DNA of 63,336 nt, counting the filler, from Lenisia limosa (Eukaryota; Protista; Breviatea): assembly GCA_001655205.1 (NCBI GenBank). It is 13 parts of 13 records of this genome, joined end to end, with 100 filler letters (N's around TTAATTAATTAA, not from the genome) between each part and the next. Parts side by side here need not be neighbours in the genome. Positions count along the whole stretch, not along the records: positions 1 to 12,190 come from LPNZ01007572.1; positions 12,291 to 16,514 come from LPNZ01001467.1; positions 16,615 to 19,779 come from LPNZ01001916.1; positions 19,880 to 22,666 come from LPNZ01006995.1; positions 22,767 to 34,254 come from LPNZ01005452.1; positions 34,355 to 35,873 come from LPNZ01010391.1; positions 35,974 to 39,025 come from LPNZ01003538.1; positions 39,126 to 41,161 come from LPNZ01002208.1; 5 more parts are not named here. One strand, given 5' to 3'. Made by a program: the position numbers and the translations under genes. Positions 1-63,336 of the stretch are shown here, in pieces (position 1 is the first letter of the stretch; each line of letters starts with the position of its first letter). The notes beneath the pieces are model-generated. The model saw only the letters and a list, made by a program, of their open reading frames with translations, searched no databases and was not told where the DNA came from.

Positions 1-900
1 GGTCTCTTAAATCAACCTGAGCCCCATGGTCAAGGAAGGTTTCTACCAAATCGCTATGGCCTACTTGGGGTTATTCTGAGAGGAAGAAACGAGAAATGAA
101 ACAAGATGTAATCTGGCTAAAGCCGTCCACATCATCGTTTTATCAGGGTTATCGAGAAATTTATTCTTTTTTTAGGACAAACCTTCCGCTGCGAGATAAT
201 GTAACAGTGTTCTCCCATCCTATGGTGTCAGATATACAGCTTTTTGCAGTAAAGTCTCAATTGAAACTAGAANNNNNNNNNNNNNNNNNNNNNNNNNNNN
301 NNNNNNNNNNNNNNNNNNNNNNNNNNNNNNNNNNNNNNNNNNNNNNNNNNNNNNNNNNNNNNNNNNNNNNNNNNNNNNNNNNCGGTTCAATAGTACACAA
401 AAAGCATTAATTGAAAGTGACAGATAGGTAGCGATCAGAAAAACAATAGGTTCTGACCGAAGCCGTCCATGAGACATTGACAAAAAGAGATGCCCCCACA
501 ACAGCCTCGTACCAAAAGCCCTATTCCACCTATTCAGAACCCACTCACTATCTCTCTTCAATTACCCCTACCCCAATTTCGAAAGGGGCTCTCGTTATAA
601 TGTTTCACTCAATATTTTAGAAGAAAAAAAAAACCCTTATCTTTAAGCTTTTTTGTTTCATAAATTTTCCAACTTTACTCCCCTCTTCTCTATCATNNNN
701 NNNNNNNNNNNNNNNNNNNNNNNNNNNNNNNNNNNNNNNNNNNNNNNNNNNNNNNNNNNNNNNNNNNNNNNNNNNNNNNNNNNNNNNNNNNNNNNNNNNN
801 NNNNNNNNNNNNNNNNNNNNNNNNNNNNNNNNNNNNNNNNNNNNACACGGTGTCCTGTGCGTGCATCTTCGAACAGTTCAGTCGTGGCATTCGTGTTCAT
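1..900 (-). CDS. Ankyrin-repeat protein, spliced, 3'-truncated at window edge
   Basis: Exons 219-183 and 60-1 splice (AG/GT, phase 1) to DGRTLLHYLAAEGHSDLVETFLDHGAQVDLRD, a typical ankyrin repeat. A possible first exon at 900-848 (MNTNATTELFEDARTGH) is less certain. Confidence 0.7.
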
Positions 901-1443
901 TTGCGAGGGAATCAATATGATAAGCAAGCTTCGTGTTCAACGAATAGGAATGGACTGTTTCTTCTTTTGATCTGCCGTGTTGTTATTACTGCCACTGCTT
1001 TCAGTAAATACAAAAAAATCGGATTTTTTGCGAAGTCTCTTAATAACTACGACCCGTGTGGGGGTTGTTTTGGGGTAGTTCAATTGTTTTTCGCATCACC
1101 TCTTGTATTTTCTGCCCCCCCCCCCTGTTGAAACGCCGAAATTGAAATAATAGAATGTTGGTATTTCACAAATACTAGGCTCAATGGCCTGAAACAAGAG
1201 ATAAAAAGCTAAAAACACAACTGTACACGAAAGGTTCTTGAGAGGCACCTCACCTGGAGAGTTAATGTCAAATGAGATTTTTAACAAGAGAATAACAATG
1301 TGATACATTAGCCATCTATATAGCAAAAGTTGGCCCTTTTTTAATGCATTGAATACAAGACAAGACAAACAAATGCACCTTAGGTCCTTATGTCCAAAGG
1401 TACACATCGGTTTATAAGAAAGGCAGCTTTTTTTACCCTGTCC

Positions 1444-4400
1444 TCACCTCAGGATGAGCTGGTCGATCCACTTGGCCCAGTAAGAAGTGAACCACTTCAG
1501 GAGGTCTGCTCGTCGGCTGTCTGAAAGCGATGAGAAGAATATCGGCTTTTTTGAAAAAAAAAAAAAAAGAACACTATTCTATCCTTGGTTCACTCATCAG
1601 CCCCCTCGTTATTTATAAAATATGGGTTGAAATCCTGTTGTTTTGCTGTTGAAACCTGTCGATTTATTCCTTGGCGTCCCTATGATACACTGACCGCTAT
1701 AAGTCCCGACACGGATATTGAGCTTTGTCTTTAGTCAATCGTGTCATGACTTATCGCGATTAGTCTGATTATCAAATTTCAAATAGTTTAGAAATTTCAC
1801 AAAAATAATTGAAAAATTGAAATTTGAAATAGTGTGGTGTGTAGCAATCTTTTCATACCCTTCATCTCGGCGTAATGGATGCTGTTGAGACACAGTTTCT
1901 TAATAGAGGCCAGGTCCTAGGATGTCAGGAAATCAATTATCCCTAGGTATTCATTTGTTTTCCAAAAAAAAAAAAATCAGGTGAACTGGACAAAAAACAG
2001 GTCCTATAGTAGTGTCAAAGATAAAAAAAGTTCACCGGATCCCATCATCCGAATGTCCTTGGGAAATCCCATCGCATCCCCCCTCTCACCAGTTCCCAGC
2101 CGGTAATGGCCATATAAAAGTCGTAGGCCAGAGCATGCTCAGCGTAGTCCATAATCGGTGCATCGTCCGTGGCTATGACCACCGGAAGGCCTGGGGGAGG
2201 GGAGAAAAGTAAAATTGGAAAATTTATGAAACAAAAAAAAAAGAAGCCTAAAATCAACTCTGTTGGCAGACAACACACAAGGGTTGGTAACAACAAAACA
2301 AAGCCCAGGTCAGTCGCTTCTGCAGCACCGCATCCCATCACTCTCTTGAAATTGATATTTATACTTGGTTTTGCAGAAGCACCCCCCTACCCAGTTGGAG
2401 GTAGGCACGAGCGGGATGATTGCGAAGTTCAGGGGCATATTCCAAGGCCTGGGGGGGGGGGGGNNNNNNNNNNNNNNNNNNNNNNNNNNNNNNNNNNNNN
2501 NNNNNNNNNNNNNNNNNNNNNNNNNNNNNNNNNNNNNNNNNNNNNNNNNNNNNNNNNNNNNNNNNNNNNNNNNNAAACAAGCCTGGGGGGTAAATTGGAG
2601 AAAATAAATAATGAAACAATCAACTCTGTTGGCTGATAACACACGAGTAAACAACAAAACAAAAAAAAAAGCCCTAGAATTGGGGATATGGACAGTTTAG
2701 AAGCTTACTTGGTTGGAAAGAGAGCAGACTTCAAGGCAAATATCGTACTTCTTAATGAAGTCGCTGGCAACGGGAAGATACTGAAGGATTAAGTGGGAAT
2801 GGGAAGGTACTGTCAACACTGATAACCCTAAACAAACTTGTCTCTATACAACATCTACTAACATCCACACATCAGAGACACCTCACAGTGGGTTCAGAAG
2901 TATGGTAATTTGTTTATGGTATCCCTATATATTGATTCGTTTCCCCTAGATTTCTAATGTTTAGTATTTCTCTTGTTAAAAAAAAACACCATGATTACCA
3001 ACCTTAAACAGTTCATAGCCGTGGCCAATGCGCCGAGGGTGAAGAGGAAGAGTATCAAGCAGGTTGTGGTGGAGAGGCGTGCTGATGGGGTGAGGTTCAA
3101 AACTTCATGAGGAGGTGCAAAAAAATACAAAGCAAAAAAAAAAGAGCGGAGTGCCAGCAACAAAAAACCTCCCATTCTGAAAAGAATACAGAAATGAAAA
3201 ATAAAACACGATTTTATCGGAACCCACTCCCCACATAATGCTACGAAAACGCGAAGTTTATGGTGAATGACATACTTATGGTATCCCCAGGTTTAAATTA
3301 ATGTTTTCTCGTTCCTCAAAGAAGCCCCCACCAACCTAGTTTCGCCAGCATGCAGGTAGAGAGGGAGGTCGCTACCGGGTCCGTCACCAACAAGGAGAGG
3401 AAGGTAGTCAATGAGGCCGAGCGCACCGTCCGCGTCTTCTTCCCCCACAATATCGAAGCCAAGAATGAGCTGACGGGAGTAAACTCGGAAACGGATTATG
3501 AGAGAAAAGAAGTAATATCTGTTACGAAGACGCCACTAACAATAAAGCAAAAAGCAAGGTAAAGATGAAACAAAAAGGAAACTTCATAATGAACAAAAAG
3601 AAAGTTCACAATCTACGAACGAAAAGATATTGTAATAAAGCTGAAAATAAAGCTATATCCCCGAATAGTAGAATGAAGCTATTTCCTAGAATGATCCCCA
3701 TCACGCACCTCGGGGTGCTGGGACTTGAGAAGGTTGCACTCCTCCACGAAGACTCTCATGACGTCAAGAGTCAGCTTGCGGGGGGCAGCGCAGATCAGTC
3801 CAAGGCTGCAATGGTGAGAAGGTTGGCCACAAACTTTTTCTTTTCTTTTTTATTGTCAACAACAACCACCACACCCTATTCCTTGACCATGATTGTCAAT
3901 AATCACTCAAGTTGAGAAGAATTTTTTTTATTTTGTTGATATAAAAAAAAAAACACTTTTATCACTTTCAACAAAGTTGATTTTGGGATACTCACTAATT
4001 GTCCATTACCCCCCACGAGAACTCAGGGTAGGTCTGCTTGGCTCTGTTGACGGCCTCAATGAAGAAACTTGCTTCCTTGGCCCAAGTCAGGTATTCTCCG
4101 GCGTAGTAGTAGGAGCGACCGAAGACAACTGAGGGGGGGGGGGGNNNNNNNNNNNNNNNNNNNNNNNNNNNNNNNNNNNNNNNNNNNNNNNNNNNNNNNN
4201 NNNNNNNNNNNNNNNNNNNNNNNNNNNNNNNNNNNNNNNNNNNNNNNNNNNNNNNAAAAACAAAAAAAAAAGTCCAAACTCAACTCTGTTGGCTAAGCAT
4301 CATACGAGGGTTAAAAACAACAAAACAAAGCCCAGGCTAGTCGTATGAATGAAAAAACCCAACTTCAACATTAACTAAAAATCTGCGGGGGGAGGCAAAG

Positions 4401-6994
4401 GGAAGAAAAACGAAAGAAATGTCAAGCTGATTACCAGTATACATACCTCTCATTTCAAGTCGCATTACACCGTCCGCAGCAAAGTCGAGGAAAGCTTGGT
4501 GGTAATAGTCAATGTAGACTGGTTCGAAGGAGACAAGGCCTTGGATACGGCCGAAAGTGGCCTCGAAGGGCGTCCACATCCTGGAGGTAAACGATGGAAA
4601 TTTAGATGAAAAATACTAGGTAAAATTAAAATTTATGAAACAAAAAAAAAAAGCCCAAATCAACTCTGTTGGCTGTGAAACGATGGANNNNNNNNNNNNN
4701 NNNNNNNNNNNNNNNNNNNNNNNNNNNNNNNNNNNNNNNNNNNNNNNNNNNNNNNNNNNNNNNNNNNNNNCGGTTAAACCTTTGTGTGTGCGTGCGTGTG
4801 AAAATAAAATTTAGGTTCAAAAGACGCTTAAAAAAAAAACAACATTTGAGCCATCGAAATTGGATTAAATATTTGAGATACATTTTCGGTCCAAAAGACG
4901 AGTAAATTTTTGTGTTATAAAACTCATCCTGCGAATACCCATCATGCTTAGTAATAGGCTTACATGTTATTCGTGTTGTAAATGCCTATATGCTCATTAT
5001 GCGATCTTAGTACCATGCTTACTTGGTCTTTATGTTCATCATGTCCTCGTGTACCATGAAGCGGTCAGCAATAGCCCTGTCATAAGCCTCAACATCACGC
5101 GACGCCTCACTAAAATGGTTATCATCCTAAACAAAAGTTATCATAGGTTAGGAATACCACATGTGGAAAGGGATTTCTATTTTCTTCCATGTTTTGGAGA
5201 AGTTATCTCCGGGGTTTTCTTTGTGTACAGCTCAACCGCCGGATCTTTATATCATCTTAGTTTCAAGAAAGACTTTACTGCAAAAAAAAAAGGAGAAGAG
5301 AACAAAGGGCTGTGGATCTAAGGATGACGATGACCATCCCCCCAACCGCTCAGCACTAATCAGCACCCAGTCCTTAGGAATGGTCTGGTTGGCTTCGGGT
5401 TGATAGAAGATAACGGCACCTTCCGAGATTTTGGCTGGGAAGATAAGAAATGGACTGTCAAAAGATTGTTTCTAGAAATGAGTAATAAAACAAGGTTGTA
5501 TCTGACCGAAGCCGTCCACACATTATAGATAGATATCGATATAGAGGAGGAATAAAAACATAGACATGAGAAATAAAAACATAGAGATAAGAAATAACAA
5601 GGACCCAGAAATAAAGAAAGCCCCCCTCCAACAGGTCATGGGGGAGCCAATAAGGGACCCATCAGCAAGGGTCATGGACATCGGCTCTTCATAGGCAACT
5701 TCTAGGGTGGGGGNNNNNNNNNNNNNNNNNNNNNNNNNNNNNNNNNNNNNNNNNNNNNNNNNNNNNNNNNNNNNNNNNNNNNNNNNNNNNNNNNACCAGT
5801 GAGGCAGAAGCAATAATTGGTTCCAACTGGCTGTTGGCCAAGGATTTGATTTAACCAAATTAGTGTTTGTACCTTACTAATAACAATACTAATTTTCACT
5901 GTGGCCGCAGTGCCTCGATATCCATGATCAGAGTAGGCCTTCGTATCAGTCTAATTGAGAAAATTCGATATTTTCCAAGTGGTTTACGAGCCTGCGTGAA
6001 GCCCAACGACCATCCCTGCCTACTGCCGCGGAAAATGTAGCAATTTGGCAGATAAGTGGCAGTTTTGACAAGACGGAGGGCCGAGCCAGTAGAGAGGCTA
6101 CAGTATAAAAACCAAGAATTGATACAAGTCAAGAACTAATGTGCGTTAATGTCACCGGAAAAGATTGGGGATCATGATTTTGGGTCAGATAATTAGTTTG
6201 TCATTGCCAGGCCTTCACCTTGTTCCCAAAGACTGAATTTCTATCTCTTTTCGAACAGAAGTGAAGCGGAAGTCAAATACAAGGTATGATGTATGTATGT
6301 TTATTTTTTTATCATCTGATAAGCCAATGGCATTCACATTTACAACATAAGGCAAGTGACCATCACATTTAAAGGGACACGCACATCTGTCAAAGATATT
6401 ACTAATCTGTCGGATAGTGATTACAAATCGGTTCTTGCAGCAGCTTTCAATCAAACACGCCACAACCAAATCATCATCCATCTTGAGCTATATTACGCAC
6501 GGCCCACCTGTGAGTGTGTAAATTGGCGCCCTTGGGCATCAGTTTGATCAGGTCGATGAAGGAGCCGCTGTCGATGATGGACTTAGACTCGAAGAACGAG
6601 ATGGACGCGGGGGGTTTGGGACCAGTGCGCGCAAGTTCGAGGTCAAGAAGCTCTGGAGAGGCGGTCAATGAAGCAAGATAGTATTAGAAAATGCTAGAAA
6701 ATCAATCTCTCTAACCTCTGAACTTCTCATCAGCCTTCGTTTCAGTTTCACTGAGGACAACATCGCTTGCAAACCACTGAGACGAGAGCTAGAAAAGATT
6801 GAGTTTAGTAAGAGCGGATATTCTCCCTATAACAGCCACAGATAGATACTTGATTTCAACAATTAGCATATATGGAGGCTTACGTTTGAGTAGAGATTTG
6901 AGCGCTCAAAAAAGTAAGAGTGTTTGCCACGCTTGCACTCCGCGAATTGGGTAAATACAAGGAATAGCACCACCAAAAGGAAGCGTACACTCAT
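1444..6994 (-). CDS. ADA2: Secreted adenosine deaminase 2 / ADGF-like protein (about 15 exons)
   Basis: Signal peptide MSVRFLLVVLFLVFTQFAEC (ATG at 6994). Spliced exons give LMPKGANLHTH, MWTPFEATFGRIQGLVSFEPVYIDYYHQAFLDFAADGVMRLEMR, GFDIVGEED, LYLHAGET, RIGHG, LEVCSLSNQ, LRNHP, VIATDD, LAYDFY, DLASIKKLCLNSI, then TGA at 1446-1444. Motifs are collinear with the ADA2/CECR1 family. Confidence 0.92.
2191..2345 (-). repeat. Intronic family A (type copy), forming the intron 3' end
   Basis: Consensus GAGTGATGGGATGCGGTGCTGCAGAAGCGACTGRCCTGGGCTTTGTTTTGTTGTTAYCAACCC..GCCAACAGAGTTGATTTTRGGC(T)nGTTTCATAAATTTTCCAATTTTAC(C/T)nAG. Other copies near 640, 2575, 4256, 4583, 9215, 9920, 11445, 14005, 22600, 36918, 40633, 41822, 44003, 44510, 46280, 46450, 47303, 57040. 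Confidence 0.9.
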
Positions 6995-7226
6995 ATTTCC
7001 CCCTGAACAAAAAGTCATAGTTGTAAACAGTAATCAAAGTTTCTAATTGGCCAGGAAAACAAAATTAATATATCAAATACCGCCTGCTTTCGTGTTTAGT
7101 TAACCATAATTGGTGCAAAAATTTTGTTTATATACCTGCTTTTACATTAATTACATGTGTAGCTTATAGCGAAAAAAAAATTCAAAATGAAAGTATGAAA
7201 GTAAACCAGAACAGGAGCCTTTTATC

Positions 7227-10200
7227 ATGTCAGGGCTTGTTTCAGTAGTTGGATATGTCAACAAAAAAGAAAAAATGATCCAAGTGGACACGGAAAAACA
7301 GACTATTTCGTACCACACGTAAGCTTTTTCGGTCTCCTGAGATGGCTTTTGATAACTGTGATAAATTGTTTCACATTTCAGCCCCGGAAAGGCCAACAAA
7401 GAGGTTGTTAATATCTGTGATATTCGCAAGATCGAGAAGCCTGACGGGCTTTCTGATAAGGCTACCGACGAGGAGAAGAAGAAGGTTTGGAGCAAGAGAG
7501 CGGAAAGGGTCGGGAATGGGTTGCTGTGCTTGGGCGGGGGGAATTTTGGAGGTGCTTTGGTGAAATGATGTGATCGGTGGTTTCCATTTCAGCTCGGTAT
7601 TGTTTTTGTTGGGATGGTGCTTTGTTTGAGGGTTATCATATTATTTTCAGCTTTTCCAAGATGTGAATATGTGTTTTTATGGGAAGAAGAACATGGCTGA
7701 GCTCATTTGCTCTGTCTTAGCGTTCATGTTAAGCGAAATGACTTTGGTCCAGAGTGTTTGCGTCTTTTGTGAGGGGCGCTTATGGCTAGTTTTTTTGAGC
7801 TTATGTGAATTTTTGCTTCACTTTGGTCCCTTTATAATACAATGTGGGTGTAACATGCTTCAAATGTGGTCCCATATCCACTAGTGATATAAACTTTCGA
7901 GTTGAAATGGTCATGATGCACTGAGTGTTATCTATTGAAGAGTTGAAGAAGTGGATGTTATCGTCACATCTTCTATTTGCTTCTATTTTGTGTTCAAGAA
8001 ATTTCAGCATTTTTTTAAAAAGAAAACAAAAGATAGTGCCCAATTCAACATAAAACTATGCTGCTCTTAAAAATCAGACTTTTCATCTTGGTTGCTTTGG
8101 AATCACAAAGTGTTTACTTCAGAAACAGTTTATGGAAGTGTATTTATATCCCCTCTCCATATATCTTGTGAATTCACCCCAATCTGAAAAAGCCCGATAA
8201 AGTATCGAGATTAACCTATAGTGGCTCGAGGTCCTAAACTATGTCGTTAATTCGAATTATTGTCGTGAATTCAATTTTCTGTGACTGGCTCTTTTTCATG
8301 TTAAGGTCAACTTCACAACAATTTAACTCGTAAAAAAGGACATATGAATGCGGGCATAAACTGAAAAAAAATTGCGCGAGACCCTCCCCTGTGCCCCTCT
8401 TTCAAAAAAAAGTTTTTTTTCTTTTTCTTTTTCTTTTTCTTTGTTTCCCTTCATAAACAAATAAAGTGTGTATATCTCAGAAATCTATTACTGTTTTGAA
8501 GAGGAATCGCTGATTTGGCGACCGTAAATAATTAACGATATTAATTCGAATTAACGACATAATTTTGGACCTTGAGCATAGAGATATTCATTATTTTTCG
8601 GATTAATGTGAAGCTTTATTCCAATCATTTAACCCGCTTCAGAAAGAAAGCACCGTGCAGTCCGCAATGAAGAAGCAGAAGAAGTCCAAGCTCTTTATTT
8701 ACTTCAAAAGTGGGAAGGGGTTATTATAGACCAACTTTATCATCTTTTACTCCTTTCCGCAACCCAATTCCTTACACAAGGTCATACAACAAGATGTATA
8801 TATCGTATAGACACCACTGGAGTGCCAAATTGATCCACCAGCGCTATTGGACAACATCTCAGTTCGTCACACTAAAGCACATAGTATTCATACATCCTAC
8901 ACTGACCGGGATACCAACAACAGACCAGATAATTGACAATTAACATTTACGAACAAGAAGGTGCACCACCATCCCCATCCCTAGATTTCTAATATATATT
9001 ATTTCTCCTGTTCAAGACAAACTAACGCATCAGACGACGTGCAAGATCCACTCGATCTGAAGTTCAAAGGCAGCAACTGTGATGGTGATCTCCTGGCTGT
9101 TCTTGGCGCTGTGCGGTCATGCCAAATCCTGGTGCGCGCGGGGTAGGGTGTTTTGTTGTTTAAACCCTTGTGTGTTTTTGTTGCGTAAATGTTTCCCATT
9201 AACCCCCCCGCTGGAGTGATGGGATGCGGGCCTTGTTTGTTTTGTTATCAACCCTTGTGTATTGCTAACCAACAGAGTTGATTTTGGGCTTTTTGTTTCA
9301 GAAAAATTTCCACTTTCTCCCCTCCATCTCCCTCTTCCCCTAACCGAGCCAGAACGAGCCATCAACCCTGAAAATCCTCTGTGGTACATGGAACGCCGGA
9401 GACGCCCAGGGTCCCGATGACTTGAAGGAGTGGATCCAGCCCGGATATGACCTCTATGTTCTTGGTGCCCAGGTAAGAAAAAACAAAATATAATGAAAAC
9501 TACACACCAAATCGACGAGCTTTTTGAGACCAGAGGGAAACTAGGTGTGATGATTAAGGCTTCCTGCGGTCCCAAAAAAGACTGAATTTCTCGATAAATC
9601 CTCGATAAATATCGATATTTTATCAGTCTTTTTCGGACCGCACTGTGATGATCTATCAATTCAAAGAATTTTCGCAAATAATGACATTCGTGTGAAATTG
9701 AAATGATAGACATCCATTACATAGGAATTCGAATACGCCCAGCATGAATTTTCCTATTTTTCACTATTGCAGGAATGTGAATACAAGCCCCCTACAGGGG
9801 ACTGTGGACAGCATTGGTACGGAATCCTCCAGCAAAACATCGGGCCTGTGGGGGGGTAAAATGTCTTTGTGTGTGTGGTGAATTTTTTTTTTTTGTTGTT
9901 GTTTTTGGTGTGTTTGTTGGAGTGATGATAGGTGTTGCAGAAGCAACTGGCCTGGGCTTTGTTTTGTGTTCTCAACCCTCGTGTTTTGTCAGCCAACAGC
10001 GTTGTTTTTTTTTGTTTCACAAATTTTCCAATTTTACTCCCCCCTCCCCCCAGGACTACACAGTTGTCCGTTCTAAGTCCATGGGAGCAATTCGTATGCA
10101 CATTGCAATCAAGAAAGAGCTGTTCCCCCTGGTGTCAAATGTCCAGGTATGGGTCAAATGCCAACCATTTTTGGCAATCTTACAATATTTGGTTGAGGCC

Positions 10201-12055
10201 ACTTACCATAAGGCATCATCTTCTTTCACTTTCCATATTAGGCATATTCATTTACCATAAGGCATTTTCATCGATCCCTTACCAAATTAGGCATCTTCCG
10301 AGGCTACCGGCGTGGGCCGTGTTGTACATAACAAGGGTGGTGTTGCCGTGTCCTTCAAAGTATGTCGCTTTTGATAGAATCCAATAGTGGTTCTTCCAAT
10401 ATCTCATATGAGCGTGATGGTTTGGGCGGCTTCGGCCAGATACAACCCATTTTTATTCTCATCTCTACACACATTGGATTCTCGTTTTTGATGGGTGTTT
10501 CTTTTGTACAGAGTTTAACCGCTGGATCTCTTAGATCCTAGAATAGAGACTTTGTCTTTATGATGACTTTGCTGCAGATTCTCATCTATTCAGATTTGTG
10601 AAACATCCTTCCTCATCTCTTCAGATTTGTGAAACATCCTTCCTGTTTGTAAACAGTCATCTGGCTGCTCATCAAGAGAGAATCGACGACAGAAACCGTG
10701 ACTATTTCGAAATATTGAAGGTGGGATATTTTGAGATTTTACAGTTATGGGGGAATATACTATCATGTCTTGAAGCAGCTTCGCATATACTTGTTATTTT
10801 TCTCATTTCTATTCCGTGCCTCAGCGTGTGTTGGGGAGGCACACAAAAAGCTGTGTGTACAGAGTTATAAGGCAAGATTAGGTGAAAATCTATTATTCTA
10901 TAATCCAATATCTCTTATAAGCGTGATGGTGTAGACAGCTTCGGCCAGATACAACCTATTTTTCGTTTTTTTTTCAAAGCCTCACCAAACCAGGGCATCA
11001 AAATCGGCATCCCCGAGTACGAATGTCTCTCTCAGGTGGAGAGGGGAGGGTCTCTCTCAGGTGGAGAGGGGAGGGTCTCTCTCAGGTGGAGAGGGGAGGT
11101 TCTCTCTCAGGTGGAGAGGGGAGGGTGCATTTTGGCACTAAATACTGATTTTTGGAAGATGATTAAGAGCTAGATTGTACTCATTTGAAACTATCATGCA
11201 ATATTTCAACTATATATTCCAATTTGGCTAAGATTACAAGTCTCCCCCCCCCCCNNNNNNNNNNNNNNNNNNNNNNNNNNNNNNNNNNNNNNNNNNNNNN
11301 NNNNNNNNNNNNNNNNNNNNNNNNNNNNNNNNNNNNNNNNNNNNNNNNNNNNNNNNNNNNNNNNNNNNNNNNNNNNNNNNNNNNNNNNNNNNNNNNNNNN
11401 NNNNNNNNNNNNNNNNNNNNGTATCTCCATTCATAAACTGTATTCTACTGAAGCAACTGGACTGGGATTTGTTTATGTTGTTGTTTTTTTTACCCTTGCG
11501 TGTTTCCCAATTGTTTAGCCAGCAGAATTGATTTTTGGTCTTTTTTTTGTTTCATAAAATTTCTACTTTTACTCCCTCCCCTCTTATGATTCGCCTTGAC
11601 CCCCCAGGTCGACCATGCTTTCTGGATGGGCGATCTCAATTACAGAATTGTGGGGGGGGGGGTATTTTTGAACTGAGAAACTAATTAGAAATTTACTATG
11701 AGGAACTCACAAACTTACCATATTAGGAACTTACCAAATGAGGAACTTATAAACTTACCATATTAGGATATGTCACGTGACGACTGCCTCCAAAAGATCA
11801 ATGACAAGGGTAGGGGTGGAACAATTCCGGGAGGGTGAAAGAACTTATAGCAAAAGGTCTATATCTATCATAAGCCTATTACCAGCGTATACTTCAAATC
11901 ATCTCATTGATATTTCAGATTATGTCATTGATAGTTCAGATTATGGCGGACTAATGATTACTTCAGAATGGCATTCATTGATTTTTCAGATTACCTCGGC
12001 CTGATCGATTATGACCAGCTTGTCAAGGTCAAGTCTGATGACAAGGCTTTCATTG
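7227..12055 (+). CDS. Inositol polyphosphate 5-phosphatase with a probable N-terminal PH-like region; truncated by linker
   Basis: Exons encode ILCGTWNAG...YDLYVLGAQ|ECEY, EATGVGRVVHNKGGVAVSFK, SFLFVNSHLAAHQ, FWMGDLNYRI and YDQL, the type II 5-phosphatase motifs. Upstream exons 7227-7318 and 7382-7483 splice in frame (MSGLVSVVGYVNKKEKMIQVDTEKQTISYHTPGKANKEVVNICDIRKIEKP); their link to the catalytic part is inferred. Confidence 0.85.
8224..8577. mobile_element. About 355 bp non-autonomous TIR element
   Basis: Left end GCTCGAGGTCCTAAACTATGTCGTTAATTCGAATTA matches the reverse complement of the right end GCTCAAGGTCCAAAATTATGTCGTTAATTCGAATTA (36 bp, 3 mismatches). Flanks are ATAGTG / ATAGAG. Confidence 0.7.
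11026..11125 (+). repeat. 25 bp x4 tandem repeat spanning an exon/intron donor
   Basis: TCTCTCTCAG|GTGGAGAGGGGAGGG occurs four times head-to-tail. Confidence 0.95.
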
Positions 12056-12190
12056 TGAGCGTTTTTCCTTCATATCCCTTCCACATTATTGTTCCAATCT
12101 AGATTCACAAATTAATACATAGTACATAATAACTTACTTCGTAATATAATTGTGACTTATTATTGTTGATTTCACGATGCCGTGCTCTAG

Positions 12191-12290
12191 NNNNNNNNNN
12201 NNNNNNNNNNNNNNNNNNNNNNNNNNNNNNNNNNTTAATTAATTAANNNNNNNNNNNNNNNNNNNNNNNNNNNNNNNNNNNNNNNNNNNN
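12191..12290. other. Artificial contig linker N44-TTAATTAATTAA-N44; others centred near 16559, 19824, 22711, 34299, 35918, 39070, 41206, 46394, 54785, 57207, 61264
   Basis: Identical 100 bp blocks with stops in all six frames. Genes are cut at these points and do not resume on the other side. Confidence 0.97.
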
Positions 12291-12349
12291 ATTATTATTA
12301 TTATTGTCACATATTTTTATGTTCCTCTGATATGGAATCCACTAACAGC

Positions 12350-14200
12350 CCTCAGTGGACTCATGGAACTGGAGTGCTTTCTCCCCAGTCAGTTCACTCG
12401 GTTTCTGACGAGGACGATGACCTTGCTGCATTCGGCGGTCAAGCCCAGTTCTCCGTTCATGACACAGGGTGGGATTCGCGGTTCACTTGGTTGTGTTATT
12501 AGGACACCGCGCAATTTATTGGGAAATTGTACCGAGAGCCCCATTTCAGACACTCTTTTCCCCCAAATGTTGTTATAGTGATTAATGGTTATTGTGGAGG
12601 CAAGACCAAAGAATTTGATGGGATATGAAATTGAGATGTTCTTTCATGAGATGATGGGTAAACTGCCGGTCTATGTATTTATTTTACTTTCTATATGCAA
12701 TCTGCAAGAATGCAATGTATCGGGCTCACAATCTCCAAAATTTCCTGTGCTTCTCTCTGTAATTTCCCAGGTTTGATGCTGAAGATGACCTAAAGCCCAA
12801 GTTCAAATCCCCCAATCAAGGTAGATCTCCTGGGTTTTGGCATTCCAATTCGTAAACATACGACTCAAAATAGTGCACATTCTCATATCTTTGCTCCAAC
12901 AGCTAGATTACACTTCCGGCTATTAAAAACACGCCATACGGAAAGAGCCATTCTGAATTTAACTCAGTTTTGAGAGGGGACTTGTTCCCATGTAGCATAA
13001 AATTTCAAATTTTGAGGGGTTTTTTGAGGTTTTTTTTGTTTGTTTTTTTGTTTCATAAAATATAACAATTCCCTTCCTTGTAGCATCATCACTGGGGGCT
13101 TCTACCCAGAGACGAGCTGTCCCTCCTTCCCCTGCGCAGACTAGGAATATTCCAAAAAGTTGGAGGACGATTTTATTTGACTCTTAGTAGTAAAATGGAA
13201 TATGTGGGGGGTAACAAAGTAATGCTCTGACAGATGCCATTCATACCATCACGTTTAAAAGGTAATAATACTTCTCATCATAAATCAGTCATAATTTTAA
13301 ATAAAAAAAAAATACATATTACTTTTTAAAAAGATACTGCTAATTATGAGCTTAAGTCCTCATTGGACTTCTTTTTTAATATGAAACAATGATTGGGTGA
13401 ATTAGTAGTACTATAATACCTCTTATAAGCGTGATGTTGTGGACGGCTTCGGCCAGATGCAACCTTATTTTTTATTTCTCATTGCTATATACACTTCTAT
13501 TACGAAGGCTAATCACTACGCATACCTATCTTCACTTTAATCAAGTGTGAAACAAATCACAGAAAGCAACTGACAGGCTCAGGCATGCACTCGCGTGTAC
13601 CTTCGGAAGCAGGCAGTTTCGTTTCCGACGTAGGCTCGGAGCCACCGGCAATTCCTCCGAAGGCCGAGTCAATTCTGGACCTGCCGCACTCCAAAGACCG
13701 ATCACTCAGTGTGGCTTCGGCCACTTCGCTGCCATCACCTCATCTTGGCCATCCGTGGGGGCCGGGGGGGGGGGNNNNNNNNNNNNNNNNNNNNNNNNNN
13801 NNNNNNNNNNNNNNNNNNNNNNNNNNNNNNNNNNNNNNNNNNNNNNNNNNNNNNNNNNNNNNNNNNNNNNNNNNNNNNGGGTTGATGCTCGTACTTGTGT
13901 GAGTAGAGTTTTCCATAGTAAAGGAGCTATGAGGTTGTTGTTTAGCTGGGGAGGGGAGGGGAAGATATTCTAATACTTAGGCCACACCCCCTTATGTGTT
14001 ACTTGCCAATAGAGTTGTTTTGGGCATTTTTTTTTTAATAAATTTTCCCAGGCCCCCAGCAACAGTTACAGACACACCTTCGAAAAAAGAGGCGCGAAAG
14101 CTGGAGAAGGACCGTAAAAGACAGGAGAAGAAGGAGGCCAAGGAGGCGAAGAAGACAATTAAACTCCAGAAGAAGTCCAAGCGCAAGGGTGTTGTCGAAT
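12350..14200 (+). CDS. Hypothetical Pro/Ser-rich then Lys-rich protein fragment (about 5 exons)
   Basis: AG/GT-bounded open exons near 12350, 12772, 13084, 13578 and 14051 (e.g. PPATVTDTPSKKEARKLEKDRKRQEKKEAK). No family recognised. Confidence 0.5.
13385..13490 (+). repeat. Intronic family C (up to about 200 bp) with terminal hairpin
   Basis: Consensus ..GGCAAATGATTGGGTGAA..TCTCTTATAAGCGTGATG(G/T)TGTGGACGGCTTCGGCCAGATACAACCTTGTTTTATTTCTCATTGCTA. Copies near 90, 440, 5480, 10400, 10835, 16310, 17715, 18950, 32075, 33125, 45275, 51305, 59255, 59530, 62400-62640. Confidence 0.88.
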
Positions 14201-14579
14201 GTGGGAAAGGGGCTAAAGATCTGGTTTTTATCATTTCCCGTATATGAAACTTGTTCAATATTTTGTTTTCCATGATGATTGGTTTACTCTGATGTATGAA
14301 TTTCCATTAAACCTAAAAATTAAACCATGAAATTATATCTTTCGTTGGCTTATTGAAAAATGAGGTGTTGTTTTAAGTTAAAAGAACTCAAAGAAAACTG
14401 AACGGAAACCTATTTTTAAAAATGTTATCATAATTGTAGATATCAGGCGCTCCCAAAGGTTAAATGGTTGTCTGCATTTATACATCTTATACGGAGTAAA
14501 AACTCAAGTGTGAAATAAGGCCCCTTTGGGTATACATTGGACAAAAATACAAGTCAAAATTTTCCAAACAGGAAGATAA

Positions 14580-15178
14580 TTCAACCAAATACAAAAGCGA
14601 AATGGTTGCTCAGCTATTATCGATGACATTTTTAAGTCCTTGTGAATCGATTTGGGAACAGAACTAATATTGTATGTAGTTTACAAAAGAATATTGTAGA
14701 ACGGTCATAGCTGAAGCAGCAAATGGGCTGCGTGGATCCAAGTGTCCAAATATGATACATGGAGTTGACTGAAGGAGGCTCCGCAGTTGATGTGAGAAAG
14801 GAAATGGAAACGGTCAACGACAAGCAAGTGAAGGCACAGGAGAAGATAAGGATCGTGAATATGGAGGGTCATGGCTAAGTTACATGCATTGTCGTAAACT
14901 ATTACCGATATATCTGTATTGTAAGAAAAAATAAGGTCCAAGAACTGACAATTGCGATCTAAACCAACATACTGTCCATTGCAAATCTCTCTTGAACCCA
15001 TTGCGAATCTCTCTTGGGCCCATTGAGTCATCACTGCGGTCGACTCTGTGACCGTGAAGATCTTGGAGGCGATGACGTTACCGTAGTTGCACATTACAAC
15101 CAGGACCTGCTTCATTGAGCCTTTGTAGCCGCCTTCAACTTCATCGTTGTCACTGGTGCGCTGGTCTTCTACCATCAC
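14580..15178 (-). mobile_element. KDZ (Kyakuja-Dileera-Zisupton)-type transposase-like coding fragment
   Basis: Translation has VLVVMCNYGNVIASKIFTVTES, VIVYDNACNL and VVDRFHFLSHINC, matching the KDZ/HMGXB3-type pattern C.HG...ES, YDxAC, DxFH..H..C. A possible downstream SSIIAEQ (catalytic E-like) lies at 14606-14630. In-frame stop just upstream of 15178; no TIRs seen. Confidence 0.65.
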
Positions 15179-15849
15179 CGCGAAAGCCCATCAGGCAGCC
15201 GAGCCGCAACGGCCCGGTACGTCCAATGATCAGAAATGTTAATCAAAGCGAAGAGGGAAAACAAAATACACATAGTCGAAATTAATCCCCTGATTTAGAG
15301 AAGCTTGGAAACAAGATCCTGGTATGAGACGTGGGCAATTACTCCGACAACTCTTGAATTGTTTACTCCAACACCTAAGGCAATTGTGTCCCTATGCCTA
15401 TGCCTACCCTTCCTTGGCGTCTCCTATCCCCTTAATCTTCATCCATTCTTTTTATCTTTCTTGCCTGTTTTTCATCTCCCATCTTTAATTCCTTCGAATC
15501 TTCTTAGACATCTTCCATTTTTCAATCCTCTTTGCCTTCATTTAATCACCATTTTTCGTCTTATGTTTATCGACTTTCACTTTTCCCTTTTCTTCTCTTC
15601 TTCCTTGGGTGCATTCATCGACTCTCTCAAATAGAATTAAAAATCCAAAGAGATCAAAAAAACGTAACTCCTCCTTTTTTGAAAAGCGTTTGTGTACCCT
15701 CCCACCTTTTGATGATACACAATGATACATAATATCATATAATATACAGTATTAGTAAACAGGTATATTTTTTGGTACAAAATTTTTCTTTAATAAACAG
15801 TACTGGTTGTCCACTTTATTCGCTTTCTTTTCTATTCCTCACTCCACAG

Positions 15850-16228
15850 CTGATGTTCCTCAACCTCAAGACCAGGAGCAACCCGAGGAAGAGTTTGCTG
15901 GGCATGAAAAGGGGCACTTGTTTTCCTTTCTGTTTTTGATACACTATCAGATAATCAGTTATATATTGTGATCAAGAACGAAGTTTTTCAGTAGTTTTAT
16001 ATAGTATGTAAAAATGGCTTCAGCCTGATATGACCACTGTGAGTTTTTTTTTCTCATTTCCATTTTTTTTTTTTCTGGCTGTAGTTTATATGCCGCCTTA
16101 CCTTCGATTTGATATTTTCATATTTGTTATTTCTACCTGTTGAACACAACGCATAAGTTTACCTCGTAGGCTCCCAACACCTGAAGTGGACGAGGAAGGC
16201 TTTGTTATTGTCCCCAAAAAGACAGAGT
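15850..16228 (+). CDS. Hypothetical acidic protein exons
   Basis: ADVPQPQDQEQPEEEFAG and LPTPEVDEEGFVIVPKKTE lie between an AG and a GTGGG donor. Confidence 0.35.
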
Positions 16229-18089
16229 GGGTGTGTGTTGTGTTGTCGTTAAATCTATAGAGAGAGGGGAGTGTTACTAGTATGATAGAGTGAGGGGAAT
16301 ACCACGTGGAAGGCATATAGAAAATTTTGTGCACAGAGTTGGAAGCAAATTGGTCGAATTAACTTTATCTCTGAGCGTGATGCTGTGGCAAGATACTTTT
16401 TTATATTAACGTTTTCTCTGAGCATGATGCTATGGCCAGATACTCCCGGTTCTCATTTCTCTACCGCACCTTGTCGTCAATCAGTATTATAAATTCAGCG
16501 TGGCATTTTGATGANNNNNNNNNNNNNNNNNNNNNNNNNNNNNNNNNNNNNNNNNNNNTTAATTAATTAANNNNNNNNNNNNNNNNNNNNNNNNNNNNNN
16601 NNNNNNNNNNNNNNTCGTCATATAAGGGGGATCAAAGGTCGTCATATAATCTCTAGTCAATCATGTCAGGACTTATCAAGTATATACGTTGTCATTTTAA
16701 GCAAGGTTTCGAATAGGAAAGTTGTCTCAGATATTCGAAGCACTGCGCGTCACATTGAACGTGAATCACACCACTTTTGACTCTTTTACTCCTTTCTCAA
16801 AGTCGACCTTAGAGTCATCATCAATACAAAATAGAATAATATGCTTTTAGGGGGTCTTCTTACATACACTGTTATGTAAGAGGAGGCATCCTTGATAGGT
16901 ATACTGACTGAGAAAAGGTCTATCACTTTTTCAAGGGAAAAGGGAACTGACGGTTTAGACCTTATCATGGTCTGTATAGTATATCATAGATATAATACTC
17001 TGTATCATCTTTTCATGTTATACCACTTGGGCTTCCCTGCGGTCCAAAAAAACTGTCAAAATATCGATATTAATTGAGGATTTATCGAGAAATTCAGTCT
17101 CTTTTGGGACCGTTGGGTAGCCCTAAATACAACAAAGTAGATCTATATATGTAGCTTGATGTATGTGTATACTTTGGGGTAGAGGCAAATCTCAATCACT
17201 GTATTATTTATATTCAAATCATTTCACTTTTGGTTCATTTTCACACGTGTGAACAATAATTTTCCTGATAATTAGGAGAGCTCCAAAATAAGGAGCAAGC
17301 GGTTGTAAGTAGAACCTAACAATACAGCGTGTCATGTGATGTGAAATTTTCTTGTAATTAAAACTTCACTTCGGTTCAAAAATATTGGGAAAATATCGAT
17401 AGTTTTCGAGGATTTTTCGAAAAATTCAGTCTTTTTTCGAACCCATGTGAAGCCCTAATTGTAACAGACAATAAAAGCCGGTTTTGTACATCATTTACAA
17501 GTATGCAGTGAAATGGATCAGTCTTTGCCGAATTTCCTTGGCAAAAACACAAAGCAAATCGGTCAAGACTTGTCCTGGTCACTGTAAATGTATGTTTTTT
17601 TGGAAAATACGTCAAAACTGGTGATGGAAGGACAGAATTGCTTTTGTCTTGATACCGTGTACTGTTTTCACTTTATTGGATATTGAATCGTGTTTCAGCG
17701 AAAGATCACAGAAATGGGATATAAAATATCTGGCCGAAGCAGTCCACTACATCACGCGTATAAGAGATATTCGATAATAGAATATTCACCCAATCTCCAA
17801 GATAAGGGATCAACCAAACCTCTTGTTCACCATATCAGGATTACCATTTTTTTCAGACGCCAAAATCAGAGATTGTTGGAATTTTTTCTCATTTTCTAGA
17901 GCTTCACCTTGAACATCTTAATTGTGGCTTTCCCCATTTTTTATGGATCTCCCTTTAGTTATTAAATTAGAAACAAATGAAAACTAGTAGATGCTTGAAA
18001 CATTATTTCCTAATTACAGGAAGTTGATTTTTCGAGCCTTAACGGTTTTTGTCATCTAGCTTTTGTCTAGTTTCAGCTTTGGTTGCTCG

Positions 18090-18237
18090 TGTTTGTTATT
18101 GCTTGTTTTAGCGTTGGGTGCTCATGTTTGTTTTGTTTGGGTTGTTTTTTGTTTGTTTGGAATTTCAGATTCGGTTCGTGATTATTACTCTTAAGCTGTT
18201 ATTCTTCATCGAAATTTCCTTCGTTTTACTCCCCTAG
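18090..18237 (+). repeat. Intronic family D (type copy), forming the intron 3' end
   Basis: Consensus TTTCAGATTCGGTTCGTGATTAGTAYCTTTRCGCCAATATTCTTCATCGAAATTTCCTTCGTTTTACTCCCC(C)nAG. Other copies near 19640-19779, 35443-35660, 41262, 43311, 44036, 44960, 56956. Confidence 0.88.
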
Positions 18238-19400
18238 TATGGAACCATCAGTGTGCTTCCGACTTGACAATATTCCGCATACTGATTACCACCAGGTAGG
18301 AGCTGGGACTTTATTGCGATCTTTTTTGAGCATTTTGGGCCATTTTTGGGGACTACTAGAGGGTCATTTCATTCAAAAAAGACTGAATTCTCGATAAATA
18401 TTCATCTATATTTTTGAGGCTATGTCTTTTGGTTTGGAACCGAAAGTGAAGCTCTAGACAATATTTCGGACAATAAAGATGATATCTAGATACATGGTGT
18501 TGGTAGGGCTTCACATCCAATTACCCCCCCTCCTCAGCTATTTGTCCGCACCGCACCCGAGGACTTCGTGACACACAAGGACAGTCGCGATATTTTCCTG
18601 ACCCATTCTGATGCCCGGGCCTGGCTTGGAGATGAAAAACACCGTAAGACCTGGCTTGGGGATAAAAAAAAACATCTTAAGGGGGGGGGGGGGNNNNNNN
18701 NNNNNNNNNNNNNNNNNNNNNNNNNNNNNNNNNNNNNNNNNNNNNNNNNNNNNNNNNNNNNNNNNNNNNNNNNNNNNNNNNNNNNNNNNNNNNNNNNNNN
18801 NNNNNNNNNNNNNNNNNNNNNNNNNNNNNNNNNNNNNNNNNNNNNNNNNNNNNNNNNNNNNNNNNNNNNNNNNNCCCTATCAAAAACAGTCCCTATCGTC
18901 ATCTCCCGATACCAAGGAGGGTCAAAAGACCCAAAAAGTGTTTTCATTATTAATGGGGTGGACGACTTTGGCCAGATACTGTTATTGATATATATTAACA
19001 TGATGGTTTCTTACTTTTCCTTTAAGAAAAGCTCAGTATACGTGTCAAAACTTATGGAGGTCACTATGTGCAAGGCTTCGGCTGGTGTTCTCTTTATATC
19101 TTGAATTTCTTCTTCGTTTTCATTTAATCTGTTCACTTTTCAGAATTCTCCTCTCTGGGTGAACATATACGTCAACAATTTCCAACTGTCAATACCCTTT
19201 TTGGTAAGTGGTGTTGAAGTTTCCCTTTTTAGTAGGCGCTCTAGATGAAGCAGATATCTTTTCCTCTATATTTCTATTTTTATAGCCTTTTAAAAATAAT
19301 GAAAACAGCAACTAAATCAGCAGGAATCGTTTCAATACCTGATGAACTTCATCTGAGAACGGCCATTCGCGATACCTATGTTTTGGTCCACCAAAGGGAT
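18238..19400 (+). CDS. Hypothetical spliced protein fragment
   Basis: Exon-like blocks LFVRTAPEDFVTHKDSRDIFLTHSDARAWLGDEKH, VISRYQGGSKDPKSVFIIN and NSPLWVNIYVNNFQLSIPFF follow family-D and C-run acceptors. Confidence 0.45.
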
Positions 19401-20079
19401 TGCACCGTAACGCACCGTTTCATAGTACCGATACCCACTTTGTGTCGTTGGAGGGGTGCTTTGTNNNNNNNNNNNNNNNNNNNNNNNNNNNNNNNNNNNN
19501 NNNNNNNNNNNNNNNNNNCACTTCGGTTCGAAAAAACCCCAGTGAAGTTTCGATAGTTTTCGAGGATTTATCGAGAAATTCAGTCTTTTTTCGAACGGAA
19601 GTGAAACTGTGACAATGCTCCTCTGCCCCTACCGCCTTTACTCCGTTATCACTCGGGCTTGGTTTTATTGTAATGTTTTTGTCATATGGTTTTTGTCTTG
19701 TTATTGGTTGTTTGTATTTGTTTGGGCTTTCAGATTATTTGGTTCGTGATAAGTACCTTTGCGCCAATATTCTTCATCGNNNNNNNNNNNNNNNNNNNNN
19801 NNNNNNNNNNNNNNNNNNNNNNNTTAATTAATTAANNNNNNNNNNNNNNNNNNNNNNNNNNNNNNNNNNNNNNNNNNNNTGAGAAATTTCTACGTTTTCC
19901 TCTAAAGTCATACTGAAATTGGATTTTGTTCGCACTCAGATGGATGATCTCACAGGTTGGTGTTCGCACTCACGACTTATATGATATGATATTATACATA
20001 TATTTCGAGGATTAATCGAGAAAATTAGTCTTTTGTTTTCGGACCGAAGGGAAGCCGTATAGCCCCCTCCCCCCCCACC

Positions 20080-22431
20080 ACCACCTGCTTCTGTTCGTTA
20101 GCCTTGCGCATTTCGTTGATTCGGGCCTGGTCCTGAGCCTTGATTTTTGTCACAATCTCGTTGTAGTCCTTCAGAGCCTTCTGGTCCTTCGGGAGTGAAA
20201 ATGAAAGTTTAAGAGAGAGAAAAAAAGTACCCTGAATCAAAATGTGAGGGGTAATGTACTCCCTGCAAATAATAATTGAAGAAATTGAATTCAAATTTTG
20301 CAATTAATTTCCAATTAATTGCACAGAACCCTAAATATTTATAAAACAATAAAACAAACAAAAAAAAAAGCCAAGAACAAACGATATTAATTACCCCCCC
20401 CCCNNNNNNNNNNNNNNNNNNNNNNNNNNNNNNNNNNNNNNNNNNNNNNNNNNNNNNNNNNNAGGAGTGCGCCCATCTCTTCATTTCTCCGAACATCTAG
20501 AAGGAATCATATTGAGCTTAGCAAAATAATTGGTACTCCATGGAATTAATTGAAAGGATAAGTTCAAAATTTGAAGCGTGTCATATTGTAATGGGAAATC
20601 CATTTCAGACGCTTTAATTTCAAAAATTGTTAATTAATTAAATTTGTCAATTAATTTCAAAATTTGTTTTAACATTACTTGCACGAAGTCCTATCGATGT
20701 TTTAGGAAGGAAGTGGATTCCTGGTAGGGCTTCAGTCCAATCCAGACAATGATTGAATATCTCGATTAATCATCGATATATTTCGATAGCTTACTGGTGT
20801 GATACCACATAGCAAAATAAAATAAAAAGCCAAAGAAACGTAGCCATTCTTTGAATATACTGTATTTGTTCCTGATTTTATTAAATACAGTGATCGGGAT
20901 AAGTCTTGACCGATTTGCTAGATTTCCCAAGGAAAATCGGTTAAGATTCAACCCGGTCACTGTATGTATGTACATTGAACGCGATAAGTCCTAACACGAT
21001 TGGCCAATGTCCGTTTCAGGACTCATCCCGGTCAGCGTAAATGCATTTTATTCCACTGGTTATAAAGGTTCTGCAACTGATGTTAGTTCAAAACATTGAT
21101 TATTTTGAAAACTTGTGATCATTCCTATTGAAACTATCACTTCCTTTCTTATTCGACTATGATAGTGTAAGGATACTGAGGTCGGTATCTTGAAAGCCAG
21201 GATTGTAGTGTCAGGAGGACAACCATGTTGGACGATTGTGTATAGGGTTAGATCCCACAACACCTACCCTTTATGGAGCCCTATTGTATATTGAAGAAAC
21301 ATATAGAGCCTAGTTTAGGAGTAAACCTGGGATGAGGAGGGTGGGCTCAAAAATATTTCAAAAGAGGAATTGTTATTCAAATTTTTTGGTAAATCTCAAT
21401 GAACTGAAATAGTCTCTTAACATTTTATGATATTAAATTGTGTGATTATGTAATATGTTGCTGCTATCATTGTTTACATCCCTCTTTACCTGAAATAAAA
21501 ATATCATTAAACACACTGCTCAAATAAATAGTTCTGCCATACCTTGGGACTGCTTGACCTTCGTCATTTGTTCCAACAACTGATCACGATCTTTGATCAT
21601 TTCCACTAGGCGCTCGTGTGCCCGTGCGTTGTCATCGAGCGTGGCTTTGGAGTTGGTAAAATACTCCTCCTTCATGACTTTAAGCTTGGCCTTCTGAGCC
21701 TCCTTCTGCACTGCATTTTCGGCCAGATAATGCTGACGAGTGGCGTTGACTTGTTGCATAACATTCTGGAGTTGAGCCAGTTCTTGATACAAAGCATTCT
21801 GCGTGATTTGATCCTGTGCAGCCGCGAGTTGTTGCGTGATAGCGTGATATTGCGTCGTTTGGCTCTCCAGCATTCCGCCGTAGTAGTCCTCAATTTGCTG
21901 GGCATTCACGTCGAACTTTTCGTTCAAATTGGCCTCGTATGTGTCATACTGCTTCGAAATGCTCACATGTTGGACCTGTGGTGTGTTAGTATTTTAATGT
22001 TGTATTTTGCTGTTATGGATTCCGTTGTATTCTTCTGCTGAATGGACGATCAGATGGTTGTAGGAATTCACTTTCGCTTCCAAAAGACGAGAAAAATATC
22101 GATATTTATCGATAATTTATCGAGAATTCAGTCTTTTTTGGAACCGAAAGTGAAGCCCAAGATATACACTCACGAAATCCTCGATAATACCCCTCATGAA
22201 ATAAGACCGACATGTGCATATCCATATATCCCCCCGCACCATCATATCTTCGACACTTGGTAGCGACTCGCTTTCCTTGTTAATAGCGTCGTTGAGGGCC
22301 TCGAGTGGCGCAACATACTTCTTATGGAAGTCCTCAAGCTCGATGGCGTGGGTGTTTTCGAGCCGCGTGACCTCCGATGCGTCGTTTTGCGCTGCCGCCG
22401 GCGTGTTGACGAGAACGGGCCGGTCCGGCAT
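20080..22431 (-). CDS. Coiled-coil protein fragment
   Basis: Open exons 22431-22255, 21966-21540 and 20190-20088 are Q/E/K/A-rich and helical, with GT/AG borders. Confidence 0.6.
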
Positions 22432-22766
22432 GGGGGNNNNNNNNNNNNNNNNNNNNNNNNNNNNNNNNNNNNNNNNNNNNNNNNNNNNNNNNNNNNNNNN
22501 NNNNNNNNNNNNNNNNNNNTTATTAGTTCATTAGTTCATTAGTTGTATTAAGAGTTATTAAGTTGTTGTAGGTTAAATATGTTATAACGTTGGAGAAGTT
22601 AAGAAACAAAAAAGCCTAGATAAACTCTGTTGGCTGACAGCATACGAGGGTTGATAACAACAAAACNNNNNNNNNNNNNNNNNNNNNNNNNNNNNNNNNN
22701 NNNNNNNNNNTTAATTAATTAANNNNNNNNNNNNNNNNNNNNNNNNNNNNNNNNNNNNNNNNNNNN

Positions 22767-25700
22767 GCGCCTTCCATTGGACCTTCCGGCACGGGCTTCT
22801 TCTTAATAGTGGGGGGAGGGCCGCCCATCATGGGGTTGCGCATTGCGATGCCGCCGAGGGCAGCGAACTGGCCTTGGTTCAGCTTCCGCCTTGTAGGGGT
22901 CGTGCGTTTGGGCTGTTCGGTTACATGGGGGTTGAAGGCAACACAAAGAGGATCACAAAATCGTATTTTTACTAAATAAATTAAACAAACAAACAAAAAA
23001 AAATATCCCCCCACCTCCTCCGTCTTCGGCTCATCATCATCAATACTCAAAGGCTTGCGAGCAGCACGGCGGCGAGGGCCGGGTTTCTCCTCGACCACCT
23101 CCTTCTTCTCTCCGAAAACGTCGTCAATGTCCATGCCTCCAACCTTCTTACGGCCGCGACGTGCAGGCTTCTTCACTTTCGATTCTTCCTCCTCCTCAAT
23201 CTTGACCTCCTTCTTGTCTTCCTTCTTCGGTTCGTCACCAAAGATCTCGTCATCATCGATCTTCTTCTTGCGGACCTTCCTTGTCTTCTTCTTGGGGGTG
23301 TCATTCAAATCTAAGTCAAGATCATCATTCACCTTTTCTTCTTTCTTCACTTCAACTTCCTTTTCTTTCACCTCTTTAACTTCTTTCTTCTCTTCTTTCA
23401 CCTCTTCAACTTTTTTCTTCTCTTCTTTCACCTCTTCAACCTTCTCAGGGATAGGTTCTTCCTTCTTCTCTTCTTTTGGTTCTTCAACTTCCTTCTTATC
23501 ATCACCAAAAAGATCGTCTTCATCAGTCTTCTTCTTCTTTGTCTTCTTTGTCTTCTTCTTTTTCTTAGGCTCATCATCAAGATCTAAATCATCATCTACC
23601 TTCTTTTCTTCCTTCTTCTCCTCAACTTCATCATCAAACAGATTATCATCAGCCTTCTTCTTAGTCTTCTTAGTCTTCTTCTTCTTTTTGGGTTCATCAT
23701 CAAAAGTAATCTCCTCCTCAACCTTCTTCTCTTCTCCTTTTGGGGTTTCTTTCTCTTCTTGGGGTTTTTCTTTTTCATCTTCACCAAACATCTTCTCTTC
23801 CTCCTTCTTTTCTTCCTTTTCTTCAACCTTTTCTTCCTTTTCCTCCTTCTCTTTTACAACCTTTTCCTCCTTCTTATCATCACCAAAAAGATCATCTTCA
23901 TCAGTCTTCTTCTTCTTTGTCTTCTTTGTCTTCTTCTTTGTCTTAGGCTCATCATCAAGATCTAAATCATCATCCACCTTCTTTTCTTCCTTCTCTTCCT
24001 CAACTTCATCATCAAACAGATTGTCATCAGCCTTCTTCTTAGTCTTCTTTGTCTTCTTCTTCTTCTTTTTGGGTTCATCATCAAAAGTAATCTCCTCCTC
24101 AACCTTCTTCTCTTCTCCTTTTGGGGTTTCTTTCTCTTCTTGGGGTTTTTCTTTTTCATCTTCACCAAACATCTTCTCTTCCCCCTTCTTTTCTTCCTTT
24201 TCTTCAACCTTTTCTTCAACCTTCTCTTCAGTCTTTTCTTCTACCTTTTCCTCCTTCTTATCATCACCAAAGATGTCGTCATCATCCACTACCTTCTTCT
24301 TTTTTGTTTTCTTCGTCTTCTTCTTTTTCTTAGGCTCATCATCAAGATCTAAATCATCATCAACTTTCTTCTCTTCCTTCTCTTCCTCAACCTTTTCTTC
24401 AACCTTTTCTTCCTTTTTCTCCTCCTTTTTCTCTTCTTCAACCTTTTCCACCTTCTTATCATCACCAAAGATGTCGTCATCATCCACTACCTTCTTCTTT
24501 TTTGTCTTCTTCGTCTTTTTCTTTTTCTTAGGCTCATCATCAAGATCTAAATCATCATCAACCTTCTTCTCTTCCTTCTCTTCCTCAACCTTTTCTTCAA
24601 CCTTTTCTTCCTTTTTCTCCTCCTTTTTCTCTTCTTCAACCTTTTCCACCTTCTTATCATCACCAAAGATGTCATCGTCATCCACCACCTTCTTCTTTTT
24701 TGTCTTCTTCGTCTTCTTCTTTTTCTTAGGCTCATCATCAAGATCTAAATCATCATCCACTTCCTTCTCTTCCTCAACCTTTTCTTCAACCTTCTCTTCC
24801 TCAACCTTTCCTTCAACCTTCTTGTCAGTCTTCTCTTCTTCAACCTTTTCCTCCTTCTTATCATCACCAAAGATGTCATCGTCANNNNNNNNNNNNNNNN
24901 NNNNNNNNNNNNNNNNNNNNNNNNNNNNNNNNNNNNNNNNNNNNNNNNNNNNNNNNNNNNNNNNNNNNNNNNNNNNNNNNNNNNNNNNNNNNNNNNNNNN
25001 NNNNNNNNNNNTTTCGTCTTCTTCTTTTTTTTAGGCTCATCATCAAGATCTAAATCATCATCAACCTTATTCTCTTCCTTCTCTTCCTCAACCTTTTCTT
25101 CAACCTTCTTTTCAGTCTTCTCTTCTTCAACCTTTTCCTCCTTCTTATCATCACCAAAGATGTCATCATCATCCAACTTCTTTGCTTTCTTCGTTTTCTT
25201 ACCCTTTTTAGTTTTCTTCTTTGGTTCGTCATCAAGACTATCATCAGCCTCCTCTGTTTTCTCTTTTTTGCCAAAGACATCATCATCATCTTCTTCCTTC
25301 TTTTCTTCCTTCTTCTTCTTTGTCTTCTTCCTCTTCTTTTTCGGCTCATCATCGAGATCATCGCCGTCTGACTCGATCTTCTTCGCTTTTTGTGGACTTT
25401 CAACAGCCTCATCATCGTCATCGTCAAACATAGACTTCTTTTCTTTCGTTTCTTTCTTTGGCGTTTTCTCCTTTGATCCAAAGATATCGTCTTCATCGTC
25501 TTCATCATCAAACATCGAATTCTTCTTTTCAACCTTTTTCTTTCCCTTCTTTTCCTTCTTTTCCTTTTTCTCCTTCTTCGGGGTGCCAATATCCGCAAAA
25601 AGATCATCATCATCGTCGTCATCTAAGATGCTCTTCTTCTTGGGCTTCTTCTCCTCCTTCTCCTCCTTTTCCGGTTTTGATTTTTCTCCGAAGATGTCGT

Positions 25701-27928
25701 CTTCTTCATCGTCATCGTCAAATATACTGGCCTTTTTCTCTTTCTTGGCGGGCTCAGGTTCCACCAACTGCGGTGCCAGGACGGGTTGATCATCCTCGGA
25801 TTCCGACCAGTCGTCATCAGAGTTCTTCTTCTCAACAGCGGCACCCTTGTTGTCCTCCTTCTCCCCAAAGAGATCATCGTCGTCATCATCGTCAAACATT
25901 GACTTCTTCTCCTTCTTCCCCTTCTTTCCTTTCTTTTCTTTCCTCTCCTTCTCTTTCTTAGGAGGGGCACTTCCGAAGATGTCTTCTTCCTCAGACTCAA
26001 ATCCAGCTCCGGTCTTCTCTTCGGATGGAGTTTCGGCAAAATCAAAGTCGTCTTCATCATCATCAAACATTGCCTTCTTCTCCTTCTTCTCCTTCTTAGC
26101 CTTCTTGCTCTTCTTCGGCTCCTCCACGGGTATCGGCGCAAGGGTCTGCTGTTCCCCTTCCGATTCGGACCAGTCATCGTCATCCTTCTTCTCTTCCTTC
26201 GGCTCCTCCATTGCCTCATTCTCAGCAGTCTTAGCCTCTCTCTTTGCCTTGCGCGCGGCCTTTTTCTCGCGTTTGGCTTGGCGTGCCTCCTTGCGAGCTT
26301 TTTTGGCCATTTTAGCGTCCTCCTTTGTCTCTTCTGGTTCACTGTCGTCAAAGAGGGCTTCCGCTTCAGCGTCGCCACTTTCGCCATCCTCCCCGCTACA
26401 AATCAATTATTGCAATCATGACAGCCCTCCACTTTGATTGTGCTAATGGTCTCACTTCTCATTACAGCGCTTAAATTACACAAAAGACGCACTCACCTTG
26501 GGGATGCGGCGATAATGTCCTTTTCCTCCTCCTGCTGCTTCTTCAAGCGATCGGCAGCAGTTTCCATTTTGACTGCGGCCATACCAGCGTTAAAAGCGTT
26601 CTAAACCAAAGTCAAAGGATGTGAGGAAAGTAATAAGTTACAGCAGACGACAACAGAAAAGATGAAGCAAAATAGTATCAGGTATCAGTCTATCCTCAAA
26701 CTTGGAATCTGGGAATGAGCAGTTTTTCCATTTCGAGATCCTGGTCCTCTGGGGACTTCTGTGCCTCCGGAGTTTCAGTCTCTTCCGTCGGCTTGACATC
26801 CATGGTTTCGTCATACACTCGCTACATTGTCAATCCAAGCCGCGCTGAGAACAGCCTCACGTTTTCAATGAACTGGGTGTTGGAGAGAAGCATAAAACGG
26901 TTGAAGGTGTTGTGCATCTTCAGCTCGCAGGTTTGGGAGGCATATAGAAGGGAATCAACCTGTTGATTATGAATTGGTTATTTTGAAAGAAAACAAAGTG
27001 CTTCACTTCCATTGTCAAAAATATGATATCTGAATTCGCAATAAAACCTTGGCAAAAAATTGATATTTTATAGTTCTTGAAGTGGAAGCGTCTTATAAAA
27101 CAGAAAAGCCCCATATACGTGAAGAGATGAAATATATTGATATTTACATTGATAGTAAAGTAGATACGATATTGTATTATATTATATCGATATATGATAG
27201 GATATTAAATAATATATATCCATATCATACTAATTCCAATTATTACTAAAAGCACATCATATTTTGAATATCATAGTCAAAATGTTATTGCATGTAAATT
27301 GTAAAAAAAGATCCTTTTTCTTTCGCGCGCTCCTCACTCCATACCTGTTCAGCAACCTCTCGCGTTCTTTCAACAAGCCGTCCACTCAAGTCTTGGAGAT
27401 AGTTGAGGAACTAGTGGATTATGAAACAAACTGAACAAGAGTTAATATCCTAAGGTTGTCATTTCAATTCGGGGGAGGGGAGCCGATAACATACCCCGGC
27501 ATCAGAAGAGAGAGTCCATGACCCGTTGACTCCTTCGCGAAGCTCTTCCATTGTCCAGACCTGACTATCAGACTCAACCACCAGGTATTTTACAAGCATC
27601 ATTCTTCTTCAAGATGAAAAAAATTGACCAAAAAGAGGGATCCATTCCTTTCCCCCTTGGTTAACATGATGGAGAGATATTGTTAGGACCAGCAAACCTG
27701 TTTGTGGCGAGGTGGACCCGTCTCTTCAGGTGGAGCTGGAGCATGGCCTTCATCATCAGAGTCAGAAGAGTCCTTGCTGCTATCGGACTCGGAATCCGAA
27801 GAGACATCACTACTTGATTCTGAAAGGTCGGAATCTTCTTGATCTTTTGGTGAATCACTTTCACTCTCTCTTTCGTCAACAGATTGGTCCTCGTCACTCC
27901 CATCTGTGAAAAAGTCTTCTTCACCCAT
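22767..27928 (-). CDS. WASHC2: WASH complex subunit FAM21 with expanded acidic/basic repeat tail; 3'-truncated
   Basis: Exons give VWTMEELREGVNGSWTLSSDAG, FLNYLQDLSGRLVERTREVAEQ, VDSLLYASQTCELKMHNTFNRFMLLSNTQFIEN|RVYDET and LLIPRFQ, collinear with the FAM21 N-terminal domain. The tail has many (L/I/M)F-acidic-LF (LFa-like) motifs. Confidence 0.88.
23500..25160 (-). repeat. Coding tandem repeats in the FAM21 tail: 198 bp (66 aa) units and 378-387 bp higher-order units
   Basis: CAAGATCTAAATCATC recurs at 23578, 23956, 24343, 24541 and 24739 (spacings 378, 387, 198, 198), and again near 25044. Confidence 0.9.
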
Positions 27929-28249
27929 TGTGTATTTTCCTTAGCAAATGCGTATTTCCACTATAAATCGTTGTGTTTCCCTTCAGAATGTTGCATTTCA
28001 CGAAGATTCCTGAATTTTTTTTTGGACATTTATATGATTACTTTTGATAACTATTTTTAAAAAAATTGAAAAAGCCAACAGCCGTAATATGATAAAGTAA
28101 TAATGTATTTTGGCTTTATGCATAAATAAAGACTAATCATTGGGCATTTGGACGGCTTTATCTCTTGGAAAATTTGTTTTATAACAGCACAACTTTGAGT
28201 GGCTTTCCTCTGCTAGTCTTCGATTTATTTAGTTTTTAAAATGATTATT

Positions 28250-31000
28250 GATGGTTATGAGAAGATTCTGGTTTGTTCACACACTTAGGAATTTTCCTCT
28301 CACATTTCAGAAACTTCCTGTAAGAGAGAATGTGAAGCTTCAGCTGTTTTTTAATTCTAATGTTTATAGTTTCCTCTTCCTAAGCAATTGTCCCTCCCAA
28401 CACTCATTAATGATCTTGAAAGGGAAGAAACTATTGCAAATTCCAGGCCTATTTATCCAAACTACATTCCTCCATTGTAAGCTCAGAACTCAGTGGGAGC
28501 TAACCCCAACTAGGAACTACGTTTTCAGACTTGATGAGCAATCTGTCCAGGTAGCTACTAACGGCATTAATAACCTTTTTCGAATAATGAGTGTTGAGTG
28601 AAACGTAATCTGTGTTGTGTTGGTGTCATCTGACTGTTGTCTAGTTTTAACGAGTGTTGCTCATAATTGTTGATACTTAGTTTTTTTTTTTTTTTTNNNN
28701 NNNNNNNNNNNNNNNNNNNNNNNNNNNNNNNNNNNNNNNNNNNNNNNNNNNNNNNNNNNNNNNNNNNNNNNNNNNNNNNNNNNNNNNNNNNNNNNNNNNN
28801 NNNNNNNNNNNNNNNNNNNNNNNNNNNNNNNNNNNNNNNNNNNNNNNNNNNNNNNNNNNNNNNNNNNNNNCGGACCAGCGGACCTCTCCAAGCCACCATA
28901 CAACTGGGTCAATTTCCTTAACGAAGCCAACCCGGTGAGTGTGGCATTAATATCAACAAACCATCTTCAGGTTTTTAGTAAAATACATAATACTATATAA
29001 TCTGGAGAAATACACAGGGATAGGAAAACACAAAGTTGTTTTGTAACGTTAAAGCATTATCGGCCGTGTCCTCCTCTGTTTCCAGTTCCCGCAGGCCTGC
29101 ATTTTGCCGTACCTTTTCCCGAAAATAACCTTATTGTTCACCTCCAGACGTTCAAAGTTTGTGGGATTTTGGGAGTATGGTCTGCTGGCATTGCTTGGTT
29201 GTTTACTTCTTCTACATACATAGTAGTATATAGTATATCATATGTATCATGTGATTGGTTTTTTGCAAATGGAGCTGATTAAAAACTTTTTTGTTTCATG
29301 GTTTACTCCTTCGATTTACAAAAGTAGGACTTGGCAAGAACAAGTGGAAGAAGGAAATACCGAGAAGAAGATGAAGAACTTCTTCCGTTTCAAACAGATT
29401 ATTCATATCATGGTCTTATGTATAGGTGGGAGATTGTTTTGTTTGAGTTGATGATATATCTTGGCTTATCATCTGTTTAGATATGTGTTAACTGAAAAAG
29501 ACCCGTCTGGAAAAGAGAGCACTGTTATACTTGTGGAAGACTTTTCAGCATCCTCAACAATATCAAATGTGCGTGGGATTAGGGTGGTATGGAACTTGGG
29601 AAAGAACAAACTTTCTCTTGAAAATATTTTTTGCTTTGTTGAAATTAATTGGCTCTAGGCATTTAGCATGCTCAATAAGATGAGAGGAGCAAGTGCCTTT
29701 GAAGAAAATGTGGTCAAAAGATCTCAGTACTTATGTTTGATAACGTAAAACTTATATTTTTAGTACAAGGGCAAGTTCATTTTCTTTTCAGACGACCAGA
29801 GATCTACTCCATTTGTAGACAAATGGCGAGAGTGAGAAGGGATAGCAGATAGTTGATATTATCCATTCTACTCTGACGAAATTGCAGTCTGCGGGCTTTA
29901 TACTTCCCTCAGTCGAAGGAGGCTTCTACGGGCACCTTACTGGGCCAACAAGGTTATACCCGGGACACATCCCGATTTTCGTACCATTTATTAAAAAACA
30001 TGAGGTGTTTTGGGGCTGAATTGGATGATACTTTCCCCAATTGTCTGATTTCTTAACCTCCAAGAATCGTGTCGAATTTGAGCACCAAGAAAAAGTGGAA
30101 CCGGTTAGGGGAGGGGTTATTGCATGATATAAACAGTAAAAATATAATACTGCTCTTTATGCAAGTCGTTTCTGCAGTCAAAGTGTGATGAAAGTCAATA
30201 GTGCTTTGCTTTGCTTGTTGCTGAGAAAATTGCTCAAACTCTTTGTCTGGGTAGAGTGCCCATAACTTGGCCGTTAATATTGCTTTCATATTCTATTTCT
30301 CCTACCGAGATGGGTGACCCAAATGCTTGAACTCATTTTAACTGATTAGTCTGTCAATATTTTGGCTGCAACCCAAGTAGAAGTAAGGGGGAAGTGATAC
30401 GTTTTTTTCAATGTAATGACATGCGTTATACTTGAATAAGAAATGAAATATGAAGAAAACAGATGCAGTTCCTGATGTCATATGCTGGGTTTTTTTTTTC
30501 TAAGATTGCTAATGGTTAATTGACATAACAGTCGGCGTCAACAGAAGCATTCCCTGAAATCCCTGCACCGCTCCCGCTAGGTAAGTTAATAGAAGGTGTA
30601 TGTAACAGAATAATGACTCATGGTAATAACGTTTATATAACATACTCATTAGTTTTGTTTGTCACTTCTCCAGAAATTGAAAACCATTCTCTACCATCCA
30701 TGCTGTCTCAAGGTAAGCTTTGGTACATACTGTATATATATGTACATAATATATGCTAGTTAGTGTGTGTTAAGCAAACAGTATTATAATATTCTTTTTT
30801 AAAATTGAATAATCTGAAAGCCTAAAAAAGAAAGTGATGAATGTTTTTTTTTTGCCTCTGATGAAACATGAGATTTTACTTTGGACCCTCAGGTACTCCG
30901 TTACCACTTGCTAATCCGAATGAAGCAATCGCGTCCGGTCCGGCTGCACTGTAAGCGGCTGTAAACCAGGCTGAAAAACATACAATATCAGATGTTCTTT
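28250..31000 (+). CDS. One or two hypothetical spliced proteins
   Basis: Short AG/GT-bounded open blocks (TQWELTPTRNYVFRLDEQSVQ; DLSKPPYNWVNFLNEANP; SAGFILPSVEGGFYGHLTGPTRLYPGHIPIF; SASTEAFPEIPAPLPL). No family recognised. Confidence 0.35.
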
Positions 31001-31640
31001 GTTCAACAAAGCATCAGCTTCATTTCAAGACTCTCATTCTGACAGGCTGGCTGCGTTTTTGAGAAACTCCCCTGAGCCTTGAAAAAGTGTCTTTCAACGG
31101 ATGCTCTTCGGCCTCATGCTCCAACCAGGGATTGTTGTATTTGATTGTTTTTGTGTTCTTCTATGTGGAATCTTTTGAGAATTGATGTTGTATTGTATTT
31201 TTGTATTGAAATAATTGTAAGCAGTTGAATTGTAATGTACTGAAGATGTATGAATTGGACGAGGTAGATATTTGGTAATTAGTAATTAGACAAGTAGGCG
31301 GCGTGCCACCAGTGTATACGTGTATACCAAGTGTATACCAAGTGTACAGCAAATGTACCGACCGATCAAACAGAATGAAGCCTCCTGGAATGAAGGCCCG
31401 AGATTGACTGGACAGTCCGGCGCCGCGGCTTATAAACAAAATTTGTTGCTCCGACTTTGAGACATTTAACACAGACCTTCTATCACGTTTCTTTACTACT
31501 GACGCAAATTGGAACGGGGAAAAGAGGCAAAAGGGAAACACGGAGAGATAGCCTCACAACTAACCTTTGTTTTTAGCAGCTAAGGATGTTCTCCTTCTCT
31601 TCATAGCTGATTCCTATATTTATTTACTAGCGAAATCGCT

Positions 31641-34190
31641 ATGACGGAGACCGTCAAAGATTTAACAAGCCAGGAACTCTTGAATCAAGCAGTTGTAAGT
31701 TTGATCATATCAGCTTGTGTTGTTAACGCATCAGGGTTTGAGGAGGGACATTGCGCAGCTTCAAGCTCGAATGTCTACATTTAGGAGAGGAAGGCAGAAT
31801 GACTACGAGTGGCTTGATGATGACCCCTTAGATGACATCGTAGGCAGGGCTGGATTTCCAAGGCCTTATTTCGGGCCATGATAGATTGGCTTAGTAAACG
31901 GGTTTTATTTTAACTTTTTAGCGATTGAAGCGCATCCGATCCGATACTATGGGCAGTTATGGAGGTAGGTTTTTGTCTTTCGATTAACTGGCAAATCATT
32001 TTTTGATGACAGCTTTTCACTACCGTGTAAGGCTAAGGATTTCGTGAAGCAATATTCGCTATTATTGGTATTGCAATGAGAAATGAAAAACAAGGTTTTA
32101 TCTGGCCGAAGCCGTCCACAGCATTACGCTTATAAGATAATATTAACCTAATTATTGATGATAGATAGCTGCTTTGGAGGGAAACAACCTTCTGTTTGTT
32201 CTGTTTTCTATGTGTATATTATACATAGTATCATATCTATCTATCTATCTAGTATTTATGTTTTCGTGACTTTACCATCCAGCTTTCTTTAAGGGAGAAA
32301 AACAAGGATTTTATTTAGAAGGTATCAAGCTTTTCAATACAAAACCCCAAAAGGTGGGTCATTTTGAGTAAAATTATCTATTGTCAAAAATTAAGCACAT
32401 TTCTCTTTCATGCATGACAATGTAGGGCCTCAATTTCCTATTTGAAAAAGACTGTTTGGATAAGACTAGCAAGGATACAGCGCAGTTTCTCCTCAATGAG
32501 CCTTCATTGTGCAAAAAGAAGATTGGAGAATTCATTGGAGACATGTGGGGGAGGGGGGTTACTGTGAAACTTGCACTCAGTTGCTTTCACTCGCACTCTC
32601 ATACAACTCAGATCTGATTTCAATAAGTCAGTTCGCAAGGCGTTTGTTGATGATTTCGACTTTAAGGGCTTTTCATTTGATGAGGCACTCAGGTAATGAC
32701 CAAAAGTGATGAATTCACTCACCAATATGGAGTGGTTGTTGCAATTTTTGTAAATATCATTACCATACCACTTTTCTCATCACTTCCAGAGCGTTTCTGT
32801 CCACCTTCTGTCTGCCTGGAGAGGCACAGATCATTGATCGCCTTGTCGAGGAATTTGCTCGAGGGTTCTTCTCAGCAAATCGTGATGCTTTTGAAGCTGA
32901 AGGTGAGAAAACACCCACCCCTTCTTTGAGCATCCTAAATCTTCTATCCCTCTGAATCCCATAGAAACGGCCTACATTCTTGCCTTCTCAACGATTATGT
33001 TGAATACGGACCAGCATAATCCAAATGTCAAGCGCCCAATGACTGTTGACGAATTTATCAGGAATAACCGAGGTAATTTTGTGATACTGATATGCTGTTC
33101 GAGTTTAAATATGATAGAGTATTGGTGAGAAATAAAACAAGGTTGTATCTGGCCGAAATTGTCCACACATCACGCTTATAAGAGATATTGGATTATAATT
33201 TCATTTTTATTCACCCAATCATTTGCCTTACAACTCTGTGTACACAGCTTTCTGCGTGCCTTCCCAGCATACATATATCATATCATATACTACTTGCTTT
33301 TCTTGATAACTCCTCAAAAAAAAAAAAAAAAAAAATATTGTGTTNNNNNNNNNNNNNNNNNNNNNNNNNNNNNNNNNNNNNNNNNNNNNNNNNNNNNNNN
33401 NNNNNNNAGACTTAATATCAATATCAGTGCATGAGCCTCACCGTTTTAGGTATTGATAAAAACGGAAAAGATCTTCCAAGGGCTTTTCTCGAGAACATTT
33501 ACAATAATATCAAAGCCAAAGTAAGAACAAGCAACTAGATCTTACAATTGTAACACATTCGAATACTTAACCATCAAGGAGTTCGACCTCCCCACAGATG
33601 CCAGTAAAACTGAAAATCCCCTGTTGACTTTCTTTACGGCCGAAAAAGAGGGGTGGTTGAGCGTGAGCGTCAACACTTCTAAAAAGAAAGTGTTTAGGAC
33701 ACGGTTTGCATTGTTCAATGTTGAGGGTTGTTCAATGAAATGCACTGTTTCTTTCAAAATCATCCATTGTACAGCAAACTACAGTCAATTGTATTTGCTA
33801 ACTTCCTTCTCTCACCTGTTTCTTTGAAATACCATGTGCTATGTACTATATAGCTATATGTACATAAGTATAACATAGTACGATGAGGTTACAGAATACT
33901 ATTCTCATTTTGTACAGGTTTTGGTAGATAGCCTCTTTCCTAATTCTGTCTTTAATATGATTAGGTGGTGTGTCCTCTCTCAAAAGCGACTCTTTTTCTT
34001 CAAATCACAATCTGTAAGAGGTGTTTTTGAGACTATCAGCTGTTACCACCAACAATTTTCACTGTCTACTATTGTTCTTTTTTGTTACAATTTAGTCACG
34101 AGACCCAATTGCCCTTGCCCCTATCACTGAATTCCAAATTTCCGCCTCTCTCCAGAAGTTCACCTTTGACCTCCTCCCCAGCGACTCCAC
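31641..34190 (+). CDS. Cytohesin/ARNO-like Arf GEF (Sec7 + PH), truncated by linker
   Basis: Exons GIKLFNTKPQK, LCKKKIGEFIGD, FDFKGFSFDEALR, FLSTFCLPGEAQIIDRLVEEFA, AYILAFSTIMLNTDQHNPNVKRPMTVDEFIRNNRG, DLPRAFLENIYNNIK (Sec7), then TFFTAEKEGWL and RWCVLSQKRLFFFK (PH). The start codon at 31641 is tentative. Confidence 0.9.
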
Positions 34191-34539
34191 GTATGTTGTT
34201 ATAAAGATTCTCCAATTGAACGATAATGGACATAGATAAATAGTCGTCAGCTTTNNNNNNNNNNNNNNNNNNNNNNNNNNNNNNNNNNNNNNNNNNNNTT
34301 AATTAATTAANNNNNNNNNNNNNNNNNNNNNNNNNNNNNNNNNNNNNNNNNNNNCCCCCCCCCCCCAACTTTTCAACCAGCAGCGCACACTCCACAACTA
34401 GTAATTTGGTTATCATGAGCGTGTCAGAGAGCCCATTGAGCTGAATAACCTAACCTCCCTACCTGAAACCCATTTTTTTTTATTATTATTATTATTAATT
34501 GTTGTTATTTCAATATTCATGTATGTTACAAGGACAGTT

Positions 34540-34862
34540 CCATTTTGGTGCTGACTCTTTAGGGAGGATTTGTGTGTGGAGTGCTTTCAGGCATCATCTT
34601 CCTGCCAACCATTCATTTTGGCTGTTTCAATCAGCTTCTGACTATGCTCGCACTCCCGGCGTTAATAATCTACATTGTCACACTCTCTGTTGTGAGTGGG
34701 TGTTTCAAAGATTGTGGTCCTCTGACCAATCTACAGTGTTATCTTCTCCTTTTTTTCGGTAACTATTTGAATGAAAAGTACTACCACAATCCCCACCCTT
34801 ACTGTTGTAGGTGTTCTTCGGCGGCACTGATGGCAACTCGTGGTGCGATACTTGTCAAAAGG
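34540..34862 (+). CDS. Membrane protein fragment
   Basis: Hydrophobic block GVLSGIIFLPTIHFGCFNQLLTMLALPALIIYIVTLSV, then exon VFFGGTDGNSWCDTCQK. Confidence 0.4.
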
Positions 34863-36089
34863 TGAGTGCACATGAAGGGCGTTGGTGTGCTTGTTTGGTA
34901 TAATGTCATCGGAAATGAAGATAACATTTCGATATCTTTTATTTTTCACTTTTAAAGATTAACTGTCTTGACATGTACTTCGATTGCGAGGCTGCGCTGA
35001 GTGCCCAAACAACTAATTCAACTTCTTAGACATGGTGTTTCTTTATTTTTTTTTTCGTTTTGCTGCCTTTTTGTTTGACTCTTTCTGTATATATTGTGAA
35101 GATACGTAATTTGCTTTTGCCCCATCAGATGGTGATTGACAGTATTCCCAAAGTGTGTCCTTGTAAGATGTTAATTCTGACTAAAGACCATTTAAAATTT
35201 TGTATTTTCAATTTGAACAACTTTCCAGTGCAAAAAATATATGAAATTACTCCTCAAGTGGTTTAAAATTGGCATACTTCACACGACGGTCTCCATCTTG
35301 AACTACAATATTAGTGGGGTGAGGTCAAGAATCTACAAAACGTTCCATACAACCTCTCTCACGAATATCAGTCATCGCGGAGATCCTCCTCAAAGAAATC
35401 TGGTTTGAAAGTCGAGGCATCATTTCAATGATATCAGACGCTGGGGGGGGAGTAAAACGAAGGAAATTTCGATGAAGAATATTGGCGNNNNNNNNNNNNN
35501 NNNNNNNNNNNNNNNNNNNNNNNNNNNNNNNNNNNNNNNNNNNNNNNNNNNNNNNNNNNNNNNNNNNNNNNNNNNNNNNNNNNNCACAACCAACGCTACA
35601 ACAAGAAAAAAGCCAGATGACAAAAAACACAAAAACAAAAACAAGCCCGAGCCAGCAGTTGAAGAGTCCTCACCACTGCTCGATCACCCAAAGGTCGAGG
35701 GGGGGGGGGNNNNNNNNNNCAATAAAAAAATTGGGTGTTCATAGAAAACACGGTTACAAAACTTGGCAACAATATAAAGCCATTTCCAAGGGATATTGGT
35801 TAATTCCGAGTGTTATCAGAGTATTGTGCCGCGCTGGTCAATTATTCCGCGAGTGGATATGAGGTGTCATAAANNNNNNNNNNNNNNNNNNNNNNNNNNN
35901 NNNNNNNNNNNNNNNNNTTAATTAATTAANNNNNNNNNNNNNNNNNNNNNNNNNNNNNNNNNNNNNNNNNNNNTTAGATTTGAAAGCTTTGCCAGGTCTA
36001 TATATTTTTTGTATTTGATCAACTCTATGAAAATTGGGTCCTAAAAACATGTAAATTGGAATGTTTATGATTATCTCATTTCCGCTAGT

Positions 36090-38885
36090 TGGAGTCATCA
36101 GAAATTGCAGCGGATCAAGCCTTCGCCAAGCTGCTGTCCAACTGCCCATCCAGCAAAACTGTTCTTACGTGAGTTGAACCTTTCTATTTATGCCTCTATT
36201 TCGCACTACTATTATGGAAGTAGTGAATTGGGAGGTGAAATGTCCCCATTTCTTGTGCTTTAACTCCGCAGCGCATATGTCAAATACGTGACTGAGGTGA
36301 AAAACAACAAAACGTTCTCGCTCAAGCGTGAATCCGTCGATGATGAAAGTGGGATATTTTTGGTTATATCATGAACTGTCGAGGATTATTTTCAAAAGCT
36401 AATTCTGGACTGGACTGAACTGAACATTTTTGACATTTAGTCCGTTCGGCCTCGAGTATGTCCGACGATCAACACCAGAGATGGGAAATCAAGAGGGCTT
36501 TGAGCCCTGCGGTCATCCTCAGAGTACGTGTTTAATGATGATGGGGGGAGGGGATGTTCAATTCTAGTTAATATAGCTCAAATAAACATGCACACGTTGT
36601 TGCATTTATGGCACGTAGCGTCAAGTCATTATCGGGTTCCTTCTGGTGTGTCTTGCGGTCATTGCCTCGTCAGTAGTGATTGAAGTCATCGGCAACACAC
36701 AGAAGAACCTCTTTGTCGAGACCAATCATGGTTGGCTGGTGATATGAGGCTCACTTTTTGTTCAATCCTTTACATTTCTTCTTTCATGGCTCTACCCCCC
36801 CCCCCCCCCNNNNNNNNNNNNNNNNNNNNNNNNNNNNNNNNNNNNNNNNNNNNNNNNNNNNNNNNNNNNNNNNNNNNNNNNNNNNNNNNNNNNNNNNNNN
36901 NNNNNNNNNNNNNNNNNGTGCTCCAGAAGCGACTGGCCTGGGCGTTGTTTGTTTTGTCGTTATCAACCCTCGTATTTTGTCAGTTAGCAGAGTTGATTTC
37001 GGGCTTTTTTTTATTTCATAAATTTTGCAATTGACCACCGACAGCCGGTGAGCGCCGCACAGCGGTGAGTGCAATGGCGCACCACTCCTTCCGTCTCGTC
37101 AACTGGGTTACTGATCCTGCCAACGACTTCGATTCCATTAAGGCCGACCTGTCCGAGAGTGGGATGGGGACCTGTCTGAATGTTTGTTCGTATTATGCAT
37201 GTAGATGTATGTGCTGCAGTTGTTACCTATTCCCAAAAGCCCTCACCCCACAGGCTCCGAGCAGTTTGCTGAGATGCACAATGACCTTGTGTATGGCGGA
37301 CATGGCATTGAACCAACAAAGAACACGGCAATCAACAACCTCAACAACAGTCCCTCTGTTGCCGTCAAGAGCTATGCCGAAACCGTCTTGTCCCTTTGGG
37401 ACTCGGTGGGTGGGTCCAACAACTGAACTATCCGTCTAAATCCGAATAATGGCTGCATGCACCATTTCTTTAAAGCTGCTTCTTCAATAACCGGTTGCAG
37501 GGTATTGTGCTTATTGGATCCGCGGACGCGTTGGAAGAGCTTACTCCTGCTGAGTTAACTTGCATTGCTGATGACTGTCCAACTGTCAACGAGACTGGTG
37601 GGTGATGCGTATTACGGACATGTGCCGAATGTGTCGAAACTTCCTTATTTGGCAAGTTTTAGTCGCTCTTTTATACTCACACTTTTGTTCAAAAATTGAT
37701 GAAAATAAAAAGGGGGAGAAAAAAAGAAAAAAAAGAAAACAACACTCGACTATTTAAGGGTACCGTTCGACCAATTCAAAACATACAGGTTTTGGTTTAT
37801 ACTGAGCGCTTACCATATTAGGCAAGTCGAGTGTGGAGTTCATCCTGTCCAATGCCATTCTTGGTATCCATGACGCCCTCAATGACCACCTTGGCATCGT
37901 GACCCTTGTTGATCGCGACGTCAATCAAATGGCCAGTTGGGGGAGGGGGGTGATCAAATGACCAATGTCAACAACGTCATCAAGTTCCTTATTCACCCCG
38001 TAGCCACGATTCTGGCACTGGGTATCGGAGTCTTTATGCTTGTCGTCATCATTGCCATCATCCTGCAAGTCAGAGCGTCGTTGACTAATGTAAGCAGCAG
38101 AAGGTATCATTAAGGCTTCACTTGGTTCGGAGAGTTTTCGAGGATTTATCGAGAAGTTCAGTCTTTTTTTTGAACCGAAGTGAAGCCCCAGGTATCATGT
38201 ATTTCCCTTCAAAAGATCTGGAGGCCCTGAACCATGTTAAGCCGATACAATTTTTCTCATTTCACCCATCACTAGGGCTTCCCTACGGTCCAAAACAGAC
38301 CTGTGAAATATCGATATTTATCGAGGATTTATCATGAAATTCAGTCTTTTTTTGGGACCGTAGGGAAGCCCTACTCCTCACCATTCCCGTTGTTCACATT
38401 GACCCCTGCAGGCGCTAAGGGACTGGATTGTTGTGGTTAACACCTTCGGACACGTCAGCCCAACTGTGGCTGCCTCCATCATCAGAGTTGGCCAATATCC
38501 CATCAATAACAATTCAATCTATCTTCTGTTTTCGATATAATTGTGTGCCTCTTTCCCCCGCTGTGACTCCAAAGGACGCCCAACGCAGCGATGAGCCAAT
38601 TGCCGAGGAGCCGACAAGGAGAATGTCGTCGTCAGATATGGTGAGTGTCTAGAAAGGATAGACATTCTACTGGGGCACTGATCGTACGGTACTCATGTTT
38701 TCATGTTAATGTACTAGGTCTTCGGACGCACCGGTGGGCTGACCCTTGCCAAGGACGTAAACAGATCTGACTCATCAAAACGAGCGTTGGGGGAGAGCAA
38801 ACAAAAACTTTACTTTTCCCTTTACCCCACTTTACTTTTCCTTAGAATGCCGGACATCACGCCCCTACAGCTCCCCTCCACAAGT
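36090..38885 (+). CDS. Large multi-pass membrane protein fragment (at least 10 exons)
   Basis: TM helices RQVIIGFLLVCLAVIASSVVIEVIG and TILALGIGVFMLVVIIAIILQ, separated by a helical loop (SEQFAEMHNDLVYGGHGIEP). Splice sites are consistent. Confidence 0.6.
38275..38371. mobile_element. MITE family B (about 95 bp, GGGCTTC..GAAGCCC TIRs, TA flanks), type copy
   Basis: TA-GGGCTTCCCTACGGTCC...GGACCGTAGGGAAGCCC-TA with internal ATCGAGAAATTCAGTCTTTT-type motif. Related copies near 5932, 9557, 17029, 17365, 18360, 19519, 20000, 22064, 38113, 45833, 45980, 46048, 56260 and 61849-61942. Confidence 0.85.
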
Positions 38886-39612
38886 AACAGCATTGTTATG
38901 GTTTGCTGGAGGGCAAGGACATAATGATACTGAATTTGTGGACAGTTCATCAAACAAATATGTATGATCACCCCCCCCCCCATGATTAGTACCTTTATGC
39001 CAATCTTCTTCATTGACCCAGGACCNNNNNNNNNNNNNNNNNNNNNNNNNNNNNNNNNNNNNNNNNNNNTTAATTAATTAANNNNNNNNNNNNNNNNNNN
39101 NNNNNNNNNNNNNNNNNNNNNNNNNTAACAGCAAAACAAATATTCCAGGTAGAAGGGGACAGTCCTGCGGGTGGATAAAGTGTCCATTTAGGCTCAATTG
39201 CCTGTCCATAGAGGAAATTAACTAAAGTGAGACATAGTGTCAGCCATATCTGACTTATTCATTTCTGTCAATAAATTTCTTCAAAAAAAAAATTGCAGAG
39301 AGTCTTCAGAATAACAAGCTCGTCGATAGTCGAAATGAGAAAAGGGTGAAAGTATGAAAGGACGGGTGAAATGGAGAACTGGGTGGAACAAAACCTGACC
39401 GAAGCAACATCCCGCCTCAAAGCCTCAAATAACAGTTACTTCCCTAAGCAGGAGCATTAGCAAACCGCCAAAATCTCCCGCTTATAGAAGATTATTATCT
39501 TGTTACAAATCAAGTCATTCCAGGAACTATCTAGAATGGTCTCGAAGCAACCCAGAACGGAGAAAACCAATAATCAATGAAAATGGCCTTTAAAAACAAC
39601 AACAAGAAGATA

Positions 39613-39903
39613 TTATTTGGCTTTCTTTTCAAAGGAACACAAGTAGGGAAATTTTTCCCCATAACCTGTCAACGAAAGATTGTGGTTAGGTAGAGGGAAA
39701 CAAGAGGACCAAGCCTTAATCCTCTCTTTAATCTCTAAATCACAAAATTCTGTCATACTCTGCCAGAGAAGGCCATTTCCGCTCACCAGTTGACTTATCT
39801 CATTCAAGGTGGAAGGCAGATCATCAAGATGAGGGCACTCGTAAAAGGGCTTAATACCCACTACTAGGCCAATCAATACTAAAACAAAGAACAATAACCG
39901 CAT
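39613..39903 (-). CDS. Putative secreted Cys-containing protein, first exon
   Basis: MRLLFFVLVLIGLVVG signal-peptide-like start followed by about 80 open codons. Confidence 0.45.
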   Translation of the reverse strand: MRLLFFVLVLIGLVVGIKPFYECPHLDDLPSTLNEISQLVSGNGLLWQSMTEFCDLEIKERIKAWSSCFPLPNHNLSLTGYGEKFPYLCSFEKKAK

Positions 39904-40152
39904 TGCGGTTTTCGCATAAAAGAAACTTCTATTGCATGCCAGCTAAGGGCTTTCCTTTCAAGATTATCTTCTGAAAGTATTCGTTGTTATTAGAATTTAT
40001 AATATCTAGGTAACTAAGGTGTCTAGAATTCGTGAAAGAGAGAGAAAAAAATATGTAAAAAATAAAAATAACAAATGGGGAAACAAACTACCATTATTGA
40101 ATAAACTACTATCGAATATCAATCGTGTTTACATACTCATGTATCAACGAAT

Positions 40153-40225
40153 GCCCGGTTAGCTCAGTTGGTAGAGCGTAGGACTCTTAATCCTACGGTC
40201 GTGGGTTCGAGCCCCACATCGGGCG
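40153..40225 (+). tRNA. tRNA-Lys(CTT): tRNA-Lys, anticodon CTT
   Basis: Cloverleaf: acceptor GCCCGGT/ATCGGGC, D arm GCTC..GAGC, anticodon arm TAGGA-CTCTTAA-TCCTA, T arm GTGGG-TTCGAGC-CCCAC. An oligo-T Pol III terminator follows. Confidence 0.97.
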
Positions 40226-40239
40226 TTGTTTTTTTGTTT

Positions 40240-40350
40240 TGGTCTATTTTATTTTTTTGGGGGTTATTTTTGTTTTGCTTTATTTTTTGGGGGTTATTTT
40301 TGTTTTGCTTTATTTTTTGGGGGTTATTTTTGTTTTGTTTTATTTTTTTG
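40240..40350. repeat. About 31 bp tandem repeat x3 downstream of the tRNA
   Basis: TTTTTTGGGGGTTATTTTTGTTTTG(C/T)TTTA repeated three times. Confidence 0.85.
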
Positions 40351-40520
40351 CTTGCCTTTTCTCACTCTTTTTTTTCAGAATCATTTATGCAGGGTGCACA
40401 CGTATATATAATATTTACAGACAATGAACAACAAACAACACACCTTCCCGCCTTGATCTTCCCCTATTGCTAATAATGAAATATTGTACACATAACTGAA
40501 GAAACGAAACATGGGCAGAA

Positions 40521-41161
40521 CTAAACACGGAGGATTTGAATGGTCTTGTCGAAGGCAACGGCAACCCAGTCCGGCTGTGATGTTGACCACTGGAGGGCGT
40601 TGACTTCAGCACCGGCACCGTATGACAGAATCGGGTCTACGGGGAGTAAAACTGAGAATTTATGAAACAAAGAGAGCCCAGAGTTGATAACAACAAAGTA
40701 AACAAAGCCAAAAAATTGGATAGAATCGGGTCACAACAGACGTTTTTCAAAAATTTCACCCCATATGAGACAAACCCCGTTTTCTCCACCAAATCACGCC
40801 CCAAACCATCAACCGCATTGGGCATATGACTCAAGTCCCAAATGAGCACTTGTGAATCGTCTCCAGCAGTACAGCTGGAGTGTGAGAAGATGATGGTGGT
40901 GTTGATGATGTTAATGGTGTTGATGATGATGATGGTGTTGATTGTTATAATCGTGATGATTATGATGATAATAACAATGATGATAATTAATCCAAAATAT
41001 ACTCGATATCATATAGAAAATGAAATACGTATTATTATGTAATAATAATCTATGATATTATCTCTATCATAATACATCACCCCTTGCTTCTTACACATGA
41101 CAAGATGAGTGGGGAGCCCAGGTAAGAGCGTTAACGGGTGCGTTATGAGATTTCAGCACAG
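40521..41161 (-). CDS. DCAF7: DCAF7/WDR68/AN11 WD40 protein, C-terminal three exons
   Basis: [22 protein letters not shown]|[22 protein letters not shown]|[38 protein letters not shown] matches the DCAF7 C-terminus ([10 protein letters not shown]...QPDWIA...LRV). Confidence 0.93.
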
Positions 41162-41529
41162 NNNNNNNNNNNNNNNNNNNNNNNNNNNNNNNNNNNNNNN
41201 NNNNNTTAATTAATTAANNNNNNNNNNNNNNNNNNNNNNNNNNNNNNNNNNNNNNNNNNNNGGGGGGGGGGGGTAAAATGGAGGAAATTTTGATGAAGAA
41301 TAATGCGTAGATGTATATCGGATTACTGCCTATTACTAATTCACCCAATCAATTACCTTACAACTATACACATAGCTAATACTACACATATCATATGATC
41401 ATATGTAGCTATATGAAATTCGTAACATACACATAGTATACATGCCATATATATGACACAAACAGATACTGAGTAAATAATCATGCAAAGCTTGTCCACC
41501 ACCACACCCATTCAAATACTGAGTATAAA

Positions 41530-44500
41530 ACAACCATTTGACCCACAGTGAAGGAGGGTTGTCATAGTAGCAGGAACTTTCTCTACACTGTACGAGTGCA
41601 TTTGAATGCCGTACTGGGGGGTAAGATGAAGGGGGTGAGATGAAGGGAAGTCCCCCAGGCCTCTCCCCTAACATCATCATCAGAATCCGGGCCTCTCCCC
41701 CAACAACAATTCCATTATGTTGCCTTTCCCCCCATTCCACACCTTCTGGTTGAAGAGGTGGGCAAACGCATCCGTCAGAATCACAACCTTCCCGTTAGTG
41801 TAGTGCGTGGAGACTAATTCCTGGCTCTGGGGGGAGGGGGAGTATAATGGGATAATTTTTGAGAAAAAAAAAGCCCAAATCAACTCGGTTGGCTGACAAC
41901 AACAAGGGTTGATAACAACANNNNNNNNNNNNNNNNNNNNNNNNNNNNNNNNNNNNNNNNNNNNNNNNNNNNNNNNNNNNNNNNNNNNNNNNNNNNNNNN
42001 NNNNNNNNNNNNNNNNNNNNNNNNNNNNNNNNNNNNNNNNNNNNNNNNNNNNNNNNNNNNNNNNNNNNNNNNNNNNNNNNNNNNNNNNNNNNNNNNNNNN
42101 NNNNNNNNNNCTCTCCCCCACCATACCCTGAACGGATGGCTCCATTTGATGTGCCTTGAGTCGTGGAGGGGAACGTGGAGACGGATATACGGTTGCTTAT
42201 TGAACAAAAGGATGCCCTGTGCTTCTAGAGCGGATTACAGCAGTGTTCTAGAGCAGATTCAAAAAAAAAAAAAAAATCGATTTTACTCACCCCCCCCCCC
42301 ANNNNNNNNNNNNNNNNNNNNNNNNNNNNNNNNNNNNNNNNNNNNNNNNNNNNNNNNNNNNNNNNNNNNNNNNNNNNNNNNNNNNNNNNNNNNNNNNNNN
42401 NNNNNNNNNNNNNNNNNNNNNNNNNNNNNNNNNNNNNNNNNNNNNNNNNNNNNNNNNNNNNNNNNNNNNNNNNNNNNNNNNNNNNNNNNNNNNNNNNNNN
42501 NNNGTGTGGAAAAAAAAAGGGGGGGGGGGTCATAGCTAAGCACCCGCTACCTGGTCAGGGTTTCTCAAGAAGGCGCCTCCGTGCATCAGAAGTAGTTTCT
42601 TCATTTCAACAGCTTCCGGCGAAAGAGATTTGCTCGAAACTTTCGAAAACCCTAAAAAGGTCAGTTATAAAGGAAAGGTATAAGCCTAAAAAGGAAAGTT
42701 ATAAAACCTAAAACGGTAGGTTATAAACCTCAAAAGGAAAGTTCTTTTAAAAAGGAACGTTATTAGCTCGAATTCCAGAATTTATATGATCCCCAGTTCT
42801 TCGTATCCCCATGTTTGATTGAAGATATTCCTCGATCCACCGCTCACGTCGAACAAGGCTGATAAACGTGTTCTTCCGCGTCCTCGCCAAAATCGTAATA
42901 AACTATAGGAAACTAGTACAAAACAATTGGACTCAACTCGTAATAAACTATAGGAAACTAGTACAAAACAATTGGACAAAATGATGGTAGAGTATCATAA
43001 TAATACCCAATCATTTGCCTAAAAACTAGCTTTCCCTGTGTCTCATTTTGAAAAACGCATAATTACACCACCTTCTCACCTGGAGAGACAGGCAGGTTTT
43101 TTCGTCAGTTAAGGGTGCAGTTTGGGCCACCTATGGTAAGTGAGGAAGTGAAAGCATTTTCTTCTTTTAAATATTTTTTCTTCTTTCAACACTTTATTTT
43201 GTTTTTTTTATCTAAAAAAAAAGAAAAAAGAAGATAGCCCACCCACCTTATCCAACACTCCAGGTAAAGACGCTTCAAAGTTGTAGAACAAATAGTCTGG
43301 GAGGATTTCTGGGGGTGGGAGGTAAGAACGAAGGAGATTTTGTGGAAATTTCGATGAATAATATTGGCGAAAAGGTACTAATCATGAACCGAATCTGAAA
43401 AGCCATGCAGTCGTACAGCATACCCCCCCCCCCCCANNNNNNNNNNNNNNNNNNNNNNNNNNNNNNNNNNNNNNNNNNNNNNNNNNNNNNNNNNNNNNNN
43501 NNNNNNNNNNNNNNNNNNNNNNNNNNNNNNNNNNNNNNNNNNNNNNNNNNNNNNNNNNNNNNNNNNNNNTATGTATTTATTTGTTTCCCAAGATTTCTAA
43601 TGTATATTATTTCTCTCCCCCCTCTCCCCACCACAGCCAAACGAGGGGCTCAGAACCTTGACATAAAGCTCGTGGATCGGAATGGGTAGATCCGATAGAT
43701 CAACCATTTTGTAGTCATCTGTGGAGCAGTAGTCAAACTCTTTGGTCGCGACCGGAATATCCGGGTGAATCCTGGGGGGGGGGGNNNNNNNNNNNNNNNN
43801 NNNNNNNNNNNNNNNNNNNNNNNNNNNNNNNNNNNNNNNNNNNNNNNNNNNNNNNNNNNNNNNNNNNNNNNNNNNNNNNNNNNNNNNNNNNNNNNNNNNN
43901 NNNNNNNNNNNNNNNNNNNNNNNNNNNNNNNNNNNNNNNNNNNNNNNNNNNNNNNNNNNNNNNNNNNNNNNNNNNNNNNNNNNNNNNNNNNNNNNNNNNN
44001 NNCAGTAGCTTCTGCAGCACCGCATCCAATCACTCGGGGGAGGGGGGTAAAACGAAGGAAATTTCGCTGAAGAGTATTGGCGTAAAGATACTAATCACGA
44101 ACCGAATATTCTAACCCCAAAGAAGAGAGGAATATACCATAATATATTTACTCATACCTGGGGGTTGTAGCTGGTGGCGACTGAGGAAGGTCATGATCGG
44201 ACTGGTTTTCGAGGTCACTGGGACTGCCCAAGTCGGCTTGTTGAGTGCTTCTGAAATGGTCAGTTCGGTAAATAATCATAAAATGTTGGCAAAAATCGGT
44301 AAAATTCGGAAACAAATCGGTAAAATTCGAAAAAATTGGTAAAACTCGGTAAAAATAGTCCCCTTCCCCCACATATGCGATGCAGAGGAGTAAACTGAGC
44401 TTGGAACTGCAGGGATGCTTGCAAACGTCTTCATTATTGCCTCGGGCCGGGTATAGAACTTCTCCTGTGTCAATGCTGGAACCACATTCTCCATGTAGCT

Positions 44501-46270
44501 CTGAATCTGCGGGGGGAGGGGGGAGTAAAACGAAGAATTTTGATAAAGAAAAATTGGAGAATTAATGAAACAAAAAAAAAACGCCCAAGAATGGAAAATT
44601 TATGGGGAAAAAAAAGAAGACCAAAATCAACTCTGTTGACTAGAATGGCAAAAAGGACAATGAAAAAACCAAATCATGACCATTTGTAGATAAGCAGCAT
44701 TCCCGTCCGCCAGCCCCCTACTAAAGCATTGGTAAAAGCGTAGTTCCGTACACTGCAGAACAGCAGCGGACGAAGACTGAAGATAATCGCACGCCAACTG
44801 CGAAGGAGCTCGGTAGCGTCTTTTCTGGGGGAGAGGGAGAGAGAGTAAAACATATTTTCTGGTTTTTTTTAGAACAAGAATGTAAACGTATCAATTAATT
44901 GAGGAAGAAAAATACAAATAGTCCCTATTCTGTATAGGGGAGAGTAAAACATCTTTCCTGGGGATAGGGGTGAAATGAAGCTTCGGGAGGAATATTGGCG
45001 TAAAGGTACTTCAAAAAAATAACAGGGGGAGCGGTATGAAAAATGTCACAAAGGCTTTCTCAACATCATTCCAACCACCTACTCTGGAAATGCCCGAGAA
45101 AGCAGGCTTGTCATTGTGTCCATGTGAACCCCCCCACAATTGCTGGAAATGTGAAAGTCAGTTAATAGCGTGATACACAGCTTCCTGCCAATATACAATA
45201 CATCGGGATACTGTTCCAAGATTTGATTTTCAATATGTTCTTGCTTTTATACATGTATTATGTACATATAAAATAGAGAGGAGAAATAAAACATGGTTGT
45301 ATCTGACCGAAGCCGTCCACACCACATAGAGTTGTAAGATGCAACAAACACCACCCCACCTGTCGAGAAGTATGGCAATTCCAATGTCGAATACTTCCGA
45401 GTCGTTTTGAGCTCCTAAGAGATTATTGCGATAATGGTGATTGTAGTAGTATCCCTACCCTCATTTTATACCGTCCCTCCCATACAATTATATCGCACTC
45501 CATATTACCCTCCCCCCCAATATACAGTGACCGGGATAAGTCTTGACCGTTTTTCCATGGGAAATCACATAGCAAATCGGTCAAGACTTATCCCATTCAC
45601 TGTACATATAAGTGTATATCCCCCCCNNNNNNNNNNNNNNNNNNNNNNNNNNNNNNNNNNNNNNNNNNNNNNNNNNNNNNNNNNNNNNNNNNNNNNNNNN
45701 NNNNNNNNNNNNNNNNNNNNNNNNNNNNNNNNNNNNNNNNNNNNNNNNNNNNNNNNNNNNNNNNNNNNNNNNNNNNNNNNNNNNNNNNNNNNNNTCAGTT
45801 TGCTGGGAAGCCCCTAAAAGAGGTCAAGAGTAGGGCTTCGAAAAATACTGAATTTATTGATAAATCCTCGAAAATTATCGATATTGTGTCGGGTTTCTTC
45901 AGACCAGAAGAGGCAAAAGTTAAGGTGGGGGAGTATATAACGGGTATAACATTGGGGGTACCAACCGCCTAAAAGGCCAATATTTATCGAGGATTTATCA
46001 AAACAACTCAGTCATTTTGGTGCCGAAATGAAGCCCATCTTATACCTTGGGTTTCTCAAAACAGACCGTTAAAATATCGATAATCTTCGAAACAGAATTA
46101 TAGAGAAATTCAGTCTTTTTTCGAACCGAAGTGAATCCCTACTTCTACCCCTCCCCCCACTCCCACCAGTAAAGCGGTGATCTCTTGTGATCTAGGGCGC
46201 AAGCTGGCAAGAACAGCCGCGATATGGACGTATAAGGGTGACGGTGTGGGGTTGGCTTGGAGCACAGCTC
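41530..46270 (-). CDS. Hypothetical multi-exon protein fragment
   Basis: More than 10 short open exons bounded by C-run AG acceptors and GT donors (e.g. IQSYMENVVPALTQEKFYTRPEAIMKTF; RIHPDIPVATKEFDYCSTDDYK). No confident family. Confidence 0.5.
45525..45602. mobile_element. Tc1/mariner-type MITE family E (75-79 bp)
   Basis: TA-CAGTGACCGGGATAAGTCTTGACCG...CGGTCAAGACTTATCCCATTCACTG-TA. Copies at 17506-17584, 20888-20962 and 50859-50936. CAGTG termini with TA target duplication are Tc1-like. Confidence 0.88.
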
Positions 46271-47208
46271 GGGTGTGGGGGGAAACTGCGGGGGGGGGGT
46301 AAAATTGGAAAATTGATGAAAAAAAGAGGGGGACAATATGGGCTCCACCNNNNNNNNNNNNNNNNNNNNNNNNNNNNNNNNNNNNNNNNNNNNTTAATTA
46401 ATTAANNNNNNNNNNNNNNNNNNNNNNNNNNNNNNNNNNNNNNNNNNNNAAAAAAAAAAAAAAAAAAGCCCAGGCCAGTCACGTCTGTAGCACTGCATCC
46501 CAGCACTCCAGTGTACTTGAAAATGGAAATTTATGATACAAAAAGGCCAAAATAAAAAGAAGGAAATTTCGATGACAAATAGTGTTAAATACTGTTTTTG
46601 GGTCGGGAAACAAAGAGAGAAGCAAAACCCTGAGATAACACAAAGTAACAATCAGCTACGAAGCAGTGAGAGGGGAGAGGGGTGATAGTAGGNNNNNNNN
46701 NNNNNNNNNNNNNNNNNNNNNNNNNNNNNNNNNNNNNNNNNNNNNNNNNNNNNNNNNNNNNNNNNNNNNNNNNNNNNNNNNNNNNNNNNNNNNNNNNNNN
46801 NNNNNNNNNNNNNNNNNNNNNNNNNNNNNNNNNNNNNNNNNNNGAAAATGAAAAAAAATAAAAAAAAATAAATAAAATGTAAAAAAATAAATAAAATGTA
46901 AAAAAATAAAAGCAAATGAAATAGGTCTTGGAGGTGGGGAGTAAACCCCCCTTTAAGGGTTGAGTACAAAACTAAGAATTATGATGGTCAACAATCAAAC
47001 TGTCACTGATAGAATACTCGAATCATAGTATCCAAGGCCTCAAGCTAGCCTGTAGTTTTTATCAATTTATATGCGAGCATTACCGCAACAAGTAAACCCT
47101 AAACAAAGCGAAACACCTAGTTATGATCACCAAATAACCAATTCATGAGCTATAACAAAGTAGCCAGCCCAAGAAAAGAGCTGAACAGCAAGAAAAAAAA
47201 AAACGAAC

Positions 47209-48955
47209 CTTAGCAAATGAGAACGACTTGACTGTTACGACCAGCCCGGACTTAGATTCATCCTCGGATATGACGGGTGGCTTTATGTCGGGTGTAGGCG
47301 TAGAGGCTAGGGAGAGGGGCTGGTAAAAAAAACCTCGAGTGAGGGGAAAGCAGCAAAGTAAAAAAAGGACTGTTGCTTCCGCAGTATCGCATCCTGCCAC
47401 TCCAATGTATACGTTTATAAACAACATTGACAACAACCAACAAGAAGATTAGTCATAAAAGCACTGGAATTGCTCTTACAAAGACTATAAACACACACAT
47501 TCACCTAATAGCTAAATCTGTGAACTTTACTCTTCACTTCAGAGAGAAAAGGACCTACTATCGATTTTCATCAAGATTCTATCAAGAAATTCAGTCTTTT
47601 AAAACTCATTTCATGTTCGTACCCGATTGGAATGTTATCAAAACATTTGCCACCCCCATTCCTCCAACCAGGCTCGGGGTTTTCTGCAAGTAAATGACGT
47701 TTGAGAGACACGAGGGACTGTACATGTGACACCGGCGGCGGCGATTCGGGAGGGGGGGAGGGCGACTTTGGTTCGACCTTGCTGTTTTGGGGTGAGGGGA
47801 TAGATGCATAGATTGAGACAATCGTTGAAATTTAAAGAACGCATAACAAAAGACCTCTTTGTTCAAAGTCTATAGCATGAAGAGTAGCCCTCTCCCTTGT
47901 TGAACTCCACGAAGACCCCCTGTTCAAAGCAATGCCGATCCCCCCGACATTTCCGTTGCTGACGTCTCGAGCCATCGATGTTTCATGGACCTCACTTCAG
48001 TGGGCTCGAACTTTGGCTCGTGTTTGAACAGGACTTCGGGCTTGGTTTCAACTGTTTTCTTGGCTTTAGGGGCTTCCTTTGCCTTCGGCCGGGGCTGTGG
48101 CTCAGCAACAGCTTTACTGGGCTTCGGACCACGCTTCTTCACCTCCTTGTCTTCTAGAGATGTCAACCTCTGGGCTTGGAAAAAAAAAGTTATCTTATGT
48201 TTTTTCTGCTGAAATTCATTCATTTGCATACGTTTAACCACAGAAGGGGTCTTTTTGGGCGGTGGAACGGATTGTTCATTCTTTTCCATCTGTTCAAATT
48301 GTTTCATCAGAAGTTGAATTTTCCTTTCTTCTCTACTAAGCTTCTTTTCCGGCTCAGAAGAAGAGAATGGCATCACCTACGAAAAGAGGTCAAAAAAGAA
48401 GACCCTCAAAAGCCCCTCAAAGTAACATTTACTGACTATAAAACACAAAACGCCAGCTTACAGGAGGAGGCTCGATCTTTTTACGTTTTTCTTTTGGTTT
48501 TTTCTTAATTTCAGGTTTTTGTTGCTTCTTAGCATCTTCTTCTTTCCTAAAAAAAGCATTACAAAGTCCTCAAGCCCGATTAACTCAAAAAAAGAAAGAA
48601 AGAAAACACCAGCTAACATGATATCGGTGCTTCTCTGAACAGTTTCATCACGGTGCTTAAGACGACACTGCATAACAGTGTCATAGCGAGGATCAGTCGG
48701 TGTTGGAGGCAAGGGAAGAATACTTGTACGAACCCAAAAGGACTCAGGGTCACATAAATCACATAGATATTCTTCAGGAAGAGCTCCTTCAATGCCGACA
48801 CAACCGCTATGCTGCCAGACATTGCAAGAGTCACAACAGATCATCATTCCACGGTCAGCCATGTCGCCGCATGGGCACCTAATATCACCTTCTGCTTCCA
48901 CATCCTTGGAAGAAGGGTTTTCATCCTTTGGTAAGGAAGATCCAGCTTCAGACAT
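47209..48955 (-). CDS. PHD-finger protein of KMT2E(MLL5)/SETD5/Set3 type
   Basis: N-terminal PHD IRCPCGDMADRGMMICCDSCNVWQHSGCVGI...YLCDLC, then LSREERKIQLLMKQFEQMEK resembling the KMT2E/SETD5 REERKM..I..F..LEK motif, then Pro/Lys-rich exons. Confidence 0.7.
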
Positions 48956-50025
48956 TTTTTAAGTCATCTCAAATGACTTTATCTACTAAAATGTCTTATA
49001 TACTAAACTAAATACACTACTGTTCACATTTATAACGCTTTCAAGTGGCTTTTCAAACATATATTTTTATTTTTAAGCAAAAAATAATGGGGTTACGCCA
49101 TAGAAACGTCAATATTTTCGCTCATTCATCCCCTTTCGTCTTTCTTTCAACTTGTAAATAGTGTTTTAATTACATTTGAATGATTTAATCGCGTAAAAAA
49201 AGAAAAAAACACCAAGAGAGTTTGGCAGACTTCTTCGCTAGAAAAGCTGACAGTTTGCGGTTATTTGTGGCACCCAAAGCTCTAACACTCCATCAAGATA
49301 GTAATAGTAAAGATTATACTCAAGATTTAATGTGATTGGATGTAACAGGTTCTTCACGTTCGCAGAATTGGATAAGTTCACTTTGACAAAGCATGAACCC
49401 CTATCTCCCCCCTCGTAGTTTGAGGGGTGTCCCTTTGGATTGACATTGTTAGGCCTTTCATTCTATTTTCATTATTATTATTCACTTCTGGTTTCTTGCT
49501 TTCTCTCATGGCTTTGCTCCTTTCTCATTTCTCTTTTCTTTCTCCTTTCTCCGTTTTCTTATGGTATTTGCCGGTGCGGAACGCTTCCCGTTATATGAGG
49601 GGGGTCCCATGTTTGCAATTTCATTTCAAATAACACATTCTCCTCTATTAATTTCCGAATGAACGAAGAAATATTGCATATGAGGATAGTACAGAGGCAC
49701 GGAGTGACAGACATTCATTCTTATGTTGCAACTATATTCCAACGAACCTGGGTATATACATAAATGTTTATTAATACATGTATGTCTTCCTTGTTAATCT
49801 TCTCTTCTCAACGAAGCGTTGGCTTCCTCATCACCTCTTTTTGATCTTCTTTTCTTTTCCTTTCGCACTATTCCTATTCGAAAGACGTGTTTATAATATA
49901 CTAAAACAACTTACTTCAACTCCTTACTTATCTCATTCGCCGTTTATGTACATATATTCTCATTTTTACCCCAATGTATTGCTTCTATCACTCAGCATTT
50001 TATTTCTCACCCCACAGACATAGAC

Positions 50026-53000
50026 AGTCTCCCTGGCCCCCCTCCCGGCCCTCCACCCAACTTCCAAGGAGCAGATCGCCGAGATCGTCTCGACGAGCCC
50101 CCCCGCAACGCATACCAGCGCAACGACCGGGAAGACTTCCGCCGAGGACGCGATCGAGAGCCGCGCCGGGATGGTCGTTATCGCCGCGATCGTGACTGGG
50201 ACCGCCATGAGCCAGATCAGCAGCAGTACCATCAGCAGTACCAGCAACGAGAGGTCTTTTCTCCGTCACCCCCGCCGCCGGATCTCAAAATTGGTATGCC
50301 CCCCCCTCCTCTCTTCTTCTTATTACCACTTTTTTATCGCCTTTCCCCTTATCTTCTTTGGATTGTACTTCTTCGATCAATATCATTGTGTTGTTTGGTA
50401 ACTGTCAATAAATATCCATATTTCATATAGTGGAACCTAAATGAAGTCTGAATTAAGGGAAAGGGATGCAGATTATTATCAATTTTGAATGTCAAGATCC
50501 TGAGATCTGGATCTTATGCTCTAGATCAAATTGAGGCTCGTGACAGAATCCGAATTTCCGATCTCCCATCCTACTCCACAGAAGAGATGGTTTCCCAGGT
50601 GTTCTGTCAGTTCAAACCCATCAAGTCCCTTGTACTGCTCAAGGATGAAAACGGGGTAAAGGGGGTATGTGTAATATTCCTCTTGTTCCCGCCAAGAAAT
50701 ACATGTAATATATTATGATATCATATGTAGTTCCTTCCTTTCAATCGTTCATCCATCTGTCATTCTTGGACCATTATCCCTTCAGGCATGCCTTGGGAAT
50801 GCCGTTGTCACCTTCATGAGCGAATTTGTGGGTTGAGGTCATAAAAGGTGGACGTATACAGTGATCAGGATAAGTCTTGACCGATTTGCTATGTGATTTC
50901 GCAAGGAAAATCGGTCAAGTCTTATCCCGGTCAATATACATGTAATTATGAAAAATTTCCCCGTGAAAGGGCCCTGCATTTTACCAGAGTGTTACTGAAA
51001 AACAATAGCCACCGATATGACAGTGTAGGACGGACGAACGGTTCTGCATCACCATCGAAAACGCCCTATTGAGTTCGGAGGAATTCCTCTGACGCTCCAA
51101 TATGCCAGGATTAAGGGCAAGGCTGAGAGGGTGGGCTCATCTTTTGGGGCATGACACTAGACTATTAACATTATTAATGTACAAATAATTACATTCATCA
51201 TTCACATTATTGATTATTGTCATTTTTATTTTTTATAACGTCATTTACAGTAACAACGGTACGGTCTAGCGATAAATATAATTTGATAAACATATTATTT
51301 TTTTTACTATATGGACTGTTTGGCCAGATACAACCTTGTTTTATTTCTCATCTCTTTTTACGCAAGCCTTTGCCTTATAAAAAGAATATTGGGAAAGGAT
51401 ATTGGGATATTCAGAAAGGATATTTAGAAAGAGTGTTTAGAAGGAGTATTTTTAAGGGATCTTTTTACGGGATATTGCCACTAACCGCCGCAGCCGAGAC
51501 GACGTGAGGCTGAGGCAATTGGATTCCAGTCAAGACGCTCACAGGTGGGTTTGGGGGTGGGGTCGTACTTGCGTTTATTTTTGATAAAATATACGAACGA
51601 GATCGAACAAGAAACCGCACTGTTTTTAAAAAAACTGGTCAAAGAAGCTTTTAATTATCCTTATTCTGCTTCTTGTTTTTTTCACACAAATTGGATTACT
51701 GCTGTGGAGTTATAAGTGTGAATGCATATTATATAATAATGAGATACCTCTCTCATTGACTCAAAAAACTGCAGTGGAGTTATAAGTGTGAATGCATATT
51801 ATATAATAATGAGATACCTTTCTCATTGACTCAAAAAACTGCTGGCTTTAGAGTCTCAGAAGCAGTCGAGCTTACCCTCACCCTAAATTGTCCGTTCGAT
51901 CCCTCCATCTATAGAGGCAAATAACCTTCGTATTTTAGGTAGTCGAAATGGCAGAAGTCCACCAAGATCAAGTAAAAGCCTATGAGAATGCCATGAAAAC
52001 CTGGCAGAACCATTATCAACAGGTGGGGTGGTACAATATGAACGACACTATTATTATTATCTAGAGTTTCAAGTCGAGCTTTCACACAAATATCGATATT
52101 TTTTAAAGATATTTTTTAAGGATTTGTCGAATTTATATCCATTCTTTCACTGTCAGTAAGCCCTCTCACCATCTCAGCAAGCTCCAGTTCCCGTGCCGCC
52201 CGAAGGTCCGGCCACGCATGTTGACTACCCATCCCACCTCCACGAACCTGACCAACCTCCGTAAGCCTATATGCCTTGTGTTCTAAACCATCGATATGAC
52301 TTTAGTGTAATTGATTGTCCTTTTTGGGACTTCTTTTTCGAGTTACGGTTAAGTTGCTTCTGATTCATTTAAAACCCCTTTACTATTGGTTGTATTACTT
52401 AGTTTTAAGAATTGAGGGAATTGTTTTTATTTTTTTATTATCAACATCTCTAATTAACAGGATGATGCAGTTGGCTTCGGCTGATACTACTACTGTTATT
52501 GTTTTCCATTTCGAGACCCTGTTAATGATATTTTCAGAGCCCCTCTTCCCGAAGAAACAAGACCCCCCTCACCGTGAGGTTGATCCCAATGCTTCCCTTT
52601 TCTTGCGAATGCTTTGAGGAGGTTCCTTATTTTATGGGGAAGTATCACTGTTCCCCTGATTTTGTCAGATTGTTTTTTTTTTGGGGGGGGCAAGATTTTT
52701 GTTTTCAAAGCCCTCATGCGTTCAGAGAGCCGGAGAACGAAGCATCAATGAAGGGTGGATGGCAGAGTGTTCCTGGTATGCAGGTTGTGTTGAATGTTTC
52801 ACTTGAGTCCGGATAAGTCTGGTACATTTTCAGGAATTTGTCGGATTGTTTACTTTTCCCTTTGGAATCATCCAAAAATGATATCATATCCATGCTTTCT
52901 TCGAAGAATACGGATATTATCTATTTTCGTGCTCCAAAAGGTAGTTTGGCAATAAATCTCGATGTTTTTGAACCGTTGATCTCAGATCCTGACCACTCAG

Positions 53001-54690
53001 ATCGGTTAGAGGACCAGCCGATTTCCGTGCCAGAGCCGAAGCCGAAGCCTGCTCCCCCCGTGGAACCGACACCGGAGGTGGGGGTTGTTCGTGAAAAGGT
53101 GTGCGTAATGTGTGTGGAGGGGGGGATTGTTCGGGTTGTGCGTGAAAATAAAAAGTGCCTCCCCATCATACCAATAATAGTTTTGTGCCTTCCCAGCATA
53201 ACTAATGATCGAACCGTTTACTCCTGTTTTTTAACCATCTTTATGCCCCTTCGATCATCTATGTTCAATTCCTTTGATTATTGTTATTTGACTCTGCATT
53301 ACCTTGTTCTGTACTTTCTTGCTCCTTCCGATCTCACCGTTTTTAGCCCAAAGTTGTCGCACCTCCTGAACCCGAAATCGGCCAATGGACATCTACCGAA
53401 ACAGTNNNNNNNNNNNNNNNNNNNNNNNNNNNNNNNNNNNNNNNNNNNNNNNNNNNNNNNNNNNNNNNNNNNNNNNNNNNNNNNNNNNNNNNNNNNNNNN
53501 NNNNNNNNNNNNNNNNNNNNNNNNNNNNNNNNNNNNTCATCATCATCACCATCACTATCATCATTATCGTCATCATCATCATCACCATCACTATCGTCAT
53601 CATCATCATCATCATTATCATCATCATCATCACCATTACTATCATCATCATCCTCCACCACGGTGGAATATCTCAAGCCAGGACAGCGCCAAAATATAAT
53701 TTGCAACTCACCCATTTTTGTCCTTTTTGAAAGTAACATCCGAGAAGGAAGAGGAGAGTACCGAAGTCGACAAACAGGCTCTTCTCAAACATATTGCCAA
53801 TGTTTGCTGGGAGAGGGGGGGTGGTCTTTGATCCAACTACGGAACGGAAGGAATAATGATTCATTTTAATATGAGCAGACACTAGAAACATTTGCTGCTT
53901 TGAATAAAAAAGGGCTTTTTCTCCTTCTAAAAGTGTACATACCTTCAACAAGATTTTGTTCTTTATTTCGTATTTCAACAGACTGTGACCATGATATGTC
54001 TTGAATGACTTTTTCCGACTTTCTTTGGCAAATTGTTCAATATTATTATCATCCCCAAATTTGTATAATTGCTTCAGATCCAGTCACAGCTGAAAAAGGA
54101 CAAGGTTTCTCTGCAAGACCAGTTGACCAACCAGCAACAAGTGTTTGCTGGACACTCGGCCTCATGTTGTTTCTTGTATATCATATCATCTCATAAGTAT
54201 TTTTATCCACAGCTTCGGATATACAATCTGTTCTGCACTTTTGATGAGTAGTAAATTTTAAATGCTGTCTAGAGCTATGAAGATTCACTATTAACTATGT
54301 GATACCGCGATAAGTCCTGACAAGATAAAGCTTAATCTCCTTATCAGGACTTATCACGGTAATGTTTTAATACCATAGGATATAATATTAAAATTATGAT
54401 TTGCTGTGTAATTTTCAGTATAATTTGTTATTATTTGTCAAATTGATTGATTTCTGACTCCTTTCAGCTTCAACCAGAAGCACGACCAACTTCAAATCTC
54501 ACCCGTCTACCACCAACAACAATTCCATCAACAGTACCAACAACAAGAACACCAACTGCTTCAGCAGCAGCAACAGCAGCAATACTATCCCCCGCAACAA
54601 CCGCAGTATGCTCCGCCGCAGTTATACCCGTACCCCCAATTCCAGCAACCCATGGTTTATCAACAGCCGTACCAGGTATCTTGGGGACTT
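50026..54690 (+). CDS. RRM-containing RNA-binding protein with RD-rich N-terminal region and Q/P/Y-rich tail
   Basis: Exon DRRDRLDEPPRNAYQRNDREDFRRGRDREPRRDGRYRRDRDWDR; RRM IRISDLPSYSTEEMVSQVFCQFKPIKSLVLLKD..GNAVVTF..LTLQYAR; last exon QQQQYYPPQQPQYAPPQ. Confidence 0.7.
51700..51842. repeat. About 70 bp tandem duplication in an intron
   Basis: GTGGAGTTATAAGTGTGAATGCATATTATATAATAATGAGATACC..CTCATTGACTCAAAAAACTGC occurs twice. Confidence 0.9.
53537..53655. repeat. (CAT)n microsatellite; similar (GAT)n at 40890-40990 and (CA)n(TA)n at 54847-54900
   Basis: Seen directly in the sequence. Confidence 0.9.
54305..54359. mobile_element. Miniature TIR element family F (about 55-65 bp, TA flanks)
   Basis: TA-CCGCGATAAGTCCTGA...TCAGGACTTATCACGG-TA. 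Related copies near 1692-1760, 16655-16680 and 20980-21030. Confidence 0.75.
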
Positions 54691-54846
54691 GATGTATTGG
54701 TTAATTTGAAATTCAAGTTGGGTTACGACTGTTCACAAAANNNNNNNNNNNNNNNNNNNNNNNNNNNNNNNNNNNNNNNNNNNNTTAATTAATTAANNNN
54801 NNNNNNNNNNNNNNNNNNNNNNNNNNNNNNNNNNNNNNNNGGGGAT

Positions 54847-54886
<40 letters not shown>

Positions 54887-54999
54887 TATGATATATATAT
54901 AACATATTATACATAGTATATAAAATCAAACCCTACAAACTGCCATTAAGGAGGTCAATGTCCGCCTAAAATAGTAAGTGTTGACAATGAACTGAGCCA

Positions 55000-55489
55000 T
55001 CATCAAACTTGTCAACCCATAAACCGAAGAATATAATCAGCAGCCGAAGCATATTGAAGACGATTGTTATTTGAATTCACGATAAATGTACAAAGTTCAA
55101 TATTGTAGAACTGAAAGCGAAGATCAAGTGTGTAATCGCTAGCCCCGAATCACTACATTCCCCATCAACCCCGCTCACCTTGGACGCAGCATGATAGGAC
55201 TCAATAGCTGGTGAAAGCCGGAATTGCACCCCATTTGGACCAAAACTGAGGGGAGTGATGGTTGGAAAATGTTATGATATGACATGCATGGCATATTAGG
55301 GGGGGGATCACACACGCAAGTGCACAAGTGGATAACAGTAAAGCTAACAATCCGTTTCTTCAAGTATAATAATATAATAATAACCACATTTAAGAGAGTT
55401 TTTATTACAAACCTTGACGCACTATCCGAAAGCACAGTTGCAAAAAGAAGACACCAGATCACAGCAAATACAGAAGCGATTCGGACCAT
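55000..55489 (-). CDS. Putative secreted protein (signal peptide exon plus 1-2 exons)
   Basis: MVRIASVFAVIWCLLFATVLSDSAS followed by a GT donor; next exon SFGPNGVQFRLSPAIESYHAASK. Confidence 0.45.
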
Positions 55490-56129
55490 TGGCGCTCTTT
55501 TTCTGGTATTTAACCTCCGGTTTCTCTTTTAATGACGATAATAGCTTCTATGTCAATGCGAGAAGCCAGGAAGGGGGGCTGTGAAGCTAGCCTTGAAGGT
55601 TCTGCGATGAAACTGTCAGATCAAGCTACTCTTCTACTATGTCACTATGTCTATTCAGTGCCTATTCAGTGACTAATATGTATATAAATACTATCACTTT
55701 GTTCTGTCCAATTTGCCAATTTTGTAATTTTCACCCACATACACGTGATTAGTTAAGTTGTCAATTCACGTTGCAATCTTGTAGAATTGTAACTTAAATT
55801 TAACAGCCGCTAAATCACAGACCACCAATAGCAAATCACATCTGCAAGATACCATCACTACATCTAAACAAAAGCAAAATCATACACATTAATGGAAAAC
55901 CACCTTCTTTTGAGCCTAAGAAGTGAGAATACGAGAGAGGCTTAGAATTGGGTGTAAAAAAGTCATTAAGGATTATGTGCAAGGAATTTTGTCAATAAAT
56001 ATTCGAATAAATCTTCTATAGTCCCATAGTAACTTCATAATTATTCCTCCGATATGTTGCAACCAAAAGACCAACCCAATTAATTTCGCCATAAAATTAC
56101 ACAGTCAAACCTTTATGCGAAGTTACCAC

Positions 56130-56956
56130 TGAATGGGCTTGATGTTCGGCGGTGAAGGCGGGGCAAAATCAATGTTCGGGTCGAGGGGAGGTTGCTGAAC
56201 GGGGGGTCAGAAAAAAGAAAACAAGATTGAGAGTGAAAATCGCGTGTGTCCAATATGTACCGGGTGACCATTTTATTTCTCGATAACCCCTTGATAATTA
56301 TCGATAATATATAATTTTTGTGGACCGGAGTAAAGCCCAACTTACATGGCTTTGAGGAGGGGATGGCGCATAATTCTGGAAGGAATGCTGGAAAATAAGA
56401 ACGAAATACTAATGGAAAAAGGAGATTTATGTATTTGAATGCCAACACACACACCAGCACGTCAGATTAAACAAAAGAAATTCCACTATTAACAATTCTG
56501 TTGAGAGTATAAGTATGCCCCATCCTTACACTGTTATTTGAGGATTCTTCGTTGCCTGAAGGGCTTTCATGACTTTCATACTTAAATGGTGATGGAAAAA
56601 GATGGAACCTGTAATTAACCATATCATATGAATTGAGCTAAAATTGAACTCATAATGGGCCAATATCCATTTCGCTCAATTGAACTCATAATGCACCAAT
56701 ATCCAGTATGTCTTGCAAAGATTCCCATCCAGTTGTCAAGTTACCTCCATCTTCATCAACCCCCCCCCCCAACCTGGTATGCTGGCAAGTCAAAGCCATC
56801 GTCACCCTCGTTTTCAATACCTGGACTCTCCATTTGATCCCCGGGTGCCAGGTGGCGGATATGTCCTCCGTTTCTGTTGTCCAACTCGTTTGAGGAATAG
56901 CGCTGCGGTGGCAGGGCGTCAGTTTCCGTTGGCGCGTGACCGCCAAAAAGCACCTG
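56130..56956 (-). CDS. Hypothetical low-complexity protein C-terminal exons
   Basis: VLFGGHAPTETDALPPQRYSSNELDNRNGG...DDGFDLPAYQ follows an A/D-family acceptor; final block QPPLDPNIDFAPPSPPNIKPIQW*. Confidence 0.4.
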
Positions 56957-57439
56957 AGGGTGGGAAGTGAAACGAAGGATATTTCGATGAAGTATATTGG
57001 CGTCAAGCTGGTGAGCCTAATATCAACTTTAGGCAAGAAAAAACACAAGAGTGTAGACAAAACAACAAAGTCCAGGTCAGCCGCTTCTGCAGCACCGCAT
57101 CCCATTTCTACCTTGTTGAGGTCGATGTTTGAGAGCCTTGATTCAAGCGGTGTGCGTTTGACNNNNNNNNNNNNNNNNNNNNNNNNNNNNNNNNNNNNNN
57201 NNNNNNTTAATTAATTAANNNNNNNNNNNNNNNNNNNNNNNNNNNNNNNNNNNNNNNNNNNNGGGGGGGGGGGGGGGAGTCAGGGTGCTGATAAGAGGTC
57301 TTATGTTAAGAATGTTTGGACTTCTCTGTGTTCTGCGATAGAGTCCGAGTAAAGTCAGCTTTGTTGCCCTAATAATGACCAAGTTTGAAGAGTTCCTATT
57401 CCCAGTAGAGCTAACAGTATGACATTTACCCCACATTAG

Positions 57440-60400
57440 GCTCCGTAAGCATGACGATGAGCCCTTCGAGGACAGATGAGAGGTTGAAGCCTTGTTCAAA
57501 GCACGACTGGGAGGGGGGTAAGAGGCACAACTGGGGGGGTAAGAAGGCATGTGTTTTTGCATTTGGCTTTAGATTCTCTTGGCTATGAGGTCACCCTATT
57601 TTCACCTATAATACCAGGATACAATATCATCATATTCTGAATAACATTTTTTTTGTGTTACCAATGCGATTAATCGCCACTGCCAGAAGTACACCATCCA
57701 AAATACGGCTTCAATAATTAGGATATCTACAAATGTTGATTCGAGAGCTGATAGGGTTTCGAAGTGCCTAGCCCACCTTTGAGAAGTACGACAGGAAGAG
57801 GACTGAGGCATCCATAGTCTAGAAAATGAGGGGATTCAATGTGGGAATATACCCAAATATTGGATATGCTGGCATCATTTACAATAACAGTCATATCATC
57901 TTGACAAAGGAATAGAAGAGACTGGCACTACCCAGGGAAAGGGGAATAACCCTACAAACCTCGGGGTCCTCGAGACCCTTCAGCAGAGACTCTTGTACGC
58001 TGTAGAGGGTGCGTTCTTGCTCCAACGTAGAGAGAAGAGTCTGTAGTGTCAGTTGAGTAGTCTTATCCAATGTATATGTATTTCTCCAAGGGATGCAAAG
58101 AAAATCGCAAATAAAAAAGAACATGGAATATAAAATCAGCAGCGCTTAATCAGCCAGCCCACCTCAGCTGTGATCTTGGCTTCCCAGCAGATTTGGCTGT
58201 CGTCACTGTCGAAGGTAAGGGGGAATTCTTGGGAGCAAAGGAGAGAGGGGCATTCTTATACAGAGGTGTACGATATTAACTCCTTGGGGAGAGAACATTA
58301 CAATAAAGTTAATAACACAGATATGAGACCCTGTTAATATTTGAGTACTACCAACAAATTTTTTATGACAAACTGCACATATCATTTCATACACAAAGTA
58401 AATGTATCATTGGAGAATGATTAAAAATAAAAATATGTCAAGATAACTGAACGCACATTGAGCGAGCGAGAAGAAGGTAGTTGAGGATTCTGTCATAGTA
58501 GGGCAGGAGGGCGGATTCGTCCTCGACAACTTCGAGTTGCGCAAGGGCCTGCAGGGATCTAACTGACATGTCGGACACAATCTGGGGGGTCAAAACTGAC
58601 CAAAAATCCGAGGCGTATTCCTTTATGCTTCCGAAAAAAGACGGAATTTTTGGAACATATTTATGAAGACACAACACGAGTGATAGAACCTCCAGGTCAT
58701 TATGCGGAACATCATTTTTACAGTGGGGGTGCAGTGTTTGCAACCCGCCCGTCATACGAGGGGGATGAGAGTAGGGAGCACAACGCGGGGCTTGCCAAGG
58801 GAAAGTTGGCGGATTCCATCGAGGACGTTGGTAATGGTTTCGCTACATTGTAAGCTTGGGAGGGGGGTGAGCGGTGTCAAGATGGTTTATTTTTAGATTC
58901 AGTGTAGACTGAAAAAAGGTAGATGACTTCACCCAATGTATAACCCATATTGCTTACTCATCACCGTCTTGAAGGGACTCGAGAAGGGCGGGAACAACAG
59001 CCTCAACAACCTCCACACCTGCGGGGTTAAGGAAGGAGTCGATGAATGAGAGAGAGAGAGACTGTTTAGAAATTTAACCAAAAAAGCCGGCATCATACCG
59101 ACGAAGTTGTGGAGAATAGTGAAGGCCTGGCCGGCAGAGGAACGAACGTCCGAAGACCTGTCACTGAGGGCCTAGGGGGGGTTAAATAATAAGTTGGGTG
59201 TTTTGGTAGCGGGGGTTAATATCGCATGCATTGTTCTTTCATAGATACGCATAGCAATGAGAAATAAAAAAAACAAGGTTGCATCCACACCATCACGCTT
59301 ATAAGAATATACATTCTTCCCTTGATATTACACCCCCCTCAGCACCTTCTGGACAGCAGGAAGGAAGAGGTCGGCATGAGCAATGACACGTTCCTTGCCT
59401 GCACTCTTCATAACCTCCTTAAGTGACAAACAAATGCCTGACCGCAGCGCCTCCTCGTGGCTGTTGAGACCTGTCGCGATGAGATAAACACGAGGAAGCC
59501 GTCTATATCACGTTTGGAGATATTTTATTGGTTACAGTATCTGGCCAAAGCCGTCCACGTAAGTTTACATGGAATAGTGATTGTGAAAGACTACACAACA
59601 ACACAAAAACATAGGGCAGTATTTCATGGTACTGAAGGCTGTTATTTTACTGCAATGCTAAAGGCTCACCATCCTGGATGAGGGGAAGGATGGTGGGCAG
59701 AATCTGGTCACCCAGTTTGTCAACAAGTTCTCCGAGACAGTGAGAGGCAATGGTCCTATGGGGGCGGGGGTTACATGAAAGAGTTTTTGTGTTACATTTT
59801 GAGATTGTAAAACAAAGTGGTTTAATGCTTTTCAATTCCATATTATGTCCACAATGCTTCCCACCACTCTTTATCCCCATTCCCACTTTTTATCCTGGGA
59901 ATCCGAGGACACAAAGCTGATGACAAGGTCAAGGATACGACGGAGGATCTGACGCAGAGTGCGAGGTGTGTTGAGCACAATCTGAACCATCAAATTTGAT
60001 GGTTTAAACAGGTAAAGTAGTAAAGCTCAATTGGGTTGACAAATAGAGTCAAGCCCCTCCCCCCCTCCCACAGATTTCCAGACGTGAAGACCAGCTTGAC
60101 GCACGCCTTGCGCCACATCGCAACGCGCAACATACACCAGACTACACGATTATTGCTCAGATGGCGGCTGGGAAAGAAACTCGGACCATATTTAGGAGGT
60201 GATAAATGAAGGGAAGAATGATGTCATGAACTAGGGAACAATATGCTCTTTTCTTGTACCCCCCCACGCCAGGACGTTGTCTCTTTGAGCCTTTCCAAGG
60301 ACTCGGATGATCGCCTCCTGGGGGGGGGGGGGGTCAGAAANNNNNNNNNNNNNNNNNNNNNNNNNNNNNNNNNNNNNNNNNNNNNNNNNNNNNNNNNNNN

Positions 60401-61219
60401 NNNNNNNNNNNNNNNNNNNNNNNNNNNAAGAAGACCGAATAAGAAGCAGAATTGAGAAGAGTGAGAAATGTGTACATCCACTTGGCTCAGAGGTTCAGTG
60501 TTTTTGCGTTGTGTGATAGAAACTTAATCTCAAATCATGATCTTTTACGGACACACCCCATAGATTACCTGCTGTTGGGCATTTGACGATGAGGCATCTC
60601 CATCAAGGACAACCTTAAAGGGTAAGCCGATAGTGGAATGTAATGTCCATAGAGTATTATGCCTGAGACTGCAAAACTGAACTATTGATATATCACAAGC
60701 CCTCGGTGTCAACAGTCCTCAAAGCAGACCTTGCCAGATGTTCCTGCGATTTTGTAGAGGAGTTCACCAATGAGAGTGACTGCCGACTGACGTACACGCC
60801 AGTTCTCGTCACCGAGACAGTCCTGGAGGGGGGGGGGGATAAGAAAGCAACTGGGTTTTAATTCGGTATTTCTATTCTCATTAATAGCTGCACATACTGT
60901 TATTAACGATTTCCCTAAAGTCCCAACGCGACCATAAACTATCGATATTGATACAGGATTTATCGATATTAAAAAAGATTTGGAAATACTGTTAGTTTTT
61001 GCAACCAAAGGAGCCCTCGTTGTTCTTGTTTTAAAAATAATCAAAGTACATAATATGACATGTGTTTTATCATTTATTACAGCAAATAACAAGTCAAATG
61101 CCTACGGTAAGGACGGGGAGAATGACGGGAATGGACGTGAGAGCGTAATGTCTAACTGTAGACAGGGCACCTTGCATCGCAATGTTACGCACAGCCTCGT
61201 TATCATCAGCAAGGCCGCG
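57440..61219 (-). CDS. GCN1: GCN1 HEAT-repeat translational activator, internal fragment (about 14 exons)
   Basis: RGLADDNEAVRNIAM, DCLGDENWRVRQSAVTLIGELLYKIAGTSGK, SLVYVARCDVAQGVRQAGLHVWKS, IVLNTPRTLRQIL, RTIASHCLGELVDKLGDQILPTILP, ALSDRSSDVRSSAGQAF, VLDGIRQLSLGKPRVVLPTLIP. Confidence 0.93.
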
Positions 61220-63336
61220 NNNNNNNNNNNNNNNNNNNNNNNNNNNNNNNNNNNNNNNNNNNNTTAATTAATTAANNNNNNNNNNNNNNNNNNNNNNNNN
61301 NNNNNNNNNNNNNNNNNNNCTCAACTCAATTTCACGGATATCTTTGGGAATAAATAGAGCAGGTACATAATAGAGCACATTCTATAAATATATAAATTTT
61401 TTTAAAATAAAAATGGGAGATAGGGGCTGATTCAATAGATGAGAAAGTGAGTCGATATGGAAAGAAAGCAATTTTTTTTTCATGTTAATATGTCAAGAAA
61501 GGGAATATTTGTATGTATAATGCCTGATTCCCCCGTTCCCCCATGGTGATTTGTTTATGGTATCCCTATGTATTTCAATTTGTATTGTTCAAAACAAAAC
61601 CTCATTANNNNNNNNNNNNNNNNNNNNNNNNNNNNNNNNNNNNNNNNNNNNNNNNNNNNNNNNNNNNNNNNNNNNNNNNNNNNNNNNNNNNNNNNNNNNN
61701 NNNNNNNNNNNNNNNNNNNNNNNNNNNNNNNNNNNNNNNNNNNNNNNCAAGAAAGGAGACAAAATTAAAGTAAGCTTTTCGTGACGTGCATTTTGGAGAA
61801 ATTATTTGACTTTTTGTTTACAATCGTTATCGTTACAGCATGACCCTAGGGCTTCACATTGGTTCGAAAAATGACTGCATTTCTCGATAAATCCTCGAAA
61901 ATTATCGATTTTACTGGTTTTTTTCGAACCGAAGTGAAGCCCTCATGTCCCACTACAATTTTTGAACTTCTAAGCCGCCCAATCATTTGCCTTATAACTC
62001 ACAAGCAAGTGTACAAAGTGGTTAAATTGACTTCTTTCAGGCTGTTGCGGATGGAATGGGCTTTAGAGTTACCCTTTTCAAACTTCCCTAGGTTGCATGT
62101 CCATCTTCCGTTTTTATGTATGTAATATTTAGTGGGGTGGCGTAGCCGAGTAGAGTGGATTTTCGATAATCTTTTTTTTATTATTGTTCATCGATCTTTT
62201 TCACCATTGAATCCTATAATAAGAATACTTGATCATCATGAACTTGCTTGCGTCTTCGCTCTCGTTAAACGCGTTGACAAAGAGAGTGCTGTTGAGCTAA
62301 TGCTACACAAAAATAATATCATGATCTATACTCGACAAGTAAAGAATCCCACCATATCACACGTTTACATTGTCTTCAATCTTGAGGAGGCACGCAGAAA
62401 GCAATGTGTATAGAGTTGTAAGGCAAAAAAAAGGCAAATGATCGGGTGAATTAATAGGACACTTGTATTCAATATCTCTTATAAGCGTGATTGTGTGGAC
62501 GGCTTCGGATAGATACTTATTTCAATATCTCTTATAAGCGTGATTGTGTGGACGGCTTCGGATTATTTCAATATCTCCTATAAGCGTGATTGTGTGGACA
62601 GCTTCGGCCATAAACATCCTTATATTTCTCATTGCTACATAATCACCCCCCCCCCNNNNNNNNNNNNNNNNNNNNNNNNNNNNNNNNNNNNNNNNNNNNN
62701 NNNNNNNNNNNNNNNNNNNNNNNNNNNNNNNNNNNNNNNNNNNNNNNNNNNNNNNNNNNNNNNNNNNNNNNNNNNNAACTACCCACCCAATAATAAAAGC
62801 ATTCAGCATTAACCCTTTTTTAGACTAGGAGGTCTTGGTTCATTGACTGTGGGAATTAGTACATCGTAGACCAGGATTGAAAACTAGAAAAACGCTCAAG
62901 AATCCCCACAGTTTAACGATAACACTATGCATCGACTTGTACTAGATGGGAATCCCATAAGTTTTTCTTCGGATTTCCACAAAATTCCATGGGATTATTA
63001 TTTAAAATAATGGGAATTCCCAAGTCGATGCGCCGTGCACCCCCCCCCNNNNNNNNNNNNNNNNNNNNNNNNNNNNNNNNNNNNNNNNNNNNNNNNNNNN
63101 NNNNNNNNNNNNNNNNNNNNNNNNNNNNNNNNNNNNNNNNNNNNNNNNNAACGTTGTCGCGTTGTCTTCTTCCACTGAGTTGTTGGAATAATATTGTGCA
63201 GCTATATACAGTATATATTATATAATTAGGTGACCCCACATAACCGTACCCAGCCACATAACCGTACCCACTTTCATAAAAATGGTCAAAATTCCACCTA
63301 AAAGCTCTCCATTTAGGGCCCAAAATACAGTTTTTG

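Follow-up and report, generated by a model that had tools for sequence, protein, structure and literature searches.

Introners are the described elements that come closest to the repeat reported here, which is referred to as A/D after its two families, A and D. According to the accessible parts of PMC9860276, PMC12130899 and 10.1101/2020.10.14.339549, they are short non-coding repeats found in the introns of unrelated genes, in one orientation, with a 3' splice signal at their end and clean splicing, all of which also applies to A/D. Single-orientation Introner families carrying the 3' site are described in dinoflagellates in the same accessible parts. The survey in PMC9860276 requires, in its accessible text, similarity near both intron boundaries (about 10 intronic nt) and discards repeats located inside older introns, and the exclusion of repeats inside pre-existing introns is also stated in the accessible text of PMC12130899. 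Unlike Introners, whose similarity reaches both boundaries, A/D is shared at the 3' side only and has neither a junction repeat nor inverted termini.

Other classes of elements share part of this profile. MITEs, represented by families B and E in the DNA analysed, are short, high-copy, non-coding and intronic, as is A/D, but they have inverted termini and lie at a distance from acceptors, and family B folds (z=-5.7) whereas A/D is unstructured. SINE-like elements move by target-primed reverse transcription. They resemble A/D in their simple 3' tail, 5' truncation, stacking on earlier tails and orientation by target microhomology; in contrast, the A/D tail consists of a C-run and a branch word, no tRNA, 7SL or 5S head was found, target duplications are mostly unseen and a partner LINE is not known. 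Mammalian intronic elements, as described in the accessible part of PMC3088655, avoid acceptors, unlike A/D. Finally, in the models of spliceosome-linked intron RNA mobility set out in the accessible parts of PMC9860276, for fungal Introner-like elements, and PMC10996645, for intron circles, an RNA route gives sense orientation, head-to-tail joints and no inverted repeats, as in A/D; these models move whole introns into exons, whereas the A/D unit lands in intron ends.

In the literature searched on introns, Introners, repeats and breviates, with few subscription papers included, no report of repeats in the introns of Lenisia limosa was found, nor, in that on introns and repeats with the same coverage, of an element anchored at the acceptors of existing introns. 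Breviates are a deep branch near animals and fungi. In the accessible part of the supplement of PMC9860276, L. limosa appears once, in an assembly table, apparently with no gene annotation, and the species has therefore likely never been screened for Introners; it is not found in 12 of the 14 supplementary files of PMC12130899.

The A/D repeat and its position in introns

All counts given here refer to the window, a single gappy stretch of 63,336 nt of L. limosa DNA that contains 4568 N and 12 artificial 100-nt spacers, with many of the gaps adjoining G or C runs. Two of its genes are tied to transcript-derived L. limosa proteins, as a DCAF7 exon is 100% identical to P0002 and an exon of a C2-domain inositol 5-phosphatase is 100% identical to P0008, and a third gene is a relative of ADA2. 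Exact matches to P0008 and P0002 set 13 introns; residues 327-551 of P0008 and 1-248 of P0002 are absent from the window, which means that the spacers link non-contiguous pieces. In ADA2, contig 10 of RNA run X2 splices 4128 to 4447, among the joins listed, and 11 other introns lead to a single open frame. A small predictor, trained on the three supported genes and, for acceptors, on A/D-free introns, supplied the models of the remaining genes. The resulting working set comprises 71 introns, 14 A/D carriers and 57 controls without A/D, and motif counts in it are partly circular, since prediction or hand assignment is the only basis for 40 of the 57 controls and for 6 of the 14 carriers. A Pfam search of 150 of the 432 candidate frames named Sec7 as the only domain. 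For the gene at 41262-46349, an exon search returned one bacterial repeat protein, which was rejected as no match to the gene. A KDZ-type transposase fragment, with no link to A/D, lies at 14708-15190.

The first-pass annotation had described about 25 copies of two related families. A/D forms a single self-BLAST component of 27 related regions between 649 and 57105, with 17 A and 11 D matches at E<=1e-4, so that the number stands; the evidence that A and D are related is weak (p=0.002, 0.04 and 0.10 for the 5' blocks of three pairs, 0.10 for the 3' blocks and 0.74 for the middles). Pairwise identity among A copies is 50-82% (65 pairs), several A/D copies have a defined 5' boundary in common, and both chimeras (at 4581, 44507 and 56954) and stacks occur. 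The 3' tail is simple-sequence and intact and the 5' truncation variable, a pattern that is confounded by selection on the acceptor. Left out of the counts are two weak antisense C-rich matches, at 42280-42301 (E=0.02) and at 43572-43630 (E=0.001, overlapping another family), and weak T-rich matches at 20325, 28641, 30808, 40226 and 40305.

In ADA2, on the minus strand, a full-length A copy (2191..2343) forms the 3' end of intron 2191-2390 and starts 47 nt past the donor, while a 5'-truncated A copy with its own C-run-AG (2578..2674) is internal to intron 2449-2708, which continues through an N gap to a C-run-AG at 2449. A third A copy (4256..4343) lies in intron 4129-4446, which is spliced in the RNA contig and has an N gap before its terminal C-run; near 4382-4437 the same intron has a weak D-like tail, whose C-run-AG is skipped. 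At 4581..4680 a D tail, preceded by an A 3' part, reaches the acceptor of intron 4581-5022. In the 5-phosphatase gene, on the plus strand, two stacked A copies (9148..9340) occupy intron 9132-9352, where a separate branch-like word and an AG follow 12 nt past the C-run, a full-length A copy (9919..10053) ends at the transcript-fixed acceptor of intron 9848-10053, and another A copy (11445..11583) falls 24 nt short of the acceptor of intron 11036-11607, again fixed by transcript.

Elsewhere on the plus strand, a 5'-truncated A copy (13989..14051), a D copy (18045..18237) and an A copy in a membrane-protein gene (36918..37044) each end at a predicted acceptor, a further D copy (19631..19779) is cut by an assembly spacer, and a 5'-truncated D piece (38983..39021) stands directly behind a branch-like word and C-run and ends in AG. 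On the minus strand, the acceptor of DCAF7 intron 40637-40806, fixed by transcript, coincides with the end of a deleted A copy (40637..40709), and predicted acceptors are reached by an A copy (41827..41920), a D 3' part (43309..43405) and two A 3' pieces stacked with a D tail (44507..44641). At 44003..44124, also minus, the C-run of a D tail directly adjoins an A copy's 5' end (at 44035) without an AG in between, and a gap and a C-run-AG at 43772 follow. The other minus-strand pieces are a D tail cut by an assembly spacer (41262..41309), an A tail ending in C-run-GCAG (46286..46325), a diverged A 5' part (47366..47402) and an A 5' part joined to a D tail (56954..57105). Two further ones, placed on the minus strand, have a host strand without independent assignment: a near full-length D copy with an internal gap, a C-run before it and a C-run-AG end (35441..35695), and a spacer-cut group of a D piece, an A tail remnant and an A 5' part (46454..46584).

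The copies had also been said to lie almost always sense to their hosts, and this was borne out: all 23 matches with an assigned host strand are sense, which corresponds to 18 of 18 loci (binomial p=8e-6), five matches without an assigned strand being outside this count. The strand rests on a transcript-derived protein, an RNA join or homology at seven of these loci and on a gene model at 11, two of them with a weak margin. By comparison, family C is sense at seven loci and antisense at four (Fisher p=0.014 vs A/D), and family F is sense in one of four. With regard to the anchoring at or within a few nt of the acceptor, the claim holds for 14 of the 20 loci read by hand, where A/D ends <=7 nt from an AG. 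At three loci an N gap separates the element from a C-run-AG; it does not hold at two loci where A/D stops 12 and 24 nt before the acceptor, nor at an exceptional minus-strand A copy without a C-run (22585..22666), which stops at least 65 nt before any acceptor. Most A/D acceptors are gene-model predictions. In modelled introns, the distance to the acceptor is 23-216 nt for all ten copies of families B, C and E.

The feature is thus real, and neither chance nor ordinary MITE behaviour explains it. That it is produced by low complexity or by the assembly is extremely improbable and largely refuted: the T-rich and C-rich blocks and the N gaps adjoining many copies would suit such an artefact, and against it the complex cores match between loci with E down to 1e-19 and introns are confirmed by transcript-derived proteins.

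Beyond the window, contigs of run X1 have a summed depth of 463,341 at place 2310 vs 24-38 for unique contigs, a depth that is not a copy number, and the density of 0.46 regions per kb multiplied by 49.0 Mb, the figure that we read as the listed assembly size, gives roughly 2 x 10^4 copies. Both figures are rough; they suggest copies in the order of 10^4. The A-core pattern has no match in metagenome contigs, and a similar pattern has none in viral contigs.

The shared tail and the donor side

A yTnAy word with its A 7-11 nt from the intron end is present in 41 of the 57 A/D-free introns (shuffles: mean 9.6, max 16) and in 15 of the 17 better-supported ones, and 13 of the 57 combine it with at least three C before the AG. 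A compact signal made up of branch point and AG therefore appears to be in use in the L. limosa genome, and the A/D tail would be one instance of it. The TTTTAC-C-run-AG terminus had been put forward as a feature shared by the two families; it is indeed present in A/D, but it is not specific to it, and being generic in this genome it cannot unite A with D. In carriers, the spacing of the branch word is often stretched by the C-run, to 7-19 nt (p=0.06), and in most copies the homology takes in the TTTAC word and extends into the C-run that precedes the AG. The exceptions are the transcript-fixed introns 9132-9352 and 11036-11607, where a separate branch-like word lies behind the element, so that the suggestion that the elements supply branch point and acceptor fits most copies and fails for these two. 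Between C-run and exon, the bases differ from copy to copy (AG, TAG, GTAG, GCAG, TCAG). Pairing of 5' G-runs with 3' C-runs was considered and rejected (rho -0.06 in the 57 controls; G content not higher in carriers, p=0.15).

Five carrier introns are spliced out without any change in the protein, four according to P0008 and P0002 and one according to the RNA contig. Comparison of the last 60 nt of the carriers places 37 of 91 pairs above the 99th percentile of the controls, which have no shared tails and a median score equal to background. A/D is predicted to take over the branch point and acceptor context of existing introns, leaving the mRNA unchanged.

The donor side presents a different picture, with the first 60 nt exceeding the 99th percentile of the controls in only 3 of 91 pairs; the 5' ends are unrelated. 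In the 14 introns measured, five of which include N gaps, the element begins 6, 16, 33, 34, 47, 71, 80, 97, 103, 187, 226, 234, 342 and 409 nt past the donor, and homology comes within 10 nt of the donor in one of them, a predicted intron with a weak donor (56954-57111). A weak D-like match (E=0.02) begins about 9 nt past the donor of 4129-4446. Introners are recognised by at least four introns alike at both ends, and no such set was found within the window. Repeats at the exon junctions are not longer in the 14 carriers than in the 57 controls (mean 2.07 vs 1.53 nt, p=0.58); target-site duplications at these junctions, which the first-pass annotation had advised looking for, mark many Introner families, though not all. 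Terminal inverted repeats were not found in three A/D copies (p=0.89-0.98), whereas families B and E, used as controls, have them (p=0.001). An inverted-repeat element spanning donor to acceptor was also rejected, an inverted terminus lying past the donor in one of 71 introns. In intron 9848-10053, the 71-nt spacer is not a lost or captured exon, because the 5-phosphatase is colinear with human SHIP2 across it.

A/D acts as half an Introner, in that the 3' signal is supplied, and fails the Introner definition. The first-pass annotation's proposal that the elements created the introns as Introners was not sustained, given homology at one of 14 donors, unrelated 5' ends and no junction repeat. 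A related reading is that whole GT-to-AG units made the introns and that later insertions or duplications displaced the donor or replaced the 5' part. The 5' end of the element does open with a weak donor-like word, its own GT scoring at the 11th-30th percentile of real donors, and in the predicted intron 56954-57111 the element runs from 6 nt past the putative weak donor (57111) through to the AG, the sole such case. In addition, the copies are old, as judged by their identity, local duplication is common, and carriers are longer than controls (median 278 vs 176 nt). Nevertheless, intact 5' ends lie 47-80 nt inside introns with unrelated donors, and the lack of a junction repeat counts against this decay as well, which on the present evidence, including the intron ages described below, is unlikely.

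Age of the carrier introns

The positions of the DCAF7 introns were compared with 25 metagenome loci, of which ten have introns and eight cover both positions in the window. An intron at the carrier position (D293, phase 1) is absent from all eight covering intron-bearing orthologs, as a decayed Introner would lead one to expect, but an intron at the position of the A/D-free neighbour (V270, phase 2) is absent from the same eight. A new intron position therefore does not track A/D, and the neighbour speaks against decay.

In human ADA2, c.1217 (E406) and c.1240 (V414) are 604 bases apart in the genome and 23 in the cDNA, according to the accessible text of PMC10110724. A human intron, of 581 nt, must therefore fall within the c.1217-c.1240 stretch, and the phase 0 carrier intron 2449-2708 lies eight codons past the start of the matching E. 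We take the human boundary to be exactly c.1239/1240, and the alignment of this segment with the human protein is presumed; structure-database searches with the short ADA2 exons of the segment gave no match. The carrier intron is probably at or next to the human one and hence ancient, which also argues against decayed Introners. The ADA2 case suggests one ancient carrier intron, short of proof. This intron follows an S-N-Q motif.

The comparison with orthologs that had been recommended thus gave a mixed outcome, with a DCAF7 carrier no more restricted than its A/D-free neighbour and an ADA2 carrier probably shared with human. GCN1 had been named as a further test gene; the GCN1-like gene (57263-63336) has no A/D match and cannot test the age of A/D introns.

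A probable take-over of existing intron ends

A/D is likely a non-autonomous mobile element that moves into the ends of existing introns. A secondary take-over of such ends is the reading that we consider probable, and its combination with targeted, C-run-primed copying is a serious possibility, if short of probable. Under this combined reading, a copy, most likely of RNA and possibly the tail of an excised intron, would end in the same TnAC-C-run word as the host acceptors, and this end would anneal to a nick in the opposite-strand G-run of an acceptor. Copying would then run from the 3' end of the element, most simply by reverse transcription with an enzyme supplied in trans, and 3'-end-first copying would give sense landing and frequent 5' truncation. 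The insertion would shift the older branch word and C-run upstream, with the AG, and sometimes the old branch word, coming from the target, and selection would then retain the tail of the element since splicing would rely on it. The 5' truncation is also expected from selection on the 3' end.

Random insertion followed by selection, so that only sense copies at acceptor ends survive, is a very doubtful alternative. The sense strand carries a strong acceptor, by which mid-intron sense copies could do harm, and an orientation bias near exons is described for mammals in the accessible part of PMC3088655. The same text describes the reverse pattern, however, with elements depleted near exons and the nearest ones favouring donors, and a near-total loss of antisense copies would be needed although their splice signals are no stronger overall: across 14 A/D copies, likeness to donors was no higher on the antisense strand than on the sense strand (Wilcoxon p=0.80). 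Harmful antisense splice signals were thus rejected as the cause of the orientation, and a purging of antisense copies has no obvious cause. As skipped internal C-run-AG copies are moreover tolerated (2578, ~4382), directed insertion is probable.

As regards the insertion site, a run of at least five C lies within 14 nt in 5 of the 26 visible A/D 5' flanks, compared with 0.35% of control intron windows, and two of these five are tails of other A/D copies; the other 21 flanks are without a C-run, which counts against C-run-primed insertion. Run X1 contains head-to-tail joints of the A/D unit, with or without a C-rich linker, in which position 2343 is reused and which, unlike a full intron circle, are without the expected AG-GT join. 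The C-run flanks, the joint at 44035, the X1 joints and the variable AG fit an insertion into the C-run of an acceptor, with the AG coming from the target.

The same features bear on the possibility that no dedicated mobility is involved and that templated repair or ectopic gene conversion between acceptors, via the branch/C-run word, made A/D the most amplified tail. Sense orientation, 3' anchoring, A/D chimeras and scarce target duplications would all be accounted for, and many assembly gaps adjoin G/C runs. Such a process has no ready place for a 5' boundary common to several copies or for the reuse of 2343 in the X1 joints, and any tail could be copied by it, yet the control introns are without shared tails; we regard it as unlikely but, like the decayed Introner, as a genuine rival.

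Several candidate sources of mobility were examined. No A/D copy has an Rfam match at E<=1, be it to a tRNA-, 7SL-, 5S- or snRNA-like head, and no fold signal was found in seven of seven copies (z +0.13 to +1.60), nor any consensus pair in 12 copies; an intronic structured RNA of the snoRNA-like kind was rejected on these results. Neither a partner reverse transcriptase nor an empty-site allele was found within the window. Helitrons have a 3' CTRR end and a subterminal GC hairpin, and they were rejected on the grounds that CTAG closes only two A/D copies (18237, ~4614) and that there is no fold signal.

If the take-over is right, A/D is best filed as a new variant among intron-colonising elements, one that conceals itself in genes by a route not described so far. 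Mobile elements are normally kept out of intron ends, and a concentration there in one orientation points to the targeting of splice signals or to a large-scale turnover of acceptors. More tentatively, A/D may target 3' splice sites, the branch-point/C-run/AG word serving as both landing pad and disguise, in which event some ten thousand intron acceptors would have been rewritten and the splicing of much of the transcriptome made dependent on element sequence. This would establish a class beside Introners, made up of splice-site replacers and not intron makers, that current screens drop by design; it would mean that splice sites can be rewritten by elements while intron positions stay the same and that common intron tails do not prove intron gain.

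A target duplication is unlikely to be general: it was detected at p<0.02 in one of 20 A/D acceptors, that of DCAF7, and the same signal occurs in 7 of 15 element-free control introns, which also counts against the targeted copying proposed above. At DCAF7, the exon start is nearly repeated over 14 nt immediately 5' of the A copy.

Genes of the window and their intron signals

The ADA2-like gene, which lies on the minus strand at 1450-7000, has a very high intron density, with at least 14 introns for about 1.5 kb of coding sequence. The 5-phosphatase gene (9132-11766, plus strand), which encodes a C2-domain inositol 5-phosphatase, has eight consecutive introns, all of them in phase 0. A third multi-exon gene, on the minus strand at 41262-46349, carries at least seven loci of A/D, two possibly related repeat families found mostly at intron acceptors, and a similarity search with one of its exons yielded no true relative. 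Further features include a long, repetitive coding exon rich in lysine and glutamate, made of units of about 190 nt (23000-26400, minus strand), and a tRNA gene at 40153-40225 (plus strand), whose anticodon reads CTT in the sequence. With regard to ordinary intron signals, the 57 control introns (those of the 71-intron working set without A/D, 40 of them predicted or hand-assigned only) mostly have a branch-like word 8-10 nt from the intron end and lack a long pyrimidine tract, and G-runs are found downstream of many of their donors.

Local duplication at splice sites

In 7 out of 15 introns without A/D, the acceptor and the start of the exon are near-copied 9-80 nt upstream of the acceptor in use (10594-10624, 2781-2811, 1917-2005, 9772, 10290, 11989 and 6653). 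Donors are also copied in tandem, at 11036-11125. Taken together, these near-copies and tandem donors suggest a constant renewal of splice sites by local duplication.

A transposase-like frame and short repeats other than A/D

A frame of 161 aa at 14708-15190 (minus strand) was assigned with high confidence, from language-model features, as KDZ (Kyakuja-Dileera-Zisupton) transposase-like. A Pfam search with this frame gave no match, and nothing within the window ties it to A/D.

Family B, structurally a MITE, is a palindrome roughly 100 nt long that is bounded by terminal inverted repeats, and it occupies 16 regions of the window (9547-9642, 17014-17134, 38270-38388 and 13 more). Family E, with long inverted termini, is a second MITE-like element (17495-17595, 20882-20968, 45520-45613 and 50854-50945). 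Family C is an intronic repeat of 60-140 nt that appears in both orientations and in some places in tandem, at 5467-5529, 10391-10473, 13388-13493, 32069-32155 and 62382-62641, among others. Family F, a small AT-rich repeat within introns, is found at 2902-2987, 8979-9022, 43570-43616 and 61543-61574, antisense in three of these four copies.

Follow-up and report, generated by a model that had tools for sequence, protein, structure and literature searches.

A probable new introner-like element in a Lenisia limosa intron with complementary ends

The origin of new spliceosomal introns is a long-standing question. Introners are the best-supported source, and most of the classified families are DNA transposons with terminal inverted repeats (TIRs). 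An intron at positions 9848–10053 of a 63,336-nucleotide stretch of Lenisia limosa DNA (assembly GCA_001655205.1; hereafter the window) begins with GT-G7-TAAAAT and closes with ATTTTAC-T-C6-T-C6-AG (10031–10053), the very letters reported in a preliminary description, which read the two ends either as the TIRs of a DNA transposon or as sequences that pair to aid splicing. Are these complementary ends the mark of a transposon, or do they have another origin? We conclude that the intron and the repeat family it belongs to, family A, are probably a new introner-like element, and that the reading as a TIR transposon is unsupported.

Structure of the intron and of the family-A unit

Splicing of the intron is documented by a 1704-nt RNA contig from the same study, in which exons 9770–9847 and 10054–10144 are contiguous (9847 is joined to 10054), and which likewise skips 9131–9351 further upstream (Table 1). 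RNA-based intron annotation covers this one gene, and donor and acceptor runs elsewhere were called by pattern. The RNA-verified gene of the window has about one intron per 80 nt of coding sequence, and all 11 donors of the plus-strand gene are G-rich.

The intron is composite. Its 3' two-thirds are a sense copy of family A with about 90% identity to the consensus, which provides the polypyrimidine C-run and the AG acceptor, and its first ~70 nt, GT-G7-TAAAAT included, lie outside the repeat. In the upstream intron, a partial copy with a C7 run at its end stands ahead of the family-A unit at 9213–9330. In introns of this family the conserved unit comprises only the 3' ~140–155 nt and terminates in TTTTAC-(T)-C-run-AG (conserved end: TTTCCAATTTTAC-(T)-C-run-AG). 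Units are 81–98% identical to the consensus (mean pairwise identity of 84% among 17 full-length copies), the stretch from donor to unit does not align between copies, and the donor itself sits in sequence that the copies do not have in common.

To test whether the inverted repeat is a property of the family, we used a sample of 121 kb from 8 contigs of the same assembly, which is biased toward family A because it was reached via family-A open reading frames. It contains 48 family-A matches, of which 42 retain the 3' end, while start positions in the family model span 1–96 and about half of the copies (~24/48) begin at 1–4. The 5' starts cluster at GCTGGAG, GGAGTG, GTGATGG (5 copies), TGATGGG (4) and GATGGG (2), so that 5' ends are either ragged over ~12 nt or truncated; copies without these starts are preceded by 13–40 nt of the unit's own 3' end, and head-to-tail junctions of the form TTTTAC/GCTGGAG or C-run/GCTGGAG recur. 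A C-run lies within 40 nt upstream of 8 of the 48 copies, against a background of 4.7%. Among the 27 units whose 5' end is complete, a G-run donor precedes ~6 by our own count; a further, independent group of 41 open reading frames included 12 with an upstream proline run (C-run) and 4 with an upstream glycine run (G-run). The unit ends in C-run-AG in most copies, as verified by RNA at 10053 and 11606; many sense copies end in C-run-AC, the reverse complement of which is GT-G-run.

An exhaustive profile search with the family-A peptide matched 306 open reading frames across the assembly, and a word-index protein search with the introner peptide gave 2 matches in the sense frame and 0 in the antisense frame. 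Similar sequence thus recurs in many introns of unrelated genes, one of the properties by which introners are recognised. Family A is an intron-borne repeat of at least thousands of copies, the commonest such family seen here. On this point the earlier reading is supported, since the intron holds a copy of a mobile and very abundant intron family. Exact-pattern scans did not find it in JGI metagenomes or IMG/VR viral contigs, and a sequencing-run index placed it in the source sample only, with the locus present in a single DNA run. An atlas search with a long open reading frame returned nothing but low-complexity look-alikes.

Further copies in the window are listed in Table 1; two more, in tandem, lie inside the N gap 11255–11420, upstream of the copy at 11445–11606. 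The core of the family D element, in an intron neighbouring 9848–10053, serves as a contrast case, an example of conserved TIRs in this genome (summed contig depth of 267,000 against ~35 for unique sequence, a depth that is not a copy number).

Table 1. Positions of the intron, its repeat arms, family-A copies and related features in the window.
Feature	Position	Strand	Details
Intron	9848–10053	+	206 nt, GT-AG; RNA contig X2 record 9
Upstream intron, same gene	9131–9351	+	RNA contig; family-A search
Family-A unit, sense	9919–10053	+	nhmmer match L002 9639–9773 (window = L002 position + 280)
5' arm of inverted repeat	9850–9862	+	G7 + TAAAAT; sequence without counterpart in other copies
3' arm of inverted repeat	10031–10043	+	ATTTTAC-T-C5; within conserved family-A 3' end
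5'-truncated family-A copy	11445–11606	+	closes intron 7 with C6-AG
Donor GT-G11 of intron 8	11649–11661	+	exon end inferred from depth bins
Core of true foldback miniature transposon, family D	9565–9642	+	in intron neighbouring 9848–10053
Family-A 3' part, antisense to local minus-strand exon	642–696	+	z = 9.5
Full family-A unit	2193–2343	-	intron of minus-strand adenosine-deaminase-like gene; donor GTA-G6 at 2387–2395
Two 5'-truncated family-A copies, head-to-tail	2451–2661	-	junction C6-AG/GCTTG; across N gap
Donor GT-G6 of minus-strand intron, then antisense family-A 3' part	3923–4016	-	z = 6.9 vs shuffles
5'-truncated family-A copy	4135–4344	-	ends C12-TCAG; across N gap
Short family-A fragment	4628–4678	-	between two copies of family F 3' end

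Donor G-runs and acceptor C-runs

A repeat search recovered the inverted repeat that the preliminary description had pointed out, with arms of 13 nt that are complementary at 12 of 13 positions (92%). The motif of the 3' arm, a putative branch site followed by the C-run, is kept in most of the 48 family-A copies. The same sample, when scored by strict patterns, contains 55 donor G-runs and 61 acceptor C-runs (a loose rule of GT within 5 nt also picks up reverse-complemented sense copies that end in C-run-AC), and in 45% of the 55 x 61 cross pairs the complementarity extends over at least 13 nt with no more than one mismatch. The donor of 9848–10053 attains this with 33% of all C-run acceptors. 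The inverted repeat is real as a feature of this intron, but an excess over chance in this genome is not confirmed.

Nor do the two kinds of run occur together, per insertion, beyond chance: of the 55 donor runs, 8 are followed by an acceptor run 100–450 nt downstream, compared to 5.15 ± 2.17 in a shift control (P = 0.14), and 9 have one upstream, in another intron. The bases just inside the runs showed no excess of matches within introns either (4.57 of 8, compared to 4.07 ± 1.16 of 8 between introns). A G-run donor mostly stands in an intron without a C-run acceptor, and C-run acceptors likewise mostly lack a G-run donor; intron 8, for example, has an unpaired G-run donor with neither a C-run acceptor nor a family-A copy. 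A G-run stands behind the donor in about 1 in 5 introns, and the donors of this genome are G-rich generally (GTGGGR). In a genome of this kind, with G-runs behind donors and C-runs ahead of acceptors, the complementary ends of a single intron are not evidence for TIRs. Homopolymer run lengths in the assembly peak at 12, which may reflect a technical ceiling.

Origin of the complementary ends and of the family-A copies

With moderate confidence we favour the explanation that the inverted repeat is a coincidence, in which two common types of intron end met and a 6-base match peculiar to 9848–10053 was added, and that family A is copied in a 3'-anchored manner. What is observed in this explanation is how the copies are built and how the runs behave statistically: the kept 3' end, the ragged or truncated 5' ends and the head-to-tail copies fit 3'-anchored copying and do not fit a miniature transposon with TIRs. 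The family-A end would act as a branch-site-like motif, polypyrimidine tract and 3' splice site in one, the first of these roles being putative, and the G-run behind the donor would be a feature separate from the repeat. Copying would proceed from the 3' end inward, possibly by way of RNA, and retroposition-like synthesis would in our view be its most likely mechanism.

A constant 3' end with variable 5' truncation is a mark of SINE-like non-LTR retroposons, and family A shows it. Retroposons normally leave target-site duplications of variable length, and none were found flanking family-A copies, apart from an exact direct repeat of 14 nt on either side of the fragment at 4628–4678, the sole long one. 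We know of no retroposon with a C-run as its tail, which counts against retroposition. ARAGORN and Rfam searches of family-A copies (E up to 1) revealed no RNA family and no Pol III promoter, precomputed Pfam matches in the 121 kb included no reverse-transcriptase gene or LINE partner, and RNAalifold on 17 copies predicted no conserved structure and no covariation.

A more specific version, in which family A is copied from excised intron RNA, possibly as a lariat, is in our view quite unlikely. Its constant 3' end would be the branch site, C-run and AG; copying would begin at the C-run tail and run toward the defined 5' end GCTGGAG, and copying past that end would re-enter at the branch-site motif, yielding the TTTTAC/GCTGGAG junction. 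Inserted in sense orientation, such a cassette would close an intron (C-run-AG); in antisense it would open one (GT-G-run). Reverse transcription of intron RNA is a long-proposed route of intron spread that to our knowledge has never been demonstrated, and this reading, if true, would provide direct sequence evidence for it.

Among the alternatives to coincidence, a rather unlikely one holds that both arms derive from the same mobile end (TTTTAC-C-run-A) in opposite orientations, which would yield an acceptor (C-run-AG) in sense and a donor (GT-G-run) in antisense, so that 9848–10053 would combine a short antisense donor stub with a full sense copy, produced by two insertions or by priming at both sides of one break. 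Antisense sequence with significant similarity, family-A or family-A-like, does follow four G-run donors (window 4016 and ~700, both on the minus strand, L005 14819 and L005 7082; z = 4.1–13.2 vs shuffles), indicating that a family-A end can sit at either splice site and that the 5' arm could be what is left of one. Two of these had been noticed beforehand, and both were confirmed: the similar donor GTGGGGGGTAATGG is present at 4016 on the minus strand, and the antisense A-type end at 640–696 lies just inside a minus-strand donor, GT-G13, which is supplied by the C13 run of the plus strand and falls in the N gap 697–844, where it is visible only in the gap-free contig copy L002. The idea of an end shared by donors and acceptors thus holds for these four donors, but not in its original form of a TIR pair. 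The sense copies ending in C-run-AC, which read GT-G-run when reversed, also agree with opposite orientations, as does the TAAAAT behind the donor run, which matches the end motif exactly and occurs in this copy alone. We estimated from position frequencies a chance probability for TAAAAT of ~0.3% per G-run donor, for a match that was noticed post hoc, and at that rate pure chance is unlikely. Against this explanation, the sequence downstream of the 5' arm has no significant similarity to antisense family A (z = 0.5), TAA/TGA end motifs are by our own count not in excess at G-run donors once recognised family-A copies are removed, and the interiors of G-run donors form no clusters among themselves or with acceptor interiors, save for the recognised antisense copies.

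We regard as very unlikely a cut-and-paste origin, in which a non-autonomous DNA transposon with GT-G-run-TAAAAT and ATTTTAC-C-run-AG as its TIRs would have created the intron upon insertion, as in introners of the Micromonas, Aureococcus and dinoflagellate type. Of the introners that have been classified, those with TIRs are the commonest (PMC12130899), the 12/13 inverted repeat is itself in keeping with this origin, both types of end include runs interrupted as G(n)-A-G(m), and seven introns in 121 kb have both a G-run donor and a C-run acceptor. However, the interiors of these seven are unrelated and their ends match no better within than between introns, the two runs co-occur at chance level, and the scarcity of G-run donors at units with a complete 5' end, and in the independent set, is not what TIRs would give. 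The 5' arm lies beyond the conserved, co-transposed unit, and the unit has no TIR of its own: reverse-complementing its 3' end does not yield its 5' end, (TAC)GCTGGAGTGATGGG, and both ends share the ATTTTAC motif in direct orientation. Target-site duplications were found neither at the intron boundaries, which were inspected by eye, nor at the unit boundaries of 42 copies, where the longest word shared by a copy's own flanks followed the same distribution as that shared with the flanks of other copies. Ragged 5' ends, too, are not shown by cut-and-paste elements. The claim that donor and acceptor are transposon TIRs is accordingly not upheld.

Other assignments were tried and rejected. The ends misfit a Helitron by eye (5' TC, 3' CTRR, 3' hairpin, A/T insertion), and no conserved hairpin was predicted; neither ends nor hairpins support an IS200/IS605-like element inserting 3' of TTAC; and GTAYGC at the 5' edge of the unit, taken as a donor of its own, gave way in the larger sample to the TTTTAC/GCTGGAG junction with small ACG slippage duplications.

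In some yeast introns, pairing between the ends promotes splicing. A role of this kind, in which the G-run and C-run would pair in the pre-mRNA and join the splice sites, is compatible with the other explanations and appears highly doubtful here: a terminal stem (intron nt 3–15 with 184–196) is present in both the minimum-energy and the centroid structure, but the fold energy is no better than that of shuffled sequence (z = -0.67), the 17 copies offer no covariation, and the lack of co-occurrence of the runs argues against a general requirement for end pairing, although such pairing aids splicing in euglenid nonconventional introns (PMC11282704).

Comparison with known introners and retroposons

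The fungal introner-like elements described by van der Burgt et al. in 2012 are reportedly many near-identical introns at unrelated positions, with normal splicing signals, no TIRs or target-site duplications, quick decay and a suspected RNA route. Family A resembles them in its near-identical introns at unrelated positions, its normal splice signals at the 3' end and its lack of TIRs and target-site duplications. It differs in that the conserved unit is only the 3' part of the intron, short of the donor, and has a long C homopolymer at its end; copies are often tandem or lack part of the 5' end, and occasionally lie in antisense at donors.

As far as the account in PMC11282704 goes, the introners of Micromonas pusilla and Aureococcus anophagefferens (Huff et al. 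2016) carry TIRs and are flanked by target-site duplications of constant length (3 nt in Micromonas), from which the second splice site is co-opted; the Aureococcus type is functional in either orientation (bioRxiv 10.1101/2020.10.14.339549). By that account they are, like family A, short non-autonomous repeats in thousands of introns with one element-borne splice site, whereas neither TIR nor target-site duplication was found when family A was tested. In dinoflagellates (Symbiodinium, Polarella glacialis) several introner families coexist, some of which create introns in both orientations (bioRxiv 10.1101/2020.10.14.339549), and this genome is similarly intron-dense with multiple coexisting introner families; in contrast to dinoflagellate introners, a 4-nt repeat between intron start and downstream exon start is lacking at 9848–10053 (GTGG vs GACT).

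With SINE-like non-LTR retroposons, family A has in common that the 3' end stays intact while the 5' end is truncated, that the tail is a homopolymer, that arrays are head-to-tail or chimeric, and that copies diverge from one consensus. Unlike them, it has a tail of C rather than A, no flanking target-site duplications, no Pol III boxes, no similarity to tRNA, 7SL or 5S, and no partner LINE that we could see.

The genome is crowded with intron-borne repeats, and family A, which carries no DNA-transposon hallmark, is 3'-anchored, 5'-ragged and tandem-prone, with a homopolymer end that coincides with splice signals. If its copy mechanism were established, it would represent a mechanistically different route of intron spread. 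About 72% of introner families are unclassified (PMC12130899), and family A can be set beside such families, for example those of Parmales sp. scaly parma, likened to it by description and not by sequence, which are likewise abundant and devoid of recognisable transposon hallmarks.

Splicing of the intron at 9848-10053

Direct reading of the 206-nt intron at 9848-10053 (+) revealed that it starts with GT-G7-TAAAAT and ends with ATTTTAC-T-C6-T-C6-AG, and a repeat search returned 13-nt arms at 9850-9862 and 10031-10043 (92% complementary), confirming the letters and the inverted repeat of the preliminary description. The locus is present in two public runs of one study, both of which we mapped onto window 8850-12190. 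A 1704-nt RNA contig matched 9034-9130, 9352-9469, 9770-9847, 10054-10144, 10289-10359, 10625-10718 and 11989-12055 with zero mismatches; because it skips exactly those 206 nt, 9848-10053 is a real, precisely spliced GT-AG intron. Also skipped is 9131-9351, a second real intron of the host gene, which is the one gene (+) that this RNA-based verification covers. This gene encodes WMGDLNYR, a motif characteristic of inositol polyphosphate 5-phosphatases, and is a candidate member of that group; a minus-strand gene at about 1400-5700 resembles adenosine deaminase or ADGF and is a candidate for that assignment.

All along the plus-strand gene the donors are rich in G (GTGGGA, GTGGGG, GTGGAG and GTAGGG among them). 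Its 5' splice sites are unusually G-rich at +3 to +6, with GTGGGR at 7 of 11, and are not GTAAGT-like; this may point to a changed preference in how U1 pairs with the 5' splice site in L. limosa; G-runs may be the extreme of this species' G-rich donor preference. Two further introns of the gene (10200-10297, 11698-11768) are filled by tandem repeats (49 nt and 16-40 nt) based on TTACCATAAGGCAT / ACTTACCATATTAGGAAC. The 25-nt unit GTCTCTCTCAGGTGGAGAGGGGAGG stands four times in tandem at 11025-11124; this array begins within the final bases of an exon and so repeats the junction between exon and donor as well. The last intron carries a truncated fragment of the abundant intron-borne repeat family A, then a T-run of ~50 nt (L002 12030-12080, just beyond window 12190), and has ACCCCCAAAG as its acceptor.

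Distribution of G-runs and C-runs

The first contig of the window corresponds to contig NODE_1332 of ENA assembly ERZ3820729, whose copy L002 is free of N gaps. Every N gap of this first contig adjoins a long G/C homopolymer or repeat, and the sequence that L002 supplies there includes two further family-A copies in tandem and a GT-G13 donor. A profile of the peptide encoded by family A's open sense frame matched 306 predicted open reading frames in a representative protein library; six family-A open reading frames and two earlier look-ups gave a sample of eight contigs (121,441 bp). In these 121 kb, whose loci were chosen through family-A open reading frames, G/C runs of ≥6 nt number 172, compared to ~16 calculated from base composition. 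Run lengths across the eight loci fall into two classes, one of 6-7 nt (70 runs) and one of 11-14 nt (~80 runs) that peaks sharply at 12; this peak may mark either a true length class or a limit that sequencing or assembly imposes on longer tracts.

Strict patterns identified 55 donor-type runs (GT, 0-2 nt, G6 or more) and 61 acceptor-type runs (C6 or more, few nt, AG) in the 121 kb. An acceptor run lay 100-450 nt downstream of 8 of the 55 donor runs (circular-shift control: 5.15 ± 2.17; P = 0.14) and 100-450 nt upstream, i.e., in a different intron, of 9. A hand count in the RNA-verified gene placed runs at 2/11 donors and 2/11 acceptors, with both only in intron 9848-10053, which is compatible with independence of donor and acceptor runs. 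Seven introns clearly have both runs, and their interiors are unrelated to one another: they hold family A, family B, the miniature transposon of family D, or unique sequence. Over the 8 bases immediately inward of the runs, 4.57 matched within an intron vs. 4.07 ± 1.16 between introns. Complementarity of ≥13 nt with ≤1 mismatch was reached by 45% of all donor-by-acceptor cross pairs, and by the donor of intron 9848-10053 with one third of all C-run acceptors. At genome level, end complementarity does not exceed what independent G-rich donors and C-rich acceptors would give, which is the outcome that the preliminary description had set as refuting its proposal. Pairing of the ends for splicing had also been proposed: the terminal stem is present in the predicted minimum-energy fold of intron 9848-10053, the total energy of this fold does not surpass that of shuffled controls (z = -0.67), and pairing of G-run and C-run is unlikely to be a general requirement since the two runs do not co-occur beyond chance.

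Anatomy of family A and the 5' arm

Using nhmmer we found 48 family-A copies in the 121 kb. The conserved unit (~140-155 nt) extends from (TAC)GCTGGAGTGATGGGATGCGG to TTTCCAATTTTAC-(T)-C-run, usually with AG within a few bases after the terminal C-run. The 17 full-length copies are 81-98% identical to the consensus (84% pairwise), a pattern that points to amplification of one master sequence in a burst. The copy carried by intron 9848-10053 is 90% identical to the consensus. The 3' end is kept in 42 of the 48 copies, ~24 start at model positions 1-4, and the remainder are 5'-truncated with starts scattered up to 96. Full copies start variously with GCTGGAG, GGAGTG, GTGATGG (5 copies), TGATGGG (4) or GATGGG (2). 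Many units are immediately preceded, head-to-tail, by 13-40 nt of family A's own 3' end, the junction being TTTTAC/GCTGGAG (at times with a small ACG duplication) or C-run/GCTGGAG. A C-run lies ≤40 nt upstream of 8/48 copies vs. 4.7% of random windows; in an independent set of 41 open reading frames that stay open for ≥45 codons ahead of a full unit, a proline run (C-run) precedes the unit in 12 and a glycine run (G-run ≥9 nt) in 4. Flanks of the same copy share words no longer than flanks of different copies, revealing no target-site duplication, and the unit has no Rfam or tRNA similarity and no predicted conserved RNA structure.

In an alignment of ten long copies that included the sequence upstream of each, homology went no further than the 5' edge of the unit, and the 40-100 nt separating donor from unit could not be aligned at all. 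The flanks lie outside the element, because units are only ~8% off consensus and co-transposed flanks would remain recognisable. The G7-TAAAAT arm of intron 9848-10053 sits in this non-homologous stretch and, by alignment, is not part of the family-A element; a GT-G(6 or more) donor stands upstream of ~6/27 units with a complete or near-complete 5' end (hand count). With the 5' arm outside the unit, the runs pairing at chance and no target-site duplication, the view of donor and acceptor as the two terminal inverted repeats (TIRs) of a DNA transposon is not supported, and we rate the inverted repeat of this intron as incidental.

A family end lying inverted at a donor was nevertheless found elsewhere. 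Four G-run donors precede antisense family-A or A' sequence (z = 4.1 to 13.2), indicating by similarity that antisense copies do place family A's C-run end at donors. Many sense copies finish in C-run-AC, which reads GT-G-run on the opposite strand. At intron 9848-10053 the antisense similarity ends with TAAAAT (z = 0.5). That its 5' arm is a stub of such an inverted end is unlikely: the six-base match beside the donor run is suggestive, with a chance of ~0.3% per G-run donor (estimated from position frequencies), but it is a post hoc observation and no likeness extends past it.

Other repeats and comparison with known introners

Family D, in the neighbouring intron, is a genuine foldback miniature transposon, and its TIRs (GGGCTTCACTTCGG...) recur at other loci; they read TGCGGTCCCAAAAAAGACTGA plus complement in the window copy and GGGCTTCACTTCGGTTC in better copies. 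Its summed contig depth is ~267,000 vs. ~35 for unique sequence. Several family-D copies directly adjoin a G12-13 run (...GAAGCCC-T-G12). The inverted repeat 8224-8271/8530-8577 (48-nt arms, 88% complementary, 258 nt between) is probably another TIR element, in the long intron or spacer that precedes exon 9034. TIR elements are present and easily seen in L. limosa sequence, and family A is built differently. At least two other families (F, A') have in common with family A only the end motif TTT(T/C)AC-(T)-C-run; family F (CCAATATTCTTCATCGAAATTCCCTTCGTTTTAC-T-C-run) matches it only in the last ~8 nt and C-run. The ends common to F and A suggest a shared end module that a single mobilising machinery would recognise. 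In the window, at least five introns, spread over three genes, bear family B (core GGCGGCTTCGGCCAGATACAACC), always sense to the host gene.

Positions of features in the window and in fetched contigs (L002, L003, L005, L007, L008)
Feature	Position	Strand	Remark
Donors, plus-strand gene	8709, 9131, 9470, 9848, 10145, 10360, 10719, 11036, 11649, about 11813, 12056	+	
Family B	10378-10454, 10887-10963, 446-470, 107-130		
Family B	5484-5521	-	
Family D	9522-9642; L005 6850-6950; others		window arms 9565-9585, 9623-9642
Family F	L003 6324; L005 17625, 18845; L008 6971		
Family F	L007 15030; window 4600-4640	-	
Antisense A/A' donor	4016	-	similarity z-score
Antisense A/A' donor, GT-G13	inside N gap 697-844, next to copy 642-696	-	similarity z-score
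Antisense A/A' donor	L005 14819		similarity z-score
Antisense A/A' donor	L005 7082		similarity z-score
N gaps	273-382, 697-844, 2464-2574, 4145-4255, 4688-4770, 5714-5794, 11255-11420		filled in L002
Tandem tRNA-Cys(GCA) gene pair	L007 166-237, 718-789		552 nt apart

Among introners that have been classified, the majority carry TIRs and target-site duplications and co-opt a splice site (PMC11282704; bioRxiv 10.1101/2020.10.14.339549; PMC12130899). TIRs and target-site duplications define these introners, and family A, tested for both, showed neither. Its 3'-anchored, 5'-ragged anatomy resembles that of retroposons; unlike them, family A showed no target-site duplications, and neither a promoter nor a partner element was found in the 121 kb. 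Its nearest analogues are fungal introner-like elements and introner families of unknown mechanism, and family A probably belongs to the introner-like elements, with a copying mechanism that is probably RNA-mediated.
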